From contig WRCD01000002.1 of assembly GCA_009784185.1 (NCBI GenBank), forward strand, positions 132,935 through 196,934: DNA of 64,000 nucleotides, in the 5' to 3' direction. Below are positions 1 through 64,000 of this stretch, one piece after another; positions within the stretch are counted from its first letter, which is position 1, and every line of letters starts with the position of its first letter. Both the position numbers and the translations under genes were made by a program. This DNA comes from Bacillota bacterium (GTDB taxonomy: Bacteria; Bacillota; Clostridia; Christensenellales; UBA1242). The notes beneath the pieces are model-generated. The model ran no database searches and was not told the origin of the DNA. It saw nothing but the letters and a program-made list of their open reading frames with translations.

Positions 1-3000
1 TTTGCCACAATCAACAGCGCAACAACGCTCCGCAATATTATTATGGACGCCAGCGGTCTGGATGCGCCGATTGACGCTGCAGGGGTGCAGAATGTTAATT
101 TTGGGCTGATTACGGGAATTAACTATGGCGGAAACATATACAACTGCGAAGTGATAACCGGTAAGAACCAGAGTTCTAGTTATAACGATTTTGTTTCCGG
201 AACCTTTACCAGTTTGGATTACGGCAGAATTGTGCTTAACGAACTGCGCGATAACTATAATGACAACAAAGACAAAGTGTCAACGCTGCAGTCACTCAGG
301 CTTGAAACCAGCAGAGCGGTTGGCGGCAACAATGTGTCGGTAAGCATGGGCGGACTGGTTGGCAGAAACGAGGGCTTTATAACCAACTCGCGGGTTGGCA
401 GAATAGACAACAAGATAGGAAACGCACGCAACCAAATCAGCGCAACGGTTCAGGGTATAAATCTGTTTGGTACGGGCAGGCTGGGCGGGCTGGTTGGTTT
501 AAACCTGGGCACAATAAGCAGCAGCTATTTTGCAAACGGATTGGTGGTTAGTTCCGGCAATACCGGTCAGGGCACACAAACAGCCGGTCTGGTTGGAGAA
601 AACGGTGCAGGTGCCAGAATACTTGGCAGTTATGCGGAAGGCAATATAAACAGCATAATTGTTGGTGATGAGGAAAACATTGATTTCGGACGCGCTGTAA
701 GCGGCGGGGCAAGAAGTTATGGCAGCGTGGGCGGACTGGTCCACACCAACCGCGGATTGATAGAAAACTCGTATTCAAACATGAATTTAATTTCAAGCTC
801 GGGCTCCGGTGGGTTTGTGTTTACAAACCTTGAAGGCGCAAGTATTACAAACTGCTACACGCTTAGCAAAATTGCAAGTTACAGCTTAAACAACGGTGTG
901 TTTACAGGCAGAAACAACGAATTGGACCTGCTGAACCTGGGGCAGATTACAAGCAGTTATTACTTAATCCGGGAAAACTCTAACGTGATAGTAAGTGACC
1001 TTGAGGCTGCGGTTGGAAAAAGCTTAAGCGGCTTTATTGAAGACAATGCAAGTGCGTTTGTAGGTTTTGTGTTTAAAAATGATAATGCCGCGGTAAACGG
1101 TGCGGTATGGCAGAATGTTTCTGCTCCCGATTTTGACGAAAAAGATGTAAGAATCGGGCCGAAACTGATTCAGGCAAACAACATTGCATGGAGCTATCGC
1201 GACAAAGATTACAGCTATGACCCGGCTTGTGAATATGGCAAGGCCTCCAACCCGGTTTTGATACGAAATGCTGTAACATTTAATAATGTATTTAAAATTC
1301 CGGCGCCGGGCAGCCCGGAATCAAGTCCGTATGTATCATTAAGCGGCGGCGAGCATTATATGCGCGAATGGGCACATGTAAGGTTTATATGCAACGTTGA
1401 TTTTACGGCAATTCAGTCGCAAAGCGCACATAGCATAGTAGTTAAGGGGCACATTGACGGCAATGGTATGACTCTTAGCGGCATCAGCCAGATTTTAATT
1501 ACTCAGAGCCAAGAATATGGTCTGTTTAAGCGTATCGATAACGGCGTTGTAACAAATCTTGGTTTAAGCATACGTGAAATTTCCGCCACGCAGACTCAGA
1601 TGGTGGGTGGCCTTGCCGGCAGAATAATTAACTCTTCAGTAACCGAAATAAGAATTACAACTCCTAATGTTGGCGGCAAGGTTTCCGGCGCAAACATGGT
1701 TGGCGGACTGGCAGGACTGGTAGAAGGCAAAAGCCAGATATCAAATGTAACCAGCTCGGTTTGGGTTAATGCAACAAGACAGCCTGCAACGTTAAATGAG
1801 CATTATTATTACAACCCAAGTTTACTTGCTGTGCCTGACCAGTTGTACCCATACTCTTATGCGGGCGGAATTATTGGAGTGCTTGACCTTTATGATGTAA
1901 AAGGTGAAGAGCCAAAATATGATTGGAAAGACCCTAGCGTTAATGGACTGTTGGTGTTTGGAAGCGTTCAGATTGAAGGCGAAAATGTAGGCGGTCTTGT
2001 AGGCACAATTGGCAAATCTTCATGTATTGCCGAGTCCGCATTTTATGTTTCCGAAACATCAAACTCCCAGGCGCTTGCCGGCACAAACTTTGTTGGCGGG
2101 CTTGTTGGTATCAGTCTTGGTGAAATCCACACAAGCTTTATTGGCTTTGAACCAAGCGCACAGCGTGAATGGGATAAAACAATAACCTCTGCCAATGCAA
2201 ACAATATGCTTGGTCCGTTAACCTTGTTTAAAGGAAACAGCGTTGGCATTGGAGGAATAGCGGGTCTTGTGCTTGAAGGGGTTATATCCGACTGTTACTC
2301 AAGGGTAGCTGTTTACAACACTGCCGCAATTGCAGCCGGTGGCATTGCCGGTGTAACTTACATGGAAGCTGCGTTTATAGATGCCGGCAGAAAGGGTGAA
2401 GTTAATATCGGCCTGAGTGTAGACGATGGTCTTTCCGCAGCCGGCAAAAAAACTGCAACACTAAATCAGGTGTACACAACCAGCCCGCTGTATGCAAACA
2501 AATTTGTGGGAGGGCTTGTAGGCTATGTCGGAAACGGCAAAATAGAGCTGAATAAAGCAACTGCCCTAAACAATTACGACAGCCATCTTTACGACCAGGT
2601 TACGCAAGCAGGTGAAATTAGTCTTGGCAGTACGGTTGGGTATGCAAACTTTGCTACGTCGTCTAATGAAAAAGATAACCATGTATTTGTAAACAAATCC
2701 GGCAGCGCGATTGCCTCCGGGTTGTATGTTGTGCCCAAAATCACAAGAAATTTGGTTCCGTTACCCCTTAATGAGGTAGGTAATGCTCCTTCGTTCCTGC
2801 CCCAAGGCAAAAGCGAGTTTATAGGCGGTGCAGGGCAGGATGCAACTCTGGAAGTTTCGTTTGGTGTTGTTGCAACGGTGCCGGGGCTTACTCCTTATCC
2901 GTTTGACTTTGAGGCAAACTGGAGCTTTGACCAGAGCCTGGTAAATTTAGTGTTTCCGGAGTTGGCTTTTGGTAAGGTGTCAACAGTAAAACTTATTACC

Positions 3001-6000
3001 AATGCAAGCCAGCTTGTAGACGTTGCGCGGGCGCTTACCTCTACGTACCATGTGCTTGCAGATAGCAGCAGTGGCAATGTTATAGAGGTTGACTTGTCCG
3101 ACACAAATTTATTCCCGGACAAAAAATGGACGCCGATTGGTTCGGGGGCCAGCAGCTTTACGGGCTCATTGGTGGGCAGAGACAAAGATAATAACGGCGT
3201 TTTTCCAACTATCAGATTTAAAAATCTCCCCTACGATAGCATCGGAGATGTGTACACCGGGTTTAACGGTTTGTTTGGCAGCATCGGTTCCGGCGCAAAC
3301 ATCAGCAATATAACATTGGAATTTGATGTTGCCAAGCCCCTTAGTGTAATCAGCACCGAGGTCAATGACGTGTTTGGGTTTGTGGCCCAAAAGGCTGTTG
3401 GTGCCAAGTTTAACAATGTTAATGTAAAAGTGCTTAATGAAAAACAGGTACAGCCGACAGGATTGTACGCGTTCGGCGGGCTGGTAGGAGAATCTCAGTC
3501 AAACAACTTTGTAAACTGCGGTGCAAAGTTTAATCTGGAGCGCAGTGGATATGAGGGTTCAGACGGCGATCAAAACAGAAAGAGCTCCATCTACTTTGGC
3601 GGCATATTCGGGCTTGGTAAGGAGGGTGCTAACGACATTAGTTTTACCTCGGGTATCACATATGTAGATATAAATATTGACCTTCAGGTGGCACCCGGTG
3701 CCGAGCACTACCTGTATGTTGGAGGTATAGCGGGCTCTGCCGGTAAAGTAAGAGTTTCCGGAGCAGGCATGAATGTTCCGCATGCCGCTATAAGCGTAGA
3801 TTATCGCATAGATTCGCCAAGAAACATATATGCGGGCGGTGCTTTTGGAAAGGTGGACGGCCAGTACGAAGGATGTGAAAATATTTTTATAAAAAGCGCT
3901 ATGCTGATTGCTAATAGAGCTAACTGCGAAACGGTGTATGCGGGCAGTGTGGCAGGCGAAGCCGCAAATCTGACTCTTTTAAACATTAAAGCAGAGCGGT
4001 TCAAAACGGGCAAAATTAATGTAGGCGACACACAAGCAGTTAAGTCTGCATACGTGGGTGCCGCAATAGGCAGGTATGCAACTGCATCTACATTAACCAC
4101 AGCCGAGAATATTGTAACCGACATAGATATTTTTGTATATACTCATGGCAACACATGGGTGGGCGGAATTTTTGGATTTGTGCAAAACACGGTTAACGGT
4201 CCAAGTAGCAGCACGCCGCAAGCGATTTACAACAAACTGCTCAGCAAGGGGAATATTCAGGTTGCGTGCAATAATATGAATTGGATAGCACGCGTTGGCG
4301 GAATAGCCGGCCAGACCGAAATAAACAATAAGTCCAGTGGTATTATGTTTAGCCAGTGTGCTGCAATGGGAGATGTTACGGTAAGTGGTTATTCGGAGAT
4401 TTATCTTGGCGGATTGTTTGGAGATGCCGGAATTATAATTGCCGACAGCATGGCAGCGGTTGATACAACTGCAGTATTAGGTACGCACGGCAAGCCGCAG
4501 CTGTCTATGGGCGGGCTTGTGGGATTATTAAACAACCATTTAAGAAACAGTTATGCGGTAGGTATAGTAAATCAAGGCACAACCAACCAGGCTAATGTTG
4601 GTGCGTGTATTGGCGCAAGAGGTTCTGTCAGTGATGTAATACAAAATGTTTATTACGCAGATGATTTGAGTTTAACAGCAGACAGACATGACGGACAGAA
4701 CGAAAATAATGGTGTGGTGAATATTTCATTTAAAACCGACTTGCTTGGTAAGCGAATGTATGCAAACGCAATGCTTAGCTGGCAGAATTTTGCCGGCCTA
4801 GACTTTGGACAAATTCAAAACCAGACATGGAAAAGCAAAACATCGAGTGGTGCTCTGGTTTTAACCTACCCATACCTTGCCTGGGCAGAGCAGCACTTAG
4901 GAGCAGACATAGAGACGCGGGGCAAGCTGTATCCCTTTATTGCAGACAAAGTGTTTGATAGTGCTGGGAATAACAATTCCTCTTTGGAAACCATTGCCGG
5001 CAGCTCAAACAATTACAAAGTTGTGCACCTAAACATTACTAATCCGGCAGCGCGCAGAGTGCTTGTAGATGATCTTGACAAAAACCTTGATATTAAAGGA
5101 AACATAAGGCTTATAGCCGGCGTAGGAACAGAGTTTACTGTTTATCATCTTTATGACCCCAACTATACGATTGGCAATAAAGACTTTGGGCTGTTTAAGT
5201 CGGTTTCGGAAAACAGTGCAATCAGCGGAATAACCATGCTGGCAGAAAACGTTAGCCTCTCATATGTGAACACCGAGCTCAACATTGGGCTGCTTGCTGC
5301 AGTCAATGAGGGGATAATCTATGGCTGTAAGGTTGGGGATATTCCGCAAACACCAACCACACAGCTAAGTGAGCAGGAGCCTTACGCCTCTCCGGACAGC
5401 TTCAGCAAGCTGCACCTTGCGTTTGCAAACTCCGGTGCAACAATAAATGCCGGTGCGCTGGTAGGGCAGAATAAGGGCATTGTTGCAAGCAGCTCAAGCT
5501 TTATAGAGTTTGAAATTGAGGTGCCGGAGACACCTGGGTATGGTTTGCACATGGGCGGGCTTGTTGGATTCAGTAACGCGGCGGTGGTAAAAGACTGTTA
5601 CACAAACGGCTCGGTTATGGTGTCACAGCTTTCTGTCAACGATAAGGTTTCGGGCGTAGTGGGCCAAGCTGATGGCGGATACCTGTACAGGCTGTTTGGT
5701 TATGGCGAAGTAACCAGGAAGGGCGGCAGCAACTTTGCAGCTAAAATAAGCTCGGTTGCGTTTGTCAACAGCGATACCACTACCACCGATATGTTATATG
5801 GGAACTTAAACATGTCTGCTCTGTTGGCTCTTAAAGCAAATCACCCAGACGACTCATATGTAAACTATCAAAAATTTGACTGGTATCTGACTGATGCCGG
5901 CAATGTAACGAGCCTGTTAAAGGAAAACTCATCGGCATGGGGAAGTGCCGCCGACAAAAACTACGGGCTGCCGTTTTTGGCTTGCAGTCCGGATAATCTT

Positions 6001-7392
6001 AACACAGGCAATGGAACCCCCACTGCAGCATATCATATCTGGCACGAGGGCTGGTTCTGGATGATGGCAGATTCTAAATATTACGCAAGTTCATTTATGC
6101 TGTCAAACAATATAGATATTTTAGAACCGAATAGCCCGGACATCAGTTTTTACGGAACTTTAGAAGGCAACAGCAAGACCGTAACCCTGACATATTCGCC
6201 GAAAGTGGAATCGAACGTTGCATATTGGGGGCTGTTTAAAACTAATGCGGGCAAGATAAGCAACCTTAATGTAAGGCCGGCAGCAAGCTTTAACCTGAAC
6301 ACATCAGTGACAGCAGGGGTAACCCGGCACGTGTTTGGAGGAATTGCGGCTACATACAGCGGTAATAATGCAAAATTTACGAGCTGTACCTTTACCGCAG
6401 ATGAGATTGATTATAAGCATAACGGGTCGCACGCAACCGCACCAATTGTGTACGGCGGAATTACTGCCCAGGGTGAAATCAATAGTAGCAAAGTAACAAT
6501 ATCCAAGTCATACACAAAGGTTAAGCAGGTTACGCTTGGTGACAACAACGGCGGAAGTGGCGGCAGAGTGCAAGGGATAACCGCAGGAGGCCTGGTTGGA
6601 GTATTGGAAGCCGGAAGTAAAATTACGCAGTGCTTTGCCGAAGACAACATTACCATTGCCCCAACCGGTTCATATTCCGGCGGCGGAGGTAATCCGCTTG
6701 ACTTGGCCACTACTGATGTAAGGGCAGAGCTTGGCGGGCTGGTTGGCAGAACTGCTGCAGCCAATACAGTAATAACAGACAGTTACACCTATGGCGGCAA
6801 ATTGGTTGTAGACAACAGCCATCCGGTTGTGACCGACTTAGGGAGCTACAGTGCAGGTAACTACTACAGAGCAAGGGTGTTTTTGGGTACTATAATCGGA
6901 TACACAAACGTCGAAGTGAGAATAGAAGCCTGCTATAGTTACAACTACCTAAAGATATACAAGCTTTCAAACGAGCAAACAGGTTTGCCCACAAGTCGTC
7001 GAAACCTGTATGTAGGCAATTTCTCATTCTTAACCTTTGGTGGCGGCAATATGGACAATGCTATAGGTTTCTACAGCAATTACTATGCTATTTTTGCACC
7101 GCACGGCGGCGGAGACTCGATAATTGATGCCAGCCACGAGTATGCCACCAACTTAGATTCTGATATCGAAAGGCCTGAGACACTAGAACCGCAGCCGTTC
7201 TTTACCAATTCCAACGTACTCGGCTTGCGCTCCCCCACCATTGGCGGTGGAAGTGATACCGCGGCATTCTATGACTGGTCCGGCAATATTTGGGGCAAGG
7301 TCATCCCCGGCAACTCTATGCCATACCTGATAGGTGTAACTCCGGTAAGTTTGCGTGAAGGGTCAAGGACGGGCGACAATATAAGTTTTTAG
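1..7392 (+). CDS. Giant GLUG-motif repeat surface protein, N-terminus outside the window (>2463 aa)
   Basis: Frame 1 is open from nt 1 (FATINSATTLRNII precedes the first Met at 43). Stop is TAG 7390-7392. Dozens of G-G-[LIF]-[VA]-G turns occur about every 20-25 aa (VGGLVGRNEGFITNSRV...), as in the GLUG motif family (Pfam PF07581, recalled, not searched). About 4 head motifs (...W.PIG..F.G...GNG...). No HExxH or C-terminal LPXTG seen. Confidence 0.8.
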   Translation, partial: FATINSATTLRNIIMDASGLDAPIDAAGVQNVNFGLITGINYGGNIYNCEVITGKNQSSSYNDFVSGTFTSLDYGRIVLNELRDNYNDNKDKVSTLQSLRLETSRAVGGNNVSVSMGGLVGRNEGFITNSRVGRIDNKIGNARNQISATVQGINLFGTGRLGGLVGLNLGTISSSYFANGLVVSSGNTGQGTQTAGLVGENGAGARILGSYAEGNINSIIVGDEENIDFGRAVSGGARSYGSVGGLVHTNRGLIENSYSNMNLISSSGSGGFVFTNLEGASITNCYTLSKIASYSLNNGVFTGRNNELDLLNLGQITSSYYLIRENSNVIVSDLEAAVGKSLSGFIEDNASAFVGFVFKNDNAAVNGAVWQNVSAPDFDEKDVRIGPKLIQANNIAWSYRDKDYSYDPACEYGKASNPVLIRNAVTFNNVFKIPAPGSPESSPYVSLSGGEHYMREWAHVRFICNVDFTAIQSQSAHSIVVKGHIDGNGMTLSGISQILITQSQEYGLFKRIDNGVVTNLGLSIREISATQTQMVGGLAGRIINSSVTEIRITTPNVGGKVSGANMVGGLAGLVEGKSQISNVTSSVWVNATRQPATLNEHYYYNPSLLAVPDQLYPYSYAGGIIGVLDLYDVKGEEPKYDWKDPSVNGLLVFGSVQIEGENVGGLVGTIGKSSCIAESAFYVSETSNSQALAGTNFVGGLVGISLGEIHTSFIGFEPSAQREWDKTITSANANNMLGPLTLFKGNSVGIGGIAGLVLEGVISDCYSRVAVYNTAAIAAGGIAGVTYMEAAFIDAGRKGEVNIGLSVDDGLSAAGKKTATLNQVYTTSPLYANKFVGGLVGYVGNGKIELNKATALNNYDSHLYDQVTQAGEISLGSTVGYANFATSSNEKDNHVFVNKSGSAIASGLYVVPKITRNLVPLPLNEVGNAPSFLPQGKSEFIGGAGQDATLEVSFGVVATVPGLTPYPFDFEANWSFDQSLVNLVFPELAFGKVSTVKLITNASQLVDVARALTSTYHVLADSSSGNVIEVDLSDTNLFPDKKWTPIGSGASSFTGSLVGRDKDNNGVFPTIRFKNLPYDSIGDVYTGFNGLFGSIGSGANISNITLEFDVAKPLSVISTEVNDVFGFVAQKAVGAKFNNVNVKVLNEKQVQPTGLYAFGGLVGESQSNNFVNCGAKFNLERSGYEGSDGDQNRKSSIYFGGIFGLGKEGANDISFTSGITYVDINIDLQVAPGAEHYLYVGGIAGSAGKVRVSGAGMNVPHAAISVDYRIDSPRNIYAGGAFGKVDGQYEGCENIFIKSAMLIANRANCETVYAGSVAGEAANLTLLNIKAERFKTGKINVGDTQAVKSAYVGAAIGRYATASTLTTAENIVTDIDIFVYTHGNTWVGGIFGFVQNTVNGPSSSTPQAIYNKLLSKGNIQVACNNMNWIARVGGIAGQTEINNKSSGIMFSQCAAMGDVTVSGYSEIYLGGLFGDAGIIIADSMAAVDTTAVLGTHGKPQLSMGGLVGLLNNHLRNSYAVGIVNQGTTNQANVGACIGARGSVSDVIQNVYYADDLSLTADRHDGQNENNGVVNISFKTDLLGKRMYANAMLSWQNFAGLDFGQIQNQTWKSKTSSGALVLTYPYLAWAEQHLGADIETRGKLYPFIADKVFDSAGNNNSSLETIAGSSNNYKVVHLNITNPAARRVLVDDLDKNLDIKGNIRLIAGVGTEFTVYHLYDPNYTIGNKDFGLFKSVSENSAISGITMLAENVSLSYVNTELNIGLLAAVNEGIIYGCKVGDIPQTPTTQLSEQEPYASPDSFSKLHLAFANSGATINAGALVGQNKGIVASSSSFIEFEIEVPETPGYGLHMGGLVGFSNAAVVKDCYTNGSVMVSQLSVNDKVSGVVGQADGGYLYRLFGYGEVTRKGGSNFAAKISSVAFVNSDTTTTDMLYGNLNMSALLALKANHPDDSYVNYQKFDWYLTDAGNVTSLLKENSSAWGSAADKNYGLPFLACSPDNLNTGNGTPTAAYHIWHEGWFWMMADSKYYASSFMLSNNIDILEPNSPDISFYGTLEGNSKTVTLTYSPKVESNVAYWGLFKTNAGKISNLNVRPAASFNLNTSVTAGVTRHVFGGIAATYSGNNAKFTSCTFTADEIDYKHNGSHATAPIVYGGITAQGEINSSKVTISKSYTKVKQVTLGDNNGGSGGRVQGITAGGLVGVLEAGSKITQCFAEDNITIAPTGSYSGGGGNPLDLATTDVRAELGGLVGRTAAANTVITDSYTYGGKLVVDNSHPVVTDLGSYSAGNYYRARVFLGTIIGYTNVEVRIEACYSYNYLKIYKLSNEQTGLPTSRRNLYVGNFSFLTFGGGNMDNAIGFYSNYYAIFAPHGGGDSIIDASHEYATNLDSDIERPETLEPQPFFTNSNVLGLRSPTIGGGSDTAAFYDWSGNIWGKVIPGNSMPYLIGVTPVSLREGSRTGDNISF

Positions 7393-7407
7393 TGGCCAGC
7401 AATAATA

Positions 7408-7433
7408 AATCCCCCGTATGGGGGATTTTTGTT
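7408..7433 (+). terminator. Rho-independent terminator of first giant gene
   Basis: AAATCCCCC-GTAT-GGGGGATTTTT: GC-rich hairpin followed by a T run, 16 nt after the stop. Confidence 0.75.
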
Positions 7434-7461
7434 TGACTATTTTTGCAAATTTATGTACTAT
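7433..7461 (+). promoter_or_regulatory. Sigma-70-type promoter of the 5278-aa gene
   Basis: TTGACT (7433-7438), 17-nt spacer, TACTAT (7456-7461). About 87 nt upstream of the TTG start. Confidence 0.5.
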
Positions 7462-7548
7462 TAAAGGTGTGGTAAAATAGTGAAAGAATATAGATTTTTA
7501 AATAAAAAGACGGATAATATTTAAACTAAAGCTAAAGGGGAAAAAAGT

Positions 7549-10500
7549 TTGAAAAAGTTTGCGCTGTACATATGTTTGTGCATACTTAGTTCGGTGCTGG
7601 TGCTTGCCGGCTGCGGCAACCCGCTGGACGGGCTTTCTGTATCTGCGCAAAGCGAAAAGATTTTGATAACCGGCGGTGTAAAAACAATTGCCCTGGAAAT
7701 AAATGCAGACAACGAGAACTTAAAGTCGGCAACCATTACGGCAGACATAACCGGCGGTGCAAGACACCTGTCGCGCCTTGCCAACTTTACCAGCACTCAG
7801 CCCGATAAAGTGGCGGTAACCGATACAACAATCATTGACGGCAAGTCGGTTGCAACCATAACCGCCATTAAGCCTACTGTAGCCGAAGACAGCGTGTTTA
7901 TAAGAGTAACCAGCCGTGATTCATCCCAGATTTTAGACATAGTGCGCGTAACCGTAAAAAAGGATATTGACAACTTCTTTTTAAAAAGCGCCGGCGCGGT
8001 AGGAGTGCCGGTGGGGGAGCCAACGGTTGTTATGCCGGCATCGTATTTTGGGTTCAGTCCTATAGACACCTCCGAAACCGGCTTGTTGTATACAATAGAC
8101 GGACCAGGAGCATCTTATAGCAATCATCCAAGCAGCCAGCCTATAACTTTTTCTTCCCCAGGCGTTCATACGGCTTTTGCTACAAGCGCAGCTAAGCCCG
8201 ATATGAAAATAGTTTTGTTTACAATACGTGCCTACACTAAGCTTACAACATCAAATGTGAGCTTGTCCAGGCTGGACCAGCACCAGCCGGTTATAACCGA
8301 GCTTACATTAACCAAAAACTCCGGCGTTCAGGGTGCCAACTACGCCATTTTACAAATTAACGGCCCTGCCGGAGAAGTACTGGACATATCTGTAACAGAT
8401 TCTGCGGGTGCGTTGGGCAAAAGCCTATGGCATACAATTAATCAGGCAAACCAGACCATAGAGCTGTACGGTACCGGGATTGTATCAACAACCTTAAACA
8501 TCAGCGTTTGTGTTGCGGGAGTAATAAATCCGCAGTTTTTGCCGCTGTCATTACCTGTAAAGGTAATTGACCTGCCTGAAAGCATTGTTTTTAACAGCCC
8601 TCACGACTCACAGCCGGAGATTACGGTTTATACGGTAGCAAATTACCAGTCTTCGGGCACATTTGGTCAGCTGCTTATTCCCGTTCTTACACCAACAAAT
8701 GCCGATGACACAAGGTTTGGAATACGGGTAATAAGCGGAGATACAAGCAGTTTTGTTGTTAGGGCGGGCAATAATGCAGAGACGCCGGTAAACCTTGATA
8801 TAGTTCGGCCGTTTGATTCAAACACTAAGCTTTGGCTGGCACACACCGACCCAAAAACAGGGGAAATTGAGCTGGAGATTTATGCCTTTGCACGTGAAAA
8901 CAATCCGTATAGCAGCAGCCTGACAAGAAGGATAACCGTATTATTAAAGCATGGTGTGCAGACAATTGATGTTACCAGCGGTCTGAATTCGGCCGGAAAT
9001 ACTATTGCGCTTCAGCTTGGCGCCGGTCCGGACAGACAGATAGATTTTACTCCTGTGCCGATAAACGCCGATACCAGAGACATCCGGGTAAGCATAAACG
9101 ACCCTTCAATAGCGGATATTGTAGACAAAGAGATTACATATATAGAATCGTATATAAATACGGGGCCGCTTGCAGGCGAGCTTTATGAAGCCGGCAGGTT
9201 TTTTATCGTTCCTAAAAAAGCCGGTAAAACTTTTATCACGTTCTGGGCAAGCACGGGGCTTTCTAAACGCATTGAGATAGAGGTTGTTGCGGTGCCGGAG
9301 GCAAACGGCATAAAAATATGGCCTGCAGACGGACAGGGGAGTGTTGTTGCAGACACAATACCTAAAACGCTTGCCGAAGGCACGTTGCAGGAAATTCATG
9401 TATCAAGTTCCAGAAACATTCAGCTGCAAAACTTGTTTACGCCTTTCGACTCATCGGTAACCGGCTTTACGTTTACCAATGCGGAAACTGCCGTTGCCAG
9501 TATTTCTAACTCAAGCCCGGCTACTACCTGGATATTTTCGCGCAGTTCAGGCCGCGTGGTGGTTACGCCCACCGTGTATTTTAAAATTGTTGATGAAAAT
9601 TTTGACATAGTTTCGGACAGCCGCATCCTGCCGGATATTACCATTGTGGTATATATGCCGGTAAGCGGTATAGAAACATCTGCAAGACAAGTGCAGTTGT
9701 ATATGGATACGGGCGGAAGAAGCCCCTATACCACCGAGCTGTCGGTTGCCGAGCTTGCTGTATCTGTTTTTCCTAGCGTTGCTACAACCAAAGCTTCCAG
9801 TGCTGTATGGCATTTTAGCGGAAGTCAGAACTATGTAAGGCTGGTAGGTGCGTCAGGGGGAGTTGTTGTAGGTGACAAGGTTAAGATTGAGATTGTACCA
9901 AACGCATCCTTATCCGGTACGTATACGGCAACACTTGTTGTAACAATTAGCGACTACAACCGGGTTTTTGCGCAGGAGATTTCGGTAATTTTGCGTCATT
10001 CAACCCCGGTTTCATATGTGATGGTAGACAACTATCATATGAATGACGGAATATATTTTGAAGAGCGTCAAGGTTTATATCCGGTAAATCAGACCCATAA
10101 TTTTACTATAATTCCTACAATTGTGCCCAGCAGCGCCACAAACCAACAAATTTTTTATCTGGTTTACGATAAGGTCAATGACGTGTGGGAGCGCAAAACA
10201 GGCGCTACTTCAAGTTATATCAGATTAGTTGAGAACCAGAACGGCAGGATGGTAATTTATCCGATTTCGGCAGGCGAGAGCCAGGTTTATGTTGTTGCCG
10301 CCGACCGGCTTTTAAAAAGAGTTGAAGACGTTACCGCCACCAGTTTAACGAATGATATATTAACCAATACCGATGCCCACAGCTGGGTTAGGCTGAACAT
10401 AACAGTAAGCAACGGAAGCAAAGAAAACCCATATAGGATAAACACGGTTCAGGACTTTAAAGACATTAATAAGGCAATGGACAAACATTACGAGCTAAGA

Positions 10501-13500
10501 AAATCAATAGATATGTCGGGAGAGGCTAACTGGACTCCGATTGGAACAAACACGCAACCGTTTACCGGCACAATAAGAGGCTTCGGCAACCTTCAGCGCG
10601 TAACAGGCATCCGGATGCAAAACATATTTAGCGCTGCTGGCGGCACGCAGGACGAGTACCTGTCCCGTTACGGTATATTCAGATATCTGGGAAACTCGCT
10701 TAATTATGCAACCATAACAAACATTGAGTTTGTTATAGAACACATAGATGTTAATGTAGGCTCATCCGGTCTGTCAGAAATATATATCGGCGGGCTTGCG
10801 GGCGAAATGCGGGCCAACCTTAACAATGTTTCGGTAATAATCAAAAAGGTAACACTTAATACCACAAATGGTGGAAGCACATACGTGGGCTCTTTGTATT
10901 TCGGAGGAATTGCCGGGCTTAACCAGACTAAGGTATCAGGAGCTAATACCGGTGTAATAAACACAGACGTTGCAATTCTTTCAACCGAAATAAATACCGG
11001 GACCACTCCGGCATTTATAGGCGGAATTGCGGGCATTAATACGGGCGATATAGGAAACCCCGGTATGACAGCGGCCTTCAACACTGTAATTGGTGGTATT
11101 ACCGTAAGCGGCAATAAGGCAAGCGTTGGCGGAATTGCCGGAATTAATGGGATTGTCGGAAATAACGACTCCTCTGTACGTATTTCGGGCGCTTTAACCG
11201 ATGGAAGGCTGCAAAACACCAATGCCGGCACCGGCAGTCATGCAGGCGGAATTGCCGGGCAAAACCTTGGCTCAATAAGCTACTCGGACGCAAGTATGCG
11301 CGTTTCCGGCTTTTACAATGTAGGCGGAATAGCAGGAATGCAGTTCCACGGGCGTATGGAGTACTGCTCGTTTAAAGCATACGACGACAACAAGCGCGGC
11401 GCAGACGGTTTTTACCTTAGCGCTTCGGGCAATGTAGGCGGGCTTGTTGGGTTTATGAGCGTAGGAGTAATTAAATACAGTTACGCAATCAGTTATTTTG
11501 TAAGCCAGATAGACTTTATTCCAACCGGTTTTTGGGGCGATATTTTTCTTACAGGCAACACTGAAGTAAATGCAGGCGGCCTTGTAGGCATAACTCTTGA
11601 GAATAATACCGAAAACCATATTTTCAATAGTTTCAGCAGCCTGAATGTTGGTGTGGTGAGCGGCTTAAGCGAAATGAACATAGGCGGGCTTGTGGGGTTG
11701 TCTGATGAAGATCAGTGGCTATATATTTATGATAGTTATGCCGATTGTGTGTTTAAGCTGCCTGCGGTTCAACCTTTACTGAACGTTGGCGCAATTATTG
11801 GTAAAGCAGTTGGATTTGTCCCGACACTTAGCAATATTTATGCTGCAATTGATGGGGTTACCGACCCGGTTGGTGACGGTAGTTTTGTTAACGGCACCAA
11901 CAGCAATGTGTATATAAAAGCGCCTGTAACCGATGATATTTATGCGCCGCTATATTATCTGCTTTCAGACGAGGATATGAGAAAAAAGTCAAGCTTTGTA
12001 TGGTTTGATTTTAACAGCTTAAGGCCGGTATGGATACCTCCAACAGCCGAAACCTATCCTCAGCTGCTAACAGAGGGCGGCAATGCGCTTAAAGAGCCGG
12101 TAATAGAGCAATTTATTGTAGATGTAAAGGATTTAAAGCCGCTAAACGATAGCGGTGAGTTAAACAATGCAATTGCTGTTCCGCATCCTGCAAAAGCCCG
12201 CGTGGTTCTGGTTTACGTCAAGGATGCCAGTTTCTCTCTTGCCGACCTGATTAATTGCAAAACTATCCCTGAAGAAGCCAAAGCAAATGTCAGGGTATCC
12301 AGCAGCAACAGTAACATTGTTGCGGTGCATCAAAGCGTAAGTTTAGACAACGTCCGGTTAAATGTGCTGGCAACCGGCACGGTTGTTATAGAAGTTGTTT
12401 CAAGAGTAAATCTTAGCGTTAAATTTGAGCTAGAAATCTGCGTAATTGAAGGCTACAGCAAGTTCCAGCTGTGGGGCAGTGTTGACATGAACCCTGCAGG
12501 CGACACAATACAGAAAGACAATTATCTTAACATTAAGTACGGCAGTCAGCATACGCTTGTAGCACAATTTACAAATTCTTCTACGCGTGTTGGTGCGGGC
12601 GTGCGTGTTGCGGTAGAAGACGGAGATGAGTCCTATTTTGAGGTTATGGGCGCAAGCGGACCATTGTCCTGGACAAAAGAGGATGACAAACAGGTGGTGT
12701 ACCTGCCTGCATCCAGCCCGCTTATATTCAACACTTTAAAGGCCGAAACAGAAGGTATTGAAGTTAGTGTAACCCCGTGCGTGGTGGGTTGGTTTGATAA
12801 ACTCGGCGCGCTTGAACCTACATATGTACTTATATCGGAGCAGACAGTAGAATTTACGCTTCGAATTTGTCAGGGTGCAACAAGCCTGGCGGTTACGCCG
12901 GACTCGGCCGTGATTGAGCCGAAAGACAGCCAGACCGTTTCATTGCTGGCAAAAACAGATAAGAAAGACGATAAATTTACGTTAGAGATATGGGACGGTT
13001 CCGTCAAGCTTGAAGAAAAAGACGGCGTATATGGCGGAATACTTGGTGTAAACTGGTTTGACAAACAGTTCTTTTGCGGCAGCGAAGAGCTCCGTGCAAA
13101 CATACAGTTGTCATTAATAGATAAAAAAATAACTAAACAGGTTACATACATAATTATTGTTTCTATAGAAAGCTGGAATGGCGAATCCATAAAGAGAATG
13201 TTTGAACTGACATTTATACCTCAGAGTGTTGACAGGCTTGATATGGTACACTTTGCGGATGCCGTAACAGATGCTAACGGAGTGGTTGCAAATGAAATTC
13301 CGGGCGCGGGCTATATACCAAGCAACACTATAGTTGCAGGCGACTTTGGGCTGTTAAGGATTGATATTGCGCCATACTTTGCCGATGTTGATTATGTTGA
13401 AATTACCAGCAGTCAGGCTGCGGGTGACGTTATTTCGTTTGACCAGCGTATTATGTATATAGAAAAGGACCAGTTCCGGTACAGAATGTATCAGGAAGGT

Positions 13501-16500
13501 GTTTCCATTATACCAAACGGAATAAAAATAACCAATTTGTGGTCAAAAGATGGTTTAGATGACAAAGACAATCCGATTTTGGTGTTTGACGGTTCTATTT
13601 ATATTCGTACCGTAATTCGTTCCGCTACCTCGCTGGCATCCAGTTTTACTGTAACCGTACGTGTAGTTGGGCACGACCATGAGCGCACCGAGCAGTTGGT
13701 GCTTGCGGTAGATGCAATGCCGCAGCTTACGGTAACCTATCCGGGGTATAACCGTTTTGGCTCTGCCTACATTGCGGACGGCACCAGTATAGGCAACAAC
13801 CTTACGGTTAGCTTTGATGCCCGCGGCGGAGCTGTTAGCTTAGTTCCGGGCAGCCCAAGTATTGAAGGCGCAAAATCTGGCAGTGGAATAGAAATGACAC
13901 GGGACCCGAACAACAGCCGAATCTACGTCATTTATGTACAGGAAGGCAATATTGGCAGCAAGTTTGTGGTTGAAACTACCATAGAGCGGATTGTAAACGG
14001 ACAGCGCAGATATCATACAGTAGAAATACCGTTTACGGTAGTGGATATTGTAATTGACAGCCTTGGCGTAAAAGGCGTGTCCGGCGGTGTTTATTCCGCC
14101 GCATATGCGGGCGGTAAAAGCTACCCGATGGAAGTGTCTTTTGCAGCCAGTTCGTTAAGGTACAATTTAGATACAGATACTAACATTGATGTGCTCAACA
14201 GTATAGAGCAGCTGTTTGTTCGCATAAACGGCGGCCGTTTATCCGGCGGAACACAGTTAAACTATTGGGGATTCAGGACCGGACAGAACTCTAACGGCGA
14301 TTTCACTTACGGATTGCCGCAACACGGCGGACTTACACACGTGAGTAAAATTTCCGGAGCAGATGATATTGGGATTTACAATTACTCACCCAACGGAATA
14401 AGCAACTCGGAGAATGTCCGCTTAAGTGTTATATATGACTACAACGAAGAAGGAGAGCTTACGTTACGAGATGATTCGTTTGCGGGAGTCAGGCTTGAAG
14501 CAATGACATACTTTAACTTTAACTTTTATCAGCATACTTCTCCCGACAGTCCGATTCCTGTATATAATGTTAACGAACTGCGCGCAATGCTGCCATATCA
14601 GGATTACATTCTGTTGAACGACATAAAACTGCCAAACGAATGGCGGCCGCTGGATATAGCAATAAACAGCCTTGACGGAAACGGCTTTAATATATTGTTT
14701 GAAACAGAGGTAGGGGTGTTTAACCGCACCGACTCAAATGCCAACAACGAGCAGAACCTTGGCCTGTTTAGTGTTGTGTACGAAAACACCTTGCTTAAAA
14801 ACATTACCATGTGGCTGGAAGGAACCGACATAAGGCAAAACGCAGTTGCGCTCACAACCGTCAACTTTGGCGTAATAGCCGGAACAAACCGCGGAACAAT
14901 TACAAACTGTGCCGTAATTTCGGATGGGCTCCTCAAGGGAGATGATATATCGGGCATCACGCTTGAAGCTGCCAACCGGGCAAACGACACACACAATATA
15001 GGCGGATTGGTTGGCGTCAATTTGGGAACGATTACACATTCGCGTGTTCAGGGCATAAACATAACGGCTTACGGCAATGTGGCGGGCCTGGTAGCACAAA
15101 ACTACAGTTATATTTCGGCGTGCTATTATGCATACGGTGAAATTAAAAACACTGCCAGCAGTAACCAGACCGGTAATGTTGGTACATCCGGGCTTGTAGG
15201 CGTTAATCACAATATGGCTAAGATAATTCAGAGTTATGCCGGCAGCCGTGAGCCAACCAATGAAGCGAAGCATGCCAGTTTTATAGCTTCCAGCGTCCGT
15301 GCGGCAGGCTTTGTGTACGAAAACTTTGGAACGATTGAGGACTGCTATTCCAACATGGAAATCGAGTCCGACAGCCGCAGCAGCGGATTTGCCTTTATAA
15401 ACCGTGAGAACGGAGTAATAAACAGAAGCTTTTCAATTTCTAAGCTGCTGGAAAGCCTTAGTGCACATACGCCGTTTATCGGAACCGAAGCAGATGTGCT
15501 TAACCCGAGCAACAACTTTAACCCCACCGGCGTAAATGATTGTTTTTATCTGCTTGGCAATTTTACCGTGGCAGGAAAAAATATTGACCCTGCACGTGAA
15601 ATTTCATCTTATGAATTTACCCAACCCGATGTGTTTAGCGGGTATGGGCTGTCTCGTAATCTGGCTGGCGCTTGGCATGAGTTTTCGGGAGTATGGGTTA
15701 TTCCAAACAGTACCAATTCGTACTTCCGCATCGGCTCGTCCGTAGGAGCCGGCACGTCTTCGTATATTCAGCTTGTAGCCCCAAACATGATTGCTAATCC
15801 AAGCCGTGAGCTTAGGCTTGAGTATTCGTATATAGACCCAAGCACGGGACAGATGGTTTATCAATATTCTTCAAATTACGGACAAAGATTTGAGGTTACA
15901 GGCACCGGCACTGACAATACCCGGGCAAAAAATGACCCGTTTGGCAGACGTGTCATTGTTGATTATGACCCATGGCTTATTTATAATGCAGCCGGCTTAA
16001 ACATTGCTGCAGAAAAGGACCAGTCGGCAAATGATGGCATTATGAAAGGTGCATACAGGCTTATAAGAGATATTGACCTGAACGACTTATATCGTCCGGC
16101 CGACGGCAGTGCGGCAACGGTTCTGGAAACAACCAAATACGAGTTCTGGGGTGACTTTAACGGCAACGGTTTAAGTATAAACAACCTGGAAATAACAATA
16201 AGAGTTGGGGTTGATACAAACAGCACAGGGTTGTTTAAGTCGGTTTATACGCCGCCCCGTTATAACGATATCAGCCGCCTGAACAGGGTTGATGCACCTG
16301 TGGCAAATGTGTCTAACCTGAACATAACAGTCAGCGAAATTTTGGCCGGCAACACCACATATGTTGGTGCGCTTGCGGGCAGGGTGGAAAACAGTAACCT
16401 GATAAACATAAGCGTAAGCGGCAACAATATTGTTGTAGGGCAAAATATTGTGGGCGGTGTTGCCGGGCTTGTTACAGGAATGTCGCGCGCAATAAACATA

Positions 16501-19500
16501 AACAGCAACCTGTCGGTTAGTGCGGTATTTAGTCAGCAGGACGGTGTAACGGGCGCAAGTTTGTATGCCGACGACTTGTATAACTTTTTTGAAATATCAA
16601 CAGATGTCAAGTGGCAAAAAGGCGAGTGGCAAAAAGGCGAATGGGATGGTGAGGAATGGATAGAATGGGAAGAGGACAAGTGGAAATGGATAGAATGGGA
16701 AGAGGCCAAGTGGGTTTCTGAGAGAGTACATGCAAGTGACGAAAGGCACGCTCATAACAGGCTTAATTACGTAGGCGGAGTGTTTGGAATTGTGGACCTG
16801 GCTAAGCATTCCGGTGATGACAAAGAAAATTTGAAAGATGCAAAAAGCAGTCTGGTTAGTCATATAACCGGATTTGGGTCAAGCAAGGTAATAGGTGAAA
16901 ATGCGGGCGGTCTGTTCGGGCTGATTGGGGCTGAGACATATGCTGCAAACTTATATAAAATAGCAGGTGACGGCGGGTACATAAAAAGCCTGCAGTTTGC
17001 CGGCGGAATTGCGGCCGAAAACCGCGGAATAATTAGTTTTGCCAGCGTAACATATGAAAACGATGCCTTCACGTTAACTCAGAACGAAGTTGACAATGCC
17101 GAATGGGGAGTGATGGCGGCCGAGGGTATAGCACGCAACTACTTCCAGGGCACGCCGTTTGCGGTTGGCGGTCTGGTTGGATATAGTTACGGGCTGAAAA
17201 GCGGAACAAAAATATCCGGAATGATTGAAAAAAGCTATTCACGTGTGCACGTATACAACACCGGTGCTAATGTTGCGGGCGGTATTGTTGGTGTTATGAC
17301 AGGCGGAGACCTGAAATCCGTTTATACAACTGGCTCGGTGCGTGCCGGTCCGGTTGACCCGTCTGTGGGCGGTCTGGTTGGTGCCATATACGATTTTATT
17401 GACCTGGTAGTTAAAAAGATTATAGTAAACCCATATGAACAGATTTTAAAAGACGATTATGAGTACTTTAAAGACGGTGATCCAACACCGGTTAATGAGG
17501 AAACTTTTAAAACCTTGTCCATTATAAATTTTGCGGTTGCAATGAACAACTGGAGTTATCTGGACTTTAACTACTACAAAACAATGGCAGACGGCTTCAG
17601 CCCGAAAATCGGCGGGCTTGTTGGTGATATTTCTGATGAAAAACTGCTGCTTTCGGCTCACAATGATGCCAGCGCAACCAACTTCTTTGTAAGCGAGATA
17701 TACGCTCTGCCAACTGTTGGCGGGGTGCTTCCCGCATTAACAGCGGGGCAGACAATTGAGCTTAAGGCAATTGGTACGGCCGGTGTTGCAGACATATTAA
17801 AAGCGGCCAAGGAAATGACTCCTGCAGAGTTCATGGCTATGCAGGGCACCTCGTCTACTGCATTAACCGCAAAACAAAAAGTGTTTGGAGGCTGGGACAG
17901 GCTTACATATAATATAACCGGGCCGGAAAAGTTTCCTGTAATTGATTTAAGGGCTGCTACAAGCGAGATAGAGGTTAGAGATGAAACTGACTTGCGGCAA
18001 ATATATTGGCACATGGATAAGACTTATAGACTGACGAGAGACATTGAGCTGAAAGGCGGCTGGACACCGCTTGGAGATGTATATTATCCGTTTACCGGCA
18101 CACTGGAGTCGATGCCGCCGTCCACTGCCGGCGGAACGGGTACTGCATATACAATCAGCGGCATGACAATAGACAAGTCGTTTAGTTTCTACAACGGGCT
18201 GTTTGGCGCAACCAAAAATGCTAAAATCAGCAACATACAGCTTAAAAACGTTAAAATTTCGGCCAACTTCAATAAAAACGAAAACACATACGTTGGTGCG
18301 TTGGTCGGAAAAGCCAAAAACACCAAATTTTCAAACATATTAATTGATGCAAAAATTACAACAAACGCGGCTTTTGCGGGCGGGCTTGTTGGGCATGCGC
18401 AAAAGGGCGCTTTAAACGCAAACGGAACCGAAAAACTTTATTATATTAACAATATTATTGTTGGTGCGGACATAGAGCTTATTTCATCTGAACCCGACGG
18501 CAATGTGCGCATGGACACAACACCGGCCTCAGCGGGAGTTTTGGCAGGGTATCTTGAACTTTACAACGTTAAAGGCGTATATGCAAGCGGAAAAATTGAT
18601 GCAACCGGATTTGTATGCGGCGTTAAACTTGGCGGATTGGTTGGAGAAACTTCCGGAAGCGAGTTTAAATACACGCATACGGATGTAAACATAATTGACG
18701 ATGAGTTCGGGCTGCTGCAGAACGAAATTCCAAGTGCCGGCATCGGTGGTTTTGCAGGAGAAATAATTTCCTCACATATAACAAACTCATATGCAGGCGG
18801 CAGCATTAGTATAAACATAGTTAAACAAATGACCAACAGCAGCGAGTTTAGAGTTGGCGGCTTTGCCGGTTTCGTTAGTAGCGGCACCTTTATTGGAGAC
18901 AGCATGGCGGCAGGTAATATTACATTAGACTCTGGTTTAGCCACCGGGCTTGACGGTGGAACATATACACAGGTTGGCGGCTTTGTGGGAGAGTTTAAAA
19001 GCGACAGCAAGCTTTATGGAACCGAGGACTTCAACATTATGTACAGCATAAGCATTGTAAGTATTAGAAACTTCAGTTTGTTTGGAGTAAAAGAAAGTGC
19101 GGCCGGTAAGGTAGATGCGTTTACAAGTTCACCGTTGTCTAAAGTATCTATAGATTACGCAAGCGTGTATTATGACACCTATATGGCTCTTATCGGAACC
19201 AGTTGTCACAATGAGCTGGCCAAGGAAACCAGATTTTTTGTGGAAGACAGGTTGTCGGGCGAATTTTTAAACAGCTCCGGCAATTTTGGACAAAACGGTA
19301 TGCAATGGAGAAAGGCTAACAGCAACACAAAACAGGATTCCGAGGGCGTTAAAACGGCATATTACGTGCCTGAGGTTAAAGCTGAAACCACAGTTTTCAT
19401 GTTTGAAATCACTCCGAATGTGGAGTTCTCGCAAATTTTTACAAACAAAGTAAACGCTAATCTTGGAGCAACCACAAGCGGCCATGGCACAAAGGTTAAT

Positions 19501-22500
19501 CCTATTGGCATAAGCCCCGCCGAAAGCGGCACCACATTTGCAGGGATGATAGGCAAAGCCGATAAGCAGTACTACATCCAGACCACAAATGCCGATGAGA
19601 CTGCAATTCCGGTTGATATGCTCCAGTCTGCAAATATAAGTTTTGGCGGGTTCTTTAACGGCAACGGATACACGCTTGCTGCCAAGCCGTACGCAAGCAT
19701 TTGGGCAGGTTCCGGCCTGCAATCTGCAGGTAAGCTGGGTGTGTTTGACAGCATAGGCGGATTTGCTGACGAAAACAACATTACGTTAACCCAGAAGGCA
19801 AATGCGGCTTTTGTAACAGGCGTAACGGTAACGGGCATTGATATAGACTTCCGTTCAACCCGGGAGACGTTAAACGTTGGCGGACTTGCTAACCGTATTG
19901 GCAGGTATAGCATTGTTGCAAGCACATCGGTTGAAGGCAATATAAATGTGCTGAGCGATTACAAAGTTGCTGCCGCGGCAGCAGACTCCGCTATAAATGC
20001 CGGCGGTTTTGCGGCAGAAAACCACGGGCAGATTATAAACAGTGCATCCCGCGTAAGCATTACTGTTGGCGGCAACAGTGCTGCCAACATAGGCGGATTT
20101 GCGGGAGTTACTAAAGGCGGCAGTTTTGCAAGCTACAACGGCACGTATCACTTTGGCAGTATAACCGACAACACAACCGAAGTTTTGCCGGTAAACAAAT
20201 CTAATGCCGGCGGCTTTACCGGAAACGAGGTAGACTTTGCTGCAAGAGCATACAACTCATATGCCGTATCTGATATAAGCAAAAAAGCCGGGGCTACCGG
20301 CAGCCTTGGCAGCTTTGGCGGAGCAGCCGGCTCTGTAACGCTTCTTTCGGGCAGCAATGTAAGCTATGACAGCCGGCTTGGCAGCGGCCAAACTGATGCG
20401 GCAGGCATAACTCCGGATGTGCAGAGGAAAAATATAAGTGAAGACTCCGGCGGAGTAAGAATCAGCTGGTTTAAAGCGGATAACAGCATTAACGAGGGCT
20501 GGCCATATATCCCGGATGTGGATACAATAAACACTTCCACCGGAATAGAACCACGAGCTGCAGTAGCTACAGGCAACGGAGACCCCGACAAGCCATACCT
20601 TATAAGAAGCAGCGGTCAGTTTGAATGGATGGTAAACAACTCGGGCACAGGCAAACACTTCAGCCTTGAAACTGATGTTAATGTAGCCGGGTATGGCTTA
20701 ACCAGCCCTAACTTTAGCGGAACCTTGCTTGGCAACGGTCATACGGTAAGCGGACTGACACAGGCATTGTTTACTAATATTACCGGAAAGGTACATCAAC
20801 TGGGAATTATCAGCGAATCAAACACGTCACATTATGCGCTTGCAAGCGAAACACTAACTGCAGGGAGCAGCGTAACGGAATGTATGGTTGAGAGCGGACC
20901 GGCAGCTAAAGGATTTGTCAGGACTAACGACGGAATGATAGAAGACTGTTATATTGTTTCAGATGCAATTACTTTAATCCTTAACGGAAGCGGTCAGACA
21001 AAAAGAGTTCGCAAGGCATCTGAATTAGAATCAATCACTACATACGAAAGTCTGATAGTGAAAACCGAAGGAAAAGAGTTGCTGCCGGTGTTTGGCACTA
21101 TCTGGGGCATGATGCCGGATTCTACAGCCAACGGTTTAGAGAGTGCAATTAAGGTGCTGGCGCCTCGTCTGCTGGCTTTTGAGAAAAAGGCCTCCGATAT
21201 AGATGTGTCGGACACATTCCTGCAAGGCACCTACATTACTTCATTAGTTGTTGAAATTGCAACAAAAAAAGAGTTTGTTAAATACGCAAATTATATAAAC
21301 AAGCATGGTGCATCGGTTTTAGATGCTGTCATAAACAACGATATTAATTTTGCCGGACACCTGTTTGCGCCAATTAACCAAGACAGCAAAAACGGTGACC
21401 GAATTATTCTTAACGGCAACGGCAAGACATTGCTGAACCTGGCCGTTTTGGGCAATGAAGAAATGGGCGGTCTGTTTGGCGCAACAGCCGGTGGCCAAAC
21501 TGGCATCAGCAGCATTAAAAACCTGAACCTGGTTAACAGTGTTTCATACGGTAAAAATGCCGTTGGCTTACTGGTTGGAAATATGCGCGGTGATATTGAC
21601 TCCGTTATTGACATCGTAGAAGCCAAAAACAGTGTGGTATATGCCAGCGGAGACAAAATTGGCGGCATTGCCGGCAATGTGGAGCAAGGCGGAAAAATAA
21701 CGAGCCCAACATTGGTTAACTGCTATGTTGACGGAGGGAGTTCTGTTGGCGGCGTTGCCGGTATATTGAGCGGACTTAATACAATATCCAAACCAATTGT
21801 GCAAAACGCCAAGATAAACTACATATCAACACAGAAAGGAACCGACATACCTGATACACTTAAAGAAGTGGGCGGAATAGTTGGTGCTTCCAAACTCACA
21901 ACAAACACAATAAGCCACACAACAGGCTCATACGCGATAGTTGCAGATGCAGCTACTGTTGTATACGGATACTCGTCTGTTGGCGGAGTGGCCGGAGTTA
22001 ACGGGGGCGATATTAAGTGGCTCAGGTCTGACGCGGCAGTAAACGCCGTGTATATCAGTGGTAAAAACGGCCATGATGTTATTAAAGGATACAACAGTAA
22101 CATCGGTGGAATTGTGGGGGTCAACTCTACCCTCAGCAATATTACGGAAGTAGAGTTTAAAGGAACGGTTAATAAACCGCTGACTAATCCTCTATTCCCG
22201 CCGTTTGATATAACTACCGCAAACAATGTTGGCGGAATTGCGGGGGACAATGCAGGAAGTATTAGCTGGAGTAAAACAACAGGGGCCGAGGTGCATGGAA
22301 TCAGTAATGTTGGAGGCATTGCGGGGCTAAACTCCGGCATAGGCAACATAAACAACTGTACAAACAATGCAAATGTGTACGGAGCAAGAAACGTTGGCGG
22401 TATTGCCGGCAAGGTTGTTGCAACGGCGCCGGGGCAGTTAGGCACTCCATCGGTTTCCAAGTCGGCCAACCTGTTTGGCAAGGTTGAAGGCAGACATCTT

Positions 22501-23385
22501 TTGTGGTTTCCAGCAGGTTATTGCTATGAAACATACAATATCGGCGGATTGGTTGGGCTTTTAGAGGGTAATCTGAGCGAAAGTTATGTAAGCGGTGACG
22601 GTGTTAATGTGTCTGGCGGCTATAATGTTGGCGGTTTGGTTGGCATGGTAACCGGTGCGCGTGACCAGACCGGCACTGAGTTTGTAAACGGCAGAATCAC
22701 CTATTGCTATAGTTTACTGGGCAATACGGACAGTGTAAGTTATGGCTGCGGAGAAGATATGACAGCCAGAAACGCAGGCGCTTTTGTGGGGTATCTTGGA
22801 AGCAACTCATATATGGCCGAAGTGTTTGGTAATGCCAATATAGTTACAAGGCTCTCAAACTTTGACACTTTGCCGGGCTTTACCGAGTCTACCGGCACCT
22901 TAGACACGACAGGTACAAGAGGCTATGGTGATATAGCAACGGGATTGAACGGCGCGGTAATTGAGGGCGGCTCGCCAAGCAGCAATTATACAGCATCAGG
23001 CGCTACCGTTATAACGGTGGTACCGACAGCGGTGCCGAATGGCTTTAGCAAAACAGTGTTTAAGTGGGGTACTGGCACATTTGATATTGATGCTAATGTA
23101 TACATGGACTCAGGCGGAAATGCTGTGGCGCCTACGCCATATGTAAACTCAACAAGCTACTACTATCTTGATAGTGCAGACCATGACATTGCATCAAATG
23201 GTAGCGATGATGGGCACAGATACATTCTTGTTTCCGGCAAATATGTGCGTCTGGCGGCGGGTGAAGAGACGGAGCAAACAATATATTACCGTTCGCTTGC
23301 AGACTATCGGTCGGCATCATATGTCACAGAGAGTGCATATTGGAAACTGGCTGCAGGCAAGGTAGTTTTGGCCTGGCAATCATAA
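7549..23385 (+). CDS. Giant lipoprotein (5278 aa): Ig-like tracts plus at least 7 GLUG-type solenoid modules
   Basis: TTG start preceded by an AAAGGGGA SD. N-terminus MKKFALYICLCILSSVLVLAGC is a signal peptide plus lipobox L-A-G-C. Big_2-like Ig segments are present (e.g. RVSSSNSNIVAVHQSV...GTVVIEVVS). Seven head motifs lie near nt 10423, 14549, 15961, 17965, 19483, 20578 and 21254. G-G-x-x-G turns run throughout. Stop is TAA 23383-23385. Confidence 0.85.
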   Translation: MKKFALYICLCILSSVLVLAGCGNPLDGLSVSAQSEKILITGGVKTIALEINADNENLKSATITADITGGARHLSRLANFTSTQPDKVAVTDTTIIDGKSVATITAIKPTVAEDSVFIRVTSRDSSQILDIVRVTVKKDIDNFFLKSAGAVGVPVGEPTVVMPASYFGFSPIDTSETGLLYTIDGPGASYSNHPSSQPITFSSPGVHTAFATSAAKPDMKIVLFTIRAYTKLTTSNVSLSRLDQHQPVITELTLTKNSGVQGANYAILQINGPAGEVLDISVTDSAGALGKSLWHTINQANQTIELYGTGIVSTTLNISVCVAGVINPQFLPLSLPVKVIDLPESIVFNSPHDSQPEITVYTVANYQSSGTFGQLLIPVLTPTNADDTRFGIRVISGDTSSFVVRAGNNAETPVNLDIVRPFDSNTKLWLAHTDPKTGEIELEIYAFARENNPYSSSLTRRITVLLKHGVQTIDVTSGLNSAGNTIALQLGAGPDRQIDFTPVPINADTRDIRVSINDPSIADIVDKEITYIESYINTGPLAGELYEAGRFFIVPKKAGKTFITFWASTGLSKRIEIEVVAVPEANGIKIWPADGQGSVVADTIPKTLAEGTLQEIHVSSSRNIQLQNLFTPFDSSVTGFTFTNAETAVASISNSSPATTWIFSRSSGRVVVTPTVYFKIVDENFDIVSDSRILPDITIVVYMPVSGIETSARQVQLYMDTGGRSPYTTELSVAELAVSVFPSVATTKASSAVWHFSGSQNYVRLVGASGGVVVGDKVKIEIVPNASLSGTYTATLVVTISDYNRVFAQEISVILRHSTPVSYVMVDNYHMNDGIYFEERQGLYPVNQTHNFTIIPTIVPSSATNQQIFYLVYDKVNDVWERKTGATSSYIRLVENQNGRMVIYPISAGESQVYVVAADRLLKRVEDVTATSLTNDILTNTDAHSWVRLNITVSNGSKENPYRINTVQDFKDINKAMDKHYELRKSIDMSGEANWTPIGTNTQPFTGTIRGFGNLQRVTGIRMQNIFSAAGGTQDEYLSRYGIFRYLGNSLNYATITNIEFVIEHIDVNVGSSGLSEIYIGGLAGEMRANLNNVSVIIKKVTLNTTNGGSTYVGSLYFGGIAGLNQTKVSGANTGVINTDVAILSTEINTGTTPAFIGGIAGINTGDIGNPGMTAAFNTVIGGITVSGNKASVGGIAGINGIVGNNDSSVRISGALTDGRLQNTNAGTGSHAGGIAGQNLGSISYSDASMRVSGFYNVGGIAGMQFHGRMEYCSFKAYDDNKRGADGFYLSASGNVGGLVGFMSVGVIKYSYAISYFVSQIDFIPTGFWGDIFLTGNTEVNAGGLVGITLENNTENHIFNSFSSLNVGVVSGLSEMNIGGLVGLSDEDQWLYIYDSYADCVFKLPAVQPLLNVGAIIGKAVGFVPTLSNIYAAIDGVTDPVGDGSFVNGTNSNVYIKAPVTDDIYAPLYYLLSDEDMRKKSSFVWFDFNSLRPVWIPPTAETYPQLLTEGGNALKEPVIEQFIVDVKDLKPLNDSGELNNAIAVPHPAKARVVLVYVKDASFSLADLINCKTIPEEAKANVRVSSSNSNIVAVHQSVSLDNVRLNVLATGTVVIEVVSRVNLSVKFELEICVIEGYSKFQLWGSVDMNPAGDTIQKDNYLNIKYGSQHTLVAQFTNSSTRVGAGVRVAVEDGDESYFEVMGASGPLSWTKEDDKQVVYLPASSPLIFNTLKAETEGIEVSVTPCVVGWFDKLGALEPTYVLISEQTVEFTLRICQGATSLAVTPDSAVIEPKDSQTVSLLAKTDKKDDKFTLEIWDGSVKLEEKDGVYGGILGVNWFDKQFFCGSEELRANIQLSLIDKKITKQVTYIIIVSIESWNGESIKRMFELTFIPQSVDRLDMVHFADAVTDANGVVANEIPGAGYIPSNTIVAGDFGLLRIDIAPYFADVDYVEITSSQAAGDVISFDQRIMYIEKDQFRYRMYQEGVSIIPNGIKITNLWSKDGLDDKDNPILVFDGSIYIRTVIRSATSLASSFTVTVRVVGHDHERTEQLVLAVDAMPQLTVTYPGYNRFGSAYIADGTSIGNNLTVSFDARGGAVSLVPGSPSIEGAKSGSGIEMTRDPNNSRIYVIYVQEGNIGSKFVVETTIERIVNGQRRYHTVEIPFTVVDIVIDSLGVKGVSGGVYSAAYAGGKSYPMEVSFAASSLRYNLDTDTNIDVLNSIEQLFVRINGGRLSGGTQLNYWGFRTGQNSNGDFTYGLPQHGGLTHVSKISGADDIGIYNYSPNGISNSENVRLSVIYDYNEEGELTLRDDSFAGVRLEAMTYFNFNFYQHTSPDSPIPVYNVNELRAMLPYQDYILLNDIKLPNEWRPLDIAINSLDGNGFNILFETEVGVFNRTDSNANNEQNLGLFSVVYENTLLKNITMWLEGTDIRQNAVALTTVNFGVIAGTNRGTITNCAVISDGLLKGDDISGITLEAANRANDTHNIGGLVGVNLGTITHSRVQGINITAYGNVAGLVAQNYSYISACYYAYGEIKNTASSNQTGNVGTSGLVGVNHNMAKIIQSYAGSREPTNEAKHASFIASSVRAAGFVYENFGTIEDCYSNMEIESDSRSSGFAFINRENGVINRSFSISKLLESLSAHTPFIGTEADVLNPSNNFNPTGVNDCFYLLGNFTVAGKNIDPAREISSYEFTQPDVFSGYGLSRNLAGAWHEFSGVWVIPNSTNSYFRIGSSVGAGTSSYIQLVAPNMIANPSRELRLEYSYIDPSTGQMVYQYSSNYGQRFEVTGTGTDNTRAKNDPFGRRVIVDYDPWLIYNAAGLNIAAEKDQSANDGIMKGAYRLIRDIDLNDLYRPADGSAATVLETTKYEFWGDFNGNGLSINNLEITIRVGVDTNSTGLFKSVYTPPRYNDISRLNRVDAPVANVSNLNITVSEILAGNTTYVGALAGRVENSNLINISVSGNNIVVGQNIVGGVAGLVTGMSRAININSNLSVSAVFSQQDGVTGASLYADDLYNFFEISTDVKWQKGEWQKGEWDGEEWIEWEEDKWKWIEWEEAKWVSERVHASDERHAHNRLNYVGGVFGIVDLAKHSGDDKENLKDAKSSLVSHITGFGSSKVIGENAGGLFGLIGAETYAANLYKIAGDGGYIKSLQFAGGIAAENRGIISFASVTYENDAFTLTQNEVDNAEWGVMAAEGIARNYFQGTPFAVGGLVGYSYGLKSGTKISGMIEKSYSRVHVYNTGANVAGGIVGVMTGGDLKSVYTTGSVRAGPVDPSVGGLVGAIYDFIDLVVKKIIVNPYEQILKDDYEYFKDGDPTPVNEETFKTLSIINFAVAMNNWSYLDFNYYKTMADGFSPKIGGLVGDISDEKLLLSAHNDASATNFFVSEIYALPTVGGVLPALTAGQTIELKAIGTAGVADILKAAKEMTPAEFMAMQGTSSTALTAKQKVFGGWDRLTYNITGPEKFPVIDLRAATSEIEVRDETDLRQIYWHMDKTYRLTRDIELKGGWTPLGDVYYPFTGTLESMPPSTAGGTGTAYTISGMTIDKSFSFYNGLFGATKNAKISNIQLKNVKISANFNKNENTYVGALVGKAKNTKFSNILIDAKITTNAAFAGGLVGHAQKGALNANGTEKLYYINNIIVGADIELISSEPDGNVRMDTTPASAGVLAGYLELYNVKGVYASGKIDATGFVCGVKLGGLVGETSGSEFKYTHTDVNIIDDEFGLLQNEIPSAGIGGFAGEIISSHITNSYAGGSISINIVKQMTNSSEFRVGGFAGFVSSGTFIGDSMAAGNITLDSGLATGLDGGTYTQVGGFVGEFKSDSKLYGTEDFNIMYSISIVSIRNFSLFGVKESAAGKVDAFTSSPLSKVSIDYASVYYDTYMALIGTSCHNELAKETRFFVEDRLSGEFLNSSGNFGQNGMQWRKANSNTKQDSEGVKTAYYVPEVKAETTVFMFEITPNVEFSQIFTNKVNANLGATTSGHGTKVNPIGISPAESGTTFAGMIGKADKQYYIQTTNADETAIPVDMLQSANISFGGFFNGNGYTLAAKPYASIWAGSGLQSAGKLGVFDSIGGFADENNITLTQKANAAFVTGVTVTGIDIDFRSTRETLNVGGLANRIGRYSIVASTSVEGNINVLSDYKVAAAAADSAINAGGFAAENHGQIINSASRVSITVGGNSAANIGGFAGVTKGGSFASYNGTYHFGSITDNTTEVLPVNKSNAGGFTGNEVDFAARAYNSYAVSDISKKAGATGSLGSFGGAAGSVTLLSGSNVSYDSRLGSGQTDAAGITPDVQRKNISEDSGGVRISWFKADNSINEGWPYIPDVDTINTSTGIEPRAAVATGNGDPDKPYLIRSSGQFEWMVNNSGTGKHFSLETDVNVAGYGLTSPNFSGTLLGNGHTVSGLTQALFTNITGKVHQLGIISESNTSHYALASETLTAGSSVTECMVESGPAAKGFVRTNDGMIEDCYIVSDAITLILNGSGQTKRVRKASELESITTYESLIVKTEGKELLPVFGTIWGMMPDSTANGLESAIKVLAPRLLAFEKKASDIDVSDTFLQGTYITSLVVEIATKKEFVKYANYINKHGASVLDAVINNDINFAGHLFAPINQDSKNGDRIILNGNGKTLLNLAVLGNEEMGGLFGATAGGQTGISSIKNLNLVNSVSYGKNAVGLLVGNMRGDIDSVIDIVEAKNSVVYASGDKIGGIAGNVEQGGKITSPTLVNCYVDGGSSVGGVAGILSGLNTISKPIVQNAKINYISTQKGTDIPDTLKEVGGIVGASKLTTNTISHTTGSYAIVADAATVVYGYSSVGGVAGVNGGDIKWLRSDAAVNAVYISGKNGHDVIKGYNSNIGGIVGVNSTLSNITEVEFKGTVNKPLTNPLFPPFDITTANNVGGIAGDNAGSISWSKTTGAEVHGISNVGGIAGLNSGIGNINNCTNNANVYGARNVGGIAGKVVATAPGQLGTPSVSKSANLFGKVEGRHLLWFPAGYCYETYNIGGLVGLLEGNLSESYVSGDGVNVSGGYNVGGLVGMVTGARDQTGTEFVNGRITYCYSLLGNTDSVSYGCGEDMTARNAGAFVGYLGSNSYMAEVFGNANIVTRLSNFDTLPGFTESTGTLDTTGTRGYGDIATGLNGAVIEGGSPSSNYTASGATVITVVPTAVPNGFSKTVFKWGTGTFDIDANVYMDSGGNAVAPTPYVNSTSYYYLDSADHDIASNGSDDGHRYILVSGKYVRLAAGEETEQTIYYRSLADYRSASYVTESAYWKLAAGKVVLAWQS
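16611..16714 (+). repeat. Intragenic tandem repeats encoding a Trp/Glu-rich insert
   Basis: GTGGCAAAAAGGCGA occurs twice (16611-16640). A 30-nt unit AATGGATAGAATGGGAAGAGG.CAAGTGG. occurs twice (16655-16714, 28/30 identical). Together they encode KWQKGEWQKGEWDGEEWIEWEEDKWKWIEWEEAKW. Confidence 0.9.
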
Positions 23386-23394
23386 AAACCATTA

Positions 23395-23427
23395 AAGAGC
23401 GGCATATTAACATATGCGCTCTTTTGC
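23395..23427 (+). terminator. Rho-independent terminator of the 5278-aa gene
   Basis: AAGAGCGGCATAT-TAA-CATATGCGCTCTTTT: long hairpin plus T run, 10 nt after the stop. Confidence 0.7.
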
Positions 23428-23548
23428 ATTTAATACTTAACACTTAATACTTAATAATGACGGATTAATTGTGTTTTGTAGACTTGTGGAGCGTAAGCGG
23501 CCTGCAATTTATAATTTATATTTGATAATTAATAATTGAAAATTAGTA

Positions 23549-23577
23549 TTGACTTTTCCCTTATTTAGATTTATAAT
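23549..23577 (+). promoter_or_regulatory. Sigma-70-type promoter of the 971-aa gene
   Basis: TTGACT (23549-23554), 17-nt spacer, TATAAT (23572-23577). An AT-rich UP-like tract lies upstream. Confidence 0.6.
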
Positions 23578-23611
23578 ACATACAGACAAAATACGTTAGG
23601 GGTTAAAAGAT

Positions 23612-26527
23612 ATGGTTTTAAAGCGGTTTTTGATATTTCTGGTGGTTATTCTGGTAGGCCTTAGTATTGGGCTTACAACTTATTATATGCTTCAGAACGA
23701 AGAGAATTTATCAATCAGAAACACAATTGTTTATGTAAACACATTAGAGTATGTAACGGTTGAAGTAGTCAGCGGTAATTTAAAGGCCGGTACAACGTTT
23801 GAACTGGCTACTGTTTCACCGCTTTTAGAAAAGCAGGCGGACGGCAGATTTTTTACTAAAGCCGGCGGAACAGCGGTTATTACATTAAAAAGCAGCAACA
23901 ACAAGTTTAACGGACAAACCTGTACGGTTATAATCGGTGACGGCAGCGAGGACTATCCGTTTGTTATACGCTATTACGGCGATATGACGGACATAGGCAG
24001 TGCAGCCCGCGGACTGGACAAAAACTATATTATGCTAAACGATATTAATCTGGCCGATCAAAACCCGAATCAGTTTGTGCCGGTTGGAAACGGAGACCCT
24101 ATCGGATTCTCCGGCGTGTTTGACGGCAATGGTTTTAAATTCCACAACCTTAAAATTACAGAACCTACGGGAGCAGCCGGCGAAACCGGTTTCCCTGAGA
24201 CTCCTGTTGTTATAACAAATGCGGGGCTGTTTGCTAAAATTGCAAAGGGCGGCGTTGTTAAAAACTTTGATATTAACAATGTAACTGTTTCCGGAGGTTA
24301 TCAAACAGCCGGTTCTATTGCGGGAATAAACCAGGGTACGGTTGAAATGGTTCGTGTTACGGGCGGCGTAAACGGCAAGGTGGAATCAACCTTTGCATCG
24401 TCTAGTGTAGGCGGAGCGGTTGGAGCATTAGAGTCAGTCAGCGAGGTTGCAAGAATCAGCCGTGTCAGCACTAACCTTACCGTAACAGGAAAGGAAAATG
24501 TTGGTGCAATTGCCGGTGAAAACCGCGGCAGCCTGATTGTAAACTGTTATGCAACAGGCGCTGTTAACGGCATAAGCACAAGTGCCGTTACCGGCGGAAT
24601 TGTTGGGCTTAACGTGTATGTAATAGCTCCCAACAGTGATACCTTTAAAGCTAATGTAATAAACTGTTATACCGCATTAAGCATTGACGGGCAAGGCGCT
24701 TTCAGCGGCGCAATTATTGGCCGTAATACAGACATTGGCACCGAAGAAGAAAATGTAAACCGTATTTACGGAAACTATTACCTGCTGGCAAACAATCCGG
24801 CGCTTAACGGTGTTGGCGGCGTGCCGGATGCGGGCAGCGGCTTTGTAGGCACGGTTGCCAGCTTGCTCTCAGAACTTCAGTCTAAAGAGCACTTCAAAAC
24901 TTATACCGCAGCTCATGGAAATTTACCGGTAGCATGGAACTTTGTTGACGTCTGGAGCATAAACGCACAGGTTAACAATGGTATGCCAACCCTGGTTTTC
25001 AGCAAATCCAGAGTGCCTGACGGCGTTTGGGACCCGGATGAAGATTTTTACAGCACTATTAATGATGCGGCCGGCTTTAACAACATCCGTGACAGGTTGG
25101 ACGGCAACTTTACAATAGCTAATCATATTGACCTAAGCGGCTTTGAATCATGGGAGCCTATCGGTACCAGAGATGCTCCGTTTACCGGAAACATTATTGT
25201 TGAAAAACAAGGCAACGGTAAGTATTGGGAAATCCAAAACCTTAAAATAGGCTGGTGCTGGCTTGACACAGGATTGTTTGGAGTTATCAGTGAAACAGCA
25301 ACACTTACGGGCATTACTTTGGTTGGAGTAAACATTACAAACGACCTTGGCATTAAGCATAGTGCGGGAGTAAGCGGCGTAAACATTGGCGCAGTTGTTG
25401 GACTGTCTCGCGGCACCCTGGTAGATTGCTCCGCAATTGGTGCAGCAGGAGTAAACAACGGACGCATTAACATAAACACTAACGCTACCGACAACCACGA
25501 TGTTAACCTTGGCGCTATTGTTGGAAGACTTGACACAGGCGGCACCGTAACCACATCCGGCGCAGGCGATATAACTACCAACAACAGTAACCTAGCATTG
25601 TCCGGCGGCTCGGCTGCAGGCAAGCTGTGGAACGTTGGCGGAATTGCAGGACTTAACAACGGAGATGTTAGATTTGCAGGCTTCAGCGGCAGCATAAACA
25701 TATCCGGCACCGCTAATGTAAACGGCGGCGGAGTAGTGGGCGAAAACTACGGCAGAGTTGTTTCAAGCAAGGGTATGGGCAGCATAGTTCAGCTTAACAT
25801 CAGCAGCGAGACTTTTGCGGGCGGACTTGTTGGTAAAAACCAGGCAAATGCAAGAATACTGTACAGTCAGGCAGCGGGCGGTATTTCCGGCAAAACTGCG
25901 GGCGGACTGATAGGCTACAACGAAGGGCCTAACGGAAGCAGCAGCATGGAAGAATGCGGAATTGCAAGCGGAACCGTAAACGGTGACCTTGTTGGCGGAC
26001 TTGTAGGATACCATTACCGCGGCATAATTACAAACTGCTTTACACTTGTTACGCTTAGCGGCAAGGTGATGGGCGGATTTGGCGGTATTGTTGCCGGTAC
26101 AAGCGACAATATGGGCAACAACATAAGTACCGCAAACATAACGTATTGTTATGCGGGAGTCAGGTTTAACGCTCCGGGAGGCGCCGGAACGGCATATTAC
26201 GAAACATCAAGTGAAATCCGTAAAAGCTGGACGCATGCAGTAATGGTGTTGGATATGAAATCAGGCGACGGTGATATCCGTGGTAAGATTGGCGGATTTG
26301 TGCTTAACAGTATTATCAACCAGGAACGTGCGGGCAGTGCAATACGGCAGAATACTTCATACCATCTGTTTGGAATTCAGCTTGATACTCCAAACGACGG
26401 GCTGAGAAACGATGCGCAATGTAAGCAGTTTGCCACATTTGCCGACCGAGGATTCAGCTTTGCCGGAACATGGACTATGACCGGCGGCACAGACGGTTAT
26501 CCGACCTTGGCAAGAATGATGAAGTAA
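23612..26527 (+). CDS. Membrane-anchored GLUG-motif repeat protein (971 aa)
   Basis: AGGGGT SD then ATG. N-terminal TM/signal anchor RFLIFLVVILVGLSIGLTTYYML. Two head motifs (..FVPVGNGDPIGFSGVFDGNGFKFHNLKI; ..WEPIGTRDAPFTGNI..). Many GG[LIA][VA]G turns. Tails VWSINAQVNNGMPTLVF and GTWTMTGGTDGYPTLARMMK. Confidence 0.8.
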   Translation: MVLKRFLIFLVVILVGLSIGLTTYYMLQNEENLSIRNTIVYVNTLEYVTVEVVSGNLKAGTTFELATVSPLLEKQADGRFFTKAGGTAVITLKSSNNKFNGQTCTVIIGDGSEDYPFVIRYYGDMTDIGSAARGLDKNYIMLNDINLADQNPNQFVPVGNGDPIGFSGVFDGNGFKFHNLKITEPTGAAGETGFPETPVVITNAGLFAKIAKGGVVKNFDINNVTVSGGYQTAGSIAGINQGTVEMVRVTGGVNGKVESTFASSSVGGAVGALESVSEVARISRVSTNLTVTGKENVGAIAGENRGSLIVNCYATGAVNGISTSAVTGGIVGLNVYVIAPNSDTFKANVINCYTALSIDGQGAFSGAIIGRNTDIGTEEENVNRIYGNYYLLANNPALNGVGGVPDAGSGFVGTVASLLSELQSKEHFKTYTAAHGNLPVAWNFVDVWSINAQVNNGMPTLVFSKSRVPDGVWDPDEDFYSTINDAAGFNNIRDRLDGNFTIANHIDLSGFESWEPIGTRDAPFTGNIIVEKQGNGKYWEIQNLKIGWCWLDTGLFGVISETATLTGITLVGVNITNDLGIKHSAGVSGVNIGAVVGLSRGTLVDCSAIGAAGVNNGRININTNATDNHDVNLGAIVGRLDTGGTVTTSGAGDITTNNSNLALSGGSAAGKLWNVGGIAGLNNGDVRFAGFSGSINISGTANVNGGGVVGENYGRVVSSKGMGSIVQLNISSETFAGGLVGKNQANARILYSQAAGGISGKTAGGLIGYNEGPNGSSSMEECGIASGTVNGDLVGGLVGYHYRGIITNCFTLVTLSGKVMGGFGGIVAGTSDNMGNNISTANITYCYAGVRFNAPGGAGTAYYETSSEIRKSWTHAVMVLDMKSGDGDIRGKIGGFVLNSIINQERAGSAIRQNTSYHLFGIQLDTPNDGLRNDAQCKQFATFADRGFSFAGTWTMTGGTDGYPTLARMMK

Positions 26528-26557
26528 AAAATCACCCTTCGGGGTGATTTTTGTTTT
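26528..26557 (+). terminator. Rho-independent terminator
   Basis: AAAAATCACCC-TTCG-GGGTGATTTTTGTTTT, immediately after the stop. Confidence 0.8.
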
Positions 26558-26569
26558 AAAAGATTCCCC

Positions 26570-26598
26570 GAATACTTTTGTCCTTTGGTGTAAAACTA
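26570..26598 (+). promoter_or_regulatory. Possible forespore (sigma-G/F-like) promoter of spoVT
   Basis: GAATA (26570-26574), 18 nt, then AAAACTA. This only partly fits the recalled consensus GHATR-17/18-CATnnTA. B. subtilis spoVT is sigma-G dependent. Weak match, inference only. Confidence 0.25.
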
Positions 26599-26629
26599 TA
26601 TGCAGATTAACAAAAGGGGAATAAGCGGG

Positions 26630-27181
26630 ATGAAGGCTACCGGAGTAATACGCCGTGTTGACGAACTGGGCAGAATAGTGGTGCCCAAGGAAATAAGAAA
26701 AAATTTGAGAATACGCACGGGTACTCCGCTTGAGATTTTTGTTGACAGTAATGGCTCAATGGTTTTTAAAAAGCACTCCGCAATAGCCGAAATTGAAGAT
26801 TTTGGATTACAGATAACCGAAGCAATACACCTGGCCACCGAACTTAATGCTATGGTAGCGGATATGGACAAAATTGTGGCAAGCTCCGGTGATAAAAAAC
26901 GTGATTACATGGGGTTTACCATAAGTAATGCTTTAGAAGAAGCCATTTCAAACCGGAAAACTGTTTTGCTGAACAAAGCCGACGGAGCAAAACTGATAGC
27001 CATTAAGCGTGACGAAAACCCAGCTTATGCAAGCCTTGTCATATGTCCGATTCTGGCAAACGGAGACTGCTTTGGTGCTGTTGTTGTCTGTCAGTTTCAG
27101 GGTAATGCCAAATTTGGTGACGGTGAGATTAAACTGGCACAAACAATGGCTCAGTTTTTATCCAAACACCTGGAAAACTAA
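26630..27181 (+). CDS. spoVT: Stage V sporulation protein T (AbrB-type N-domain plus GAF-like C-domain)
   Basis: MKATGVIRRVDELGRIVVPKEIRKNLRIRTGTPLEIFVD is the canonical SpoVT/AbrB swapped-hairpin N-terminus. 183 aa. AAGGGGAA SD. The ORF-track start at 26600 was rejected in favour of the ATG at 26630. Confidence 0.85.
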   Translation: MKATGVIRRVDELGRIVVPKEIRKNLRIRTGTPLEIFVDSNGSMVFKKHSAIAEIEDFGLQITEAIHLATELNAMVADMDKIVASSGDKKRDYMGFTISNALEEAISNRKTVLLNKADGAKLIAIKRDENPAYASLVICPILANGDCFGAVVVCQFQGNAKFGDGEIKLAQTMAQFLSKHLEN

Positions 27182-28761
27182 TGAAAACAAACTCGTTTAT
27201 GCTGGGTGCTGCGGTATTGGCGGCAGGCGGGCTTGTTGCAAAGCTGATAGGGGCTGTATATCGCATTCCGCTTACTCATGTGTTAGGCACTGAGGGGCTT
27301 GGAGTATACCAGCTGGTTTTCCCATTATATTCGCTGCTTTTAATTTTATCCGGCAGCGGAGTGCCAACGGCATTATCTAAGCTTATTTCAGAACGCGCGG
27401 CGGCCGGAGAGGTGAGTGAGGCCGGCAGAATCCTGCACCTGAGCCTGATATTGTTTTCCGGCATTGGGCTTGTCTGCGGACTTATTATATTTTTGGGGGC
27501 CGATTTGTTTGCGGCGTGGCAAGGCAACGCTATGGCTGCAGCGGGTTTTAAGGCAATTGCGCCTGCCGTGCCGCTTGTAGCGGTTTTATCCTGCTTCAGA
27601 GGTTATTTTCAAGGCTTATCCAAAATGAGCCCGACAGCAATCAGTCAGGTGGCAGAGCAGCTGTTTAAGCTGGTGCTGGGTTTAAGTTTGGCATATATCT
27701 GGGGCGTGTTTGGAGCTGTGCTCGGTGTAATGCTTAGCGAAGCGGTGGCGGTGGTTTATATGCTTTCGGTCTATTTTTCCACCCGCAAAAAGCTAAGGCT
27801 TAAGCAAGGCAAGCCCGGTAATGTTACAAACAAACAGCTGGCCGGTCAAATATTAAAAACTACCGCTCCAATTGTGCTGGCTTCCGGTATTTTACCCCTG
27901 ATACTTTTAATAGACAGTCTGGTTATAGTAAATACTTTAAAAAGTATAAACTACACTGCCGAACAAGCAACAATTCTTTACGGGCTGCATTCGGGCGTGG
28001 TTAATTCGGTTGTTAACCTGCCGGTAGTATTAAGTCTGGCGGTAGCCACGGCCTTAGTTCCGGCAGTTGCCGGCAGTAAGATTATGGGGTATAAATCGGC
28101 TTCTGAAAAGGTAAATAAGGCTGTCAGGGTCTCGCTGATTATTTCTGTGCCGTGTGTGATTGGTTTTGTTTTACTTACAGACGACATTCTGGCTTTTTTA
28201 TACGCCGGCAGCTTAAGTCCGGGGTCGATAAACGAACCGGCCGTTGCTGCTGTTTTGCTTCAAATCGGCAGTGCAAGTGTGCTGCTCATGGCTATGTTAC
28301 AGATTTTTACTTCTGCACTTCAGGGCATAGGCAAAACAATGGTGCCTGTATGCGCGTTGAGCGCAGCAGGTGTAATTAAACTGGCGTTAAGCTTTATGCT
28401 GATATCTTTGCCGGGAATTAACATTTACGGTGCCGCAATTGCAAATCTGGTTTGCTTTTTTGTGGCTGTAGTTATAAACTTATGGTTTATATTAAAACAC
28501 GTTAAGCTTAAATTGTCTGTAAAAACAAGCCTTCTGCCGCTTGTTTTTTCAGGTGCGGTAATGGCAGGCGTTGCAGCGTTGCTTAAATGGGGGCTTGCCG
28601 GCATAAACACATATGTAAGTCTGCCGGTAATTGTTCTGTCTGCTGCTTTGGTTTTTGGCGGAGTGTTGTATCTGACCGGCGGCGCGGAAGACTTTTTAGA
28701 AATGTTTAAAAAACGTAAAAAAGTTAACAATTTTAATAAACAAAAAAGGAGAACAAAATGA
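27181..28761 (+). CDS. MOP-superfamily flippase (YabM/SpoVB/MurJ-like polysaccharide biosynthesis protein)
   Basis: 526 aa with about 14 hydrophobic segments. Start overlaps the spoVT stop (TAATG). The spoVT-yabM order matches B. subtilis synteny. Confidence 0.7.
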   Translation: MKTNSFMLGAAVLAAGGLVAKLIGAVYRIPLTHVLGTEGLGVYQLVFPLYSLLLILSGSGVPTALSKLISERAAAGEVSEAGRILHLSLILFSGIGLVCGLIIFLGADLFAAWQGNAMAAAGFKAIAPAVPLVAVLSCFRGYFQGLSKMSPTAISQVAEQLFKLVLGLSLAYIWGVFGAVLGVMLSEAVAVVYMLSVYFSTRKKLRLKQGKPGNVTNKQLAGQILKTTAPIVLASGILPLILLIDSLVIVNTLKSINYTAEQATILYGLHSGVVNSVVNLPVVLSLAVATALVPAVAGSKIMGYKSASEKVNKAVRVSLIISVPCVIGFVLLTDDILAFLYAGSLSPGSINEPAVAAVLLQIGSASVLLMAMLQIFTSALQGIGKTMVPVCALSAAGVIKLALSFMLISLPGINIYGAAIANLVCFFVAVVINLWFILKHVKLKLSVKTSLLPLVFSGAVMAGVAALLKWGLAGINTYVSLPVIVLSAALVFGGVLYLTGGAEDFLEMFKKRKKVNNFNKQKRRTK

Positions 28762-29027
28762 ACAGACAAGAACTCATTAAGCAGGTTTCTAAAAGAAGCA
28801 ACCTTACACAAAAAGATTGTGCCCAAATGCTGAAGGCGTTTACTGATATCATTGGGCAGGCGCTAAAGTCCGGAGAAGAAGTAAAGGTTATGGGATTTGG
28901 CAGGTTTTACACAAAACACCTTTCAGAGCGCAACGGATACAACCCGCTGACCGGACAAAAAACACGGCTGAAGGGCGCTTATATACCAAGTTTTAAGTGC
29001 AGTGCACAGCTAAAACGCATAATTTAG
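28758..29027 (+). CDS. HU/IHF-family DNA-binding protein (divergent paralogue)
   Basis: MNRQELIKQVSKRSNLTQKDC...GFGRFYTKHLSERNGYNPLTGQ: HU fold signature (GFG.F....R.GRNP.TG). ATGA overlap with the upstream flippase gene. Confidence 0.8.
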   Translation: MNRQELIKQVSKRSNLTQKDCAQMLKAFTDIIGQALKSGEEVKVMGFGRFYTKHLSERNGYNPLTGQKTRLKGAYIPSFKCSAQLKRII

Positions 29028-29129
29028 GGCAAAATACAATAAATTTTTGAAAAAATGCCTTTTTTTACTTAACTTTTCCATACAAAAGTGCTAGAATTAA
29101 GGCAAACAAAAATAAAAAGGAGAAAAATT

Positions 29130-29405
29130 ATGAACAAACAAGAATTCGTGGCTGCAGTAGCTGCTGAGGCACAAGTATCTCAAAAGGATGCAGGAGACGT
29201 AATCAACGCAGCTTTGGCTGTAATTGAAAAGACTCTGGCTAAAGGCGGCGAAGTTGTTCTTACAGGCTTTGGTAAGTTTGTATCCAGAAAGCGTGCTGCA
29301 CGCAACGGAATCAACCCGCTTACCCAGAAGCCGGTTAAGATTGCAGCTTGCAATGTTCCTGCATTTAAGGCCGGAAAAGGACTTAAAGAAGCTGTTAACA
29401 AATAG
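29130..29405 (+). CDS. hup: HU DNA-binding protein
   Basis: AAAGGAG SD. MNKQEFVAAVAAEAQVSQKDAGDVINAAL...GFGKFVSRKRAARNGINPLTQKPVKIAACNVPAFKAGKGLKEAV. 91 aa. Confidence 0.9.
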   Translation: MNKQEFVAAVAAEAQVSQKDAGDVINAALAVIEKTLAKGGEVVLTGFGKFVSRKRAARNGINPLTQKPVKIAACNVPAFKAGKGLKEAVNK

Positions 29406-29406
29406 T

Positions 29407-30356
29407 TTGTTAGAGGGCAGAATTAAAAGGAAGGGGTGCGGAGCACCTCTTCTTTTTGTATGCTTAGCACCAATGGCCGGATATACCGATGTGGCTTTCC
29501 GCAGCTTGTGTGCCGGCTTTGGAGCAAGTCTTACCACTACCGAAATGGTAAGCGTGCTTGGATTAATGCACAACAGCAAGGCAACACATGAACTGCTTTT
29601 TACCGAACCTAACGAGAGCCCTAAAGAGGTTCAGCTGTTCGGTTCTAATCCGGAAGCTTTTAGCCGGGCGGCAGGTCATCCGTTTTTAGAAAAGTTTGAT
29701 ATAATAAATATTAATATGGGCTGCCCGGTTCCCAAGGTGTTTAAACAGGGCGAGGGCTGCGCGCTTATGGCAAATCCGGAACTGGCTTACAAAATAATTA
29801 CCGCCTGTACAAAAAACACAAACAAGCCGGTTACGGTAAAGTTCAGGCTGGGTTTAACCGCCGATACCATTAACGCTGCGGAGTTTGGAAAAATGTGTGA
29901 ACAGGCGGGTGCCGGCAGCATTACGGTACATGGCAGAACCCGCCAGCAAGGGTACGGCGGCAGGGCCGACTGGAACGAAATAGCCAAGGTAGTGCGGGCA
30001 GTTAAAATCCCGGTTATTGCCAACGGAGATGTTTGCTGCAGGGATGATTTAATAAAGGTAAAAGAAGTAACCGGTTGTGCGGGAGTTATGATAGGCAGAG
30101 CCGCACTCGGCAGACCGTGGATTTTTAATGAAATTTTGCATGGGGGGGGCAGCGGCCCGATTTGTATAACGTTATTTCCGAACATTACCGGATACTGCTA
30201 AAATACTTTCCGGAAGCAAAAACCGTATCCGAAATGAAGAAGCATTTAATGTATTATACCAAGGGCTTACCTGAGGCAAAAATGTTCAGGCTGAAACTGT
30301 TTGAGCTGAATAATGTAAATGACATTTTAAATACATTAAGAGATATACTAAAATAG
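29407..30356 (+). pseudogene. dus: tRNA-dihydrouridine synthase split by a frameshift in a G8 run (true pseudogene, phase variant or homopolymer sequencing error)
   Basis: The TIM-barrel part (LAPMAGYTDVAFR...GRAALGRPWIF) ends at 30201. The C-terminal helical part (LYNVISEHYRILLKYFPEAKTVSEMKKHLMYYTKGLPEAKMFR) continues in another frame to 30356. The frames meet at GGGGGGGG 30142-30149. Nine (or six) G would give one ORF of about 316 aa. Start is TTG 29407 or ATG 29473; the ORF-track start 29224 overlaps hup. Confidence 0.8.
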
Positions 30357-30460
30357 TGCAAATGTGCCGATATGTGCCTCTATTCAGTTGCACATATGAA
30401 CAGATATAATGTATTATTAAACAAGGCTTTTTTGCGCCAAATAAAGGGGACGAAACCAGC

Positions 30461-32107
30461 TTGCAATTAATGTATGATATTATAACTGCATTAGCCGGCC
30501 TGGGAGTATTGCTATATGGTCTTAGGCTATTAAATAGCGGCTTAGAAGGTTCGCTTGGTTTTTCGTTTAGAAAGGGGCTTGCTAGATTCAGCAATAACAG
30601 ATTTAAAGCAATTACGGTAGGTACGGCTTCAACGGTTGCACTTCAAAGTTCAACGGTATCAATTACCATGATGACGGGCCTTGTTAATGTTGGTATGATA
30701 ACCCTGCTTCAGGCTACCAGCATGGTGCTTGGTGCAAATATCGGTTCAACACTTTCCATTATACTTATATCGTTCAGGTCGGTTAAGGTAATTGAAATAT
30801 TAACCTTGTTTATAATTATTGGAGTGGCCATTGCAATATTTACCAAGAAGCAGAAATACAAAAAACTGGCCACGGTGTTTAATGCAATTGGTATTTTGTG
30901 TTTGGGCTTAGTGCTGCTGGGCAAAGGCAGCAGTGCAATTGCCGCAATGCCGGGCGTCCCTGAATTTTTAAGCACATTAACAAATCCGTTTGTACTGATA
31001 CTTGCGGGCATGATATTAACCATTATTATTCAAAGCCTGTTCAGTTCTATGGTAATTATAACGGCTCTTGCCGCAACCACAATCGGCATGACGGGCGAGC
31101 CGGCAGTTTCAATTTACTCGGCAATGTTTTTTATAATCGGCGCAAACATTGGTACGGCTTTGCAGACTTATTTAATTAACGTGGCGGAGCTTAGCACAAA
31201 CGGCAAACGGTTAATGCTGCTAAGCGTGGCGTTTAAGGTGCTGCTTGCCTTAATATTTGGTTTATTAATGCTGACACCGTGGCTGAATATGTTTTATTGG
31301 GCAACAACCGACCCGACCATTGTTCTGGTTACGGCCAACATTGTAATGAACGTAATTACCGCACTTATACTTCTGCCGTTTGTAGGACCTATAGAAAAGC
31401 TGTTGCGGCTGGCGGTAAGGGACAAAAAGTCAAAATCCGCAATATTTGAAATTTTTACCATTGAAGACAAAATGTTAAAGATTCCCACTATTGCCCTGAA
31501 ACAAATTGAAAAGGGCATTTGTGTTATTGTTGAGCATGAGGTTAAGCTTCTGGATGCCAGTCTTGAATTCTTGCTGAAGGATAATATCAGTGATGAGACG
31601 GTTAAGCGGGCTGCTGCCAACGTTGAGAAAATGATTAAGATGACCACCAATAACATGGTGCAATTAACCAACAAGATAAACGATGAAGAAAAACTTATGA
31701 TTAACTCGTATTTAAGCGCTGTGTCAGATGCCGATACCGTATTAAACTCATGTCTGAAAATTATTGACCTGACCAGAAGTTTTGACGCAAGTCCGCGCGC
31801 GCTGCAAAAAAGCCAGTTAAGCGATATTAAAAAAATGGGCGACTTAGTTATACAAACCGGACAGAAAAGCTATGAAATAATATCTGAATTTGCGGCTGCG
31901 GGCAAGTTGAACGATGACACAAAACTGCATGCCATGTTTGACCTTAGCGAAAAGGTGTCCGGCGAAAAGCTTGCTTCAAAGCACAACTTAAGCGTATGCA
32001 AAACCAACAACAAAGATACAATTGATTACAACACGTTTTTCTCACTGCTGAACACGCTTGGAGATATAAAAGACGGCTTTACAAACATTGCAATAAAAGC
32101 ACTGTAA
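30461..32107 (+). CDS. Na+/phosphate cotransporter family protein with PhoU-like C-terminal domain
   Basis: 548 aa. N-terminal half is polytopic with duplicated GANIG[ST].. motifs (LGANIGSTLS, IGANIGTALQ). C-terminal soluble helical domain. Start is TTG 30461 or ATG 30470. Confidence 0.75.
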   Translation: MQLMYDIITALAGLGVLLYGLRLLNSGLEGSLGFSFRKGLARFSNNRFKAITVGTASTVALQSSTVSITMMTGLVNVGMITLLQATSMVLGANIGSTLSIILISFRSVKVIEILTLFIIIGVAIAIFTKKQKYKKLATVFNAIGILCLGLVLLGKGSSAIAAMPGVPEFLSTLTNPFVLILAGMILTIIIQSLFSSMVIITALAATTIGMTGEPAVSIYSAMFFIIGANIGTALQTYLINVAELSTNGKRLMLLSVAFKVLLALIFGLLMLTPWLNMFYWATTDPTIVLVTANIVMNVITALILLPFVGPIEKLLRLAVRDKKSKSAIFEIFTIEDKMLKIPTIALKQIEKGICVIVEHEVKLLDASLEFLLKDNISDETVKRAAANVEKMIKMTTNNMVQLTNKINDEEKLMINSYLSAVSDADTVLNSCLKIIDLTRSFDASPRALQKSQLSDIKKMGDLVIQTGQKSYEIISEFAAAGKLNDDTKLHAMFDLSEKVSGEKLASKHNLSVCKTNNKDTIDYNTFFSLLNTLGDIKDGFTNIAIKAL

Positions 32108-32147
32108 AAACAAAAATAAATATTGAATAAAAATAAGGAGATATATC

Positions 32148-33338
32148 ATGTACAAAAAGAAATCTATTAAGGATATGGATGTAAGCGGAAAAAGAGTGTT
32201 TGTAAGGGTGGACTTTAATGTTCCGCTAAACTCTAAAGGGCAGGTTACAAACGACAACAAGATTACTCAAACATTGCCGACCATAAACTATCTGTTGGAG
32301 CAGAATGCTAAAATTATACTGTGTTCGCATTTAGGCAGGCCTGACGGAAAAGTTGTGGCGGAATATAGCCTTAAGCCGGTTGCGGAGCGCCTGAGAAAAA
32401 TTTTAAAGCGTCCGATTTTAATGTCGGCCGACGTTATTGGCACCGAAACGCACAAGCTGGTAAAAGGAATGCAGCCGGGTGACATTGTGCTTATGGAAAA
32501 CGTAAGATTTGAGGCGGGCGAAGAAGAAAATGACCCTGTCTTTGCAAGAAAGCTGTCAAGCATTGCTGATATTTATTGCTCTGATGCATTCGGCACAGTT
32601 CATAGGGCACACGCTTCAACTGCGGGTATAGCAAAATACCTGCCAAGCTGTGCAGGGCTGCTTATATCCCGAGAGCTGGAAATACTGGGCAGTTTGTTAA
32701 CCACCCCTAAGCGTCCGTTTGTGGTTGTTCTGGGCGGAGCAAAAGTAAAAGATAAAATCGGAATGATTTCTAACCTTATAAACATGGCAGACGTAATTCT
32801 CCTTGGCGGCGCAATGGCATATACCTTTGTTAAGGCAAAAGGGTTTGCGGTAGGTAAATCTATGATTGAGCCCGATAAAATTGAGCTGGCCAGACTCCTG
32901 TTGGAAAAAGCCGATAATGCCGGCGTTAAGATATTACTGCCGGTTGACAATGTTGTAGCACAGGAGTTTTCGTTTGCGGCCGACAGCAGAATTGTTAGAA
33001 CCGGAGCAATTGCTCCGTCTGAAATGGGATTGGATATCGGTCCTAAAACGGCCGAACTTTATGCTAAGCAAATTCAAAAAGCCAAAACGGTATTGTGGAA
33101 CGGTCCGATGGGGGTGTTTGAATTTCAGAAGTTTGCAAGCGGTACAAACTCAATTGCGTTTTCAATGGCCAAGTGCAAAGGAGTTACGGTGGTTGCCGGC
33201 GGAGACAGTTCTGCAGCAATTTCAAACAACAAGCTTGATAATGAGATTACACATATATCAACCGGCGGCGGAGCAACGCTCCAACTGCTTGAAGGTGACA
33301 AGCTTCCGGGGATTGACGTATTAGCAGACAATATATAA
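32148..33338 (+). CDS. pgk: Phosphoglycerate kinase
   Basis: AAGGAG SD. KRVFVRVDFNVP, CSHLGRP, FGTVHRAHAST and GGGATLQLLEG are canonical Pgk motifs. 396 aa. Confidence 0.95.
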   Translation: MYKKKSIKDMDVSGKRVFVRVDFNVPLNSKGQVTNDNKITQTLPTINYLLEQNAKIILCSHLGRPDGKVVAEYSLKPVAERLRKILKRPILMSADVIGTETHKLVKGMQPGDIVLMENVRFEAGEEENDPVFARKLSSIADIYCSDAFGTVHRAHASTAGIAKYLPSCAGLLISRELEILGSLLTTPKRPFVVVLGGAKVKDKIGMISNLINMADVILLGGAMAYTFVKAKGFAVGKSMIEPDKIELARLLLEKADNAGVKILLPVDNVVAQEFSFAADSRIVRTGAIAPSEMGLDIGPKTAELYAKQIQKAKTVLWNGPMGVFEFQKFASGTNSIAFSMAKCKGVTVVAGGDSSAAISNNKLDNEITHISTGGGATLQLLEGDKLPGIDVLADNI

Positions 33339-33410
33339 ACCCGGAGCGAAGCAACCGGCAATTGATATTTGATATTTTATAATTTATATTTGACAACGAA
33401 GGAGTCATTG

Positions 33411-34175
33411 ATGAGTTGTATCTTAGCAGGCAATTGGAAAATGAACATGACAAAGGCTGAGGCCGTAAATTACTGCCGCGAGTTTAAAAATCTTTTAAGG
33501 GCTGATATGAGATATATGCTGGCAGTTCCGGCAACGCTGATTGAAACCGTTGCCAAAGAATTGTCCGATACCAAGGTGGTAGTTGCCGCGCAAAACGTTA
33601 GCCATGCAGTTTCCGGTGCTTTTACCGGTGACTTAAGTGTAACTCAGTTGACAGATGCGGGAGCAACGGCATTTCTTGTTGGGCATAGCGAACGCAGGCA
33701 TGTTTTTTTGGAAACCAACGAGCGGATAAAAGAAAAGATGGAGCGGATTTGTGAACTTGGGACAGCTGACTTGAAACCGGGCATTGTTTTATGCGTAGGC
33801 GAAACGCTTGAGCAGCGTGAAAAAGGCGAAACAGAGAGTGTTTTAAGCCGGCAGTTGCAGACAGCGCTTAAAGGCATGGATAATCGTGCAGAGCTGATTG
33901 TGGCATATGAGCCGGTTTGGGCAATCGGCACCGGCGTAAATGCCAGTGCAGAACAGGCAGAAAGTGCCGTTAAATACATAAAAAGCAAACTGGCGGAAAT
34001 CGACCCTGTGTACTCGGGTGTTAGGGTGTTGTATGGCGGAAGCGTTACGCCCGAAAACACCGAGGAATTGTTTAAAGGCGGGGTGCTGGACGGTGCGCTG
34101 GTTGGCGGGGCAAGCCTGTTGCCTGTAAAGTTTATGAGTATAGGTGCAAAAATGAAATGCGGAAACAAAGGATAA
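33411..34175 (+). CDS. tpiA: Triosephosphate isomerase
   Basis: GAAGGAG SD. ILAGNWKMN, VGHSERR, AYEPVWAIGTG and YGGSV motifs. Start moved from the ORF-track 33369 to ATG 33411. Confidence 0.95.
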   Translation: MSCILAGNWKMNMTKAEAVNYCREFKNLLRADMRYMLAVPATLIETVAKELSDTKVVVAAQNVSHAVSGAFTGDLSVTQLTDAGATAFLVGHSERRHVFLETNERIKEKMERICELGTADLKPGIVLCVGETLEQREKGETESVLSRQLQTALKGMDNRAELIVAYEPVWAIGTGVNASAEQAESAVKYIKSKLAEIDPVYSGVRVLYGGSVTPENTEELFKGGVLDGALVGGASLLPVKFMSIGAKMKCGNKG

Positions 34176-34178
34176 AAT

Positions 34179-35405
34179 ATGTTAAGTAAAGTTATTACAA
34201 TTATCTTTGACGGCCTGGGTGACCGGCCGGTAAAAGAACTGGGGAATAAAACCCCGCTTGAAGCTGCCGCAACTCCCAATCTGGACAGGCTGGCTGCAAA
34301 CGGCATATGCGGGTTGATGCATACTATGGGCAGAGGTATCAGACCCGGCAGTGATGTGGCGCATATGTCTATTTTTGGTTATCCAATGGAAAAGTATTAT
34401 ACCGGCAGGGGACCGATTGAGGTTGCGGGGCTTGGGCTTAGGCTGCAGTCCGGGGATATTGCCTTTAGGGGCAATTTTGCAACCGTAGACGATAAGTGGA
34501 ATATAACCGACAGGCGGGCAGGCAGAATAACGGATGTAACTGAGCTTGCCAAGGCGCTGAACGGTATAAAAATTGACGGTATAGAGTTTATTGTGCTTGC
34601 CGGTACGGCGCACAGGGCGGGCGTAGTTATGCGCGGAGAAGGGCTCTCCAGTGCGGTGTCCGACAGTGACCCTCACGAGGAAGGCAAGCCTGTTTATGCG
34701 GTTAAACCGTTAAATTCAAGCCCTGAGGCACATTTTACGGCTGCGGTGCTGAATAAGTTTTTGAAACAGTCTAATGAAGTTTTAAGCAGCCACCCGGCTA
34801 ATAAAAAACGCGTTTCCAACGGAAAGCTTCCGGCTAATTTTCTGTTGCTGCGCGGTGCGGGCGTCTATCCAAGCCTGCCGGCCTTTAAAGACAAATATGG
34901 TATGAGTGCTTGCTGTATTGCAGGCGGCGGACTGTATAAAGGCATAGGTGCGTTTCTTGGCATGGATATTATAGATGTGCCCGGTGCAACGGCGCTGCCG
35001 GATTCGGATGTTGAAGCAAAGTTTAAAACCGCTGTTGAAATGCTGGTTAAATACGACTTTGTGTTTGTTCATGTAAAGGCCGCCGACAGCCTGGCCGAAG
35101 ATGGTAATTACATGGGCAAAAAGGAGTTTATAGAAAAATGCGATAAAGCAGCTAACACGCTCTTGAAACTGCCGGAAGACACATTGCTGGTTATAACTGC
35201 AGACCACACGACCCCAAGTGCTTTAAAGGCTCACTCGGCGGATCCGGTGCCCGTTTTGTTTTGCGGAGCCGGAATCCGCACCGACAGAGTTGCCGAGTTT
35301 AACGAAACGGCTGTATCAAGCGGCGGGCTTGGTATAATAGAGGGCAAAGACATTATGCCGGAAGTGCTGAATCTCTTAGGAAAACTTCCGCTTGCAGGTG
35401 CTTGA
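34179..35405 (+). CDS. apgM: Cofactor-independent phosphoglycerate mutase, archaeal/ApgM type
   Basis: 408 aa. IIFDGLGDRP..LGNKTPLEAA.TPNLDRLA..G..G, RGNFATVD and ITADHTTP resemble the ApgM (PhosphMutase/metalloenzyme) family rather than the ~510-aa GpmI. Confidence 0.8.
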   Translation: MLSKVITIIFDGLGDRPVKELGNKTPLEAAATPNLDRLAANGICGLMHTMGRGIRPGSDVAHMSIFGYPMEKYYTGRGPIEVAGLGLRLQSGDIAFRGNFATVDDKWNITDRRAGRITDVTELAKALNGIKIDGIEFIVLAGTAHRAGVVMRGEGLSSAVSDSDPHEEGKPVYAVKPLNSSPEAHFTAAVLNKFLKQSNEVLSSHPANKKRVSNGKLPANFLLLRGAGVYPSLPAFKDKYGMSACCIAGGGLYKGIGAFLGMDIIDVPGATALPDSDVEAKFKTAVEMLVKYDFVFVHVKAADSLAEDGNYMGKKEFIEKCDKAANTLLKLPEDTLLVITADHTTPSALKAHSADPVPVLFCGAGIRTDRVAEFNETAVSSGGLGIIEGKDIMPEVLNLLGKLPLAGA

Positions 35406-35457
35406 CATTTCCGGATTTTTTGTTTAAACTCATTACATAAGAGGGAGACTGAAGCCT

Positions 35458-35691
35458 ATGATCAGCCTGATGGGGGATTTCTTTAATTCGGTGATAAATG
35501 TGTTGTTCCGCAGTGTGCCGGATGTTGCTAAAGGGTTTATTATAGCCGCCTGTCTGTTGCTTACGTTTTGGTTTTTGGCTAAAACGCTGCGCCTTGGCAA
35601 GCAGGGCGGAGATAAAAAACCGTTTCATATAGGCTACTTTTTAACGGCATTGTTGTTTCTTGCCATAGCAATTTTATATATTACAATATAA
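35458..35691 (+). CDS. Small membrane protein (77 aa, two predicted TM segments)
   Basis: GAGGGAG SD 10 nt upstream. Two hydrophobic stretches (FIIAACLLLTFWFLA, YFLTALLFLAIAILYI). No family recognised. Confidence 0.45.
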   Translation: MISLMGDFFNSVINVLFRSVPDVAKGFIIAACLLLTFWFLAKTLRLGKQGGDKKPFHIGYFLTALLFLAIAILYITI

Positions 35692-35692
35692 A

Positions 35693-35772
35693 CAATTAAT
35701 AATTAATAATGAACGACTGTTGGTCGCTTTGCTCCGAAAAACATAGGACGAAGCGACCATAGTTGTTAATTG
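35693..35772. repeat. Imperfect 80-bp palindrome (MITE/REP-like hairpin)
   Basis: Outer arms CAATTAA / TTAATTG. Inner 9-bp stem TGGTCGCTT / AAGCGACCA (35721-35729 / 35751-35759) around a 21-nt loop TGCTCCGAAAAACATAGGACG. Confidence 0.6.
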
Positions 35773-35811
35773 CCGGTTTGTAATAAAAAAGTGCCGTACG
35801 GCACAAAACGC

Positions 35812-35840
35812 TTGAAATTGGTTCTGACGTGTGCTATACT
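35812..35840 (+). promoter_or_regulatory. Sigma-70-type promoter of secG
   Basis: TTGAAA (35812-35817), 17-nt spacer, TATACT (35835-35840). Confidence 0.5.
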
Positions 35841-35874
35841 TACGGATATTAAAAAGAAGGGAACTATACTTTAA

Positions 35875-36210
35875 ATGCTTAACAATGTTTATATGATTAA
35901 AAGTTTATTGCTGGCAGACGACTCTGTTATGCCAAGCTGGTTATTGGACACTTTACTTGTTTTGAAAGATGTTTTTATCTGGGGGCTTGCAATTGGTGCA
36001 ATTGCAATGATTGTTTTGGTGTTGGTTCAACAGTCAAACAGTCAGGGCGGCGCAGGTGCCGCCATAACCGGCGTTACGGAAACTTATTACTCGCAAAACA
36101 AGGGCAGGAATAAAGAAGGCAGATTGAAACTGGCCACCACGGTGCTGGCGTGCGTTATGGGTTCAATGGCCGTACTGTACTTTGTTATTGTGATTTTTGT
36201 TCCTGGATAA
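35875..36210 (+). CDS. secG: Preprotein translocase subunit SecG
   Basis: Two TM segments flank a Gly-rich loop VLVQQSNSQGGAGAAITG, typical of SecG. Lies upstream of rnr-smpB-ssrA as in B. subtilis. The N-terminus could start at a later Met. Confidence 0.7.
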   Translation: MLNNVYMIKSLLLADDSVMPSWLLDTLLVLKDVFIWGLAIGAIAMIVLVLVQQSNSQGGAGAAITGVTETYYSQNKGRNKEGRLKLATTVLACVMGSMAVLYFVIVIFVPG

Positions 36211-36220
36211 CAACAGTTTG

Positions 36221-36250
36221 GGGGAGTGGTTGGGCACTCCTTTTTGATTT
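36221..36250 (+). terminator. Hairpin plus T run after secG (partial terminator/attenuator before rnr)
   Basis: GGAGTG-GTTGGG-CACTCC followed by TTTTTGATTTT. The rnr SD follows directly, so read-through is implied. Confidence 0.5.
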
Positions 36251-36263
36251 TAGAGGGGAGTAT

Positions 36264-38372
36264 ATGAAAAATATTATTGAACGAATTAAAAACGAGAATC
36301 TGGAGTTTTTGTCGGCAGATAAACTGGCCGACAAACTTTCGTATGGCAGCAAACAAGAAAAAACCGGGTATTATACCGAAATTAATAAAATGCTTGAATC
36401 AGGCCGGTTAGTTCTCAGCGGCTCCAGCATTGTGCTGCCTGAAACAATAGGGGTTGTACGCGGAAAGCTCAGCGGCAATCACCGGGGCTTTGCGTTTTGT
36501 GTGGTAGCCGGGCAGGAAGCAGTGCCGGATGTTTTTATTGCGGGCAAGGATTTGGGCGGGGCATTGCACAAGGACTCCGTTTTAATTAAAATTACCAAAA
36601 AGCTGAATCAGTTGCACGGTGCAGAAGGTGTTGTACTTAAAGTGCTGGAGCGCAACCGCGAAAACATTGTTGGTACCTTAGAGTTTAAACAAAACAATGC
36701 GGCAATGGTTGTGCCGGATGACAGCCATTATTTCAGTAATATATACGTAACCAACCTGAAAAAAATAAAGGCCAAACACGGCGATAAGGTTGTTGCAAGA
36801 GTAACCGATTACAACACGCGTTACAACCAGGCAGAAGGCGAGGTGGTTGAGGTGTTGGGCTCGGTTAAAAATAAGGGCATAGATATTTTAGGCATAATCC
36901 GCGAGCATAACCTGTATGAGGAGTTCCCGCAGGAAGTTGAGCAGGCGGCACTGTTACTGCCAAACAAGTTAATTGATGCCGACAAGAAAAACCGGACAGA
37001 CTTCACCCGTGACAGAATTGTTACTATTGACCCCGAAGATGCTAAGGACCTGGATGATGCCATTCATATTATTGCACATAAGGACGGCGGCTTTACGCTC
37101 GGCGTACATATAGCCGATGTAGGCCATTATGTTAAGCAGGGCAGCATATTAGACAAAGAAGCATTAAAGCGCGGAACAAGCGTTTATTTTCCGGATAGGG
37201 TTTTGCCTATGCTGCCCAGGCCGCTTAGCAACGGCATATGCAGCCTTAATCCAAATGTTGAGAGATTAACCTTAAGCGTGGTTATGGATATAAACGCAAA
37301 AGGTGTTGTAACCGACAGCAAAATTTACGAGAGCTTTATAAAAACCTGTAACAGAATGAATTATTCCGAAGTCTTTGCAATCCTGGAAAATGATGCAGCA
37401 ATCAGCAAGAAATACGGCTCGGAGCTATGTGCTGACTTAAAGAACATGGAAAAACTCCACAATATCTTGTACAATCTCCGTAAAAAGCGCGGCAGTCTGG
37501 ATTTTGATTTGCCCGAGCCAAAGATTATATTGGATGCAGACGGGAAAGTGGCCGACGTGATTCCATATCCGCGGAACACTGCACATAGAATAATTGAAAG
37601 CTTTATGGTGCTATGTAACGAGGTTGTGGCTGAAACTATGCTTAAACGCACATTGCCGTTTGTATACCGCGTGCATGAGCGGCCCGATGCTCTTAAAATG
37701 AGCAATTTCTTTTCGTTTCTTTCCGGTTTTGGAATGAGCTTAAACATTAATCCGGAATCGGTTACTCCAAAGGACTTGCAGAAACTGTTGTATTCGGTTG
37801 CAGACCAGCCGTACAACGATGTTGTAAACAAGGTTATGCTGCGCTCGCTGCAAAAGGCCAGGTATGCCCCGGGCTGTCTTGGACATTTTGGACTGGCCGC
37901 AACTCATTATTGCCATTTTACATCTCCGATAAGGCGATACCCGGACTTGGTTATTCATAGAATAATAAAGGCGTTGTTTTTAAGCCACGGCAGCAACAGC
38001 CAGAAAGAATTCTTTAATGAGTTTGTGGTTGAAGCCAGTATCCAGTCCAGTTTAAGAGAAAAGCTTGCCGAGACCGCCGAGCGTGATGTAGACGACTTAA
38101 AGAAAGCCGAATTTATGCTGAGTAAAATAGGGCATGAGTTTGACGGCGTAATAAGCGGCGTAACCGAGTTTGGTGTATTTGTTGAGCTTGCCAACACAGT
38201 TGAAGGTATGGCCCGGGTAGAGCGGCTGCCAAAAGACAATTACTTCTTAGAAGAAAAGCGCTATACCTTGCGCGGAACAAGCCACGTATATCAGTTGGGC
38301 GGCAAAGTGCGTGTAAAGTGTATAGGTGCCAACACTTATTCAAAAAAGGTCGATTTTGAAATAATAGAATAA
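36264..38372 (+). CDS. rnr: Ribonuclease R
   Basis: GAGGGGAG SD then ATG 36264. RNB-domain motifs (IDPEDAKDLDDAI, FTSPIRRYPDL) and a C-terminal S1 domain (FDGVISGVTEFGVFVEL). 702 aa. Confidence 0.95.
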   Translation: MKNIIERIKNENLEFLSADKLADKLSYGSKQEKTGYYTEINKMLESGRLVLSGSSIVLPETIGVVRGKLSGNHRGFAFCVVAGQEAVPDVFIAGKDLGGALHKDSVLIKITKKLNQLHGAEGVVLKVLERNRENIVGTLEFKQNNAAMVVPDDSHYFSNIYVTNLKKIKAKHGDKVVARVTDYNTRYNQAEGEVVEVLGSVKNKGIDILGIIREHNLYEEFPQEVEQAALLLPNKLIDADKKNRTDFTRDRIVTIDPEDAKDLDDAIHIIAHKDGGFTLGVHIADVGHYVKQGSILDKEALKRGTSVYFPDRVLPMLPRPLSNGICSLNPNVERLTLSVVMDINAKGVVTDSKIYESFIKTCNRMNYSEVFAILENDAAISKKYGSELCADLKNMEKLHNILYNLRKKRGSLDFDLPEPKIILDADGKVADVIPYPRNTAHRIIESFMVLCNEVVAETMLKRTLPFVYRVHERPDALKMSNFFSFLSGFGMSLNINPESVTPKDLQKLLYSVADQPYNDVVNKVMLRSLQKARYAPGCLGHFGLAATHYCHFTSPIRRYPDLVIHRIIKALFLSHGSNSQKEFFNEFVVEASIQSSLREKLAETAERDVDDLKKAEFMLSKIGHEFDGVISGVTEFGVFVELANTVEGMARVERLPKDNYFLEEKRYTLRGTSHVYQLGGKVRVKCIGANTYSKKVDFEIIE

Positions 38373-38433
38373 ATTTTTAAAAAGGTATTGTATTATTTTT
38401 TTAATATGATATAATATTCGAGGTAGATTTAAG

Positions 38434-38886
38434 ATGAAAGTCGCAGCTACTAACAAAAGAGCTCGTTTTGAATACTTTATTGAGGATACTTACGAGGCAG
38501 GAATAGTATTAGAGGGCAGTGAAGTTAAGTCAATCAGGGCAGGCCAGATAAGCATAAATGATGCGTTTGTAAATTTCAGGCAAGGCGAAGCGTTTATCAA
38601 CAATATGTATATTAAGCATTACGCCAATGCCGCAAATTTTAAACCGAACGAAACGCGGCCGCGAAAACTTCTGCTTCATAAGGGCGAAATTACTAAACTT
38701 AGCTCCGTAGTAAAAGAAAAGGGCAAAACTGTTATTCCGCTCAAGGTTTATCTAAACAAAAACCTTGTAAAGGCCGAAATTGCGCTTGCTAAAGGCAAAC
38801 ACTTGTACGATAAGCGCGAGGCAATAAAAAAACGGGATATTATGCGAGACGCGCGTGTAAGCACTGCTCGCATAAAACAAGCATAA
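38434..38886 (+). CDS. smpB: SsrA-binding protein SmpB
   Basis: 150 aa. NKRARFEYFIEDTYEAGIVLEGSEVKSIR...RKLLLHK. Immediately upstream of the tmRNA. Promoter TTGTAT-16-TGATATAAT lies at about 38388-38418. Confidence 0.95.
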   Translation: MKVAATNKRARFEYFIEDTYEAGIVLEGSEVKSIRAGQISINDAFVNFRQGEAFINNMYIKHYANAANFKPNETRPRKLLLHKGEITKLSSVVKEKGKTVIPLKVYLNKNLVKAEIALAKGKHLYDKREAIKKRDIMRDARVSTARIKQA

Positions 38887-38903
38887 ACTTGTTCTCCCTG
38901 CAT

Positions 38904-39260
38904 GGGAGCGTACAGGTTTCGACGGGCCGGATTAACTAAATAATTGTCGTGCCGCCGTCCTCTGGGGGCGTAAAACCTGGGGAAGTGCTTAAATGCAAAC
39001 TATAACAAACCTGCCTTAGCTGTGGCGTACTAAATTACAGTGTGTTCTTAAAAGATAGGCTTACAAGACTTTAAGAGCATCAAACAAGTAAGCAGACGGC
39101 TTAAAGATTGTTCTGCGATTTAAGCCGTAATTAGCAGAACGGGCTGTTAAGGTTTTGGCGGTTTAGCGCTTTAACAGTACCTATAATAAACCGCAAACGC
39201 ACGAACACAATTACTTAGCTGACGGTTCGGACGAGAGTTCAATTCTCTCCGCTTCCACCA
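38904..39260 (+). ncRNA. ssrA: tmRNA (transfer-messenger RNA)
   Basis: The 5' GGGAGCG pairs with 3' CGCUUCC-ACCA, giving a G3:U alanine-identity pair. Conserved GGUUUCGACGGG lies near the 5' end. A T-arm-like GGACGAGAGUUCAAUUCUCUCC lies at the 3' end. Candidate tag ORF GCA AAC TAT AAC AAA CCT GCC TTA GCT GTG GCG TAC TAA is at 38995-39033. Confidence 0.9.
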
Positions 39261-39288
39261 AAATCACTAAATAAAAAGGAAGTCACAC

Positions 39289-39633
39289 ATGAGCAAATTA
39301 GACTCCAGCGCAAACACTACTCGTACCGATGTCAGCCGTATTGCGTATGCCGAGATATTAGACAACCATGTTAGCAACGGAAAAAGTTATCCGGAAGCCA
39401 GAGAAGACATTCTTGTTTCAACACAAAATCCTACAGATAGCGTGTTTGGCCTGGTAGAGAAGAATCGGACTGATTTTGATAAAGGCGTGGTTGACGCCAA
39501 AAGCTTAGTGCTTAAAAATCTGGATGACCAAAGACTTGAAGATATTATGAAATGGGCGCAGAAGTTACAGGTCTCACTATTCTGGGAACTAAAAAACAGG
39601 AAACCGGAATGCGAGAGAAGCTTAGGCCTTTGA
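39289..39633 (+). CDS. Hypothetical protein (114 aa)
   Basis: AAAGGAAG SD. Starts 29 nt after the tmRNA CCA end with no intervening terminator. No family recognised. Confidence 0.5.
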   Translation: MSKLDSSANTTRTDVSRIAYAEILDNHVSNGKSYPEAREDILVSTQNPTDSVFGLVEKNRTDFDKGVVDAKSLVLKNLDDQRLEDIMKWAQKLQVSLFWELKNRKPECERSLGL

Positions 39634-39674
39634 GAACTTTATAATAAAATTAATATACAAGGAGAAAAATTAAA

Positions 39675-41012
39675 ATGGAACTTGGAGATTTCGGAAGTGT
39701 ATTATTAGGAATACTGGCTATTATAGGGCTGATTGCCTTAACTGCCTTTATTATCATCGTGTTGATTGACCTGATACTGTTTATGTTTGACGGAGGCAGA
39801 AACGGCATCATATTCAGACGCCGCAGATGCGAGTCTGGCACTAAAACAACAACCACTACTGTTACGGAAGAGCGCAAAATTGTTCGCTCCGGCAGTAAAG
39901 ACCGTCCGCTTGTGCTTGAGGACAACACATTGGATGGTGACTACAAGCCTCATTTTGAAGAGTTTGAAAAAGGCGTGGGCTATGACGAAGAGCTTGCTCT
40001 TCGCGAACAGCAGGCAATTATGTCCAGCAAATCCGGCAATACTGTAATCCTTAGTGATGAAGCAGAGCGGAAAGAGTTTGCTAAGGAACGCGAAAAGATT
40101 GTTGAAGAGCGCAGACGTGAGTTTGAAGAGCTGGACAGTCTGTTTAGCGAGGATGAAGACGAAGACGACAGCGTAAGCGAAGAAGAAGCTAAAAAGCAGG
40201 ATGCTTATATTGAAGAAATCAACAAGAAATCGGTTGATGAATATAAGGCAGGCATTGCTAAACCTGAATCGGTTGCTACCGCTGAGGAAGTGCAGGAGGC
40301 CGTTGTTGTAGCTGAGAAAGAGGTTGAAGCCATTCAGACCGAAATTAAACAAACCGAGAAAGAAGTAACCGAAGCTACTACCGTTGTTGAAACCACCAGC
40401 GTTGAAGAAACCGAAGAGCTTGAGTCTGCAAAAACAAGCCTTCAGGTTGAACGATTGAAACTTGAGGAACTCCGAACACAGCTGATTGAAGAGCGCAGAA
40501 TTTTGGAAGAAGAGCGAATCAGGCTGGTTAAGCTATCCCAAATTGAAACCGACGAAGACGGCGGAATGAGATTTAGCGGAAGCATGACTCTTGCAGAAAT
40601 TAACAACAACTTAGACAAATTAAGAATGCGCTTAAAAGACAATGAGCGTGAACTGAAAGCTAACAAGAAAGAGTTTATTCCGCTAAGCAGAGTTAAACGA
40701 ACGCTTGAAAACGACAAGAAGAAACTTCGCAGAAGAGAAGCAATTGTTGCTAAGCAGAAGGTTGTGCTGTACGGTGTTAACAACTACATCGACATAGACG
40801 AGGAAAAGGCTAAGAAGCTGGCCGAAGAACTTGACCTGCTTGACGGACTGAGGCTAAGTGTTCAGCACTGCGAAGATGTTATGACGACCAACCGTGACAG
40901 ATACCCAATCTTAGAAAACACCAACCGCATCTTAACCGAGCAGAACAAGCAGCTTAAGAGCGACATAGCCGAACTGGAAGTAAAGCTTGCATTGCTAATG
41001 GCTAACCAGTAA
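39675..41012 (+). CDS. Membrane-anchored acidic coiled-coil protein (445 aa)
   Basis: AAGGAG SD. N-terminal TM LGILAIIGLIALTAFIIIVLIDLILFMF, then a long E/K-rich heptad-like region. No family recognised. Confidence 0.6.
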   Translation: MELGDFGSVLLGILAIIGLIALTAFIIIVLIDLILFMFDGGRNGIIFRRRRCESGTKTTTTTVTEERKIVRSGSKDRPLVLEDNTLDGDYKPHFEEFEKGVGYDEELALREQQAIMSSKSGNTVILSDEAERKEFAKEREKIVEERRREFEELDSLFSEDEDEDDSVSEEEAKKQDAYIEEINKKSVDEYKAGIAKPESVATAEEVQEAVVVAEKEVEAIQTEIKQTEKEVTEATTVVETTSVEETEELESAKTSLQVERLKLEELRTQLIEERRILEEERIRLVKLSQIETDEDGGMRFSGSMTLAEINNNLDKLRMRLKDNERELKANKKEFIPLSRVKRTLENDKKKLRRREAIVAKQKVVLYGVNNYIDIDEEKAKKLAEELDLLDGLRLSVQHCEDVMTTNRDRYPILENTNRILTEQNKQLKSDIAELEVKLALLMANQ

Positions 41013-41020
41013 TTAAAAAG

Positions 41021-41056
41021 AAAAATCACTTGCCTAAGGCAGGTGGTTTTTGTTTT
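41021..41056 (+). terminator. Rho-independent terminator
   Basis: AAAAATCACTTGCC-TAA-GGCAGGTGGTTTTTGTTTT. Confidence 0.75.
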
Positions 41057-41087
41057 GCGTTTACCTATAATTATGTTACAATTAAAT

Positions 41088-42059
41088 ATGGGATTTTTTA
41101 ATTATTTCAGTAAAGTTAATCGTTTAAAACGCAAAGAGGCTAAGCTGCAGAAAAAACAGTCTAAGCTGTTGCCGAAACCGAAAGCCGGCAAAGCGCTTAA
41201 GGTGGGGCTTGCGCTTGGCGGCGGCGGAATGCTGGGGTTTGGGCACGTTGGCGCTATTATGGCGTTTCGTGACAGCGGCATTGAGTTTGATTATGTTGCG
41301 GGCACCAGCGTTGGTGCGGTAATTGGTGCATTGTATTGTAATGATGTGTCAAACGAGATTATGGAGCAGGCGGCTGAGAGTTTTAAGATAAAAGATATTT
41401 TGACTACCAAAATTCCGTTAATGCCGTCTAAGACTGAAAAACTTGAAGCTTTAATAACTAAATACGCGGGCGATATAAACATTGAGCAGCTTAAGAAGCC
41501 GCTTACCATTGTTGCGGTGGATATTATCAGCGGGCAGGAAGTAAGGCTTACACAGGGCAGCTTAGCTAAAGCCGTAGCCGGCAGCTGTGCTTTTCCGGGG
41601 CTGTTTAATCCGGTTGAGTTTAACGGGATGCATTTAATGGACGGCTCGCTTCAAAATACTATTCCAAGTGATGCGGCGCGCAGAATGGGGGCCGATATTG
41701 TAATTGCTGTTGACCTTAACAGCAACCGCGGGTACGGAACAACCAGTACAAAGTATATTGAGGTTATTAAGGTCAGCCTTCGGATATTAATGAAGGCTTC
41801 GGCGCTTAAAGGCTATGTAGAAAGCGATTTATGTATTACACCCGACCTGACCGGTTTTAAGCATACAAAGCTTAAGGGCAGCAAGGATATGATAGAGATT
41901 GGATACAAGGCAGCCATTGCTGCTGTTCCGGAAATCTGCAAGCTGCTGAGGAGAGTTGCGCCGGACCCGGATGCCCTGCTGATTTCCAGAAAGATTAAGC
42001 AGTTTGACGAGGCGGGCAAAGAGGCAATTGAAAACATTAACACGGAGGAGGATTATTAA
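41088..42059 (+). CDS. Patatin-like phospholipase
   Basis: GLALGGGGMLGFGHVGAIMAF (oxyanion Gly-rich loop), GTSVGA (G-x-S-x-G) and MDGSL (catalytic Asp DG). Start is ambiguous: GTG 41043, ATG 41073 or ATG 41088. No SD seen before any of them. Confidence 0.8.
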   Translation: MGFFNYFSKVNRLKRKEAKLQKKQSKLLPKPKAGKALKVGLALGGGGMLGFGHVGAIMAFRDSGIEFDYVAGTSVGAVIGALYCNDVSNEIMEQAAESFKIKDILTTKIPLMPSKTEKLEALITKYAGDINIEQLKKPLTIVAVDIISGQEVRLTQGSLAKAVAGSCAFPGLFNPVEFNGMHLMDGSLQNTIPSDAARRMGADIVIAVDLNSNRGYGTTSTKYIEVIKVSLRILMKASALKGYVESDLCITPDLTGFKHTKLKGSKDMIEIGYKAAIAAVPEICKLLRRVAPDPDALLISRKIKQFDEAGKEAIENINTEEDY

Positions 42060-43480
42060 TGGCCGCAAGTTCTAACAATAAAAAACCTGCTGCTAAATCC
42101 AATAGCAGCGGCAAAGCGCTTACTGCAAAGCAGAAGCAGGCAATAACTGCAAAAACAACTCAGGCTACAAAGGCCGTAAGCAGTGTAGGCGGTAAAAACA
42201 CGGCCAAAGTGGTAGAAACTGCTGCCAGAATCAGTGCCGGAGGAAGCAAGACTGCACGCAGTAAGACAATAAAGCCTAAAAAGACTAAGCTCCGGTTTGT
42301 TTTGTTTGCTGTAATAACAATAATTATGCTTGCAACCTTGCCGTTTGGCGGAATTATAGAAGGCTTTATGCGGCAGACGTTTGCCGACAGTGATGTTATT
42401 GGTGCGTACAACGTTGTTAAAAACGGTAATCTTGCCGTGCATTTTGTAGATGTGGGGCAGGGTGATTGCATTATGGTAAAATTACCGGACGGCAAAAATA
42501 TGATAATAGACGGCGGAAGTGACACTTTAAGCGCAAATTCTGCCAAAGACAGAATTGAGAACTATGCTAATGATGTGTTTTTTACCGGAAGCAATAAAAA
42601 GTTTGATTACATGATAGCTACTCATAGTGACGCTGACCATATAAACGCATTAGACAGAGTGCTGGAAAAGTTTGAGGTTTCCACTATATACAGACCAAAA
42701 TCATTCTTCAGCATTGGAACACTTTCATCAAATGCCGCCAGAATTGCAATGCAATCGGACGAGGCTGCAAGAATTATTGAGCTGCAAACAGCCGTTCCTA
42801 GCAAACTGGGGGCCTCTGTTACATATCACAGTACTGCAACCTACTTCAACTTTCTTACAGCTGTGTACAATAAGCCCGGTGCAAACGTTTTGTACCATGA
42901 AGCGGGAACTGTTATATCGGGCGGCGGAGCCAACCCTTACAAAATAACTTTTTATAGTCCAAACAAAACGTTTTATGGCACAAGTGATGTAAACAACTTG
43001 TCTGCGGTAGTAGTTATAGAATACAATGGCAAGAGCATTTGTTTAACTGGAGATGCTTATGTGGCGGCCGAAAATGAAATGATAGCCTCTACGGCTTTGC
43101 CTTTACCGAAAGTGGATGCACTGAAACTGGGGCATCACGGCAGCTCAACCAGTACTTCTCAAGGATTTTTAGATGCGCTTGGGCCTACATACATATTTAT
43201 TACTGTCGGGGAAGGCAACAGTTACGGACATCCTACAGAAACGATTTTAAACAGGCTGGATACATTTGGGATTCTGGAGAGCAATTTATTTCGTGCGGAC
43301 TATCACGGCAATATGGTGTTTGCCGTAAGCAATAACATACTGGGCAACAACATTGCAATTGCAATAAGTCAGGGAGAGCCGTTTGTGGTGTATATCAACT
43401 GGTGGTATATTGCAGGCGGAATAATTGTGCTGGCCGGCGTTATATTGTTTGTACCGGCGCTGGTATCCAAAAAGAAATAA
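42059..43480 (+). CDS. ComEC/Rec2-related MBL-fold metallo-hydrolase, membrane-anchored, without the competence-channel domain
   Basis: TAATG overlap with the patatin gene. K/A-rich N-terminus, then a TM. VHFVDVGQGDCIMV and ATHSDADHINAL (HxHxDH-like) motifs. C-terminal TM WWYIAGGIIVLAGVILFVPAL. Confidence 0.7.
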   Translation: MAASSNNKKPAAKSNSSGKALTAKQKQAITAKTTQATKAVSSVGGKNTAKVVETAARISAGGSKTARSKTIKPKKTKLRFVLFAVITIIMLATLPFGGIIEGFMRQTFADSDVIGAYNVVKNGNLAVHFVDVGQGDCIMVKLPDGKNMIIDGGSDTLSANSAKDRIENYANDVFFTGSNKKFDYMIATHSDADHINALDRVLEKFEVSTIYRPKSFFSIGTLSSNAARIAMQSDEAARIIELQTAVPSKLGASVTYHSTATYFNFLTAVYNKPGANVLYHEAGTVISGGGANPYKITFYSPNKTFYGTSDVNNLSAVVVIEYNGKSICLTGDAYVAAENEMIASTALPLPKVDALKLGHHGSSTSTSQGFLDALGPTYIFITVGEGNSYGHPTETILNRLDTFGILESNLFRADYHGNMVFAVSNNILGNNIAIAISQGEPFVVYINWWYIAGGIIVLAGVILFVPALVSKKK

Positions 43481-43501
43481 CTGTCAACTGCATTTCTATA
43501 A

Positions 43502-43533
43502 AATCAAGCAAATAAGGCTTGATTTTTGTTTTT
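43502..43533 (+). terminator. Rho-independent terminator
   Basis: ATCAAGC-AAATAAG-GCTTGAT followed by TTTTGTTTTT. Confidence 0.7.
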
Positions 43534-43553
43534 GTGCATTTTGCACAAAAAAG

Positions 43554-43567
43554 CACAATATATTGTG
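43554..43567. promoter_or_regulatory. NrdR box 1
   Basis: CACAATATATTGTG is a perfect palindrome matching the recalled NrdR-box consensus acaCwAtATaTwGtgt. Confidence 0.7.
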
Positions 43568-43582
43568 GTTATGCTTATTTGT

Positions 43583-43612
43583 TTGACACTAAATATGCGA
43601 TTGAGGTAGAAT
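43583..43612 (+). promoter_or_regulatory. Sigma-70-type promoter of nrdDG
   Basis: TTGACA (43583-43588), 18-nt spacer, TAGAAT (43607-43612). Confidence 0.5.
43586..43599. promoter_or_regulatory. NrdR box 2 (degenerate)
   Basis: ACACTAAATATGCG matches one half-site well. Its centre is 32 bp from the box 1 centre, and it overlaps the -35 and spacer of the nrdD promoter. Confidence 0.45.
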
Positions 43613-43648
43613 GACAACCGGACTAAAATATAAAGGAGAACCACGACC

Positions 43649-45817
43649 ATGATTAAACTTGTTATTAAAAGAGACGGGACCTATCAGGAATACAACAAGA
43701 AGAAAATTGCCGATGCCATATTCAAGGCGGCGGTTGCTTGCGGCGGCAGCAACTTTAAGCGCTCGCTGGAACTGGCTGACGAAGTGGAACAGCTCCTTAT
43801 AAAGAGATATACCAACGAGACTCCCACAGTTGAAAAAATTCAGGATATTGTGGAATATGTTTTAATTGAAAACCGTCATAGCAGAACGGCTAAGGCGTAT
43901 ATATTGTACCGCGAAAAGCGTTCGGCAAGCAGGGAATATAATTCGCTTGTTGGTGCAACCATAAGTATGTTTGACTGTTACATTCAGGGTGCCGACTGGG
44001 CGGTTAAAGAAAATGCAAACCAGCAGCACAGTGTAGCCGGACTTAACAACTATATAAGAGAAGAGTTTACCAAGCATTACTGGCTGAACGAGGTTTATCC
44101 TATTGAAGTAAAAGACGCTCACATAAACGGCGACATTCATGTGCATGACCTTGGCTGGTTTGGCACATATTGCGTGGGCTGGGATTTGTATCAGATTTTG
44201 GAAATGGGTTTTACCGGTGTGCCGGGCAAGGTAAGCAGCAGCCCTGCTAAACACTTCAGAAGCTTTTTAGGGCAAGTTGTAAACGCAACATTCACCCTTC
44301 AGGGCGAGGCAGCAGGCGCTCAGGCGTGGAGCAGTTTTGACACATATTGCGCTCCGTTTATAAGATACGATAACCTTGACTACAAGTCTGTAAAGCAATG
44401 CATTCAGGAATTTGTGTTTAACATGAATGTGCCTACCCGGGTTGGTTTTCACTGTCCGTTCAGCAATATCACGCTTGACCTTAAAGTGCCTGCTTTGCTT
44501 AAAGACAGGCCTGTGCTTCGCGGAGGTGTACCGCAAGAGGAAACATATGGGATGTTTCAGGCGGAAATGGATATGCTGAACAAGGCCTTTTGTGAGGTTA
44601 TGAGTGAGGGCGACAGCAAGGGCCGTATATTTACCTTTCCCATACCTACAATTAACATAACAAAAGAAACCGACTGGAATTCACCCGTTATGAACGCTGT
44701 TATGGACATGACCGCAAAATTCGGAATCCCGTATTTTGCTAATTACATAAACAGCGACCTCAGCCCGGAAGACGCTGTTAGTATGTGCTGCAGGCTGCGT
44801 TTGGATGTAAGCCAGCTCCGTAAGCGTGGAGCCGGGTTGTTTGGCTCTAACCCATTAACCGGTTCAATCGGGGTAGTTACAATCAACCTGCCCAGATTGG
44901 GTTACACTTGTAAAACGGAGGAAGAGTTTTTTGCCCAACTGGACAGGCTTTGTAATGTTGCTAAAACCAGCCTGGAAATTAAGCGTAAAATTGTAGAAGA
45001 CCAGACCGAGCGCGGATTGTATCCGTATTCCAGCTTTTACCTGCAATCGGTAAAGAACCGCTCCGGCGCATATTGGGCAAACCACTTTAATACAATCGGC
45101 ATTGTTGGAATGAATGAATGTCTGCAAAATTTTATGAAAACCGACCTTACCAGCAAGCAAGGGCAGGAGTTTGCAATAAAAGTTATGAACCACTTGCGCG
45201 GCAAGATGATAGAATTTCAGATGGAAACCGGCAACCAATACAACCTGGAGGCAACTCCGGCGGAAGGCACTGCGCCCAGGCTTGCCAGAATTGATAAAAA
45301 GAAATTCCCCGAGATTGTTGTTTGCAGTGATACTGAGCCGTATTACACCAACTCAACCCAGTTACCGGTTCAATATTCCGATGATATTTTTGAGGTTATC
45401 AAGCTTCAGGACGAGCTTCAGTCGCTTTACACCGGCGGAACGGTACTGCACTTATATCTGGGAGAGCGTGTAGACGACGGCCAGACCTGTAAGCGTTTAA
45501 TCCAAAAGATATTTAACAATTCTAAAATGCCGTATGTAAGCATAACTCCTACATTCAGCGTTTGTCAGGAGCACGGTTACATACGCGGCGAGCACTTTAC
45601 CTGCCCTCAATGCGGTGCCGAAAACGAAGTTTGGAGCAGGGTGGTTGGATACTTCAGACCGGTCGGCAACTTTAACAAGAGCAAACAAATTGAGTATATG
45701 GAACGCAAAAAGTTTGTAATCAGGCCAGAGCAGTTGGATGAACTTGAGAACATTGAAGCGGCTAAGAAAGTGACAAAAACCGGGAAACCGGCAAAAGCAA
45801 TTGCTGAAGTTGTGTAG
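43649..45817 (+). CDS. nrdD: Anaerobic ribonucleoside-triphosphate reductase (class III)
   Basis: AAAGGAG SD. N-terminal ATP-cone (MIKLVIKRDGTYQEYNKKKI). C-terminal Zn ribbon CPQCG and glycyl-radical motif RVVGYFRPV. 722 aa. Confidence 0.95.
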   Translation: MIKLVIKRDGTYQEYNKKKIADAIFKAAVACGGSNFKRSLELADEVEQLLIKRYTNETPTVEKIQDIVEYVLIENRHSRTAKAYILYREKRSASREYNSLVGATISMFDCYIQGADWAVKENANQQHSVAGLNNYIREEFTKHYWLNEVYPIEVKDAHINGDIHVHDLGWFGTYCVGWDLYQILEMGFTGVPGKVSSSPAKHFRSFLGQVVNATFTLQGEAAGAQAWSSFDTYCAPFIRYDNLDYKSVKQCIQEFVFNMNVPTRVGFHCPFSNITLDLKVPALLKDRPVLRGGVPQEETYGMFQAEMDMLNKAFCEVMSEGDSKGRIFTFPIPTINITKETDWNSPVMNAVMDMTAKFGIPYFANYINSDLSPEDAVSMCCRLRLDVSQLRKRGAGLFGSNPLTGSIGVVTINLPRLGYTCKTEEEFFAQLDRLCNVAKTSLEIKRKIVEDQTERGLYPYSSFYLQSVKNRSGAYWANHFNTIGIVGMNECLQNFMKTDLTSKQGQEFAIKVMNHLRGKMIEFQMETGNQYNLEATPAEGTAPRLARIDKKKFPEIVVCSDTEPYYTNSTQLPVQYSDDIFEVIKLQDELQSLYTGGTVLHLYLGERVDDGQTCKRLIQKIFNNSKMPYVSITPTFSVCQEHGYIRGEHFTCPQCGAENEVWSRVVGYFRPVGNFNKSKQIEYMERKKFVIRPEQLDELENIEAAKKVTKTGKPAKAIAEVV

Positions 45818-45824
45818 TGCTGTT

Positions 45825-45935
45825 GTCATTGCGAGTTGCTCCAGCGAAGCCATTCAAACGAAGCAATCCCCTGGGTAGAAATTCTGTCGATGGGATTGCT
45901 TCGTTAGAAGGAGCAGGAAGCAGTCTCGCAATGAC
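45825..45935. repeat. Family-2 palindromic element, full copy (111 bp), in the nrdD-nrdG spacer
   Basis: Outer stem GTCATTGCGAG / CTCGCAATGAC. Inner stem AACGAAGCAATCCC / GGGATTGCTTCGTT. 21-nt loop. Followed by AGCGTTTTT. Confidence 0.85.
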
Positions 45936-45962
45936 AGCGTTTTTAATGTTTGGGAGCATCAC

Positions 45963-46718
45963 ATGAAAATAAACAATTACATAATCAACAGCCTTATAGA
46001 TTACCCGGGGCACATTGCCTGTACTGTTTTTACGGTTGGCTGCAACTTAAATTGCTGGTATTGTCATAACAAAAAACTGATTGACAGTAATTCCGAAAGT
46101 GTTGATGAGTTAGGATTGCTTGGAAAGCTAAAAGAGCGTGCCGGCTTTTTAGACGGCGTTGTTATATGCGGCGGCGAGCCTACCCTTCAGCCTGATTTGG
46201 AGGAGTTTATATTAAAAGTAAAGGCACTTGGGTTAAAGGTTAAGCTGGATACCAACGGAACGAATCCCGAAGTTGTGTCAAGGCTGCTTAGTAAAAATTT
46301 GCTGGACTATATAGCAATGGATGTTAAAGCCCCAATTAGTGCAGGTGAGGAGACTGTCATTGCGAGCCTGTCCTGCGGAGCCGGCAAACGAAGCAATCCC
46401 ATAGGTAGAAGAGAGGTGGCTCGGTATTCACAAATAGTTGGTGTTGATTGTAATATTACGGACATTAAATCCAGCATAGAGATTATAAAGGCTAGCGCCA
46501 TAGACTACGAATTTAGAACCACATTTTTGCCCGATTTAACAGTTCGGGACATTGAAAACATTGCCAAAATGATTGCAGGAGCAAAACGGTATTATATCCA
46601 AAAGTATGTTACGCCCGCGCATTTGCTTAACCGAAACATTACGCCGCATACGGCTGCCGAATTGGATTTGGCTCTGCAACTGGCAAGTAAGCATATAAAA
46701 ACCGCTTTAAGGGGTTAA
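45963..46718 (+). CDS. nrdG: Anaerobic ribonucleotide reductase activating protein (radical SAM)
   Basis: CNLNCWYCHN radical-SAM cluster motif, GGEPTLQPDL and DYEFRTTF. 251 aa, including a repeat-derived insert. Confidence 0.9.
   Translation: MKINNYIINSLIDYPGHIACTVFTVGCNLNCWYCHNKKLIDSNSESVDELGLLGKLKERAGFLDGVVICGGEPTLQPDLEEFILKVKALGLKVKLDTNGTNPEVVSRLLSKNLLDYIAMDVKAPISAGEETVIASLSCGAGKRSNPIGRREVARYSQIVGVDCNITDIKSSIEIIKASAIDYEFRTTFLPDLTVRDIENIAKMIAGAKRYYIQKYVTPAHLLNRNITPHTAAELDLALQLASKHIKTALRG
46356..46410 (+). repeat. Family-2 element, half copy, in frame inside nrdG
   Basis: GTCATTGCGAG-18nt-CAAACGAAGCAATCCC-ATA-GGTAGAA here, versus GTCATTGCGAG-19nt-CAAACGAAGCAATCCC-CTG-GGTAGAA at 45825. Translated as VIASLSCGAGKRSNPIGRR. 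Confidence 0.85.
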
Positions 46719-46746
46719 AAACAGGCGTGTTATGCCTGTTTTTTGT
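46717..46746 (+). terminator. Rho-independent terminator of nrdDG
   Basis: AAAAACAGGC-GTGTTAT-GCCTGTTTTTTGT. Confidence 0.8.
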
Positions 46747-46826
46747 GCAAGTTGCATAAAATAATTGATAAATTTGTGTTTAAGTGCTATGCTTAAGCCA
46801 TAAAGAATAAAGGGAAACGGATACAC

Positions 46827-47345
46827 GTGCAAACAAATATTACATTGTTCTGTTTTTTGAATAATTATAGCAAGAATATAGCCAAGATACTGGCCGACAA
46901 GCTGGAAATGTTTTATGTGGATTTTGCCGAACTTCTGGAGTACGAGCTGGTTGACAGCGGAAACATTATTACTGCACTTGGCAAGCGTGACGGAAATAAA
47001 TATATAAGCGGTATAGAGCAAAAATTAATAAAAACCGTAAATGAATATGAAAACACAATTATAACTATTAATCCGGTTAAGTTGTTTTCTGCCAAAAATT
47101 CGGCCGCGTTCAAAAAGAGTAGTTTTTTGGTGTATCTCCAGGTTGCTCCAAACATAATGGCAAACAAAGCGGAAGAGACCGGTGATAAAACAGAACCGGA
47201 ATTGATAGGTGCGGGCTTTTCCGAGCGCGATAAGTTGTACGTAACCAACAGTGATATTGTAATTGACTGCACAAAATTAAAAGAAAAGAAAGCGGTTAAG
47301 TTATTGATTAAGGAACTAAAGAATTTATTTAAGAGTAGGGCTTGA
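46827..47345 (+). CDS. Shikimate-kinase-like protein with degenerate P-loop
   Basis: GTG start. By eye, NITLFCFLNNYSKNIAKILADKLEMFYVDFAELLE aligns to AroK [35 protein letters not shown]. The Walker-A glycines and the later GGG motif are lost. 172 aa. Confidence 0.35.
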   Translation: MQTNITLFCFLNNYSKNIAKILADKLEMFYVDFAELLEYELVDSGNIITALGKRDGNKYISGIEQKLIKTVNEYENTIITINPVKLFSAKNSAAFKKSSFLVYLQVAPNIMANKAEETGDKTEPELIGAGFSERDKLYVTNSDIVIDCTKLKEKKAVKLLIKELKNLFKSRA

Positions 47346-47373
47346 TTCCCCTCTAACTTAGAGGGGAATTTTG
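47346..47373 (+). terminator. Hairpin (family-1 hairpin-1-only copy, reverse orientation) plus T run
   Basis: TTCCCCTCT-AACT-TAGAGGGGAATTTT directly after the stop. Only about 25 nt before the tkt TTG start, so probably leaky. Confidence 0.5.
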
Positions 47374-47396
47374 TAATGTGATAAAAGGGGTAATAT

Positions 47397-49391
47397 TTGG
47401 AACAAGACAACAAAGCAGTAAACACAATAAGGGTGCTGGGGCTGGACCAGATTACAGCCGCTAAAAGCGGACACCCGGGCATGGTGCTTAGTGCGGCACC
47501 TGTTTTGTATGCGCTGTTTAAAGACCATCTGGTGCTGGACAGCAGTAAGCCCGGCTGGTTTAACCGCGATAGGTTTGTGTTAAGTGCGGGGCATGGCAGT
47601 GCGCTTTTGTATAGCACTCTTCATTGTTTTGGATTCAACATAAGCATGAATGACCTTAAACAGTTCAGGCAAACCGGCAGCCGTACGCCCGGCCATCCGG
47701 AGCTTGACATGAGTATCCCGATTGAATGCGCAACCGGGCCATTAGGGCAAGGCATAAGCATGGGTGTTGGAATGGCTTTGACGGAGAAACATTTGTCTGC
47801 TAAGTTTAACAAGCCAAACCTGAATATTGTTGACCATTACACATATGTGCTTGTCGGTGACGGAGACCTGATGGAAGGTGTAAGTTATGAGGCAATAGAG
47901 CTGGCCGGCGTACACAAGCTTAACAAATTAATTGTGCTGTACGACAGCAACGAGCACACCATTGAGGGAAGAACAGAAATAGCAGGCCTTAACCAAACCA
48001 GACAGCGTTTTGAAGCCGCCGGCTTTAATGTGATTGAGGTAATAGACGGCAACGACACAGTAAAAATAAGCAAGGCTATTGCTGAGGCTAAAAAAAGCAA
48101 AGACAAACCGAGTATTGTAGTTGTAAACACGCAAATCGGCTTTGGAAGCCATGTAGTTGATAACATAAAAAGTCATGGCACGCCGTTTACCTTAGATGAA
48201 ACTCAAGCAGTACGAAGTAATTTTGGATTGACTGATAAACCGTTTACTGTGCCGGCTGATGTATATAAAACCTGCAAAACGGACATAAGCACACGCAGCC
48301 ATGCGGCACGCAAAAACTGGGATAGTTTAATTAAAACATATAAGACTAAGTTTAAAAAAGAATATAAGCAGCTGTTTAACAATCAGTCGGTATCTGCAGA
48401 GAAATGTATAACCAGCCTTAAGTCCACAAGTGATATGGCAACGCGTGATGCCGGGCACCTGGTGCTTAACTATATTGCCGGGCTTCCTATTAACCTGATT
48501 GGAGGTTCTGCCGATTTGGCGCCTGCCACTAAGGCCTTTCTGGCGGGTGAAAAGAGTTTTTCAGCCGTTAATCCAACAGGCAGAAATATTCACTTCGGAG
48601 TTCGTGAATTTGGAATGGCGTGCATAACAAACGGAATGATACTGCACGGCGGGCTTAAAGCGTTCTGCTCAACCTTCTTTGTTTTTGCGTGCTACCTGAG
48701 GCCCGCAATGAGGCTGGCAGCACTAATGAAAACGCCAAGTGTGTTTATATTCAGCCATGACTCGCTTTATGTGGGGGAGGATGGAGCAACGCATCAGCCG
48801 GTGGAGCAGCTGGAGTCTATAAGAATTATACCGGGCATGAGTCTGTTTAGGCCATGTGACTTAAACGAAACGGCAGGTGCATATGAGGCGGCTTTTAATT
48901 CTAATGAAGGCCCAACCAGCATTGTGTTGTCGCGGCAGACATTGCCGTACCTTAAGGGTTCTGCCGGCGGCACTTTGCAAGGCGGGTATGTACTGCACAA
49001 GGAAACCAGCCAGTTAAACATAGTGCTGGTTGCAACAGGCGGAGAGGTTGGGCTTGCGGTGCTGGCTAGAACCGAGCTTGTTAAAAAAGGCTATGGTGTG
49101 CGCGTGGTTAGTATGCCGAACAGGGAACTGTTTCTGCGGCAGCCGGAAAAATATAAGGCCGGTGTGCTGCCGGCTGATTGTGAGAGCATAATGGTTATTG
49201 AAGCCGGCACAAGCCATGGCTGGTATCCAATTGCCGGGCAATACGGGTTGGTGGTTGGAGTAGATGACTTTGGCAAATCCGGACCGGGCAAAGAAGTATA
49301 CGAGAGTTTCGGTTTTAGTGTAGACAACATAGTTAAACAGGCTGAGGCACTTATAAAGAAGAACAAGAGCATAGTAAAAAGCGTGGTGTAA
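47397..49391 (+). CDS. tkt: Transketolase
   Basis: AAAGGGG SD then TTG start. SGHPGMVLSAAP, GDGDLMEGVSYEA and GEDGATHQPVEQL motifs. 664 aa. Confidence 0.95.
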   Translation: MEQDNKAVNTIRVLGLDQITAAKSGHPGMVLSAAPVLYALFKDHLVLDSSKPGWFNRDRFVLSAGHGSALLYSTLHCFGFNISMNDLKQFRQTGSRTPGHPELDMSIPIECATGPLGQGISMGVGMALTEKHLSAKFNKPNLNIVDHYTYVLVGDGDLMEGVSYEAIELAGVHKLNKLIVLYDSNEHTIEGRTEIAGLNQTRQRFEAAGFNVIEVIDGNDTVKISKAIAEAKKSKDKPSIVVVNTQIGFGSHVVDNIKSHGTPFTLDETQAVRSNFGLTDKPFTVPADVYKTCKTDISTRSHAARKNWDSLIKTYKTKFKKEYKQLFNNQSVSAEKCITSLKSTSDMATRDAGHLVLNYIAGLPINLIGGSADLAPATKAFLAGEKSFSAVNPTGRNIHFGVREFGMACITNGMILHGGLKAFCSTFFVFACYLRPAMRLAALMKTPSVFIFSHDSLYVGEDGATHQPVEQLESIRIIPGMSLFRPCDLNETAGAYEAAFNSNEGPTSIVLSRQTLPYLKGSAGGTLQGGYVLHKETSQLNIVLVATGGEVGLAVLARTELVKKGYGVRVVSMPNRELFLRQPEKYKAGVLPADCESIMVIEAGTSHGWYPIAGQYGLVVGVDDFGKSGPGKEVYESFGFSVDNIVKQAEALIKKNKSIVKSVV

Positions 49392-49406
49392 CCCGCGCTT
49401 TTTATT
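49373..49406 (+). repeat. Direct repeat copy 1 (tkt 3' end plus terminator hairpin)
   Basis: AGTAAAAAGCGTGGTGTAACCCGCGCTTTTTATT encodes ..VKSVV* of Tkt, with the stop in the hairpin loop. Stem is GCGTGG/CCGCGC with one G-U pair. Confidence 0.85.
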
Positions 49407-49419
49407 TTACAAAAGGGTA

Positions 49420-49448
49420 TTGCATTGTGTCCGTTTGTGTTGTATACT
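49420..49448 (+). promoter_or_regulatory. Sigma-70-type promoter placed for a leaderless transcript of the 597-aa orphan gene
   Basis: TTGCAT (49420-49425), 17-nt spacer, TATACT (49443-49448), then 6 nt to ATG 49455. Confidence 0.5.
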
Positions 49449-49454
49449 TTGTGC

Positions 49455-51248
49455 ATGGAAAAAGAAGAGAATGAACTGGACGCAAGTGCAATGCAGAACG
49501 AGCTGCTTAGTCTGGCGGCAAAAGATTTTGCCGGCGTAGAAATTGCTATACCGGTTTACAACAAAAACGGGAATCTTAACTGGCCGCAAAACATGTTTGG
49601 CCCGGACCCTAAGTACGCTGCAGAAGTGAGAGAAAACTTAAAAAAATACGGACGATTGGTAGAAGGCAGTCCCGAACTGGAAGAGTACTTTATAAGCATT
49701 TTAGAAAACTGGCGTCCGGATGACAGTCGTCGCGGTTTTCACGGCGAAGGGGCATCAGAAGCGTATGATAACGCACGGGATGAGGGGCTCGTTACCGATG
49801 GAGAAACTTCCGCCTTTGCAGCCACTTATATCCTTAAGTTTATTACTGAAAATAAGGTTAACCCTGAGTTTGTGCAGGATATTTTTACGCAAATCTGGGA
49901 AGATTCGGTAATGCTGCTGGACTACAAAACGGATGAGTTGAAGCGCACCATAGGAATCAGGGGACGTTTTTTGGGGGAAGACTCCGATGCCGTAGCACCG
50001 ATGCAGCGGATGCTGGATAACATCAAGAAGGATTGGGAGGACGACCTGCTGGAAGTTGCTCGTCAACTTTTTGGTGCTGAAAATCCTGCATATGACCATA
50101 CAAGGCTGGAGTCCTTGCACCTATACAATGTTGCGCGCCAAAAGGGCTGGCGCACGCCCGAGGGAAGTGTTGAGGATAAGTTATCTAAGCTTGTATTAAC
50201 CTTTTGTAAAAACACCGTTGTATATTGGTCTGCGCCGGAAAACATAAGCCGGATACCGGTTGAGGACAGAGACATGCTGCTGGATTGCATTCATTACTTA
50301 AAAGACCCTGTGCGTGATTTTAAGCCTGAGGAATACAGCAGAAACCTGCCTGCCATAGTTAGTAATAGCAACCTGCCGAGTGCGGCACAGTCTTTTGCAG
50401 TGGTGCAGAAAAACCTGAATGCGGTTAATGTAAAAACCCTGGATGGCGACTATGTAAGCAAATGGGCTAAGGCGGGCGAGATATCACGATATTACGGTCT
50501 TCGTACTCAAGTAAAAATGTCAAAGTTAATGACAGATGAAGCTGCAACCGGATTTCTTTTAGAACTTTTAAAAGACGAAGACAGGGATGGAGAATGTGAT
50601 GTACACGAGCAACTTGTGGAGCGTGCCAGCGACCCGGCAATACGGCTGGAACATTTAAAAAAGAGTTATGGTTTCGGCTATGACTTTAAAGGAATAGATG
50701 AGGCGTATGCTGTGCTTGCATACGATGTGAAAGCCGGCAAGTATTCAACCGAAGAGATTTTAGGCATGAGCGAAGCCGAGCAACAGGTTGTTTTAGCTAT
50801 ACTTGAGCGTAATGCTCATAGAATGAACCAGGATGGAACAGACAGATTACAGGATTTGAAAAACATAATTAACCATAACAATACACCATTAGAAAATGTA
50901 AAAACTCCGTTTGGCGGAAAAGTGCTTAAGGCATACATTACTACCTTGGGAGAATATGGCGGATACGATGATTTGCTTGATGCAATAGACTTGGCACTTG
51001 AGTCCGGCACAAAAGAAGTTTCGGCAAAGCTGATGAAATCAAAGGTTGTTTCAGTCGGTTCATATCATCGCAGCAAAATAGACAAAGCAAAAGCAAAAGG
51101 TGAAGAGATAAGCGAATACCACACTGAACATTTAGCAAGGCTTCAGCCATATGTTGACAAGCTAAGCGAGATGGTTAAGGCAGAATGGTACGCATCAAAC
51201 CTGCCTCCCAAAGAGCCTGAAGACAAAACTAAACAACATGGAGAGTAA
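49455..51248 (+). CDS. Hypothetical acidic soluble protein (597 aa from ATG 49455; 607 aa from TTG 49425)
   Basis: Long uninterrupted ORF with no TM or signal peptide. No motif recognised by eye. Flanked by direct repeats. Confidence 0.6.
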   Translation: MEKEENELDASAMQNELLSLAAKDFAGVEIAIPVYNKNGNLNWPQNMFGPDPKYAAEVRENLKKYGRLVEGSPELEEYFISILENWRPDDSRRGFHGEGASEAYDNARDEGLVTDGETSAFAATYILKFITENKVNPEFVQDIFTQIWEDSVMLLDYKTDELKRTIGIRGRFLGEDSDAVAPMQRMLDNIKKDWEDDLLEVARQLFGAENPAYDHTRLESLHLYNVARQKGWRTPEGSVEDKLSKLVLTFCKNTVVYWSAPENISRIPVEDRDMLLDCIHYLKDPVRDFKPEEYSRNLPAIVSNSNLPSAAQSFAVVQKNLNAVNVKTLDGDYVSKWAKAGEISRYYGLRTQVKMSKLMTDEAATGFLLELLKDEDRDGECDVHEQLVERASDPAIRLEHLKKSYGFGYDFKGIDEAYAVLAYDVKAGKYSTEEILGMSEAEQQVVLAILERNAHRMNQDGTDRLQDLKNIINHNNTPLENVKTPFGGKVLKAYITTLGEYGGYDDLLDAIDLALESGTKEVSAKLMKSKVVSVGSYHRSKIDKAKAKGEEISEYHTEHLARLQPYVDKLSEMVKAEWYASNLPPKEPEDKTKQHGE

Positions 51249-51279
51249 ACAAAGCGTGGTGTAACCCACGCTTTTTATT
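51244..51279. repeat. Direct repeat copy 2 (bidirectional terminator)
   Basis: AGTAAACAAAGCGTGGTGTAACCCACGCTTTTTATT. The 29-nt core 51251-51279 matches 49378-49406 with 1 mismatch. It retains the GTGGTGTAA codons of the tkt end in a non-coding context. Confidence 0.85.
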
Positions 51280-51280
51280 A

Positions 51281-51619
51281 TTATATAACCTCTATCTTTA
51301 TCGTTACAACGCCGTATCTCTTTTCTTCTTCCGGAGAGTAAATCTTGTAGCATTCGTTAACTATCTCGTCAGGCGATGACCCGTCAAATCCCAGTTCTGT
51401 TGCGGGTATTGTTTCGCATATTTCATAAAACGACTTAAAGCTGATAATCTCAGTGATTTGTGTGATGCACTTTTCTGTTAACTCGGGACGCAGCAGAAAG
51501 GTGAGCGTGTCTCCAATTTTAAAATTGCGCCGTTTTTCATCATTCAGTCTGATTTCGTACAGCTTAGCACCGCTTTTGATTAGCTCAAAATGCGGCTTTT
51601 CTATTCTGACTGTGTGCAT
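51281..51619 (-). CDS. ASCH (PUA-like) domain protein
   Basis: GAGGAG SD. MHTVRIEKPHFELIKSGAKLYEIRLNDEKRRNFKIGDTLTF resembles ASCH-domain N-termini (..F..I..G.KT.E.R....k..GD.l.f). 112 aa. Confidence 0.55.
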   Translation of the reverse strand: MHTVRIEKPHFELIKSGAKLYEIRLNDEKRRNFKIGDTLTFLLRPELTEKCITQITEIISFKSFYEICETIPATELGFDGSSPDEIVNECYKIYSPEEEKRYGVVTIKIEVI

Positions 51620-51639
51620 AGGTTTTACTCCTCGAATAA

Positions 51640-51766
51640 AATTCTCCTTTAAGATAAAGGAGTACCCCGAAGGGGGGAGGTATGTGAAATAGATGGAAAA
51701 GCAATAAGACTGGCTTTATCACATACCCCGCTGCTCCGCAGCACCCCTTTATCTTAAAGGGGAATT
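51640..51766. repeat. Family-1 two-hairpin element, inverted dimer (MITE-like, 127 bp)
   Basis: Left unit 51640-51687 and right unit 51719-51766 (reverse complement) flank a 31-nt centre. GGTATGTGA / TCACATACC also pair. Confidence 0.85.
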
Positions 51767-51803
51767 ATTGGTTTGTCCGCCTTTGCTGGGGGAATTTTTC
51801 TGA

Positions 51804-54800
51804 TTACTCACTAGCCAGCTTTTTCAGTTTAGCAAGCAACGCAATACTATCCTGCTTGCTTTTTTCAATCAGTGCATCGGCCTCTTTGGGGTTGTTTTTA
51901 TAAAGGTTTGCAAATCTGCGCTCGCTCAGCACATATTCCTTATAATCGCCCGTAACCGGCGGGCTATCGAGTATTAGCGGATTTTTACCCTGTGCTGCAA
52001 GCTCCGGATTGTATCTGAATAAATTCCAGTATCCGCACGCCACAGCCTTGCGCATCTGCAGGTTTCCGTTGCTCATATCTATTCCTTGTTCAATGCAGGT
52101 GCTATACGCAATTACAATGCTTGGGCCCTTGTGCGCTTCCGCTTCACGGAGCGCCTGAAGCGTCTGGTTCATGTTTGCTCCCATTGCAACCTGCGCCACA
52201 TATACGCCGGGATACGCCATTGCCATAAGCGCAAGGCTCTTTTTTGCGCTCTGCTTGCCGCCGTTTGCAAACTTAACCACGCTTCCGGCAGGCGTTGCCT
52301 TGCTGGCCTGTCCGCCGGTGTTGCTGTATACTTCGGTATCCAGCACAAGAATGTTTATATCACTGCCTTTAGCAAGAACATGGTCAAGGCCTCCGTAGCC
52401 AATGTCGTACGCCCAGCCGTCGCCGCCTATGCACCATACCGATTTTTTAACAAACAGGTCGCGGTTTGCCAGGATGGTTTCGGCCGCACCGTCTGCTGTG
52501 CCGTTACGGGCAGTTTTGTATCCCTTGGTAAGCAGAGGGTAGTTTATTTCTGTTTCAAGTGCTGCTGCTAATTTTGCCGAAGCAATTTTATTCTCATTCT
52601 CGTTTTCATAAGTCCGCATCCATTCTTTCAGCTCGGGTGAACTTTTAGCCTTTAGCTCAATTGCTTTTTCGGCAAATCCAAATAGCTGCTTAACTCGCGC
52701 ATCCAATGCAAGCTTAATGCCAAATCCGAACTCGGCGTTGTCCTCAAACAAACTGCTTGCCCAAGCCGGACCCACGCCGCGCTTATTTGTGCTGTACGGG
52801 CATGAAGGGTAACTTCCTCCGTATATGCTGGTGCAGCCGGTTGCGTTTGCAATTATCATCCTATCACCAAACAGCTGACTTACCAATTTGATATACGGTG
52901 TTTCTCCGCAGCCGGCACACGCACCGTTAAACTCAAAGTACGGCTTTAAAAACTGACTGTCTTTTACAGTGATACCCGTAGTTGCCGGATTGTCTATGTT
53001 TTTGTAGAAATTATAGTTTTCTGTTTCTGTTTTGAACAATGCTGTGTCAGCGTTCATTTCAAGTGCCTTTATCTTGGTAGGGCATACATTAACACACGCT
53101 CCGCAGCCTGTGCAGTCCAGCGGGCTGGTCTGCAGGCGGAACTCGTATCCGGGCTTGCCCGTTGCAGGCAAGGTAACTGCTGCGCTTTTTTCTTTTTGAT
53201 TTTTTGTCACTAAATATGGCCTTATTGCCGCGTGCGGACAAACAAATGAACAAAAATTGCATTGAATACAATTTTCCGGCTTCCATTCGGGGATGCTGCT
53301 GGATATGCCGCGCTTTTCAAATCTGGTGGTGTCGGTTGGGATTCTGCCGTCGGCGGTAAACGCAGATACGGGCAATTTGTTTCCTTCAAGCCTTGCAATC
53401 GGTTTCATATTGTTGATGCAAAACGGTGTGTAATCATCTGATACGGTTGTATCAATTGTGTCTTTGGCGTTTTTCCAAGCTTCGGGTATTTTAACTGCAA
53501 CAAGCCTCTCCCCGGCTAAAGCAATTGCCTTGTAGTTTTGCTCCAATACCTTTTCGCCCGCTTTGGCGTAACTCTTTTTTGCGGCATCACGCATAAGTTC
53601 TTTTGCTTTAGCGTAGTCCATTATTTTGGATAACTTAAAAAACGCAGACTGCATAATGGTGTTTATTCTGCCGCCCAGGCCCAATTCATGTGCAATGACA
53701 TTTGCGTCAATTGTGTAGAACCTGGCCTTTTTATTATAAATCTGCCGCTTTAGGCTTGCAGGCAGTTCCTGCTCAAGCTCGGCAATGCTCCAGGGGGTGT
53801 TTAACAAAAATGTGCCGCCCGGCGCAAGTTTAGCCAGCAAATCGTATTTGCCTATATACCTGCTGTTGTGGCAGGCTAAAAAGTCGGCTTGCTCAATTTC
53901 ATAGGTGCTTTTTATCGGCTTGCTGCCAAACCGCAGGTGAGAAATTGTAATACTTCCGCTCTTTTTGCTGTCGTATACAAAATAGGCTTGAGCGTATTTG
54001 TTGGTGTTATCGCCTATAATTTTGCAGGCGTTTTTGTTTGCGCTTACGGTTCCGTCACTGCCTAGGCCGAAAAACATACAATTGGTGTTGCCTGTGTCCG
54101 GCAGATGAAACTCCGGCACGGCCAATGAAGTTTTTGATATATCATCATTAATTCCAACAGTAAAATGGTTTTTGGCTTTTACTCCGGTGTTGGCTAAAAC
54201 TGCCATAATCATAGCGGGGTTAAACTCCTTGCTGCCAAGGCCGTATCTGCCGCCCAGCACCTTAATGCCGGATTTGCCGGATTCCAACATCGCGGTGCAT
54301 ATATCTGTGTACAGTGGTTCACCGGCACTGCCAGGCTCTTTAGTCCGGTCAAGTGCAATAACCGTTTTTACGCTTGCGGGAAGCACCTTTACAAAGCCGG
54401 CTATATCAAACGGGCGGTATAGCCGCACTTTAACGAGGCCCGCTTGCTTGGTGCCGGTTTTGTTGTAATGAGTTAATGTTTCTTCTATCGCCTCACAAGC
54501 ACTGCCCATGGCTACAATTACGGTTTCTGCCTGCTTGCTGCCAAAATATTCAAACGGAGCATAGCCTCTGCCCGATAGTTTCTTAAATTCTGCACAGGTT
54601 TTAACAAATTCTTTATAAACAGCGTTGTAATACGGGTTGCACGCTTCACGGTTCTGGAAAAACACATCCGGGTTTTGAGCGGTGCCTTGCTGATGCGGAT
54701 GCTCCGGATTAAGTGCTCTGGCTCTGAACTCGGCCATTTTCTCGTACGGAAGCAGATATTTTGCGTCATCTATGGTTAATGTGCTGATATTGCTTATTTC

Positions 54801-55328
54801 ATGGCTGGTTCTGAAACCGTCAAAGAAATGCAGAAACGGCACTCTGGTCTTTAATGAAACCAACTGGCTGATAATTGCAAAATCATGTGCTTCCTGAACG
54901 TTGTTGCTTGATAGCATTGCAAAGCCCGTTTGCCTGCAGGCCATAACGTCCGAGTGGTCGCCGAATATTGACAGAGCATGGGTGCTAAGCGCACGTGCAG
55001 TTACATGAATTACGCATGGCAATAATTCGCCCGAAATCTTGTACATATTAGGAATCATTAAAAGAAGCCCCTGGCTGGCAGTAAAGGTTGTTGCAAAACC
55101 GCCCGCAGCCAGTGCACCGTGCAATGCGCCGGCAGCACCCGCCTCGGACTGCATTTCAACCACGCTCATGGTGGTACCAAAAACATTCAGTTCGCCGCGG
55201 CTGGCCATTTCGTCACAGACTTCCGCCATTGGCGAACTTGGCGTGATTGGGTAAATGGCCGCAATTTTGTTTAACAAATATGCTGCTTTTGCCGCAGCCG
55301 TATTTCCATCCAAAGTTTCTTTTTTCAT
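51804..55328 (-). CDS. nifJ: Pyruvate:ferredoxin (flavodoxin) oxidoreductase
   Basis: AAGGAG SD. 1174 aa. Two 4Fe-4S ferredoxin motifs (CIQCNFCSFVCPHAAIRP, CTGCGACVNVCP). TPP-binding region GGDGWAYDIGYGGLDH. Confidence 0.95.
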   Translation of the reverse strand: MKKETLDGNTAAAKAAYLLNKIAAIYPITPSSPMAEVCDEMASRGELNVFGTTMSVVEMQSEAGAAGALHGALAAGGFATTFTASQGLLLMIPNMYKISGELLPCVIHVTARALSTHALSIFGDHSDVMACRQTGFAMLSSNNVQEAHDFAIISQLVSLKTRVPFLHFFDGFRTSHEISNISTLTIDDAKYLLPYEKMAEFRARALNPEHPHQQGTAQNPDVFFQNREACNPYYNAVYKEFVKTCAEFKKLSGRGYAPFEYFGSKQAETVIVAMGSACEAIEETLTHYNKTGTKQAGLVKVRLYRPFDIAGFVKVLPASVKTVIALDRTKEPGSAGEPLYTDICTAMLESGKSGIKVLGGRYGLGSKEFNPAMIMAVLANTGVKAKNHFTVGINDDISKTSLAVPEFHLPDTGNTNCMFFGLGSDGTVSANKNACKIIGDNTNKYAQAYFVYDSKKSGSITISHLRFGSKPIKSTYEIEQADFLACHNSRYIGKYDLLAKLAPGGTFLLNTPWSIAELEQELPASLKRQIYNKKARFYTIDANVIAHELGLGGRINTIMQSAFFKLSKIMDYAKAKELMRDAAKKSYAKAGEKVLEQNYKAIALAGERLVAVKIPEAWKNAKDTIDTTVSDDYTPFCINNMKPIARLEGNKLPVSAFTADGRIPTDTTRFEKRGISSSIPEWKPENCIQCNFCSFVCPHAAIRPYLVTKNQKEKSAAVTLPATGKPGYEFRLQTSPLDCTGCGACVNVCPTKIKALEMNADTALFKTETENYNFYKNIDNPATTGITVKDSQFLKPYFEFNGACAGCGETPYIKLVSQLFGDRMIIANATGCTSIYGGSYPSCPYSTNKRGVGPAWASSLFEDNAEFGFGIKLALDARVKQLFGFAEKAIELKAKSSPELKEWMRTYENENENKIASAKLAAALETEINYPLLTKGYKTARNGTADGAAETILANRDLFVKKSVWCIGGDGWAYDIGYGGLDHVLAKGSDINILVLDTEVYSNTGGQASKATPAGSVVKFANGGKQSAKKSLALMAMAYPGVYVAQVAMGANMNQTLQALREAEAHKGPSIVIAYSTCIEQGIDMSNGNLQMRKAVACGYWNLFRYNPELAAQGKNPLILDSPPVTGDYKEYVLSERRFANLYKNNPKEADALIEKSKQDSIALLAKLKKLASE

Positions 55329-55361
55329 AATAAATCTCCTTAAAGACGGTTGTGCCGTCAG

Positions 55362-55410
55362 AATTCCCCTTTATGAAGGGGTGGATGCGCCAAAGGCGCA
55401 GACGGGGTAG
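55362..55410 (+). repeat. Family-1 two-hairpin element (copy D) in the nifJ/truA divergent region
   Basis: AATTCCCCTT-TATG-AAGGGGTGGA-TGCGCC-AAA-GGCGCA-GACGGGGTAG. Further hairpins at 55345-55359 and 55411-55429. Confidence 0.8.
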
Positions 55411-55446
55411 CCGACGCCATAGGCGGCGTAAAGATTTTATAAAACA

Positions 55447-55476
55447 AGTATAACACACCTTCAATTTTATAGTCAA
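55447..55476 (-). promoter_or_regulatory. Sigma-70-type promoter of nifJ
   Basis: On the minus strand: TTGACT (55476-55471), 18-nt spacer, TGtTATACT extended -10 (55455-55447). Implies a structured 5' UTR of about 110 nt. Confidence 0.45.
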
Positions 55477-55491
55477 ATAAAGCTGGTGTTG

Positions 55492-55500
55492 TGTTATAAT
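55492..55500 (+). promoter_or_regulatory. Extended -10 promoter element of truA (leaderless geometry)
   Basis: TGTTATAAT (TGn + TATAAT) at 55492-55500, then 6 nt (AAAGCC) to ATG 55507. No SD and no good -35. Confidence 0.5.
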
Positions 55501-55506
55501 AAAGCC

Positions 55507-56280
55507 ATGAGAATTAAACTTATAATTCAATATCTCGGCACCAACTATAGCGGCTGGCAAACTCAAGCCGGGCAGGACTCGGTGCAGGCTCAGCTTGAGC
55601 GGGCTGTTTTGGCTGTTACCGGCAAGCACAGCTGCGTTGAAGGCAGCGGGCGCACAGACGCAGGAGTTCACGCAGCGGCGCTAGCGGCGCATTTTGATGC
55701 CGACAGCCGGATTCCGCCCGAAAACTTTTGTCTTGCATTAAACGCCCATTTGCCGTCTGATATCCGGGTTTTAGACAGTTGCCAAGTTGACGAGAATTTT
55801 CACGCCAGATTTAGCGCAAAACGCAAAACCTATATATACAATTTTTACGTATCGCAAATCTCGCTTCCGTTGCTTAGCAGCACATATGCACACATTAAGC
55901 CGCCGTTTGATTTTACGCTTGCTCAGCAAGCCTGTAAGGCTTTTGTTGGTACGCATGATTTTAAGGCATTTATGAGCACCGGAAGCAACAAAAAAGACAC
56001 GGTAAGAACAATCTTCGATTGTTCATTAAACAAAAATTCCCCTCCTTGGAGGGGTGGCACGGAGTGCCGGGGTGGTTTAAATGGCGTTTACACGCTGCGC
56101 ATTACCGGCAACGGGTTTTTATACAACATGGTTCGCATAATTGCGGGTACTGTGTTTGAGGTGGGTGCCGGCAAAATTCCGCCGGAAAAGGTTGCAGATA
56201 TAATTGCCGCAGGCAATCGGAAACAAGCCGGCCAAACCGCCCCCGCCTGCGGGCTTACGCTGGAAAGTGTGGAGTATTAA
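55507..56280 (+). CDS. truA: tRNA pseudouridine(38-40) synthase TruA
   Basis: MRIKLIIQYLGTNYSGWQ.Q, GSGRTDAGVHA (catalytic Asp) and GNGFLYNMVRIIAG. Start moved from GTG 55486 to ATG 55507 to match typical TruA N-termini. Confidence 0.9.
   Translation: MRIKLIIQYLGTNYSGWQTQAGQDSVQAQLERAVLAVTGKHSCVEGSGRTDAGVHAAALAAHFDADSRIPPENFCLALNAHLPSDIRVLDSCQVDENFHARFSAKRKTYIYNFYVSQISLPLLSSTYAHIKPPFDFTLAQQACKAFVGTHDFKAFMSTGSNKKDTVRTIFDCSLNKNSPPWRGGTECRGGLNGVYTLRITGNGFLYNMVRIIAGTVFEVGAGKIPPEKVADIIAAGNRKQAGQTAPACGLTLESVEY
56035..56075 (+). repeat. Family-1 two-hairpin element (copy T), in frame inside truA
   Basis: AATTCCCCTCC-TT-GGAGGGGT-GGCAC-GGA-GTGCC-GGGGTGG, translated as NSPPWRGGTECRGG. Confidence 0.8.
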
Positions 56281-56297
56281 TATTTTCCGTTTTTCTC

Positions 56298-56326
56298 TTG
56301 ACAAACGGGCAGGTTTAATGTAAACT
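56298..56326 (+). promoter_or_regulatory. Sigma-70-type promoter of rplM-rpsI
   Basis: TTGACA (56298-56303), 17-nt spacer, TAAACT (56321-56326). Leaves a leader of about 105 nt. Confidence 0.55.
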
Positions 56327-56388
56327 ATCCAAAGTTATTTCATTGATACCAGCGAATTAGCCCTCGCTTAAGTCGTGGAACGGCAGTA

Positions 56389-56413
56389 CACCCCTTTATC
56401 TTAAAGGGGAATT
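56389..56413 (-). repeat. Family-1 hairpin-1-only copy in the rplM leader
   Basis: CACCCCTTT-ATCTT-AAAGGGGAATT is the same 25-mer as 51742-51766 apart from the first base. Confidence 0.8.
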
Positions 56414-56438
56414 ATTATATAAAAGGAACACAAGACTC

Positions 56439-56885
56439 ATGAAAACATATATGCCAAATGCCAAAAACACACCCGAGCGCAAGTGGTATGTGGTTGACGC
56501 AAGCAACATTCCGCTGGGCAGGCTTGCCAGCCAGGTTGCGGCGGTGCTGAGAGGCAAAAACAAGCCGACATATACACCACACGCTGATATGGGCGACCAT
56601 GTTGTGGTTATCAACGCCGGCAAGGTTGTGCTTACGGGCAACAAAATTAATCAAAAGACTTACAACTACCACACCTTGTACCCGGGCGGAGACAAACAGA
56701 TTCCGTATAGCAAGCTTATGGAAACTAAATCCGACTTTGTTGTGCATAGAGCTGTTAAGGGCATGATGCCTAAAAATTCTCTCGGAAAAAATATGCTTAA
56801 AAAGCTTAGAGTATACGCCGGAGCTGAGCATCCTCATGCCGCTCAAAACCCGATTGTATTAAATGTTAAAGGAGGCAGAGCATAA
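56439..56885 (+). CDS. rplM: 50S ribosomal protein L13
   Basis: [43 protein letters not shown]. 148 aa. Confidence 0.97.
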
Positions 56886-57391
56886 TGGCAGAAACAGTAA
56901 ACAAAAAACCGGCTGCAGAAAAAGCCGTTAAACCTGCCGCAGCAAAAGAAAAACAGGCCAAGCCCGCAAAATCTGCTGCCGCTCCTAAAGCTCCTAAGGG
57001 AGCCGCTCAGCACCCTGCAACCGGCAGGAGAAAAAAGGCCATTGCAAGAGTTAGGATTGTAACGGGAAGCGGAGTAATTACCGTAAACAAGCGCCCGTTG
57101 GATGAATACTTTGCGCTTGCCACCTACCGTCAGGTTGTACGTCAGCCGCTCGTGGTTTGCGGATGTGAAGCTAAATACGATATTTTTGTTAACTTAAACG
57201 GCGGCGGCCAAAGCGGTCAGGCAGGCGCTGTAAGACATGGTATTGCAAGAAGCCTGGTTAAAGTAAACGAGGCCGATTACAAGAAACTGCTTAAAACCGC
57301 AGGACTCTTAACTCGCGACCCAAGAGCCAAAGAGCGTAAAAAGTACGGCCTGCACAAGGCAAGAAAAGCAAGTCAGTTTAGCAAGAGATAA
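56885..57391 (+). CDS. rpsI: 30S ribosomal protein S9 with a K/A/P-rich N-terminal extension of about 38 aa
   Basis: TAATG overlap with rplM. The core is [14 protein letters not shown]...[27 protein letters not shown]. 168 aa versus about 130 typical. Confidence 0.95.
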
Positions 57392-57420
57392 AAAATCACC
57401 TTCGGGTGATTTTTTGTTTT
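57392..57420 (+). terminator. Rho-independent terminator
   Basis: AAAAAATCACC-TTCG-GGTGATTTTTTGTTTT. Confidence 0.8.
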
Positions 57421-57440
57421 AACAAACTGCTTAATTACAT

Positions 57441-57468
57441 TTACATAAAACTTTAACTATGATAAAAT
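57441..57468 (+). promoter_or_regulatory. Promoter of the KilA-N gene (leaderless geometry)
   Basis: TTACAT (57441-57446), 16-nt spacer including TGa, TAAAAT (57463-57468), then 7 nt to ATG 57476. Confidence 0.45.
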
Positions 57469-57475
57469 GTATGCT

Positions 57476-58318
57476 ATGAAAAACAAGATGCAAATAAAGG
57501 ACATTGATGTTGGTTATAAGAAACTTAACGACAAAGACTACATTTGTTTAACTGACATGGCAAGGTTTAAGAACGAGACCCACACCGGTGGTGTTATCAA
57601 TAATTGGTTGATTACACGATATACGATTGAATTTATGGGTATATGGGAAACAGTCAACAACCCCAGTTTTAATGTGTCCGAATTCCAGCACATTAGAAAT
57701 GAGAGTGGTAGTCAAAGTTACTTTATTTCAACAAGCCAGTGGATAGAAAAAACAAATGCGATTGGCATAATTTCGCAAGTTGGGCGTTATGGCGGCACTT
57801 ATGCTCACAAAGACATTGCGTTTGAATTTGCAACATGGTTAAGTCCGGAGTTTAAATACTGGATAATTTCAGAGTTCCAGAGACTGAAAGAACAAGAGCA
57901 AAAGCTTTTGGAGTGGAGCGCCAAAAGAGAGCTGGCAAAGATAAATTATCACTTACAGACTGATGCTATAAAAGAGAACTTAATAGTGCCGACATTAACT
58001 GAAAAACAAAGGAGTTTTGTTTATGCGGACGAAGCCGACTTGCTTAATGTTGCATTGTTTGGTAAAACGGCCGCAGATTGGCGAAAAGAAAATCCAAGTG
58101 CAAAAGGCAACATCCGAGATTTTGCAAGCATACATCATTTGCTAGTGCTTTCTAATATGGAAAGTTTGAATTCGGTTTTAATAAACAAGAAAATATCGCA
58201 AAGTGAGCGGCTTCTTGAGTTAAATGAGGTGGCGCGGAACCAGTTAAAAGTTTTAGCGGGCATAGAGAATAAACCGTTGTTGACTGCAGATAATAAGGCG
58301 GAACAAACTCATGAGTAA
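57476..58318 (+). CDS. KilA-N domain-containing protein
   Basis: DYICLTDMARFKN...NWL..R.TIEFMGIWE..NNP.F......GRYGGTYAHKDIAFEFATWLSPEFKYWIISEFQRLKE matches the KilA-N DNA-binding family as I recall it. In-frame ATG alternatives at 57467 and 57476. Confidence 0.6.
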   Translation: MKNKMQIKDIDVGYKKLNDKDYICLTDMARFKNETHTGGVINNWLITRYTIEFMGIWETVNNPSFNVSEFQHIRNESGSQSYFISTSQWIEKTNAIGIISQVGRYGGTYAHKDIAFEFATWLSPEFKYWIISEFQRLKEQEQKLLEWSAKRELAKINYHLQTDAIKENLIVPTLTEKQRSFVYADEADLLNVALFGKTAADWRKENPSAKGNIRDFASIHHLLVLSNMESLNSVLINKKISQSERLLELNEVARNQLKVLAGIENKPLLTADNKAEQTHE

Positions 58319-59249
58319 GATTTACGACAGCATTATAGTAGGCGGCGGGCCGGCAGGAATTACGGCGGCGGTTTATGCACTGCGTGCAGGGTTAAAGGTT
58401 CTGCTTATAGAGCGCCAGGTAATAGGCGGTCAGATTTTTATTACCGATTCTTTAAAAAATTATCCGGGCTTTACCGAAATAAGCGGAGCTGATTTCAGCA
58501 CAAAACTGATTGAACAGGCGGAAAGCCTGGGTTTGGAAATTATATATGATACGGCAGTTGAGTTTAAGCTCTCGGCCGAGGTAAAGGAAATTGTAACCGG
58601 CGGCAGCGGAACATATTTTGGTAAGACCGTCATATTAAGTATGGGCGCTTCCGCAAAAGGACTGAATCTTCCAAACGAGCAGAATTATATAGGTAAAGGT
58701 ATCAGCTATTGTGCAACCTGCGACGGTGCGTTTTTTAAAGATAAAACCGTTGCGGTTGTAGGCGGCGGCAACAGTGCCGTTCAGGATGTGCTTTACCTCT
58801 CTAAAATAGCTAAAAAGGTTTACCATATCCACCGGATGTCACCATTCAGGGCGGATGAGGAAAATCTGGCTGCCCTGCGTGCGCTTGTTGCAAAAAAGGG
58901 AAGCAATGTAGAGCAAGTGCTCAGTGTTAATGTTTTGGGGCTTGTTGGAAGCAAGAAGCTGGAGGGCATTAAGGTTCAGGCGCTCGGCTGCAAAACCGAG
59001 ACTCTTGCTGTAGACGGCGTGTTTGTTGCAATTGGGCGCGAGCCTCAAACCAACGCAATATCGGCTCAGATAAACCTTAACAAGCAAGGCTATATTGCAG
59101 CCGACCAGCGTATGCATACTAATATTGCCGGAGTGTTTGCGGCAGGCGATGTGGTTGACAAATCCCTCCGCCAGGTTGTAACCGCGGCCAGTGACGGAGC
59201 AATTGCAGCTACCGAAGCAAGCAGTTATTTGCGAAGCACCAAAAAATAG
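58311..59249 (+). CDS. trxB: Thioredoxin-disulfide reductase
   Basis: FAD motif VGGGPAG, redox centre CATCDG, NADPH motif VVGGGNSA. 312 aa. 8-nt overlap with the KilA-N gene. Confidence 0.93.
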   Translation: MSKIYDSIIVGGGPAGITAAVYALRAGLKVLLIERQVIGGQIFITDSLKNYPGFTEISGADFSTKLIEQAESLGLEIIYDTAVEFKLSAEVKEIVTGGSGTYFGKTVILSMGASAKGLNLPNEQNYIGKGISYCATCDGAFFKDKTVAVVGGGNSAVQDVLYLSKIAKKVYHIHRMSPFRADEENLAALRALVAKKGSNVEQVLSVNVLGLVGSKKLEGIKVQALGCKTETLAVDGVFVAIGREPQTNAISAQINLNKQGYIAADQRMHTNIAGVFAAGDVVDKSLRQVVTAASDGAIAATEASSYLRSTKK

Positions 59250-59255
59250 GAATGG

Positions 59256-60611
59256 GTGCAAAAATTGGAAACAAAACTTTTTGGCACGGATGGTATCCGT
59301 GGGATTGTTGGTGAGCGGATAACAGCCGGTGTTGTTTTCCGTGTAGGCAAGGCGCTGGCTGTTGCCTGCAGGGACAACGGCACAAAGTCTAAAATAATTG
59401 TGGGCAGAGATACCCGCACAAGCGGTGATATGTTGGAGAGCGCGCTGTGCAGCGGGCTGACCGCATTCGGCGCAGATGTAGTTAAGCTTGGAATTGTGCC
59501 TACTCCAAGCCTGCCGTATTTAATTACCAAAACCGGAGCAACCGCCGGCATTATGATAACAGCCAGCCACAACCCGCCGGGGCATAACGGGCTTAAGTTG
59601 TTTGGCTCCGACGGCGGCAAACTGCCATCTGATAAAGAGCTTGAAATTGAAACGATTATGGCAAATGAGGAAAGGTATCTGCCCAACAGTTATGAAAGCC
59701 TTGGGAATATCCATACAGACGAGGATTTATTAAAACTATATGCCGATTATATATTACAAAAGCTTGGAAATGTGGATTTGACCGGCGTGCGTGTTTATCT
59801 GGATTGCAGCAATGGTGCGGCATACAGGATTGCCCCATATATGTTTAAAACACTTGGTGCAACCGTAAAAACCATTAATGCATCTTCAAACGGCACGCTT
59901 ATTAATGTTAACTGCGGCTCGGAAAGCCCGCAGGAGCTGCAGAAAGCCGTTGTAAAAGAAAAGTTTGATATAGGTTTTGCTTTTGACGGTGATGCTGATA
60001 GAGTGGTTGCCGTTTCCGGCAGCGGAGAACTGGTACGCGGCGATGAACTGTTATATATTTTGGCCAAGGAACTGAAAAAACAAAATATATTAGCTGAAAA
60101 TACGGTTGTCGGCACCGTGCTTACAAATTTTGGGTTAGAAAATGCCTTAGTCAAACTGGGCATAAAACTGGAGCGCACTCCTGTCGGCGACAAAAAAATA
60201 AAAGATGTAATGATTAAAGATGGTTATAGCCTGGGCGGAGAAGAGGCCGGGCATATTATTTTGAGAGATTACAACTTCACCGGTGACGGTGTGCTTACTT
60301 CACTTATGATTACTAAAATTTTAAAAACAAATCATACCGGTCTTGAAGATGAAATTAAAACAATCGAAAAATATCCTCAGATACGGATTGATGTGCCGGT
60401 AAGTGATTTAGTTAAAAGCAAAGTTCTTAAAAGCACAGAGGTTGCTTCAAGCATTGAGGCTGCCGAAGCCGTTTTGGCTGAGCATGGAAGGGTAGTGGTG
60501 CGCCCGAGCGGAACGGAAAGTGTGTTTAGAATAATGCTTGAAGGTGAGAATATGGCACAACTAAGGCAGCTGGCAAAGAGTATTGAGGCGGCAGTGCTGA
60601 AGGTGAAATAA
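59256..60611 (+). CDS. glmM: Phosphoglucosamine mutase
   Basis: LFGTDGIRG, active-site TASHNPPGHNGLK, FDGDADR, GGEEAGH and RPSGTE. Start is GTG 59256 or TTG 59265. Confidence 0.93.
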   Translation: MQKLETKLFGTDGIRGIVGERITAGVVFRVGKALAVACRDNGTKSKIIVGRDTRTSGDMLESALCSGLTAFGADVVKLGIVPTPSLPYLITKTGATAGIMITASHNPPGHNGLKLFGSDGGKLPSDKELEIETIMANEERYLPNSYESLGNIHTDEDLLKLYADYILQKLGNVDLTGVRVYLDCSNGAAYRIAPYMFKTLGATVKTINASSNGTLINVNCGSESPQELQKAVVKEKFDIGFAFDGDADRVVAVSGSGELVRGDELLYILAKELKKQNILAENTVVGTVLTNFGLENALVKLGIKLERTPVGDKKIKDVMIKDGYSLGGEEAGHIILRDYNFTGDGVLTSLMITKILKTNHTGLEDEIKTIEKYPQIRIDVPVSDLVKSKVLKSTEVASSIEAAEAVLAEHGRVVVRPSGTESVFRIMLEGENMAQLRQLAKSIEAAVLKVK

Positions 60612-60616
60612 AACTA

Positions 60617-60645
60617 TTTACAAACCGCAAAAAGTGTTGTATAAT
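60617..60645 (+). promoter_or_regulatory. Sigma-70-type promoter of ung (leaderless geometry)
   Basis: TTTACA (60617-60622), 17-nt spacer, TATAAT (60640-60645), then 6 nt (GTAGCC) to ATG 60652. No SD. Confidence 0.5.
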
Positions 60646-60651
60646 GTAGCC

Positions 60652-61344
60652 ATGTTTAAGATAACCCGAAACTGGTACGAATTGTTACAACCTGAGTTTA
60701 ATAAGGATTATTACAAATCGCTCTCGGCCTATCTGGGCAGAGAATATAGCGGCTATACCATATATCCGAAACCCGAGCAGGTGTTTAACGCTTTAAACCA
60801 TGTTAAATATTCCGACGTTAAAGTGGTAATAATCGGACAGGACCCGTATCATCAGCCTGGACAGGCTCACGGGTTATGTTTCTCGGTTCTGGACCCGACG
60901 CCGCCGCCGCCAAGCCTGGTTAACATATTTAAAGAACTTGAAAGTGACTTAGGTCTTGTGCCTCCGGCATCCGGCAATCTTACACATTGGGCAAGGCAAG
61001 GCGTACTTCTGTTAAACTCTGTACTTAGTGTACGGGAATCAAATGCAAACAGCCATAAAGACAAGGGCTGGGAGCAGCTGACAGGTGCAATAGTGAGCTT
61101 GTTAAATCAGCGTAATGACCCGATTGTGTTTCTGCTGTGGGGCCGATATGCTAAAAAGATTGGGGAGGCGGTTACCAATCCGATACATAAGTGTTTGTAT
61201 GCGCCTCATCCAAGCCCGCTGTCTGCACACAACGGGTGGTTCGGGTGTAAGCATTTTTCTAAGACAAACGAAATTTTAAAAACATGGGGCAAAACAGAAA
61301 TAAACTGGAACTTAAACAATTACAAGACGGAGGAAATAAAATGA
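60652..61344 (+). CDS. ung: Uracil-DNA glycosylase (family 1)
   Basis: VVIIGQDPYH (water-activating loop), GVLLLN and HPSPLSA. The N-terminus MFKITRNWYELLQPEF aligns with known Ung starts. Confidence 0.93.
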   Translation: MFKITRNWYELLQPEFNKDYYKSLSAYLGREYSGYTIYPKPEQVFNALNHVKYSDVKVVIIGQDPYHQPGQAHGLCFSVLDPTPPPPSLVNIFKELESDLGLVPPASGNLTHWARQGVLLLNSVLSVRESNANSHKDKGWEQLTGAIVSLLNQRNDPIVFLLWGRYAKKIGEAVTNPIHKCLYAPHPSPLSAHNGWFGCKHFSKTNEILKTWGKTEINWNLNNYKTEEIK

Positions 61345-61931
61345 GCATGGGTAAAAGCTTAATGGGTTTAGAATCGCCAGAAATAATGCTGATAGTAGCG
61401 GTGTGTGTAATTATTGCGGTTGGAGCAATAGTTTTGATTGTAATTAAGCTGCGAAGTAAAGAAGATGTTGGATTTATACCAAAGTTTGAAAAAAAGCACT
61501 TTGAAGCTGCAAGCGTGACGCTTAACGAGCGTTATCTGCACCCCAAAGCCATGCAGTTTTATGACCGCCTTTGCGGAGCCATCAGTAAAGACTTTGTGGT
61601 TTTTCCGCAGGTGGGAGTTGACCAGCTTATGAAGTCTACCAAATCCAGAGTTGTAATCAATTCGGTATTAAGCGAGTACGTTGATTATGTTATCTTTGAC
61701 CGTAAGCGCATGAGGCCTATACTTGTAATTGATTTGCAGGACCCTACCGGTGACAACACCACATTCGGCGAAATGCACGACAATGTGCGTGAAGCACTGA
61801 AGGCAATTAAGCTGCCGGTGGTTGTGTATTATGTAGAGGGCGAGTACACAAGTGAGGACCTGCGTCTTGCAATTGCCGATTACCTTGACCCGCTTATGAT
61901 AATTGCAATGCGCAAACAAACCAAGATGTAA
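61341..61931 (+). CDS. Membrane-anchored DUF2726-like (restriction-endonuclease-fold) protein
   Basis: GGAGG SD. ATGA overlap with the ung stop. N-terminal TM IMLIVAVCVIIAVGAIVLIVI. FVVFPQV...YVDYVIFDRKRMRPILVIDLQD resembles DUF2726 (..vf.qV...vDFvl.d....p..aIElDd). Confidence 0.5.
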   Translation: MSMGKSLMGLESPEIMLIVAVCVIIAVGAIVLIVIKLRSKEDVGFIPKFEKKHFEAASVTLNERYLHPKAMQFYDRLCGAISKDFVVFPQVGVDQLMKSTKSRVVINSVLSEYVDYVIFDRKRMRPILVIDLQDPTGDNTTFGEMHDNVREALKAIKLPVVVYYVEGEYTSEDLRLAIADYLDPLMIIAMRKQTKM

Positions 61932-61960
61932 AAAAACACGCCCTGCAGGGCGTGTTTTTA
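61932..61960 (+). terminator. Rho-independent (bidirectional-looking) terminator
   Basis: AAAAAAACACGCCCTGCAGGGCGTGTTTTT. Confidence 0.8.
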
Positions 61961-62022
61961 GTAAACAAGTAACAGGGAACAGGCAACAACGGCGGGTCAC
62001 TATTGCTCCAACCGATAGCCAA

Positions 62023-62077
62023 AATTCCCCTTTAAGATAAAGGGGTGGCAAACACGAAGTGTTTGACGGGGTATATG
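62023..62077 (+). repeat. Family-1 two-hairpin element (copy C)
   Basis: AATTCCCCTTT-AAGAT-AAAGGGGTGG-CAAACAC-GAA-GTGTTTG-ACGGGGTATATGA. Confidence 0.85.
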
Positions 62078-62081
62078 AAAA

Positions 62082-62112
62082 ACAAAAACAGCCGTATTGC
62101 GGCTGTTTTTGT
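62082..62112 (-). terminator. Rho-independent terminator of the minus-strand gene pair
   Basis: On the minus strand: ACAGCCG-CAAT-ACGGCTGTTTTTGTTTTT, directly after the stop at 62113. Confidence 0.7.
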
Positions 62113-62619
62113 TTATGCTGTCATCTTCATTGGGCTGGCTGCTTTTACGTCAGCCGGAGCAAACTGTTCTTTAACTTCCTTTCCTATACTGAAAGCCTTA
62201 TCCGGCTCTGTTACAATAGCTGACAGATAGTTTGCGGTTTGTTTGCATATCTTGGAATGGCCAAGCAGTTTTGGGTCGGCAGGCAGGTGGCTTATGGCCT
62301 CCATCTGCTCAAAGCTTTGTTCTTCTTTTTTGCCTTGCATTCTTGCGTCCGTGTGTGCTGTATGCAGATATACTGCTTTAATTAAATTGTTTGTTGCAAT
62401 GCCCGGGTTTAACAGGGTCAACTGGTTTACACAAGCCTGAAAGTCCAGCGTAAACCCTTTTATCATTGCCTCCGACAATTCAACGTTCATAAATTCCGGC
62501 TTGGCGGATTTTGTTTGCTCCTCCCGGGCCGGAAGCTTACCGCTAAGGCATATTAATGCAATTGCCGCATTGTCGGCCAGCGCCAGATTATTTTCGGTAT
62601 TTAAAAACTTTGGTGCCAT
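62113..62619 (-). CDS. Hypothetical protein (168 aa)
   Basis: AAAGGAG SD. 30 nt downstream of the preceding minus-strand gene. No family recognised. Confidence 0.55.
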   Translation of the reverse strand: MAPKFLNTENNLALADNAAIALICLSGKLPAREEQTKSAKPEFMNVELSEAMIKGFTLDFQACVNQLTLLNPGIATNNLIKAVYLHTAHTDARMQGKKEEQSFEQMEAISHLPADPKLLGHSKICKQTANYLSAIVTEPDKAFSIGKEVKEQFAPADVKAASPMKMTA

Positions 62620-62649
62620 AATTTTCTCCTTTGGTAAAGGCTTGTGGGT

Positions 62650-63309
62650 TTATGCTGTTTTTGACCGAGTCATGTCCGGGTTGGCTCGTCCGGTGCTGCA
62701 ATTGGTCTCAGTGTACTTGCGTGAGGAATGGTCTGCCTTGTATTTTTGCGCTGTAGTTTTTAAAATGTCGGCAGCATCCATCTCGCGGTAGGTTTTTGTT
62801 GCGCGTTTTATGTTGCCATCAAAGTAGCTGTCATAAGCAAGGTCTTCGTTTTCGTTTACTGTTGTGGCTATATCTATCATTCCGCTTAAAAACAATTTAG
62901 GACTTGCCAGCATATTGGCGTGCGCGGTATTACTGATTGTTTCGCGTGTTGAATCCAAACATCGCTTTCCGCCAATATCAAATACTCTTACCATTGCATT
63001 TGCCGCCATCATTGCAAATTCCTTTACTATTGCGGTCCTCATCTGGTGCTTAGTTTGCTGAACTGCCAACTCACGGCCGTAGGTAAGCCCTGAGGTTTCG
63101 CTCTTAAACAGTTCTTTATTTGCTACAGGGCTCATAAGCTTTGCAACTGTACGGTTAAGCTTTTTATGCCAATGCGCAACTCGCGAAGCATCTTCGTGTA
63201 TAAACAAGTCTTGTATCATGCTTGCAATACTTAATTCTGATGAAATAAAATCATTATACCAGGATGCCGGTATATATTCTTCTTTGGGTTCATCAATGTG
63301 TTTGTTCAT
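62650..63309 (-). CDS. Hypothetical protein (219 aa)
   Basis: GGAGGAAG SD 7 nt before ATG 63309 (MNKHIDEPKEEY...). The ORF-track start 63372 has no SD. No family recognised. Confidence 0.55.
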   Translation of the reverse strand: MNKHIDEPKEEYIPASWYNDFISSELSIASMIQDLFIHEDASRVAHWHKKLNRTVAKLMSPVANKELFKSETSGLTYGRELAVQQTKHQMRTAIVKEFAMMAANAMVRVFDIGGKRCLDSTRETISNTAHANMLASPKLFLSGMIDIATTVNENEDLAYDSYFDGNIKRATKTYREMDAADILKTTAQKYKADHSSRKYTETNCSTGRANPDMTRSKTA

Positions 63310-63463
63310 GAACTTCCTCCCAACAGTTTGTCTCGTTACGGCAATTATATCACAGCTTTTTTGGTTTGGCAATACCCTTTTTTAAATTAATAATGAATAT
63401 TGAACAATGAATAATGTTGGGTTGCTCCGCTCTTGACAATATTTTTATATTTTAGTTTAACTA

Positions 63464-63491
63464 TTGACTTCTGTTTTGTATGGTGTATAAT
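63464..63491 (+). promoter_or_regulatory. Sigma-70-type promoter
   Basis: TTGACT (63464-63469), 16-nt spacer, TATAAT (63486-63491). Confidence 0.55.
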
Positions 63492-63522
63492 TTATACAGG
63501 CTAAATAAGGAGCAGAAACATA

Positions 63523-64000
63523 ATGGCAGAAAACAGAAAAGCGGAAGACATTGTTTCATGGCAGTTAAAGATTCTTAAGTTACACCTGAGCGAAGCGGCA
63601 AAGCGTGCCGGAGAAGGTAAGCCATGGCTGATTGAAATAGGCGGAACCGAAAACGGACAGCCTTTTTTCCGCATCGGAGAATTGGCGCGGGTAGGCGAAT
63701 TAGACTTGGATAAAGGGCAAAAGCGCATAGGTTGTTTTGTTGACGTAAAACACACAGAAGTTAACGGTCAGACCTATATAAAGCATTATCCGTTTATAAG
63801 CTTTGGCACAACAGTAAACCAGATTCAGGAATTTGAGCCAAAGTCCAGCAGGGACGGGACAATGCTGTTTAGTATTCCGGCAGTTTCAGGTAATGTTACA
63901 AATCCTATGGAGGTTTTGGGACATCTTGTAATGTGTTACGGTGCGGGCAATGCGTTAGCCTTATTTAACGGAGCTTCGCAATATGTTGATGGCAAGTATC
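63523..64000 (+). CDS. Hypothetical protein, C-terminus outside the window
   Basis: AAGGAG SD at 63507-63512, ATG 63523. The frame stays open to the window end (MAENRKAEDIVSWQLKILKLHLSEAAKRAGEGKPWLIEIGG...). Not in the ORF track because it has no stop. Confidence 0.6.
   Translation, partial: MAENRKAEDIVSWQLKILKLHLSEAAKRAGEGKPWLIEIGGTENGQPFFRIGELARVGELDLDKGQKRIGCFVDVKHTEVNGQTYIKHYPFISFGTTVNQIQEFEPKSSRDGTMLFSIPAVSGNVTNPMEVLGHLVMCYGAGNALALFNGASQYVDGKY

Follow-up and report, generated by a model that had tools for sequence, protein, structure and literature searches.

Tandem giant genes of a Christensenellales-type bacterium encode chains of a GLUG-type module related to the N-terminal beta-helix of IgA1 proteases

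What kind of proteins do three very large neighbouring genes of a Christensenellales-type bacterium encode, and what might they do for the cell? The window, which is the whole 64,000-nt stretch of DNA that we analysed, opens with three intact same-strand ORFs: A (1–7392, + strand), B (7549–23385, +) and C (23612–26527, +; all coordinates are those of the window). They total 2463 + 5278 + 971 = 8712 codons and span 26527/64000 nt (41% of the window), and their frames stay open without interruption over 7.4, 15.8 and 2.9 kb. An initial annotation had described three same-strand ORFs of more than 8,700 codons covering 41% of the window, the first cut at its edge, and all of this stood. By translation, gene B has a TTG start and yields a predicted lipoprotein of 5278 aa, and gene C encodes 971 aa (NCBI MCL2540142.1). 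For gene A only the 3' part, 2463 codons open from base 1, is in the window. Because there is no stop codon for A within 1–42, and because its first 400 aa are the rear portion of a module that aligns to mid-B, we conclude that A is 5'-truncated by the window and that its 5' end lies beyond. About 30 kb upstream of the window is present in ENA contig ERZ27257304:k141_4867346, at record positions of about 71249–101980; full-length A was absent from the protein database searched, and a related-locus search with window positions 1–1500 found no relatives in genome or metagenome contigs. The gene after C is spoVT (26600–27181, +; Pfam SpoVT_C), as first annotated, followed by a MurJ/SpoVB-type flippase gene (27181–28761, +; Pfam Polysacc_synt). 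We take these two downstream genes as syntenic boundary markers only, with no functional part in the locus.

The hairpins and near-consensus promoters reported initially were found again, after A and B and before B and C. The hairpin with T-run after A (7407–7428, +; −17.3 kcal/mol, z = −4.2) was the top match of our terminator scan, and it precedes a sigma-70-like promoter upstream of B (TTGACT-17-TACTAT, 7433–7461, +), which is a consensus match only, at 9/12. A second terminator-like hairpin with T-run follows B (23394–23424, +; −13.9 kcal/mol, z = −3.6), and equivalent hairpins follow the B orthologs of two related contigs, L018 and L019. Upstream of C, a sigma-70-like TTGACT-17-TATAAT site (23549–23577, +; consensus match 11/12) was the top-scoring promoter-like site in a 20-kb scan of 7200–27100, with TTGACA-17-TATAAT at the equivalent position in L019. 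A third terminator-like hairpin with T-run lies between C and spoVT (26528–26557, +; AAAAUCACCCUUCGGGGUGAUUUUUGUUUU; −17.9 kcal/mol). With this layout A, B and C would be three genes, each transcribed independently; that they are expressed is suggested by the promoter matches to consensus.

All three proteins reuse a single module with a head, rungs and a tail, as had been proposed: the head motif could be aligned in 13/13 complete modules, and regular expressions recovered tail motifs in 9. A module consists of an N-terminal cap (P.xI...Y.L..DIDL..W.PIG..F.G.fDGNG..I.nL..GLF), about 8–12 rungs (GG[LIV][VA]G.N.G.I.N[CS]Y) and a C-terminal cap (W....G[YW]P.L). The rung motif G[GA][LIFVM][VAITLF]G occurs 21 times in A, 40 times in B and 10 times in C, against 0.7–1.4 per protein after residue shuffling (1.4 expected for B). 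Successive rungs are a median of 38 aa apart (IQR 31–41.5), not the 20–25 aa given earlier. Finding modules across proteins required family profiles rather than a single sequence; phmmer with iteration from the first module of C retrieved no other module, and profiles of the C modules matched B at up to 80 bits (E = 2.5e-26).

We counted four complete modules and one truncated module in A, seven in B and two in C. An earlier estimate of about 4 + 7 + 2 was right for the complete modules and lacked the extra partial one in A. The modules of A lie at nt 1–1200 (A0, truncated), 1249–2970 (A1), 2980–4878 (A2), 4924–5979 (A3) and 6022–7335 (A4), and C-family profiles placed their heads at about aa 468, 1027, 1650–1697 and 2029, with the partial module at aa 1–400. 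Gene B begins with a signal peptide (7549–7614) and an orphan beta-rich region (7615–10419), followed by B1 (10420–12069), a beta-sandwich-like spacer (12070–14544) and B2 (14545–15948), B3 (15964–17943), B4 (17962–19473), B5 (19486–20511), B6 (20584–21228) and B7 (21244–23382); the same profiles put the heads at aa 959, 2337, 2828, 3474, 4025, 4347 and 4594. Gene C comprises a signal-anchor helix (23612–23698), a small Ig-like sandwich (23699–23947) and modules C1 (23948–25006) and C2 (25043–26524), with heads at aa 113 and 480, again from C-family profiles. The spacers that join modules are beta-rich and probably Ig-like.

The paralogy claimed for the locus proved real: residues 1–785 of A align with 2407–3249 of B (26% identity, E = 5e-35), A and B are paralogs as whole genes, collinear at an offset of about 2400 aa, and C has the same module. 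Modules inside one protein are old and divergent. Short-read MAGs tend to mis-assemble repetitive giant genes, and the ORFs might on that account be assembly artefacts or decaying pseudogenes, for instance repeat-induced chimeras. However, DNA repeats of more than about 50 nt are absent from the locus, where only rung-motif codons recur, at 60–77% identity, and a check for concerted evolution among the modules found no sign of it. The frames are uninterrupted, the same protein was recovered from the independent sources NCBI, ENA and Logan, and an ortholog of B in a related contig, L020, has a similar length (5381 aa versus 5278 aa), all of which makes an artefact highly improbable. The gene order B, C, spoVT, murJ-like is common to three related contigs (L018, L019 and L020), where the B orthologs are 34–35% identical to B, and tandem giants occur again in L008. 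Conservation of order, the recurring giants of L008 and the lack of long DNA repeats indicate that the genes are real and that selection acts on them; the giants relate to one another as collinear orthologs and paralogs, not as shuffled repeats.

Domain searches identified the module as GLUG-type. Pfam GLUG (PF07581, gathering cut-off 20.5 bits) scored 41.1 bits in A, 23.3 in C and 19.2 in B, just under the cut-off, which bears out by HMM, in A and C, the GLUG-type modules originally proposed. An AF2 model of C (pLDDT 81) is an all-beta solenoid of short regular strands, a beta-helix, and the modules of A and B are predicted by homology to fold likewise. Foldseek with the C model returned 3n6z on top (E = 8e-5, TMt 0.62) and then the IgA1 proteases 7jgj, 6xjb and 7uvk (E about 1e-4), and a C-family profile searched against PDB sequences matched 3n6z (E = 1.8e-11) and segment 106–333 of the IgA1P chain, head motif included (E = 8e-11). 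These results link the module to BACOVA_03286 (3N6Z) and to the N-terminal beta-helix of Streptococcus pneumoniae IgA1 protease. Pfam PF05342 (Peptidase_M26_N) reached 27.2 bits against a cut-off of 27.7 and spanned just 45/250 columns, although homology to the IgA1P NTD helix is clear from profile and fold. NCBIfam ZmpB gave only a 20-bit fragment against a cut-off of 3000 bits, and A, B and C have no match to Peptidase_M26_C, no HExxH or HxxEH by motif search and no catalytic domain by Pfam or NCBIfam. We rejected a protease for lack of HExxH, and also a prophage tail fibre, as no phage genes lie nearby and the viral fold matches are to the same 'IgA1 protease-like' helix.

The regions between and before the modules were less informative. 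Pfam matches to the spacers at E ≤ 10 amounted to noise, and a BLAST self-comparison detected no internal repeats there. The Big_2 domains suggested for checking were not detected by Pfam, and only the small N-terminal sandwich of C is structurally Big_2-like. The spacer at B 1510–2340, modelled with AF2 on a 6-sequence alignment, reached a pLDDT of 43.6; its best Foldseek matches were the S-layer proteins Sap and SbsB, and at this confidence they only hint at tandem beta-sandwiches. Residues 1–960 of B gave no relatives in a word-based homolog search, and an unrecognised activity could hide in the N-terminal 940 aa.

The fold admits an enzymatic reading, in which the modules are polysaccharide lyases, hydrolases or depolymerases and each giant is a surface-bound, single-chain scaffold of several enzymes that break down glycans. 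Enzymes of PL1, PL3, PL9 and GH28 and phage depolymerases classically adopt the parallel beta-helix, and specificities could differ module by module. There was a weak viral match to a 'pectate lyase superfamily protein' (E = 5e-4, prob 0.6), and module C2 carries invariant Y862/E864 in a 'YYET' motif. We nevertheless consider catalytic modules unlikely: no Pfam or NCBIfam match to lyase or hydrolase families was obtained, in structure and in sequence the modules come closest to the non-catalytic IgA1P NTD and 3N6Z, Gly and hydrophobic residues, not catalytic acidic or basic ones, fill the columns conserved across modules and most of those invariant in the C family, and neither CAZyme nor sugar-uptake genes are adjacent to the locus.

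The N-termini indicate how the proteins leave the cytoplasm and are held. The N-terminus of B (MKKFALYICLCILSSVLVLAGC) is a signal peptide ending in the lipobox LVLAGC, which fits the pattern [LVI][ASTVI][GAS]C, and B is therefore predicted to be a bacterial lipoprotein of the Lgt/Lsp pathway; the B-like giant of L008 likewise begins with a lipoprotein signal. C has an N-terminal TM helix, a segment kept across its orthologs. Both anchors, the lipobox LAGC and the N-terminal TM, had been noted initially, as had the absence of LPXTG, SLH and HExxH motifs, which motif and Pfam searches bore out: A, B and C have no LP.[TA][GNA] motif or C-terminal hydrophobic tail, and Pfam at E ≤ 0.01 detected neither SLH (PF00395), nor another wall-binding domain, nor any further Pfam domain. 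Export and membrane tethering of the proteins are supported; the anchor of A lies outside the window, where a further 2200–2400 or so residues are predicted, with a lipoprotein or TM signal and an N-terminal region like that of B. Tandem giant beta-helical exoproteins also superficially recall CdiA- or Rhs-type arsenals, and the locus could conceivably serve contact-dependent delivery of polymorphic toxins, with a beta-helical stalk carrying a C-terminal toxin. This is very doubtful, since A stops straight after the tail of a module, B in its C-terminal part stays collinear with its orthologs, at 34–37% identity, up to the final residue, no toxin domain was identified in A, B or C, neither a small immunity ORF nor a TPS-transporter gene is present, and the host belongs to the monoderm-type Clostridia.

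C has end-to-end orthologs. A genome scan with an alignment of seven sequences placed them at a fixed syntenic position in many Christensenellales MAGs, among housekeeping genes and with sporulation genes nearby (spoVT here, spoIIE in relatives). They diverge fast, with 26–35% identity against 57–69% for the enolase and TyrRS of the same block, a pattern usual for exposed surface proteins. No conserved partner gene lies beside them, and the small upstream ORFs of L003 and L005 are unrelated. No secretion, assembly or anchoring gene was found downstream of the locus, in line with the initial annotation, or in the relatives' loci examined.

This fixed position raises the question of whether the proteins are structural components of the envelope (a fibrillar coat, an S-layer substitute or a wall spacer), with C a core envelope protein of Christensenellales. 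Besides the C orthologs in many MAGs, the conserved B, C, spoVT order, the near-consensus, housekeeping-type promoters and the Sap and SbsB matches of the spacer model speak for such a role, and the housekeeping neighbourhood near sporulation genes would fit it too. However, SLH and wall-binding domains are absent, orthologs diverge very fast whereas lattice-forming contacts would be expected to constrain sequence, and spacer matches at a pLDDT of 43.6 mean no more than 'strings of beta-sandwiches', so we hold a structural role to be improbable. Less probable again is a more specific version, in which the C family, whose members of about 950–1000 aa have two beta-helices behind a conserved signal-anchor helix and an Ig-like domain, is not an adhesin but a core envelope factor of Christensenellales-type Clostridia, its fixed chromosomal position lying beside sporulation and cell-cycle genes. 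The collinear giants A and B would have expanded from it and would form a fibrillar, lipid-anchored coat in place of the S-layer or LPXTG systems in this lineage. If true, this would be a distinct way to build a Gram-positive cell surface.

We favour the reading that A, B and C are non-catalytic, membrane-anchored adhesion or binding fibrils, with a probability of roughly 0.6. The conserved chromosomal locus would encode Sec-exported, membrane-tethered giant surface proteins, B held by a lipid anchor on the outer face of the cytoplasmic membrane and C by an uncleaved signal-anchor helix. Their chains would project through the wall and beyond, presenting many different beta-helix faces, and could serve the cell in a gut-type habitat as multivalent fibrils for adhesion or binding. 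As the only characterised homolog of the module, the IgA1P NTD helix, binds protein, the modules may by analogy be non-catalytic ligand-binding units. It counts against this that the beta-helix of IgA1 protease serves within an enzyme and not as a free adhesin. The surface fibres or adhesins first proposed are the most reasonable reading of a GLUG fold combined with export, tethering and the lack of a protease motif or wall anchor, although one that we infer, together with exposure beyond the wall, a function in binding and the kind of ligand bound.

To call the locus an undescribed envelope system, as was done at first, was an overstatement. It does not look like one, since no dedicated secretion, assembly or anchoring genes were found downstream or in the relatives' loci examined, and the module itself belongs to a very common family, with 5259 representative clusters at E ≤ 1e-3, of which many are multi-module giants; relatives are annotated 'hypothetical protein', many without a Pfam match. 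The module is already catalogued as GLUG / Peptidase_M26_N and has a solved structure, its class is widespread, and the locus adds incrementally to a known class of adhesin-like proteins of putative function. New here are the identity of the repeat unit with the 3N6Z/IgA1-protease N-terminal beta-helix, the collinearity of the giants and the synteny of the locus in relatives. Giant GLUG-module proteins fill a very large coding share in some uncultured gut Clostridia, nearly all of it unannotated; our results yield a usable annotation, and single out C1 and C2 as tractable modules in which to assay binding. Should host or dietary ligands prove to bind the modules, these proteins would be major determinants of Christensenellales-type gut attachment.

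How do these proteins compare with known systems? GLUG proteins are regarded as putative adhesins or surface proteins (PMC9723798, PMC3617157, PMC12937337), although the literature that we found mentions them only in passing, and none of it examines the function of a multi-module GLUG protein. Methanimicrococcus blatticola has 15 membrane-bound GLUG proteins among its gut 'adhesin-like proteins' (PMC9723798), and Bacillus cellulosilyticus has an LPXTA-anchored one (PMC3617157). A, B and C share with the 'adhesin-like proteins' the PF07581 repeat, a predicted surface location, gut-associated hosts and a putative function, but they are much larger (5278 aa in B) and lipid- or TM-anchored, and they lie in tandem at a conserved locus that includes collinear paralogs. 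PfbA of S. pneumoniae uses a right-handed beta-helix as a Gram-positive surface adhesin (PMC3718772). It offers a functional analogy only, as we obtained no sequence or fold match, and unlike A, B and C it is LPXTG-anchored with a single helix.

The closest relatives carry the module itself. In M26 IgA1 metalloproteases (ZmpA; S. pneumoniae/Gemella; 6XJB, 7JGJ, 7UVK) the homologous N-terminal beta-helix (residues about 781–1070) contacts the Fab of IgA1 and serves as a gate to the active site (PMC7695701). A, B and C have no M26 middle or catalytic domains, HExxH, G5 domains or LPXTG anchor, and hence nothing for such a helix to gate. The 'putative immunoglobulin A1 protease' domain BACOVA_03286 of Bacteroides ovatus (PDB 3N6Z) is a lone beta-helix of about 340 aa, with the same head motif (GNG..PY.I....Q......Y..L..DIDM...W..L...FDGd.H.I.N) and GGIAG...I.NCY rungs. 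It is, however, a single module in a Bacteroidota protein, whereas A, B and C chain from 2 to 7 or more divergent modules and combine them with spacers and a membrane anchor in the same polypeptide.

The initial annotation described three same-strand ORFs of giant GLUG-type solenoid envelope proteins, and all three were recovered on the forward strand: A (1-7392, open at base 1), B (7549-23385, TTG start, 5278 aa) and C (23612-26527, 971 aa), together 8712 codons or 41% of the window. Because A is open at base 1 and its first ~400 residues are the rear portion of a module, the gene extends upstream of the window. The terminators and promoters proposed between the ORFs also held up. Fold energies and a terminator scan placed a hairpin with T-run 3' of A (7407-7428, -17.3 kcal/mol, z = -4.2) and of B (23394-23424, -13.9 kcal/mol, z = -3.6), to which we add one 3' of C (26528-26557; -17.9 kcal/mol for the entire 72-nt intergenic stretch 26528-26599, z = -2.5). 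Consensus matches lie upstream of B (TTGACT-17-TACTAT, 7433-7461) and of C (TTGACT-17-TATAAT, 23549-23577, the top promoter-like site in a 20-kb scan), and the equivalent intergenic region of L019, a relative's contig, likewise has a hairpin with T-run and TTGACA-17-TATAAT. These near-consensus, predicted sigma-A-type promoters suggest vegetative, not sporulation-specific, expression.

The repeated module is real and far above chance level: in its strict form, G[GA][LIFVM][VAITLF]G, the rung motif occurs 21 times in A, 40 in B and 10 in C, compared with 0.7-1.4 per protein in residue shuffles. Rung spacing had been put at 20-25 aa; we measured a median of 38 aa (IQR 31-41.5). Using profiles from both C-family modules, we located module starts at residues ~468, 1027, 1650-1697 and 2029 of A (A1-A4, preceded by a truncated module, A0, at 1-400), at 959, 2337, 2828, 3474, 4025, 4347 and 4594 of B (B1-B7), and at 113 and 480 of C (C1, C2). 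The 13 complete heads align to a common pattern, P.xI....Y.L..DI.L...W.PIG...F.G...GNG..I..L....GLF..I....I.N, and the tail motif W...G[YW]P.L ends at least nine modules. Pfam GLUG passed its cut-off in A (41.1 bits) and in C (23.3 bits); B, at 19.2 bits, fell slightly short of it and additionally gave a sub-threshold fragment match to Peptidase_M26_N. Within module B3, residues 3019-3055 of B (window 16603-16713) form a Trp/Glu/Lys-rich low-complexity insertion, DVKWQKGEWQKGEWDGEEWIEWEEDKWKWIEWEEAKW; no comparable W-rich stretch was seen by eye in A1, its positional counterpart.

To what fold do these modules belong? An AlphaFold2 model of C, built on a 14-sequence alignment of its orthologs (mean pLDDT 81), runs from a TM helix (residues 2-29) through a small beta-sandwich (residues 32-109), which weakly matches Big_2/SraP/Rib-type Ig-like domains, into two long solenoids, both all-beta (113-465, 480-971). 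Only three PDB entries matched this model in Foldseek at E <= 1e-3: 3N6Z (BACOVA_03286, 'putative IgA1 protease', TMt 0.62) and the S. pneumoniae IgA1 protease entries 7JGJ and 6XJB, with Gemella IgA1 protease entries just under that line (7UVK, E = 2e-3; 7UVL, E = 6.5e-3). The C-ortholog sequence profile matches 3N6Z, head motif included (E = 1.8e-11), as well as residues 106-333 of the IgA1 protease chain (E = 8e-11), which are the beta-helix of its N-terminal domain. In the protease this helix (residues ~781-1070) is where the IgA1 Fab binds, and its movement gates the active site (PMC7695701), and 3N6Z was previously tied to GLUG repeats in a solenoid survey (PMC4021314). Given these profile and fold matches, every module is homologous to a structurally known, non-catalytic, protein-binding beta-helix. 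Module C2 carries an invariant G..YYET....R motif (C residues ~859-870, window 26200-26260), whose Y862 and E864 belong to a very small set of polar positions that never vary across the C-family alignment; the region was modelled at low confidence (pLDDT < 50 at 856-893).

We found no DNA repeats longer than ~50 nt, those present being rung-motif codons at 60-77% identity, and no module was detected from another by single-sequence search. The proposed check for concerted evolution thus came out negative, and recent duplication and a repeat-collapse artefact were set aside on the same grounds; that the ORFs themselves are artefactual is extremely improbable. When all 14 modules were compared as a matrix of z-scores, reciprocal best pairs fell between genes at equivalent positions (A0/B2, z = 26.8; A1/B3, z = 41.8; A4/B6, z = 7.1), while pairs within a protein mostly scored 0-8 (highest B1/B7, 11.2), B1/B4 (20.5) being the exception. 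By BLAST, A 1-785 aligns with B 2407-3249 (26% identity, E = 5e-35), and more collinear segments share the identical ~2400-residue offset. The reciprocal pairs and constant offset show that A and B are collinear whole-gene paralogs of an old tandem duplication, and that the module array is older than that duplication. A third giant, of 4685 aa on the relative contig L008, shows the same offset, from which we predict a full-length A of ~4650-4870 aa.

The N-terminus of B is a textbook lipoprotein signal, MKKFALYICLCILSSVLVLAGC. That of C is a K/R-flanked hydrophobic helix kept across the family (...LGLTTYYF...) and, as this has no obvious cleavage site, it fits a signal anchor that would leave the bulk of the protein extracellular. 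Motif searches found no HExxH, HxxEH or LPXTG in A, B or C, nor did these proteins contain SLH, sortase-signal, CAZyme, toxin or other Pfam/NCBIfam domains, or a C-terminal TM segment. A polymorphic toxin is barely credible here. The spacers of B (23-957 and 1508-2332) had no Pfam matches and no internal sequence repeats, and the first had no word-level homologs. When B 1510-2340 was modelled with AF2 from five segments of weak similarity, the result was mostly strands at a pLDDT of just 43.6, and Foldseek matched this low-confidence model to Ig-like sandwiches arranged in a row (S-layer Sap and SbsB, AgI/II C-domains, PrgB), a hint only that the spacers may be beta-sandwich arrays.

C corresponds to MCL2540142.1 ('hypothetical protein FWE53_01755', NCBI) from a Firmicutes/Bacillota MAG. 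An exhaustive search of 1.84 billion representatives returned 5259 clusters at E <= 1e-3 (134 at E <= 1e-30). Many of these are 950-1000 aa long and resemble C from end to end, and many are giants in which 10-19 stretches matched. The nearest C relatives (52-53% identity; contigs L018, L019 and L020) keep the gene order seen in the window: B ortholog, C ortholog, spoVT, murJ-like flippase, two HU genes, dus, Na/Pi, pgk, tpi and pgm. Their B orthologs, of 5381 aa in L020, are 34-35% identical to B over its C-terminal 800-1040 aa. The adjacent HU-type DNA-binding protein genes (window 28800-29400) remain paired in all three. Farther along the window are a 445-aa protein without Pfam match (39675-41012; N-terminal TM segment, then a highly charged coiled-coil-like region), a 607-aa soluble protein without Pfam match between transketolase and PFOR (49425-51248), and a standard trans-translation cluster (36150-39260) of RNase R (36150-38372), a 150-aa smpB candidate by position (38434-38886) and tmRNA (38904-39260; Rfam 138.6 bits; tag peptide ANYNKPALAVAY).

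Distant C orthologs (26-35% identity), from 'Christensenella sp.' and uncultured Clostridia MAGs of deer, rabbit and other gut samples, occupy another fixed position, after eno, tyrS, UPF0029, recX, acpS and mazF and before MBL, SDR and spoIIE, with no giants beside them. C is the fastest-diverging gene of this block, at 26-35% identity versus 57-69% for enolase and TyrRS. On L005 (7032-9221), upstream of a C ortholog, a 729-aa protein starts with a prepilin-type sequence, KGFTIVELVIVIAVIAILAA, and its remainder resembles by eye a further repeat/beta-helix-type region; it may be a giant pseudopilin-like protein. On L003, a 737-kb metagenomic contig, a heliorhodopsin gene (PF18761; 8553-9344) sits two genes upstream of a C ortholog. 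The B-like giants P0048-P0055 (2400-4200 aa, no precomputed Pfam annotation) are collinear with B, second spacer included; one stands alone amid housekeeping genes (L002), another ~8 kb downstream of mfd (L007). L008 (1-18628, Logan assembly SRR31228066) holds two in tandem directly upstream of rpoB, the 4685-aa giant and a 2875-aa lipoprotein that recurs across ENA and Logan assemblies as 10 near-identical members (90% identity) of a cluster. That the proteins form a structural coat or act as a core envelope factor is unlikely, and a split in which the C family is the core factor and the giants a lineage-specific lipid-anchored coat is more doubtful still.

The locus proteins are exported via Sec-type signals, B tethered by its lipobox and C signal-anchored. 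Each is a chain of beta-helix modules with homology to a binding domain and without catalytic or toxin domains, and they are conserved but fast-evolving. Such chains would span the wall outward from the membrane and, with many differing helix faces on display, may serve as fibrils for multivalent binding or adhesion. The length of B would be on the order of 100 nm, a rough estimate assuming seven helices of ~5 nm and ~1750 spacer residues as ~4-nm sandwiches. An enzyme scaffold is an improbable alternative to this binding or adhesion role. No dedicated secretion, assembly, glycosylation or anchoring genes were found in any relatives' loci examined.

What this analysis adds is the equivalence of the module to the 3N6Z/IgA1 protease helix, the recognition of A and B as collinear paralogs, the conserved synteny of B, C and spoVT, and the conserved position of the C family. 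Little in these points would strongly surprise a specialist. The locus proteins belong to neither the M26 peptidases, the LPXTG adhesins nor the SLH proteins, and qualify as GLUG-repeat beta-helix surface proteins. GLUG proteins are treated as surface or adhesin-like, with function unknown (PMC9723798, PMC3617157, PMC12937337), and we found no functional study of any multi-module member in the literature; the locus is thus a further case of a known, uncharacterised protein class.

Follow-up and report, generated by a model that had tools for sequence, protein, structure and literature searches.

The gene at positions 7549 to 23385 of the 64,000-nucleotide stretch analyzed here (the window) encodes a 5278-aa protein that we read, with a probability of roughly 0.6, as a lipid-anchored, adhesin-like or coat-like fiber about 100 nm long. 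Sequence rules support its assignment as a lipoprotein, and together with an equally outsized upstream paralog it forms a pair that is conserved throughout its bacterial family. Since it is a surface protein with a lipoprotein signal and the pair is present in nearly every sampled member of one family and in none of the other families sampled, it is probably a long fiber used for attachment or surface coating. The protein family is undescribed in the literature that we searched.

Results

The 15.8-kb gene is a single uninterrupted ORF on the forward strand that opens with TTG and specifies a 563-kDa product. A stop-free run of about 5278 sense codons cannot be the result of chance, and the 15,837-nt frame without internal stops that had been reported from a preliminary description of this DNA is indeed one open frame. 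Several features converge on the TTG start: the upstream paralog has an identical ribosome-binding site and opens with identical codons (TTG AAA AAG TTT), and the ortholog P0011 has an ATG at the position aligned to the TTG. The public gene call (P0002) instead starts at GTG codon 16 and is missing the n-region; it begins 15 codons too late, thereby hiding the signal peptide, and is corrected here. A promoter-like consensus match between the two giant genes suggests that the second has a transcription start of its own (Table 1). The hairpin past its stop codon was read by eye and is absent from the list produced by the computed hairpin scan.

The genome (1.16 Mb, estimated 94% complete) is a metagenome-type assembly of 19 contigs. 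The GC content (0.45 to 0.47) equals that of the genome, and the genes flanking the pair have housekeeping and sporulation functions; on these grounds, and because the pair is kept family-wide, we rejected a horizontally acquired island. Neither TRF nor chunk comparison found large DNA repeats inside the gene, and we therefore also rejected recent repeat expansion and repeat-driven misassembly.

Table 1. Features in and around the 5278-aa gene (positions in the window; aa numbering of the 5278-aa protein)
Feature	Position	Strand	Evidence or remark
Upstream paralog, 3' part (full gene 5017 aa, C2:125273-140326), with lipobox	1..7392	+	Collinear with aa 1-3238 of the 5278-aa protein
Terminator-like hairpin, end of upstream giant gene	7407..7428	+	9-bp stem (5 GC pairs), then T-rich tail
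Promoter-like site TTGACT-17-TACTAT, 5278-aa gene	7433..7461	+	Consensus match only
Ribosome-binding site AAAGGGG and TTG start (7549)	7534..7551	+	AAAGGGG 8 nt upstream of start
Predicted lipoprotein signal peptide, aa 1-22, lipobox LAGC, Cys22	7549..7614	+	Sequence rules
Predicted Ig-like tract 1, aa 23-957, ~8 beta-sandwich domains	7615..10419	+	AlphaFold2 md0bee5eb1cc6, pLDDT mostly 75-88
Predicted beta-helix (GLUG) module 1, aa 959 to ~1511	10423..12081	+	Head HMM 93 bits; Glug 24.4 bits
Linker and predicted Ig-like tract 2, aa ~1512-2333, ~7 beta-sandwich domains	12082..14547	+	AlphaFold2 m486ad98c5228
Predicted beta-helix module 2, aa 2334-2804	14548..15960	+	Head HMM 82 bits; Glug 26.9 bits
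Predicted beta-helix module 3, aa 2805-3471	15961..17961	+	Head HMM 66 bits; hhalign; TRF
Predicted beta-helix module 4, aa 3472-3984	17962..19500	+	Head HMM 96 bits; Glug 37.0 bits
Predicted beta-helix module 5 (divergent), aa 3985-4343	19501..20577	+	Head HMM 5.8 bits, in register
Short module 6 (divergent, no GLUG motif), aa 4344-4567	20578..21249	+	Head HMM 11.7 bits
Module 7, C-terminal region and stop codon, aa 4568-5278	21250..23385	+	Head HMM 15.2 bits
Hairpin followed by TTTT past the stop codon, likely terminator	23394..23427	+	By eye
Third, smaller GLUG protein, 971 aa	23612..26527	+	N-terminal transmembrane signal-anchor; two module heads

The N-terminus, (M)KKFALYICLCILSSVLVLAGC, has two lysines in the n-region followed by 18 uncharged residues; it carries the lipobox L-A-G-C, just as the preliminary description had it, and conforms to the rule [LVI][ASTVI][GAS]-C with the cysteine about 15 to 35 residues from the start. 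Cys22 is invariant in a nine-protein alignment, and a strict lipobox is present in 35 of 39 proteins checked (this protein, its upstream paralog, and 37 database proteins), with a near match in 2 more; P0011 begins MKKFALYICLCF...FSGC. The genome encodes both processing enzymes, Lgt (PF01790, 201 bits, C3:106859-107563) and LspA (PF01252, 103 bits, C5:93574-93975), and its ordinary small lipoproteins carry the same type of signal.

Over the whole 5278 aa, the single hydrophobic segment is the N-terminal one (mean Kyte-Doolittle above 1.6 in a 19-aa window), and motif and hydropathy scans of the same length found no LPXTG or LPxT[GAS] and no C-terminal hydrophobic segment; the remainder of the protein is therefore predicted to be extracytoplasmic. 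Sortase (PF04203) has no match in the 94%-complete genome, and domain searches found SLH neither in the protein nor in the genome. With both motifs and genes absent, a sortase- or SLH-type surface protein was rejected. Two penicillin-binding proteins are encoded, and the organism should therefore have a cell wall, unlike the Mollicutes. The 5278-aa protein is predicted to be lipidated and to project outward through the wall; an N-terminus tethered to the membrane with the rest facing out, as proposed earlier, is supported by the lipobox conservation, by lgt and lspA, and by the lone hydrophobic segment.

AlphaFold2 models were built from 14-row alignments for aa 23 to 1222 (overall pLDDT 72.6) and aa 1561 to 2760 (overall pLDDT 68), a scope that takes in module 2 and part of module 1 among the seven modules. 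They predict all-beta domains, each roughly 100 aa long, across aa 23 to 957 and aa 1580 to 2330, the second tract including a conserved domain at about aa 1900 to 2000 in the conservation profile. In Foldseek searches, tract 1 matched the arrays of GP210, DSCAM, GhpA, SbsB, EA1, Sap, and SbsC (E values of 1e-24 to 1e-13), and tract 2 matched protocadherins, the PrgB Ig-like domains, SbsB, and Sap; both models matched solved Ig-like arrays, including cadherins, at E values of 1e-24 to 1e-9 and a probability of 1.00. These models agree with the Ig-like regions previously placed at about 7.6 to 10.4 and 12.1 to 14.5 kb. The Big_2 profile (PF02368) stays below its cutoff of 22.8 bits in this protein, with a best score of 14.8 bits (E = 0.029, aa ~1573 to 1621); precomputed PF02368 matches exist on several homologs.

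The remainder of the protein is organized in seven repeat modules, each opening with a head. An HMM of the head, trained on homologs only with this protein excluded, placed in-register heads at aa 959, 2334, 2806, 3472, 3997, 4348, and 4568 (nt 10423, 14548, 15964, 17962, about 19.5 kb, 20590, and 21250). Four are strong (66 to 96 bits) and three are weak but in register (6 to 15 bits, i-E values of 2e-3 to 2e-6), and all lie within a few codons of the heads noted beforehand at 10423, 14549, 15961, 17965, 19483, 20578, and 21254. The claimed interleaving of Ig stretches with seven modules is likewise recovered, in the order of about eight Ig-like domains, module 1, about seven Ig-like domains, and six further modules.

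Profile-profile comparison (hhalign) indicates that modules 1 to 6 are mutually homologous (94 to 99.8%): module 1 pairs with modules 2 to 4 at 99.5 to 99.8%, module 5 with modules 1 and 2 at 96.5% and 98.2%, and module 6 with modules 1 to 5 at 94.5 to 97%. Module 7 is related to modules 1 to 4 through its repeat body, and the last ~200 aa of the protein matched nothing in these comparisons. Glug (PF07581, cutoff 20.5 bits) is above threshold in modules 1, 2, 4, and 7 (24.4, 26.9, 37.0, and 39.5 bits, the last spread over five stretches); module 3 is below it at 13.3 bits, and modules 5 and 6 have no match. A self-BLAST of the protein returned nothing besides the identity match, and phmmer on 250-aa chunks returned only a few weak internal repeats; the modules are ancient and strongly diverged, and it takes profile comparison to detect them. 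A Trp/Glu-rich insert in module 3 (nt 16610 to 16713) is specific to this protein and missing from the ortholog.

Module 2 is the best-conserved part of the family, with 46 invariant columns, most of them occupied by G, N, I, F, or Y in the manner of a structural repeat. Its model (aa 2336 to 2690) predicts strands of 3 to 4 residues with a period of about 17 to 19 at pLDDT 85 to 95, and the best 50 Foldseek matches for the model of aa 1561 to 2760 that contains it are all Ig arrays; Ig arrays dominate the Foldseek matches listed, and no solved beta-helix, including the N-terminal domain of IgA1 protease, is among them. Neither phmmer nor a module 2 profile matched PDB sequences, and NCBIfam has no match to the protein. 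Peptidase_M26_N (PF05342) scores 20 to 27 bits in module 4, the best match being 27.2 bits against a cutoff of 27.7 over profile positions 203 to 247. M26_C has no match and HExxH is absent across all 5278 aa, and an M26 protease was rejected for want of that catalytic domain and motif.

All 37 homologs are giant (3.2 to 7.8 kaa) and collinear, so that the gene is not normally split among them; a normally split gene was what the preliminary description had named as counting against it. The closest, P0011, has 5381 aa and aligns end to end in one HSP at 39% identity, and homolog clusters recur at full length in up to seven independent assemblies. Almost every genus of the family retains the pair, although the sequences have diverged to 25 to 30% identity; conservation peaks in modules 2 and 3 and drops toward the C-terminal end, where homologs differ from one another.

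The gene and its upstream paralog are a conserved pair across the family. Of 30 additional genomes from this family, 26 carry two copies, and none of the roughly 290 genomes that represent other families of Clostridia does. Upstream and downstream copies fall into separate clades in the tree. Among same-family genomes of 0.8 to 1.3 Mb, 20 of 24 genera have matches lying inside stop-free frames of 2.7 to 8.3 kaa; a class-wide sample, the source of the roughly 290 genomes of other families, brought in six further family members, all six with exactly two copies. These counts come from genome searches; phmmer with the family-specific region (aa 1880 to 2330) against 1.84 billion representatives returned only six proteins, a set unfit for counting, and a search of the genome contigs with a single protein query found no related locus. 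Of the 1.16-Mb genome, 2.7% goes to the pair and 7.3% to ORFs of 2000 aa or longer.

Discussion

Our preferred reading is that of a reduced-genome gut Clostridium, with neither sortase nor an SLH system, that displays a very long fiber by means of a lipid. The 563-kDa protein would leave the cell through Sec, receive its lipid at Cys22 from Lgt, and lose its signal peptide to signal peptidase II (LspA), so that the mature protein would be tied by its N-terminus to the outside of the cytoplasmic membrane. The first eight or so Ig-like domains would form a stalk through and past the peptidoglycan, with seven noncatalytic GLUG-type right-handed beta-helix modules beyond it and a second stalk of about seven Ig-like domains between modules 1 and 2. 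Stalks and modules together would make a fiber roughly 100 nm in length whose distal end is variable. The protein may cooperate with its upstream paralog, and perhaps with the downstream 971-aa membrane-anchored GLUG protein, in a joint surface structure that either attaches to the surface of a host, a partner cell, or a particle or serves as a protective coat. We infer both the adhesion or coat function and the cooperation of the two paralogs; the label "adhesin" is applied by analogy, because we identified no ligand-binding domain or motif in the 5278-aa protein. To our knowledge, there is no precedent for exporting and folding a lipoprotein of 5.3 kaa.

A bolder version, which we regard as speculative and rather unlikely, makes the two giant lipoproteins subunits of one heteromeric fiber, possibly based on the 971-aa protein. 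That fiber would be an obligate attachment organelle, a family-defining trait of these ~1-Mb Clostridia that binds a host, protist, or partner cell. Modules 2 and 3 would then be the interchain interface, partner specificity would lie in the variable distal modules, and the lifestyle might be episymbiotic, as has been proposed for other bacteria that combine a reduced genome with giant surface proteins.

Other explanations differ mainly in what the protein does once outside, or in whether it is lipidated at all. The two giant lipoproteins and the genome's other giants could instead pack into a dense S-layer- or glycocalyx-like layer that stands in for SLH or sortase envelopes, shields the cell, and needs no specific ligand. 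We consider such a structural coat unlikely. The S-layer proteins SbsB, SbsC, Sap, and EA1, themselves Ig-like arrays, are among the Foldseek matches, the genome lacks SLH and sortase, ORFs of at least 2000 aa fill 7.3% of it, and the pair is near-universal in the family; however, these matches are generic to Ig arrays with low TM-scores (0.1 to 0.2), known S-layer proteins are 40 to 200 kDa and self-assemble in two dimensions, no lattice-forming domain was recognized, and a linear array of 5 kaa with a variable distal end is more fiber-like. It is less likely again that the signal is an ordinary Sec signal cut by signal peptidase I, with release to the wall or medium, or an uncleaved signal-anchor. 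The lipoprotein assignment is based on sequence rules, the P0002 call begins at GTG codon 16 with no n-region, and the downstream 971-aa partner has a plain transmembrane anchor. Yet a ribosome-binding site precedes the TTG, which aligns with the ortholog's ATG start, Lgt and LspA are encoded, and the +1 cysteine after [LVIFM][ASGT][GA] is kept across proteins only 23 to 30% identical, which is hard to explain unless that residue is used.

A role as carrier of an enzyme or toxin appears very improbable. The modules or the C-terminal 200 aa would be catalytic (an M26-like protease, a polysaccharide lyase, or a hydrolase) or a contact-dependent toxin, and the Ig arrays would merely display the active part. 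Right-handed beta-helices do include lyases and hydrolases, there is the weak Peptidase_M26_N match of 27.2 bits, and the C-terminal ends vary among homologs as in polymorphic toxins. Against this, the M26_N region is the noncatalytic beta-helix of IgA1 protease (PMC7695701), HExxH is absent, no enzyme or toxin domain of Pfam or NCBIfam was found, the invariant residues of module 2 are mostly of the structural-repeat type, and no small immunity-like gene lies 3' of the gene. Least likely of all is an artefact, in which separate genes were joined into a chimera or a decaying pseudogene happens to have stayed open; the 19-contig metagenome-type assembly speaks for it. It is contradicted by end-to-end collinearity with an independently assembled ortholog, by giant size in 37 of 37 homologs and stop-free frames of 2.7 to 8.3 kaa in relatives, by the absence from the gene of large DNA repeats on which an assembler might go astray, and by a gene GC equal to that of the genome.

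That the pair is kept almost universally, although it is costly for so reduced a genome, points to a central role, which we suggest is holding on to, or shielding from, the surroundings in these uncultured gut bacteria. If the protein is a lipoprotein, it extends the known size range of Gram-positive lipoproteins about 10-fold, and lipid anchoring would be a display route for fiber-sized proteins where sortase and SLH are absent. The family-specific pair could also be used as a lineage marker.

Relation to other large surface proteins

The architecture was initially called unusual for a Gram-positive lipoprotein. That description holds for the size and the type of anchor and does not extend to the building blocks, since many surface proteins of Firmicutes contain Ig-like spacers and GLUG beta-helices, and their arrangement here is the norm within the family. 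Among characterized proteins, the streptococcal IgA1 protease/Zmp (M26; PF05342, PF07581; PMC7695701) is likewise a very large Gram-positive surface protein with GLUG-type modules, and its structure has been determined by cryo-EM (PMC7695701). The heads of the two proteins are alike (P-Y-x-I-x-T ... D-I-D-L ... W-x-P-I-G ... F-x-G-x-f-d-G-N-G). Unlike IgA1 protease, the 5278-aa protein lacks an M26 catalytic domain and HExxH; it has seven predicted beta-helix modules rather than one, Ig-like arrays in place of G5 domains, and a lipobox in place of an LPXTG-type anchor.

With the giant Ig-repeat adhesins Salmonella SiiE, LapA and MpIBP (both RTX), Staphylococcus Ebh, the enterococcal PrgB stalk, and the Aureispira grappling-hook protein GhpA, it shares a length of several thousand residues and Ig arrays that would act as extenders of distal interaction modules, and the PrgB Ig-like domains and GhpA are among its Foldseek matches. 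No sequence homology to these adhesins was detected. Their anchors are T1SS retention modules, T9SS, LPXTG, or a C-terminal transmembrane segment, whereas the 5278-aa protein is predicted to be held by an N-terminal lipid, and none of them alternates Ig arrays with GLUG beta-helices as it is predicted to do.

Typical Gram-positive lipoproteins are solute-binding proteins or enzymes of 20 to 60 kDa that reside below the wall, and in small-genome Firmicutes without sortase (Mollicutes) lipid anchoring is a main route of surface display. In signal type, lipobox, and processing genes, the 5278-aa protein resembles both the lipoproteins of monoderm bacteria (Lgt/LspA; reviewed in PMC5817068) and the large ones on the surface of Mollicutes, and it differs from typical Gram-positive lipoproteins in being about 10 times larger and in having to cross the wall.

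Gene integrity and translation start

The target gene reads as a single uninterrupted frame of 5278 codons, the stop-free ORF that the preliminary description had reported, and candidate expression signals lie on either side of it (see the table). Its TTG start at 7549 has a ribosome-binding site and corresponds in position to the ATG of the closest orthologue, P0011 (5381 aa; N-terminus MKKFALYICLCFMSAILIFSGC). This protein, the closest database relative, is encoded on a 218-kb contig of a separate ENA assembly record and aligns with the target over its full length in a single BLASTP segment at 39% identity. The public call of the locus, P0002 (5263 aa), begins at GTG codon 16 and does not include the signal-peptide n-region; since the P0011 ATG aligns with the target's TTG, this call is 15 codons too short.

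Features of the target gene and its flanks (window coordinates)
Feature	Position	Strand	Basis or remark
Terminator-like hairpin ending the preceding gene	7407-7428	+	sequence scan
Promoter-like site TTGACT-17-TACTAT	7433-7461, 3' of the terminator-like hairpin	+	sequence scan
Ribosome-binding site AAAGGGG	8 nt 5' of the TTG start	+	sequence
Target gene	7549-23385	+	
Two perfect or near-perfect tandem DNA duplications	16610-16713 (aa ~3021-3056)		units of 15 nt and 30 nt
Hairpin with T-run after the target stop codon	23394-23427	+	read by eye
971-aa GLUG protein, the third at this locus	23612-26527, downstream of target		N-terminal transmembrane signal-anchor MVLKRFLIFLVVILVGLSIGLTTYY, no lipobox

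Comparison of ORF length across relatives, which had been proposed as a check, showed that all homologues recovered (37/37) are giant (3.2 to 7.8 kaa) and that P0011 is collinear with the target in one segment; in several homologue clusters, the full length recurs in up to seven independent assemblies. The gene contains no long internal DNA repeats, its sole tandem duplications are tiny, and self-BLAST of the protein detected no similarity among its strongly diverged modules, all of which makes a misassembly driven by repeats unlikely. The GC content (0.45 to 0.47) equals that of the genome. These indirect lines argue strongly that the ORF is real, and an artefact is extremely improbable.

Lipoprotein signal and predicted anchoring

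The product (predicted 563 kDa; G, S, V, T, and N abundant) has one hydrophobic segment, at its N-terminus, and a motif scan across all 5278 aa found no LPXTG and no HExxH. The N-terminus, (M)KKFALYICLCILSSVLVLAGC, is exactly the signal peptide first read from the DNA, with two Lys, an uncharged h-region, and L-A-G-C containing Cys22. The lipobox Cys is invariant in an alignment of nine proteins that are 23 to 28% identical. We checked 39 proteins, namely 37 from databases together with the target and its upstream paralogue. Of these, 35 carry a strict lipobox in the first 40 residues and two have near matches (GAGC, FCGC); the two without a match are an N-terminally truncated protein and P0010, a database protein outside the family. 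Both processing enzymes are represented in the genome, Lgt at 201 bits and signal peptidase II at 103 bits, and the organism's ordinary small lipoproteins bear the same kind of signal. At the sequence level the target thus has every mark of a bacterial lipoprotein, and its lipidation is predicted; the conserved cysteine and the two enzymes support the lipid tether proposed in the preliminary description, and it is unlikely that the signal is not processed in this way.

Two penicillin-binding proteins are encoded in the genome, and the organism therefore has a wall. Neither sortase (PF04203) nor SLH domains (PF00395) were found in this 94%-complete assembly. Given these absences and the presence of Lgt and signal peptidase II, surface display appears to depend on anchoring by lipid and by transmembrane segments, and the N-terminal lipid anchor would be the sole recognisable means of retaining the target.

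Domain architecture

Pfam recognises little of the target. Glug (PF07581) scored above cut-off in modules 1, 2, 4, and 7 (a module being a predicted beta-helix unit that opens with a conserved head), Big_2 gave a sub-threshold match, and NCBIfam and PDB sequence searches with the target returned no match. Assignment to Peptidase M26 was considered and rejected, as M26_N matched just below cut-off, in module 4, and the protein has neither HExxH nor a catalytic domain.

We modeled two 1200-aa windows with AlphaFold2, using 14-row alignments built from homologues. In the first (aa 23-1222, pLDDT 72.6), aa 23-957 fold into about eight all-beta domains, each 100 to 120 aa long (pLDDT 75 to 88), whose Foldseek matches (nuclear-pore GP210, DSCAM, the grappling-hook protein GhpA, and S-layer SbsB, SbsC, EA1, and Sap) are long Ig-like arrays. 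The second (aa 1561-2760, pLDDT 68) contains about seven further beta-sandwich domains at aa ~1580-2330, which match protocadherins, PrgB Ig-like domains, SbsB, and Sap, followed at aa 2336-2690 by regular 3- to 4-residue strands with a period of ~17 to 19 residues (pLDDT 85 to 95), a predicted pattern that is that of a parallel beta-helix.

A head HMM built from homologues only, with the target excluded, found exactly seven in-register heads (aa 959, 2334, 2806, 3472, 3997, 4348, and 4568), four strong (66 to 96 bits) and three weak (6 to 15 bits, i-E 2e-3 to 2e-6), all within a few codons of the positions given in the preliminary description. In profile-profile comparisons, modules 1 to 6 are mutually homologous (94 to 99.8%) and module 7 is kin to modules 1 to 4 via its repeat body; the negative controls, the Ig tracts and the last 200 aa, gave ~0%. 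Each module ends with a Trp-containing cap (e.g., VWIPPTAETYPQLL), as does the protein's C-terminus. Structure prediction with Foldseek, the head HMM, and profile comparison together fully bear out the anatomy first described, Ig tracts alternating with seven modules.

Within module 3, one loop carries a Trp/Glu-rich insert, WQKGEWQKGEWDGEEWIEWEEDKWKWIEWEEAKW, that is the product of the tandem duplications. This insert is missing from the closest orthologue and all other homologues aligned, and we therefore regard it as a recent, lineage-specific in-frame expansion.

Distribution, evolution, and gene neighborhood

The source genome (1.16 Mb, 19 contigs; estimated 94% complete, 0.4% contaminated) holds seven ORFs of 2000 aa or more on contigs C1, C2, and C10 (6451, 5286, 5066, 4203, 2659, 2468, and 2174 aa, stop to stop), which occupy ~85 kb, or 7.3% of its length. 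Another of the seven, C1:125043 (2171 aa), also opens with a lipobox signal, LLAAC.

Of 24 further genera in the target's family, 20 had matches to a module 2 profile within stop-free frames of 2.7 to 8.3 kaa; the genomes concerned are all 0.8 to 1.3 Mb. Matches usually number two per genome, on the same contig and strand and 14 to 25 kb apart. Elsewhere in the order, a single one of the 16 other families had a match, which was weak, and in a class-wide sample (300 genomes, 178 genera) matches at E <1e-30 were confined to the target's family, with exactly two copies in each of six further members. A maximum-likelihood tree built on module 2 places upstream and downstream copies from different genera in separate clades, for example, among same-family genomes (copies a/b or x/y), G014a, G023a, G003a, and G012a (support 99/96) versus G003b, G014b, G012b, and G023b, and G008a and G020a versus G008b and G020b, with the target beside P0011 and G004y and its upstream neighbor beside G004x. 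This split indicates an old tandem duplication with both copies retained. Along the target, module 2, some parts of module 3, and the stretch aa 1900-2000 are the best conserved; conservation drops toward the distal C-terminal end, where homologues vary in length and module number.

The upstream paralogue (5017 aa, C2:125273-140326) lies directly 5' of the target, has its own lipobox (FSAC), and is collinear with the target across aa 1-3238; both genes open with TTG AAA AAG TTT after AAAGGGG. Its leader (C2:125150-125250, or 5150-5250 of neighborhood L001) contains a GC-rich palindromic element, …CGCCGCTTACAGCGGCGG…CCCCTTCGGAAAAGGGGAATTC…, resembling a GGGGAATT-family hairpin repeat. Because an ATG-started frame crosses this element, the ORF is called from an ATG 39 codons upstream of the TTG, giving a longer product of 5056 aa. 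Downstream, the 971-aa GLUG protein has two module heads (aa 119 and 483) and could be a membrane base or partner of the two giant lipoproteins; beyond it lie spoVT and a SpoVB/MurJ-like flippase gene. In another assembly (L015; GCA_964579205.1, CAZOFH010000002.1, 49975-84596), the homologue P0017 (4873 aa) is surrounded by a trypsin-like protease, glycyl-tRNA synthetase, and other housekeeping genes. No second giant gene occurs within 10 kb on either side, and so the pair is not always adjacent.

Likely role and comparison with known systems

The target runs from a predicted lipid-tethered N-terminus through an Ig-like stalk, beta-helix modules, and a second stalk to a variable distal end, a layout that most likely marks it as a fibre adhesin or surface fibril. 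In an extended state, ~15 Ig-like domains of ~4 nm and ~100 or more beta-helix turns of 0.48 nm would reach on the order of 100 nm, judging from the models and general fold geometry. We favor a lipid-anchored fibre for attachment or interaction (probability roughly 0.6). That the protein is chiefly a structural coat is doubtful, and dominance by a hidden enzymatic or toxin function is very unlikely; no catalytic feature was found in the target. Retention of the gene pair at such cost in 1-Mb genomes suggests importance to the biology of these bacteria.

We found no description of this protein family in the literature searched, and those homologues that have a source name at all are labelled "hypothetical protein" or named for an unrelated C-terminal repeat. 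The target modules share their GLUG type with streptococcal IgA1 proteases, in which it occurs in the N-terminal, non-catalytic beta-helix (PMC7695701). In design the target resembles the giant Ig-repeat adhesins SiiE, LapA, Ebh, PrgB, and GhpA, although sequence, secretion, and anchoring differ, and it is ~10 times larger than usual bacterial lipoproteins. It belongs with the giant modular surface proteins, built from familiar parts and with a function that we infer; its distinguishing marks are a predicted lipid anchor at the N-terminus, Ig stalks that alternate with seven predicted GLUG beta-helices, and conservation of the gene as one of a pair that is specific to a single family of Clostridia with reduced genomes.

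What the first reader, a model, noticed from the sequence alone, without database searches (positions are those of the whole stretch)
46356..46410. Half copy of the family-2 repeat translated in frame inside the radical-SAM activase NrdG
Seen in sequence: 46356-46410 shares GTCATTGCGAG..CAAACGAAGCAATCCC...GGTAGAA with the intergenic copy 530 bp upstream. It reads through as ..ETVIASLSCGAGKRSNPIGRRE.. without a stop.

Inference (from my recollection of activase alignments): homologues go from ..DYIAMD.KAP.. to ..Y..I.G.. within a few residues, so about 25-28 aa here are repeat-derived.

Established knowledge: in-frame insertion of palindromic repeats into ORFs is documented for Rickettsia palindromic elements (RPEs). 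It is not widely described in Firmicutes.
Basis: partly seen in the sequence, partly recalled or inferred. Interest (0 to 1): 0.6.

Follow-up and report, generated by a model that had tools for sequence, protein, structure and literature searches.

The report
Selfish DNA repeat translated inside NrdG
An uncultured termite-gut Clostridium carries 27 extra, in-frame amino acids in its anaerobic ribonucleotide-reductase activase, derived from one unit of a small repeat found in many bacterial phyla, where it forms the ends of a tiny GIY-YIG nuclease element; this is a new example of a known phenomenon (Rickettsia-type "protein-coding palindromes").

Summary
nrdG (45963-46718) has a clean 81-nt, 27-aa in-frame insert (46341-46421). 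None of 119 homologues and none of ten relatives' nrdD-nrdG loci has it. Its core 57 nt (46354-46410) is a copy of the repeat that fills the nrdD-nrdG spacer as an inverted pair.

The insert is real DNA. It is identical in a second assembly and in contigs from a second termite-gut data set, and no insert-free form was seen.

"Half copy" is only partly right. Other copies in the metagenome start and end at the same two points, so the gene holds one whole repeat unit. The spacer element is a head-to-head dimer.

The unit (T/CGTCATTGCGAG..CGAAGCAATC) occurs in many phyla. 74 of 80 loci encoding one conserved ~95-aa GIY-YIG nuclease carry it, typically on both sides of the gene. It resembles CGTC-tagged REPs/RPEs and Ssn-NTS/SRM elements but fails the published SRM pattern.

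In the model the insert is a low-confidence (probably disordered) loop between strand 5 and the next helix, four residues after the conserved D120-x-K122. All invariant residues are intact, so the enzyme probably still works, but this is untested.

The parts
43649..45817 (+). nrdD, class III (anaerobic) ribonucleotide reductase, 722 aa, intact
   Evidence: Pfam NRDD 645.7 bits over the whole profile (1-562/562), plus an ATP-cone. The C-terminal glycine loop reads SRVVGYF.
45824..45936 (.). Complete palindromic element filling the nrdD-nrdG spacer: a head-to-head pair of repeat units (left 45824-45880, right 45882-45936)
   Evidence: Outer arms 12/12 complementary; inner arms 28 nt, 82% complementary. 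Folds at -66.6 kcal/mol, z -8.5, with 0 of 200 shuffles as good. Syntenic relatives have a 10-14-nt spacer and no repeat.
45963..46718 (+). nrdG, NrdG2-type radical-SAM activase, 251 aa including the insert
   Evidence: TIGR02495 194.4 bits (cut-off 131.15); Radical_SAM and Fer4_12 domains. All 25 invariant columns of the 120-sequence alignment are kept, on both sides of the insert.
46341..46421 (+). The 81-nt / 27-aa in-frame insert (A127-A153: AGEETVIASLSCGAGKRSNPIGRREVA)
   Evidence: Opposite gaps in 119 of 119 homologues. GC is 58% against 40.6% for the rest of nrdG. pLDDT is below 50 for residues 129-151.
46354..46410 (+). One complete unit of the repeat, on the sense strand: (C)TGTCATTGCGAG - 19-nt interior - AAACGAAGCAATCCC - ATAGGTAGAA
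   Evidence: The unit boundaries are set by about 30 other metagenome contigs whose match begins at 46354/5 and ends at 46398-46411. It has no excess secondary structure on its own (z +1.2).
46341..46353 (+). Left junction of the insert (GCAGGTGAGGAGA), of unknown origin
   Evidence: Absent from homologues. Lies outside the repeat boundaries seen in other copies; only one contig matches from 46349.
46411..46421 (+). Right junction of the insert (GAGAGGTGGCT), of unknown origin
   Evidence: Absent from homologues. Other copies diverge at 46398-46411.

Best explanation
One unit of a small repeat found in many bacterial phyla has become part of nrdG. The unit reads (T/C)GTCATTGCGAG, a variable interior, then CGAAGCAATC(C). 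In other bacteria, pairs of this unit in inverted orientation bracket a ~95-aa single-domain GIY-YIG nuclease gene. Gene-less pairs form ~110-nt palindromes like the one in the nrdD-nrdG spacer.

In nrdG a single 57-nt unit plus 24 nt of junction lies on the sense strand in a stop-free frame. It adds 27 residues between beta-strand 5 (DYIAMD) and the next helix, four residues after the conserved D120-x-K122.

Shown: the insert, its repeat origin, its absence from all relatives, its presence in two data sets, and the link between the repeat family and the nuclease gene in other genomes.

Inferred:
(a) The piece arrived by the family's own, still uncharacterised, spreading mechanism rather than by copying the neighbour.
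(b) The gene survived because only one arm is present, so no -66 kcal/mol hairpin forms in DNA or mRNA. Its interior is also 1 nt shorter than the neighbour's, which puts the TAG of GGTAGAA out of frame.
(c) The extra peptide is a tolerated, disordered loop and NrdG still activates NrdD.
For: Insert delimited and unique:
- (0 of 119 homologues).
- Syntenic relatives L050/L051 and Clostridia MAGs L052-L059 all lack it and lack the repeat.
- Foreign composition: 58% against 40.6% GC.

Real DNA:
- An ENA contig is 100% identical over 20.7 kb.
- An X2 contig spans 46208-46424 with 0 differences, and X1 contigs cover both junctions.
- No read-through form skipping the insert was seen.

Unit boundaries and closer copies elsewhere.

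Family link to the nuclease:
- 4 of 48 repeat-bearing loci have a GIY-YIG gene beside the repeat.
- Reciprocally, 74 of 80 loci of that nuclease clade carry the 11-mer (chance about 0.05 per locus by my arithmetic), and 62 of 80 carry a full unit.
- The usual layout is a unit just before the ATG and an inverted unit just after the stop.

Protein still looks sound:
- Mean pLDDT 83.8, with only residues 129-151 below 50.
- All invariant residues are kept, and nrdD is intact.

Long-term tolerance elsewhere: the same family sits in frame in a Patescibacteria GT39 glycosyltransferase, and four of the eleven aligned proteins (L022's own and three homologues, 55-59% identical to it) share that insert.
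Against: - Activity of the insert-bearing NrdG is untested.
- The insert is on the catalytic face of the barrel. It lies six residues after D120, which aligns with PFL-AE D129, a ligand of the active-site cation that also binds the SAM carboxylate (PMC10267522). It also adds a free cysteine (C138).
- No close relative exists (best 53% identity), so the age of the insert and the selection on it cannot be measured.
- 24 of the 81 nt are unexplained.
- No GIY-YIG gene is in the window, and the rest of the genome could not be searched.
- No transposition mechanism for this family has been shown by anyone.
Confidence: 0.72

Rival explanations
1. The insertion has inactivated or crippled NrdG. The ORF merely looks intact because the event is recent, and the cell relies on another activase or another class of ribonucleotide reductase.
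For: The insert sits on the SAM/substrate face, 4-6 residues after the conserved D-x-K. No expression data exist. The rest of the genome could not be searched.
Against: - No frameshift, stop or loss of any invariant residue on either side of the insert.
- nrdD beside it is fully intact.
- The insert is identical in two data sets with no empty allele.
- The unit is only 77-91% identical to other copies, which argues against a very recent event.
- There is no second nrdG in the 64-kb window.
Confidence: 0.15
2. The in-gene piece was copied locally from the spacer element 530 bp upstream, by template switching or gene conversion, rather than arriving independently.
For: The two lie close together in the same orientation as the left arm and share the GGTAGAA tail.
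Against: Identity to the neighbour's arms is 81% and 77%, and the interiors are largely different. Six other contigs at the genome's own read depth are 84-91% identical. The 24 junction nucleotides are not found in the spacer.
Confidence: 0.08
3. Assembly artefact: a repeat was wrongly threaded into nrdG in a metagenome assembly.
For: Logan contigs of X1 break inside the repeat (46346/46366). The depth of repeat k-mers is about 25 times that of the flanks.
Against: - Two assemblers give the same sequence.
- A single X2 contig from another data set crosses the whole insert with 133 nt of upstream nrdG.
- The unique 13-nt and 11-nt junctions are contiguous with nrdG on each side.
- The insert is exactly in frame.
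Confidence: 0.03
4. The loop has been co-opted, for example to modulate docking on NrdD or cluster chemistry through C138, and is now kept by selection.
For: It lies at the catalytic face. In Patescibacteria GT39 proteins an in-frame copy of the same family is conserved among four proteins that are 55-59% identical to L022's.
Against: It is unique among 120 NrdG sequences, predicted disordered, and has no comparative data.
Confidence: 0.05

Closest known systems
Rickettsia palindromic elements (RPEs; Ogata et al. 2000/2002, as summarised in PMC10969869 and PMC3733652)
   Same: A dispersed palindromic repeat is read in frame inside genes for ordinary, apparently functional enzymes. The extra peptide lies in a loop compatible with the fold. 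RPEs end in CGTC, and this unit begins TGTC/CGTC.
   Different: Different host phylum (Clostridia of a termite gut, not an obligate intracellular alphaproteobacterium). Only one arm is present, not a whole palindrome. Sequence homology to RPE-1 to RPE-10 was not tested. The frequency in this genome is unknown to me.
CGTC-tagged REP superfamily (Di Nocera, De Gregorio and Rocco 2013, PMC3733652)
   Same: A 5' CGTC or TGTC tag followed by AT...AT, a short C-rich tail, frequent head-to-head dimers, and occasional intragenic copies.
   Different: Described CGTC REPs are compact, with 8-9-bp stems and 4-5-nt loops. This unit is 45-57 nt with a 19-23-nt interior and only ATTGC/GCAAT able to pair within one unit. 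That paper reported them in 5 phyla, none Firmicutes, and with no dedicated enzyme.
NTS/SRM hairpin repeats and Ssn single-domain GIY-YIG ssDNA nucleases (Chenal et al. 2025, PMC11893778)
   Same: The layout repeat-nuclease gene-repeat. The nuclease is 94-104 aa and single-domain, with the same spacing of the residues mutated in SsnA (Y6, Y17, E64 there; Y8, Y19, E66 here). The unit shares GTCATT at the 5' end and AATC(C) at the 3' end with NTS (CGTCATTCCCGCG..GCGGGAATCC).
   Different: The unit does not match the published SRM search pattern: 0 hits in the window and 3 of 80 nuclease loci. Membership of the nuclease in cd10448 could not be tested. [quoted passage not shown]
REPINs and REP singlets mobilised by RAYT transposases (Bertels and Rainey 2011; my recollection, not read here; RAYT and REP dimers or singletons as discussed in PMC3733652)
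   Same: The working form is an inverted doublet that folds as a long hairpin. Single units also occur.
   Different: Those carry a GTAG tag and are linked to an IS200/IS605-type tyrosine transposase. Here the associated gene is a GIY-YIG nuclease.
Bacterial MITEs that make in-frame fusions (ERIC, QMITE1 of Coxiella, Anabaena MITEs; review PMC10969869)
   Same: A small non-autonomous element with inverted ends. In-frame fusion with host ORFs is described as 'not unusual'.
   Different: No target-site duplication is recognisable here. The related gene-carrying element encodes no classical transposase.

Membership tests
NrdG2-type anaerobic RNR activase (TIGR02495) | Scores above the curated cut-off of the equivalog model | tested here: met
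   194.4 bits against 131.15, matched in two stretches split at the insert.
NrdG2-type anaerobic RNR activase (TIGR02495) | CX3CX2C cluster motif, GGEP, DTNG and D-x-K motifs; gene adjacent to nrdD | tested here: met
   C27, C31, C34, G70-T74, D96-G99, D120 and K122 are all among the invariant columns. nrdD ends 145 nt upstream.
RPE-type protein-coding palindromic repeats | Member of a dispersed repeat family, inserted in frame in a gene whose homologues lack the segment | tested here: met
RPE-type protein-coding palindromic repeats | Insert lies in a surface loop compatible with the fold | tested here: inconclusive
   The AF2 model places it in the beta5-helix loop with pLDDT below 50 and the rest confident. 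The loop is on the catalytic face.
RPE-type protein-coding palindromic repeats | Sequence homology to Rickettsia RPE-1 to RPE-10 | not tested
   No RPE sequences were fetched. Only the shared CGTC/TGTC tag is known from PMC3733652.
CGTC-tagged REPs (Di Nocera 2013) | CGTC (or TGTC/CCTC) tag at one end, followed by a stem that begins with AT | tested here: met
   TGTC-ATTGC at 46355 and 45824. CGTCATTGCGAG occurs in many other phyla.
CGTC-tagged REPs (Di Nocera 2013) | Compact hairpin: 8-9-bp stem and 4-5-nt loop | tested here: not met
   Within one unit only ATTGC/GCAAT can pair, around 27-28 nt. The unit folds at -3.3 kcal/mol with DNA parameters and has no excess over shuffles.
SRM/NTS repeats of Ssn nucleases (Chenal 2025) | Matches the published degenerate pattern HGTCWYN(0-2)YYVSBRHN(0-5)WNVSBRGN(0-2)RNCYNB | tested here: not met
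   No match on either strand of the window. Only 3 of 80 loci of the associated nuclease clade match.
SRM/NTS repeats of Ssn nucleases (Chenal 2025) | Repeats flank a single-domain ~94-aa GIY-YIG gene on both sides | tested here: met
   Met in other genomes: 74 of 80 loci carry the 11-mer and 62 of 80 a full unit, typically one on each side of the gene.
SRM/NTS repeats of Ssn nucleases (Chenal 2025) | Nuclease belongs to CDD family cd10448 and cuts single-stranded DNA next to the repeat | not testable with these tools
   Only Pfam GIY-YIG (66 bits) and similarity to the UPF0213 structures 1ZG2 and 1YWL (E 1.4e-6) could be shown.
MITE | Terminal inverted repeats, 70-300 bp, no coding capacity, related gene-carrying element | tested here: met
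   This applies to the 113-nt spacer element, with gene-carrying relatives in other genomes. The in-gene piece is a single end.
MITE | Target-site duplication | tested here: inconclusive
   AGGTG occurs on both sides (46343 and 46414), but removing the 71 nt between them breaks the frame and does not restore the homologues' sequence. Chance is about 6% by my estimate (reading).

The most novel reading that the evidence does not exclude
The (T/C)GTCATTGCGAG..CGAAGCAATC units would be the ends of an autonomous mobile element of roughly 0.35-0.4 kb, found in many phyla, whose only gene is a ~95-aa Ssn-like GIY-YIG nuclease. That nuclease would act as the element's mobilising enzyme, a transposon type outside the recognised transposase classes. 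It would also be the missing enzyme of the 'orphan' CGTC-tagged REP/RPE-like repeats. On this reading the in-frame pieces in nrdG, in Patescibacteria GT39 genes and (by earlier unchecked notes) in several other genes of this genome are its footprints. Their frame-preserving persistence would be a general route by which such elements add loops to proteins.
Probability: 0.25. Interest if true: 0.8.

Novelty: new member of a known kind. Interest (0 to 1): 0.45.

Why it matters
By itself this is one more case of a palindromic repeat read in frame inside a housekeeping enzyme. That is known from Rickettsia RPEs and some MITEs.

Three things make it somewhat more useful than a routine example:
- The host is a Clostridium, a phylum absent from the published surveys of CGTC-tagged repeats.
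- The insert lies next to the SAM/cation site of a radical-SAM activase. That makes it a natural test of how much that loop tolerates, in a family with only one solved activase structure (PFL-AE).
- The repeat is tied almost one-to-one (74 of 80 loci) to a highly conserved small GIY-YIG nuclease across more than 20 phyla. This gives a concrete, testable candidate for the enzyme behind a repeat class that was reported in 2013 as lacking one, and it extends the 2025 Ssn/NTS story to a repeat its search pattern misses.

Tried and rejected
No census of copies, no search for a second nrdG or other RNR class, and no search for a resident GIY-YIG gene was possible.
- Rfam scan of 45000-47000 at E up to 10 gave only chance-level hits; the best was mir-427 at 19.9 bits against a gathering score of 70.
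- A literature search by the repeat's own letters returned only unrelated primer matches.
- The subfamily-specific pattern AACGAAGCAATCCCNNNGGTAGAA had no hits in genome contigs or metagenome contigs. The local subfamily was therefore seen only through Logan contigs.
- No RNA-seq run holds nrdG, so there is no evidence on expression.
- Model coordinates are not exposed, so I could not measure the distance from the insert to the cluster.
- I considered a simple 5-bp target duplication (AGGTG) and rejected it, because it breaks the frame.
- I considered a deletion between GGTAGAA and the GTTAGAA of a lost right arm and rejected it, because no CTCGCAATGAC remnant follows.
- I tested whether the unit's interior is generally a hairpin. 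Only about 21% of 112 interiors beat their shuffles by more than 2 kcal/mol, and the three window units do not. I therefore dropped the idea of a conserved within-unit hairpin.
- The ORF-spanning scan of 322 units gave mostly spurious frames through repeat arrays. Only the L022 GT39 case was verified against homologues. The L040 kinase-like case is unverified.

Full report
**Observation**

The window has nrdD (43649-45817; Pfam NRDD 645.7 bits plus an ATP-cone) followed by nrdG (45963-46718; 251 aa; TIGR02495 NrdG2, 194.4 bits against a cut-off of 131.15).

The 145-nt spacer between them is almost wholly a 113-nt palindrome (45824-45936). Its outer arms are TGTCATTGCGAG/CTCGCAATGACA and its inner arms contain AACGAAGCAATCCC/GGGATTGCTTCGTT.

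Inside nrdG, 46354-46410 repeats the left arm:
- 12/12 identical at the start;
- a 19-nt interior in place of 20 nt;
- then 24/26 identical through GGTAGAA.

Both core words occur only at these places in the 64 kb. Chance expectation, even with mismatches allowed, is 0.69 and 0.35. The ORF reads through as ...ETVIASLSCGAGKRSNPIGRRE....

**Size and uniqueness of the insert**

Against 17 and then 119 homologues (207-262 aa, mostly 220-230; best identity 53% by BLASTP, 60% over aligned columns), residues A127-A153 (nt 46341-46421, 81 nt) face gaps in every sequence. All 119 are occupied in the columns on either side.

The two nearest relatives (L050 and L051, from another ENA assembly) keep the same gene order: metallo-beta-lactamase, nrdD, nrdG, SKI-like, tkt. 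They have a 10-14-nt nrdD-nrdG spacer, a 224-aa NrdG reading DIKAPFS|KYAVIIG at the site, and no copy of the repeat.

Eight further loci fetched with NrdD carry an adjacent nrdG: seven Clostridia/Bacillota MAGs with NrdD 64-73% identical, plus the nrdG-bearing locus L059. None has the insert.

The insert is 58% GC against 40.6% for the rest of nrdG. So both the spacer element and the in-gene piece are additions in this lineage.

Only 57 of the 81 nt are repeat. The 13 nt before it and the 11 nt after it match neither homologues nor other copies. I could not explain them.

**Is it real DNA?**

- A second assembly (ENA ERZ27257304, contig of 101,980 nt) is 100% identical over 20.7 kb.
- The stretch is found in termite-gut metagenomes.
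- In run X1, one Logan contig runs from upstream nrdG to 46366 and another from 46346 through the insert to beyond 47000.
- In X2, a different study and year, a single contig covers 46208-46424 with no difference, and the next covers 46413-46607.
- No joint skipping the insert was seen in any run.
- X2 and X3 gave identical contigs and are probably one data set filed twice, so I count two independent samples.

No RNA run holds the gene.

**What the repeat is**

At 80% likeness about 30 contigs of X1 and 15 of X2 match the stretch. Their matches start at 46354/46355 and end at 46398-46411, and their flanks disagree with one another. The in-gene piece is therefore one whole unit of the family, and the spacer element is a head-to-head pair of units.

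Six X1 contigs at the genome's own depth (8.7-11.1 against 9.7) differ at 5-9 of 57 positions. That is closer than the two neighbouring arms (48/59 and 46/60). The gene copy is therefore not a local duplicate of the neighbour.

The strict pattern GTCATTGCGAG-N12-28-AAACGAAGCAATCCC occurs in 48 stretches of the species-level genome collection. These come from Cyanobacteria, Acidobacteria, Bacteroidota, Anaerolineae and delta- and gammaproteobacterial MAGs.

In four of those loci a 97-104-aa GIY-YIG gene (Pfam 66 bits) lies within 200 nt of the repeat, with repeats on both sides.

The reciprocal test was decisive. I fetched the 80 best loci encoding that nuclease clade. The proteins are 57-100% identical across more than 20 phyla, including the Bacillota loci L091 and L122.
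- 74 of 80 carry GTCATTGCGAG (at most 1 mismatch) within 1.5 kb. By my arithmetic, chance gives about 0.05 per locus.
- 62 of 80 carry a full unit.
- Typically one unit ends 5-40 nt before the ATG and an inverted one starts within a few nt of the stop.

**Comparison with the literature**

Di Nocera et al. 2013 (PMC3733652) defined CGTC-tagged REPs:
- the tag is often TGTC;
- stems begin with AT;
- the tail is C-rich;
- dimers are frequent, and some copies lie inside genes.

They noted that Rickettsia RPEs end in CGTC, found the class in five phyla (no Firmicutes), and concluded that it lacks a dedicated transposase.

Chenal et al. 2025 (PMC11893778) showed that NTS/SRM hairpins (CGTCATTCCCGCG..GCGGGAATCC) flank ssnA. 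SsnA is a 94-aa single-domain GIY-YIG enzyme that cuts single-stranded DNA just upstream of the repeat. [quoted passage not shown]

The present unit shares with these:
- GTCATT at the 5' end and AATC(C) at the 3' end;
- the repeat-gene-repeat layout;
- the spacing of the catalytic residues mutated in SsnA (Y6, Y17, E64 there; Y8, Y19, E66 in alignment A3).

It does not match the published SRM pattern: no hit in the window and 3 of 80 nuclease loci. One unit is also not a compact hairpin. I could not assign the nuclease to cd10448. Its nearest solved relatives are the UPF0213 proteins 1ZG2 and 1YWL.

I therefore call the repeat Ssn/SRM-like and CGTC-REP-like in design, without filing it as a member of either.

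**Effect on NrdG**

The AlphaFold model built from 18 sequences has mean pLDDT 83.8 and pTM 0.82. Only residues 129-151 fall below 50. They form a loop between strand 116-120 (DYIAMD) and helix 154-159. The fold matches radical-SAM enzymes.

D120 and K122 align with D129 and K131 of PFL-AE. D129 is a ligand of the active-site monovalent cation, which also contacts the SAM carboxylate (PMC10267522). The loop therefore emerges on the catalytic face, not at a remote surface. PFL-AE is the only activase with an experimental structure (PMC13450708), so the consequences for docking on NrdD cannot be read off.

In favour of a working enzyme:
- every invariant residue on both sides of the insert is kept;
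- nrdD is intact, with its glycine loop;
- the insert is fixed in both samples.

Two sequence details fit survival under selection for an open frame.
- With the neighbour's 20-nt interior, the frame would hit the TAG of GGGTAGAA. The 19-nt interior avoids it (reading).
- The single unit has no excess structure (z +1.2 to +1.5), whereas the full pair folds at -66.6 kcal/mol (z -8.5).

**In-frame copies elsewhere**

In L022, a Falkowbacteria-type GT39 glycosyltransferase, two full pairs of units are read in frame.

Among the eleven aligned proteins:
- L022's own and three homologues (55-59% identical to it) share the first insert (SLRGS.SDRSN...GIAS...RNDSAL), and seven lack it;
- the second site carries element-coded peptides in different frames;
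- three homologues also carry an NTS-like peptide (SFPRKRES..IPAFAGMT) at a third site.

Such inserts can therefore persist for a long time.

Earlier notes of this scan, which are unchecked AI notes that I could not test, report the same or similar repeats in frame in an ABC-transporter linker, MnmE, a P-type ATPase and alanine racemase of this same genome.

**Verdict**

This is a real, repeat-derived, in-frame 27-aa insertion in an otherwise intact activase. It is a new member of the known class of protein-coding palindromic repeats, in a new phylum. The likely partner enzyme of its family is now identifiable.

Whether NrdG remains active, whether this genome encodes the nuclease, and where the 24 junction nucleotides came from all remain open.

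Noticed in passing
window 45818-45962: The nrdD-nrdG spacer is 145 nt here and almost entirely the 113-nt palindrome (-66.6 kcal/mol), followed by AGCGTTTTT and the nrdG ribosome-binding site. Syntenic relatives have a 10-14-nt spacer. The hairpin may act as an intra-operon terminator, attenuator or mRNA-stability element.
   Followed up: partly
L061-L140 (80 loci of genome contigs): A ~95-aa single-domain GIY-YIG protein is 57-73% identical between Cyanobacteria, Chloroflexota, Nitrospirota, Planctomycetota (anammox), Patescibacteria, Omnitrophota, Ignavibacteria, Bacillota and others. That is far more conserved than vertical descent would give, which suggests frequent horizontal transfer of the ~0.35-0.4-kb unit-gene-unit cassette.
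   Followed up: partly
L022 6900-8000 (- strand); proteins P0122-P0136 (alignment A2): Patescibacteria GT39 glycosyltransferases carry up to three different in-frame repeat-coded segments. One is a canonical NTS-like one (SFPRKRES..IPAFAGMT) in P0122, P0123 and P0136. At one site the same element is read in different frames in different homologues.
   Followed up: partly
L126, L085, L124 (around the GIY-YIG gene start): In some loci an upstream open frame runs through the repeat unit straight into the GIY-YIG coding sequence. The nuclease may therefore be translated as a fusion with, or inside, a host ORF.
   Followed up: no
L020 5290-5400 and 5740-5800: An Acidobacteria GIY-YIG gene is preceded and followed by tandem arrays of a ~23-nt piece (AAATATGGGCCTCGCAGTGACAG) that contains only the terminal motif of the unit.
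   Followed up: no
L040 7553-8000: In a deltaproteobacterial MAG, a kinase-like ORF (GDVSTRQYFRI...ILMKAEP) appears to have the same repeat in frame (..SLRVKRSNPIAV..FAMT..). The ORF runs off the locus and was not checked against homologues.
   Followed up: no
window 46827-47345; L050 4981-6018; L051 1294-2103: The SKI-like ORF after nrdG is syntenic in the two nearest relatives but much longer there (345 and 269 aa against 172 aa), with only weak SKI hits. It may be truncated here.
   Followed up: no
runs X2 and X3: The two runs, filed under different studies and years, yield identical contig sets on this stretch. They look like one data set deposited twice and should not be counted as independent.
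   Followed up: no
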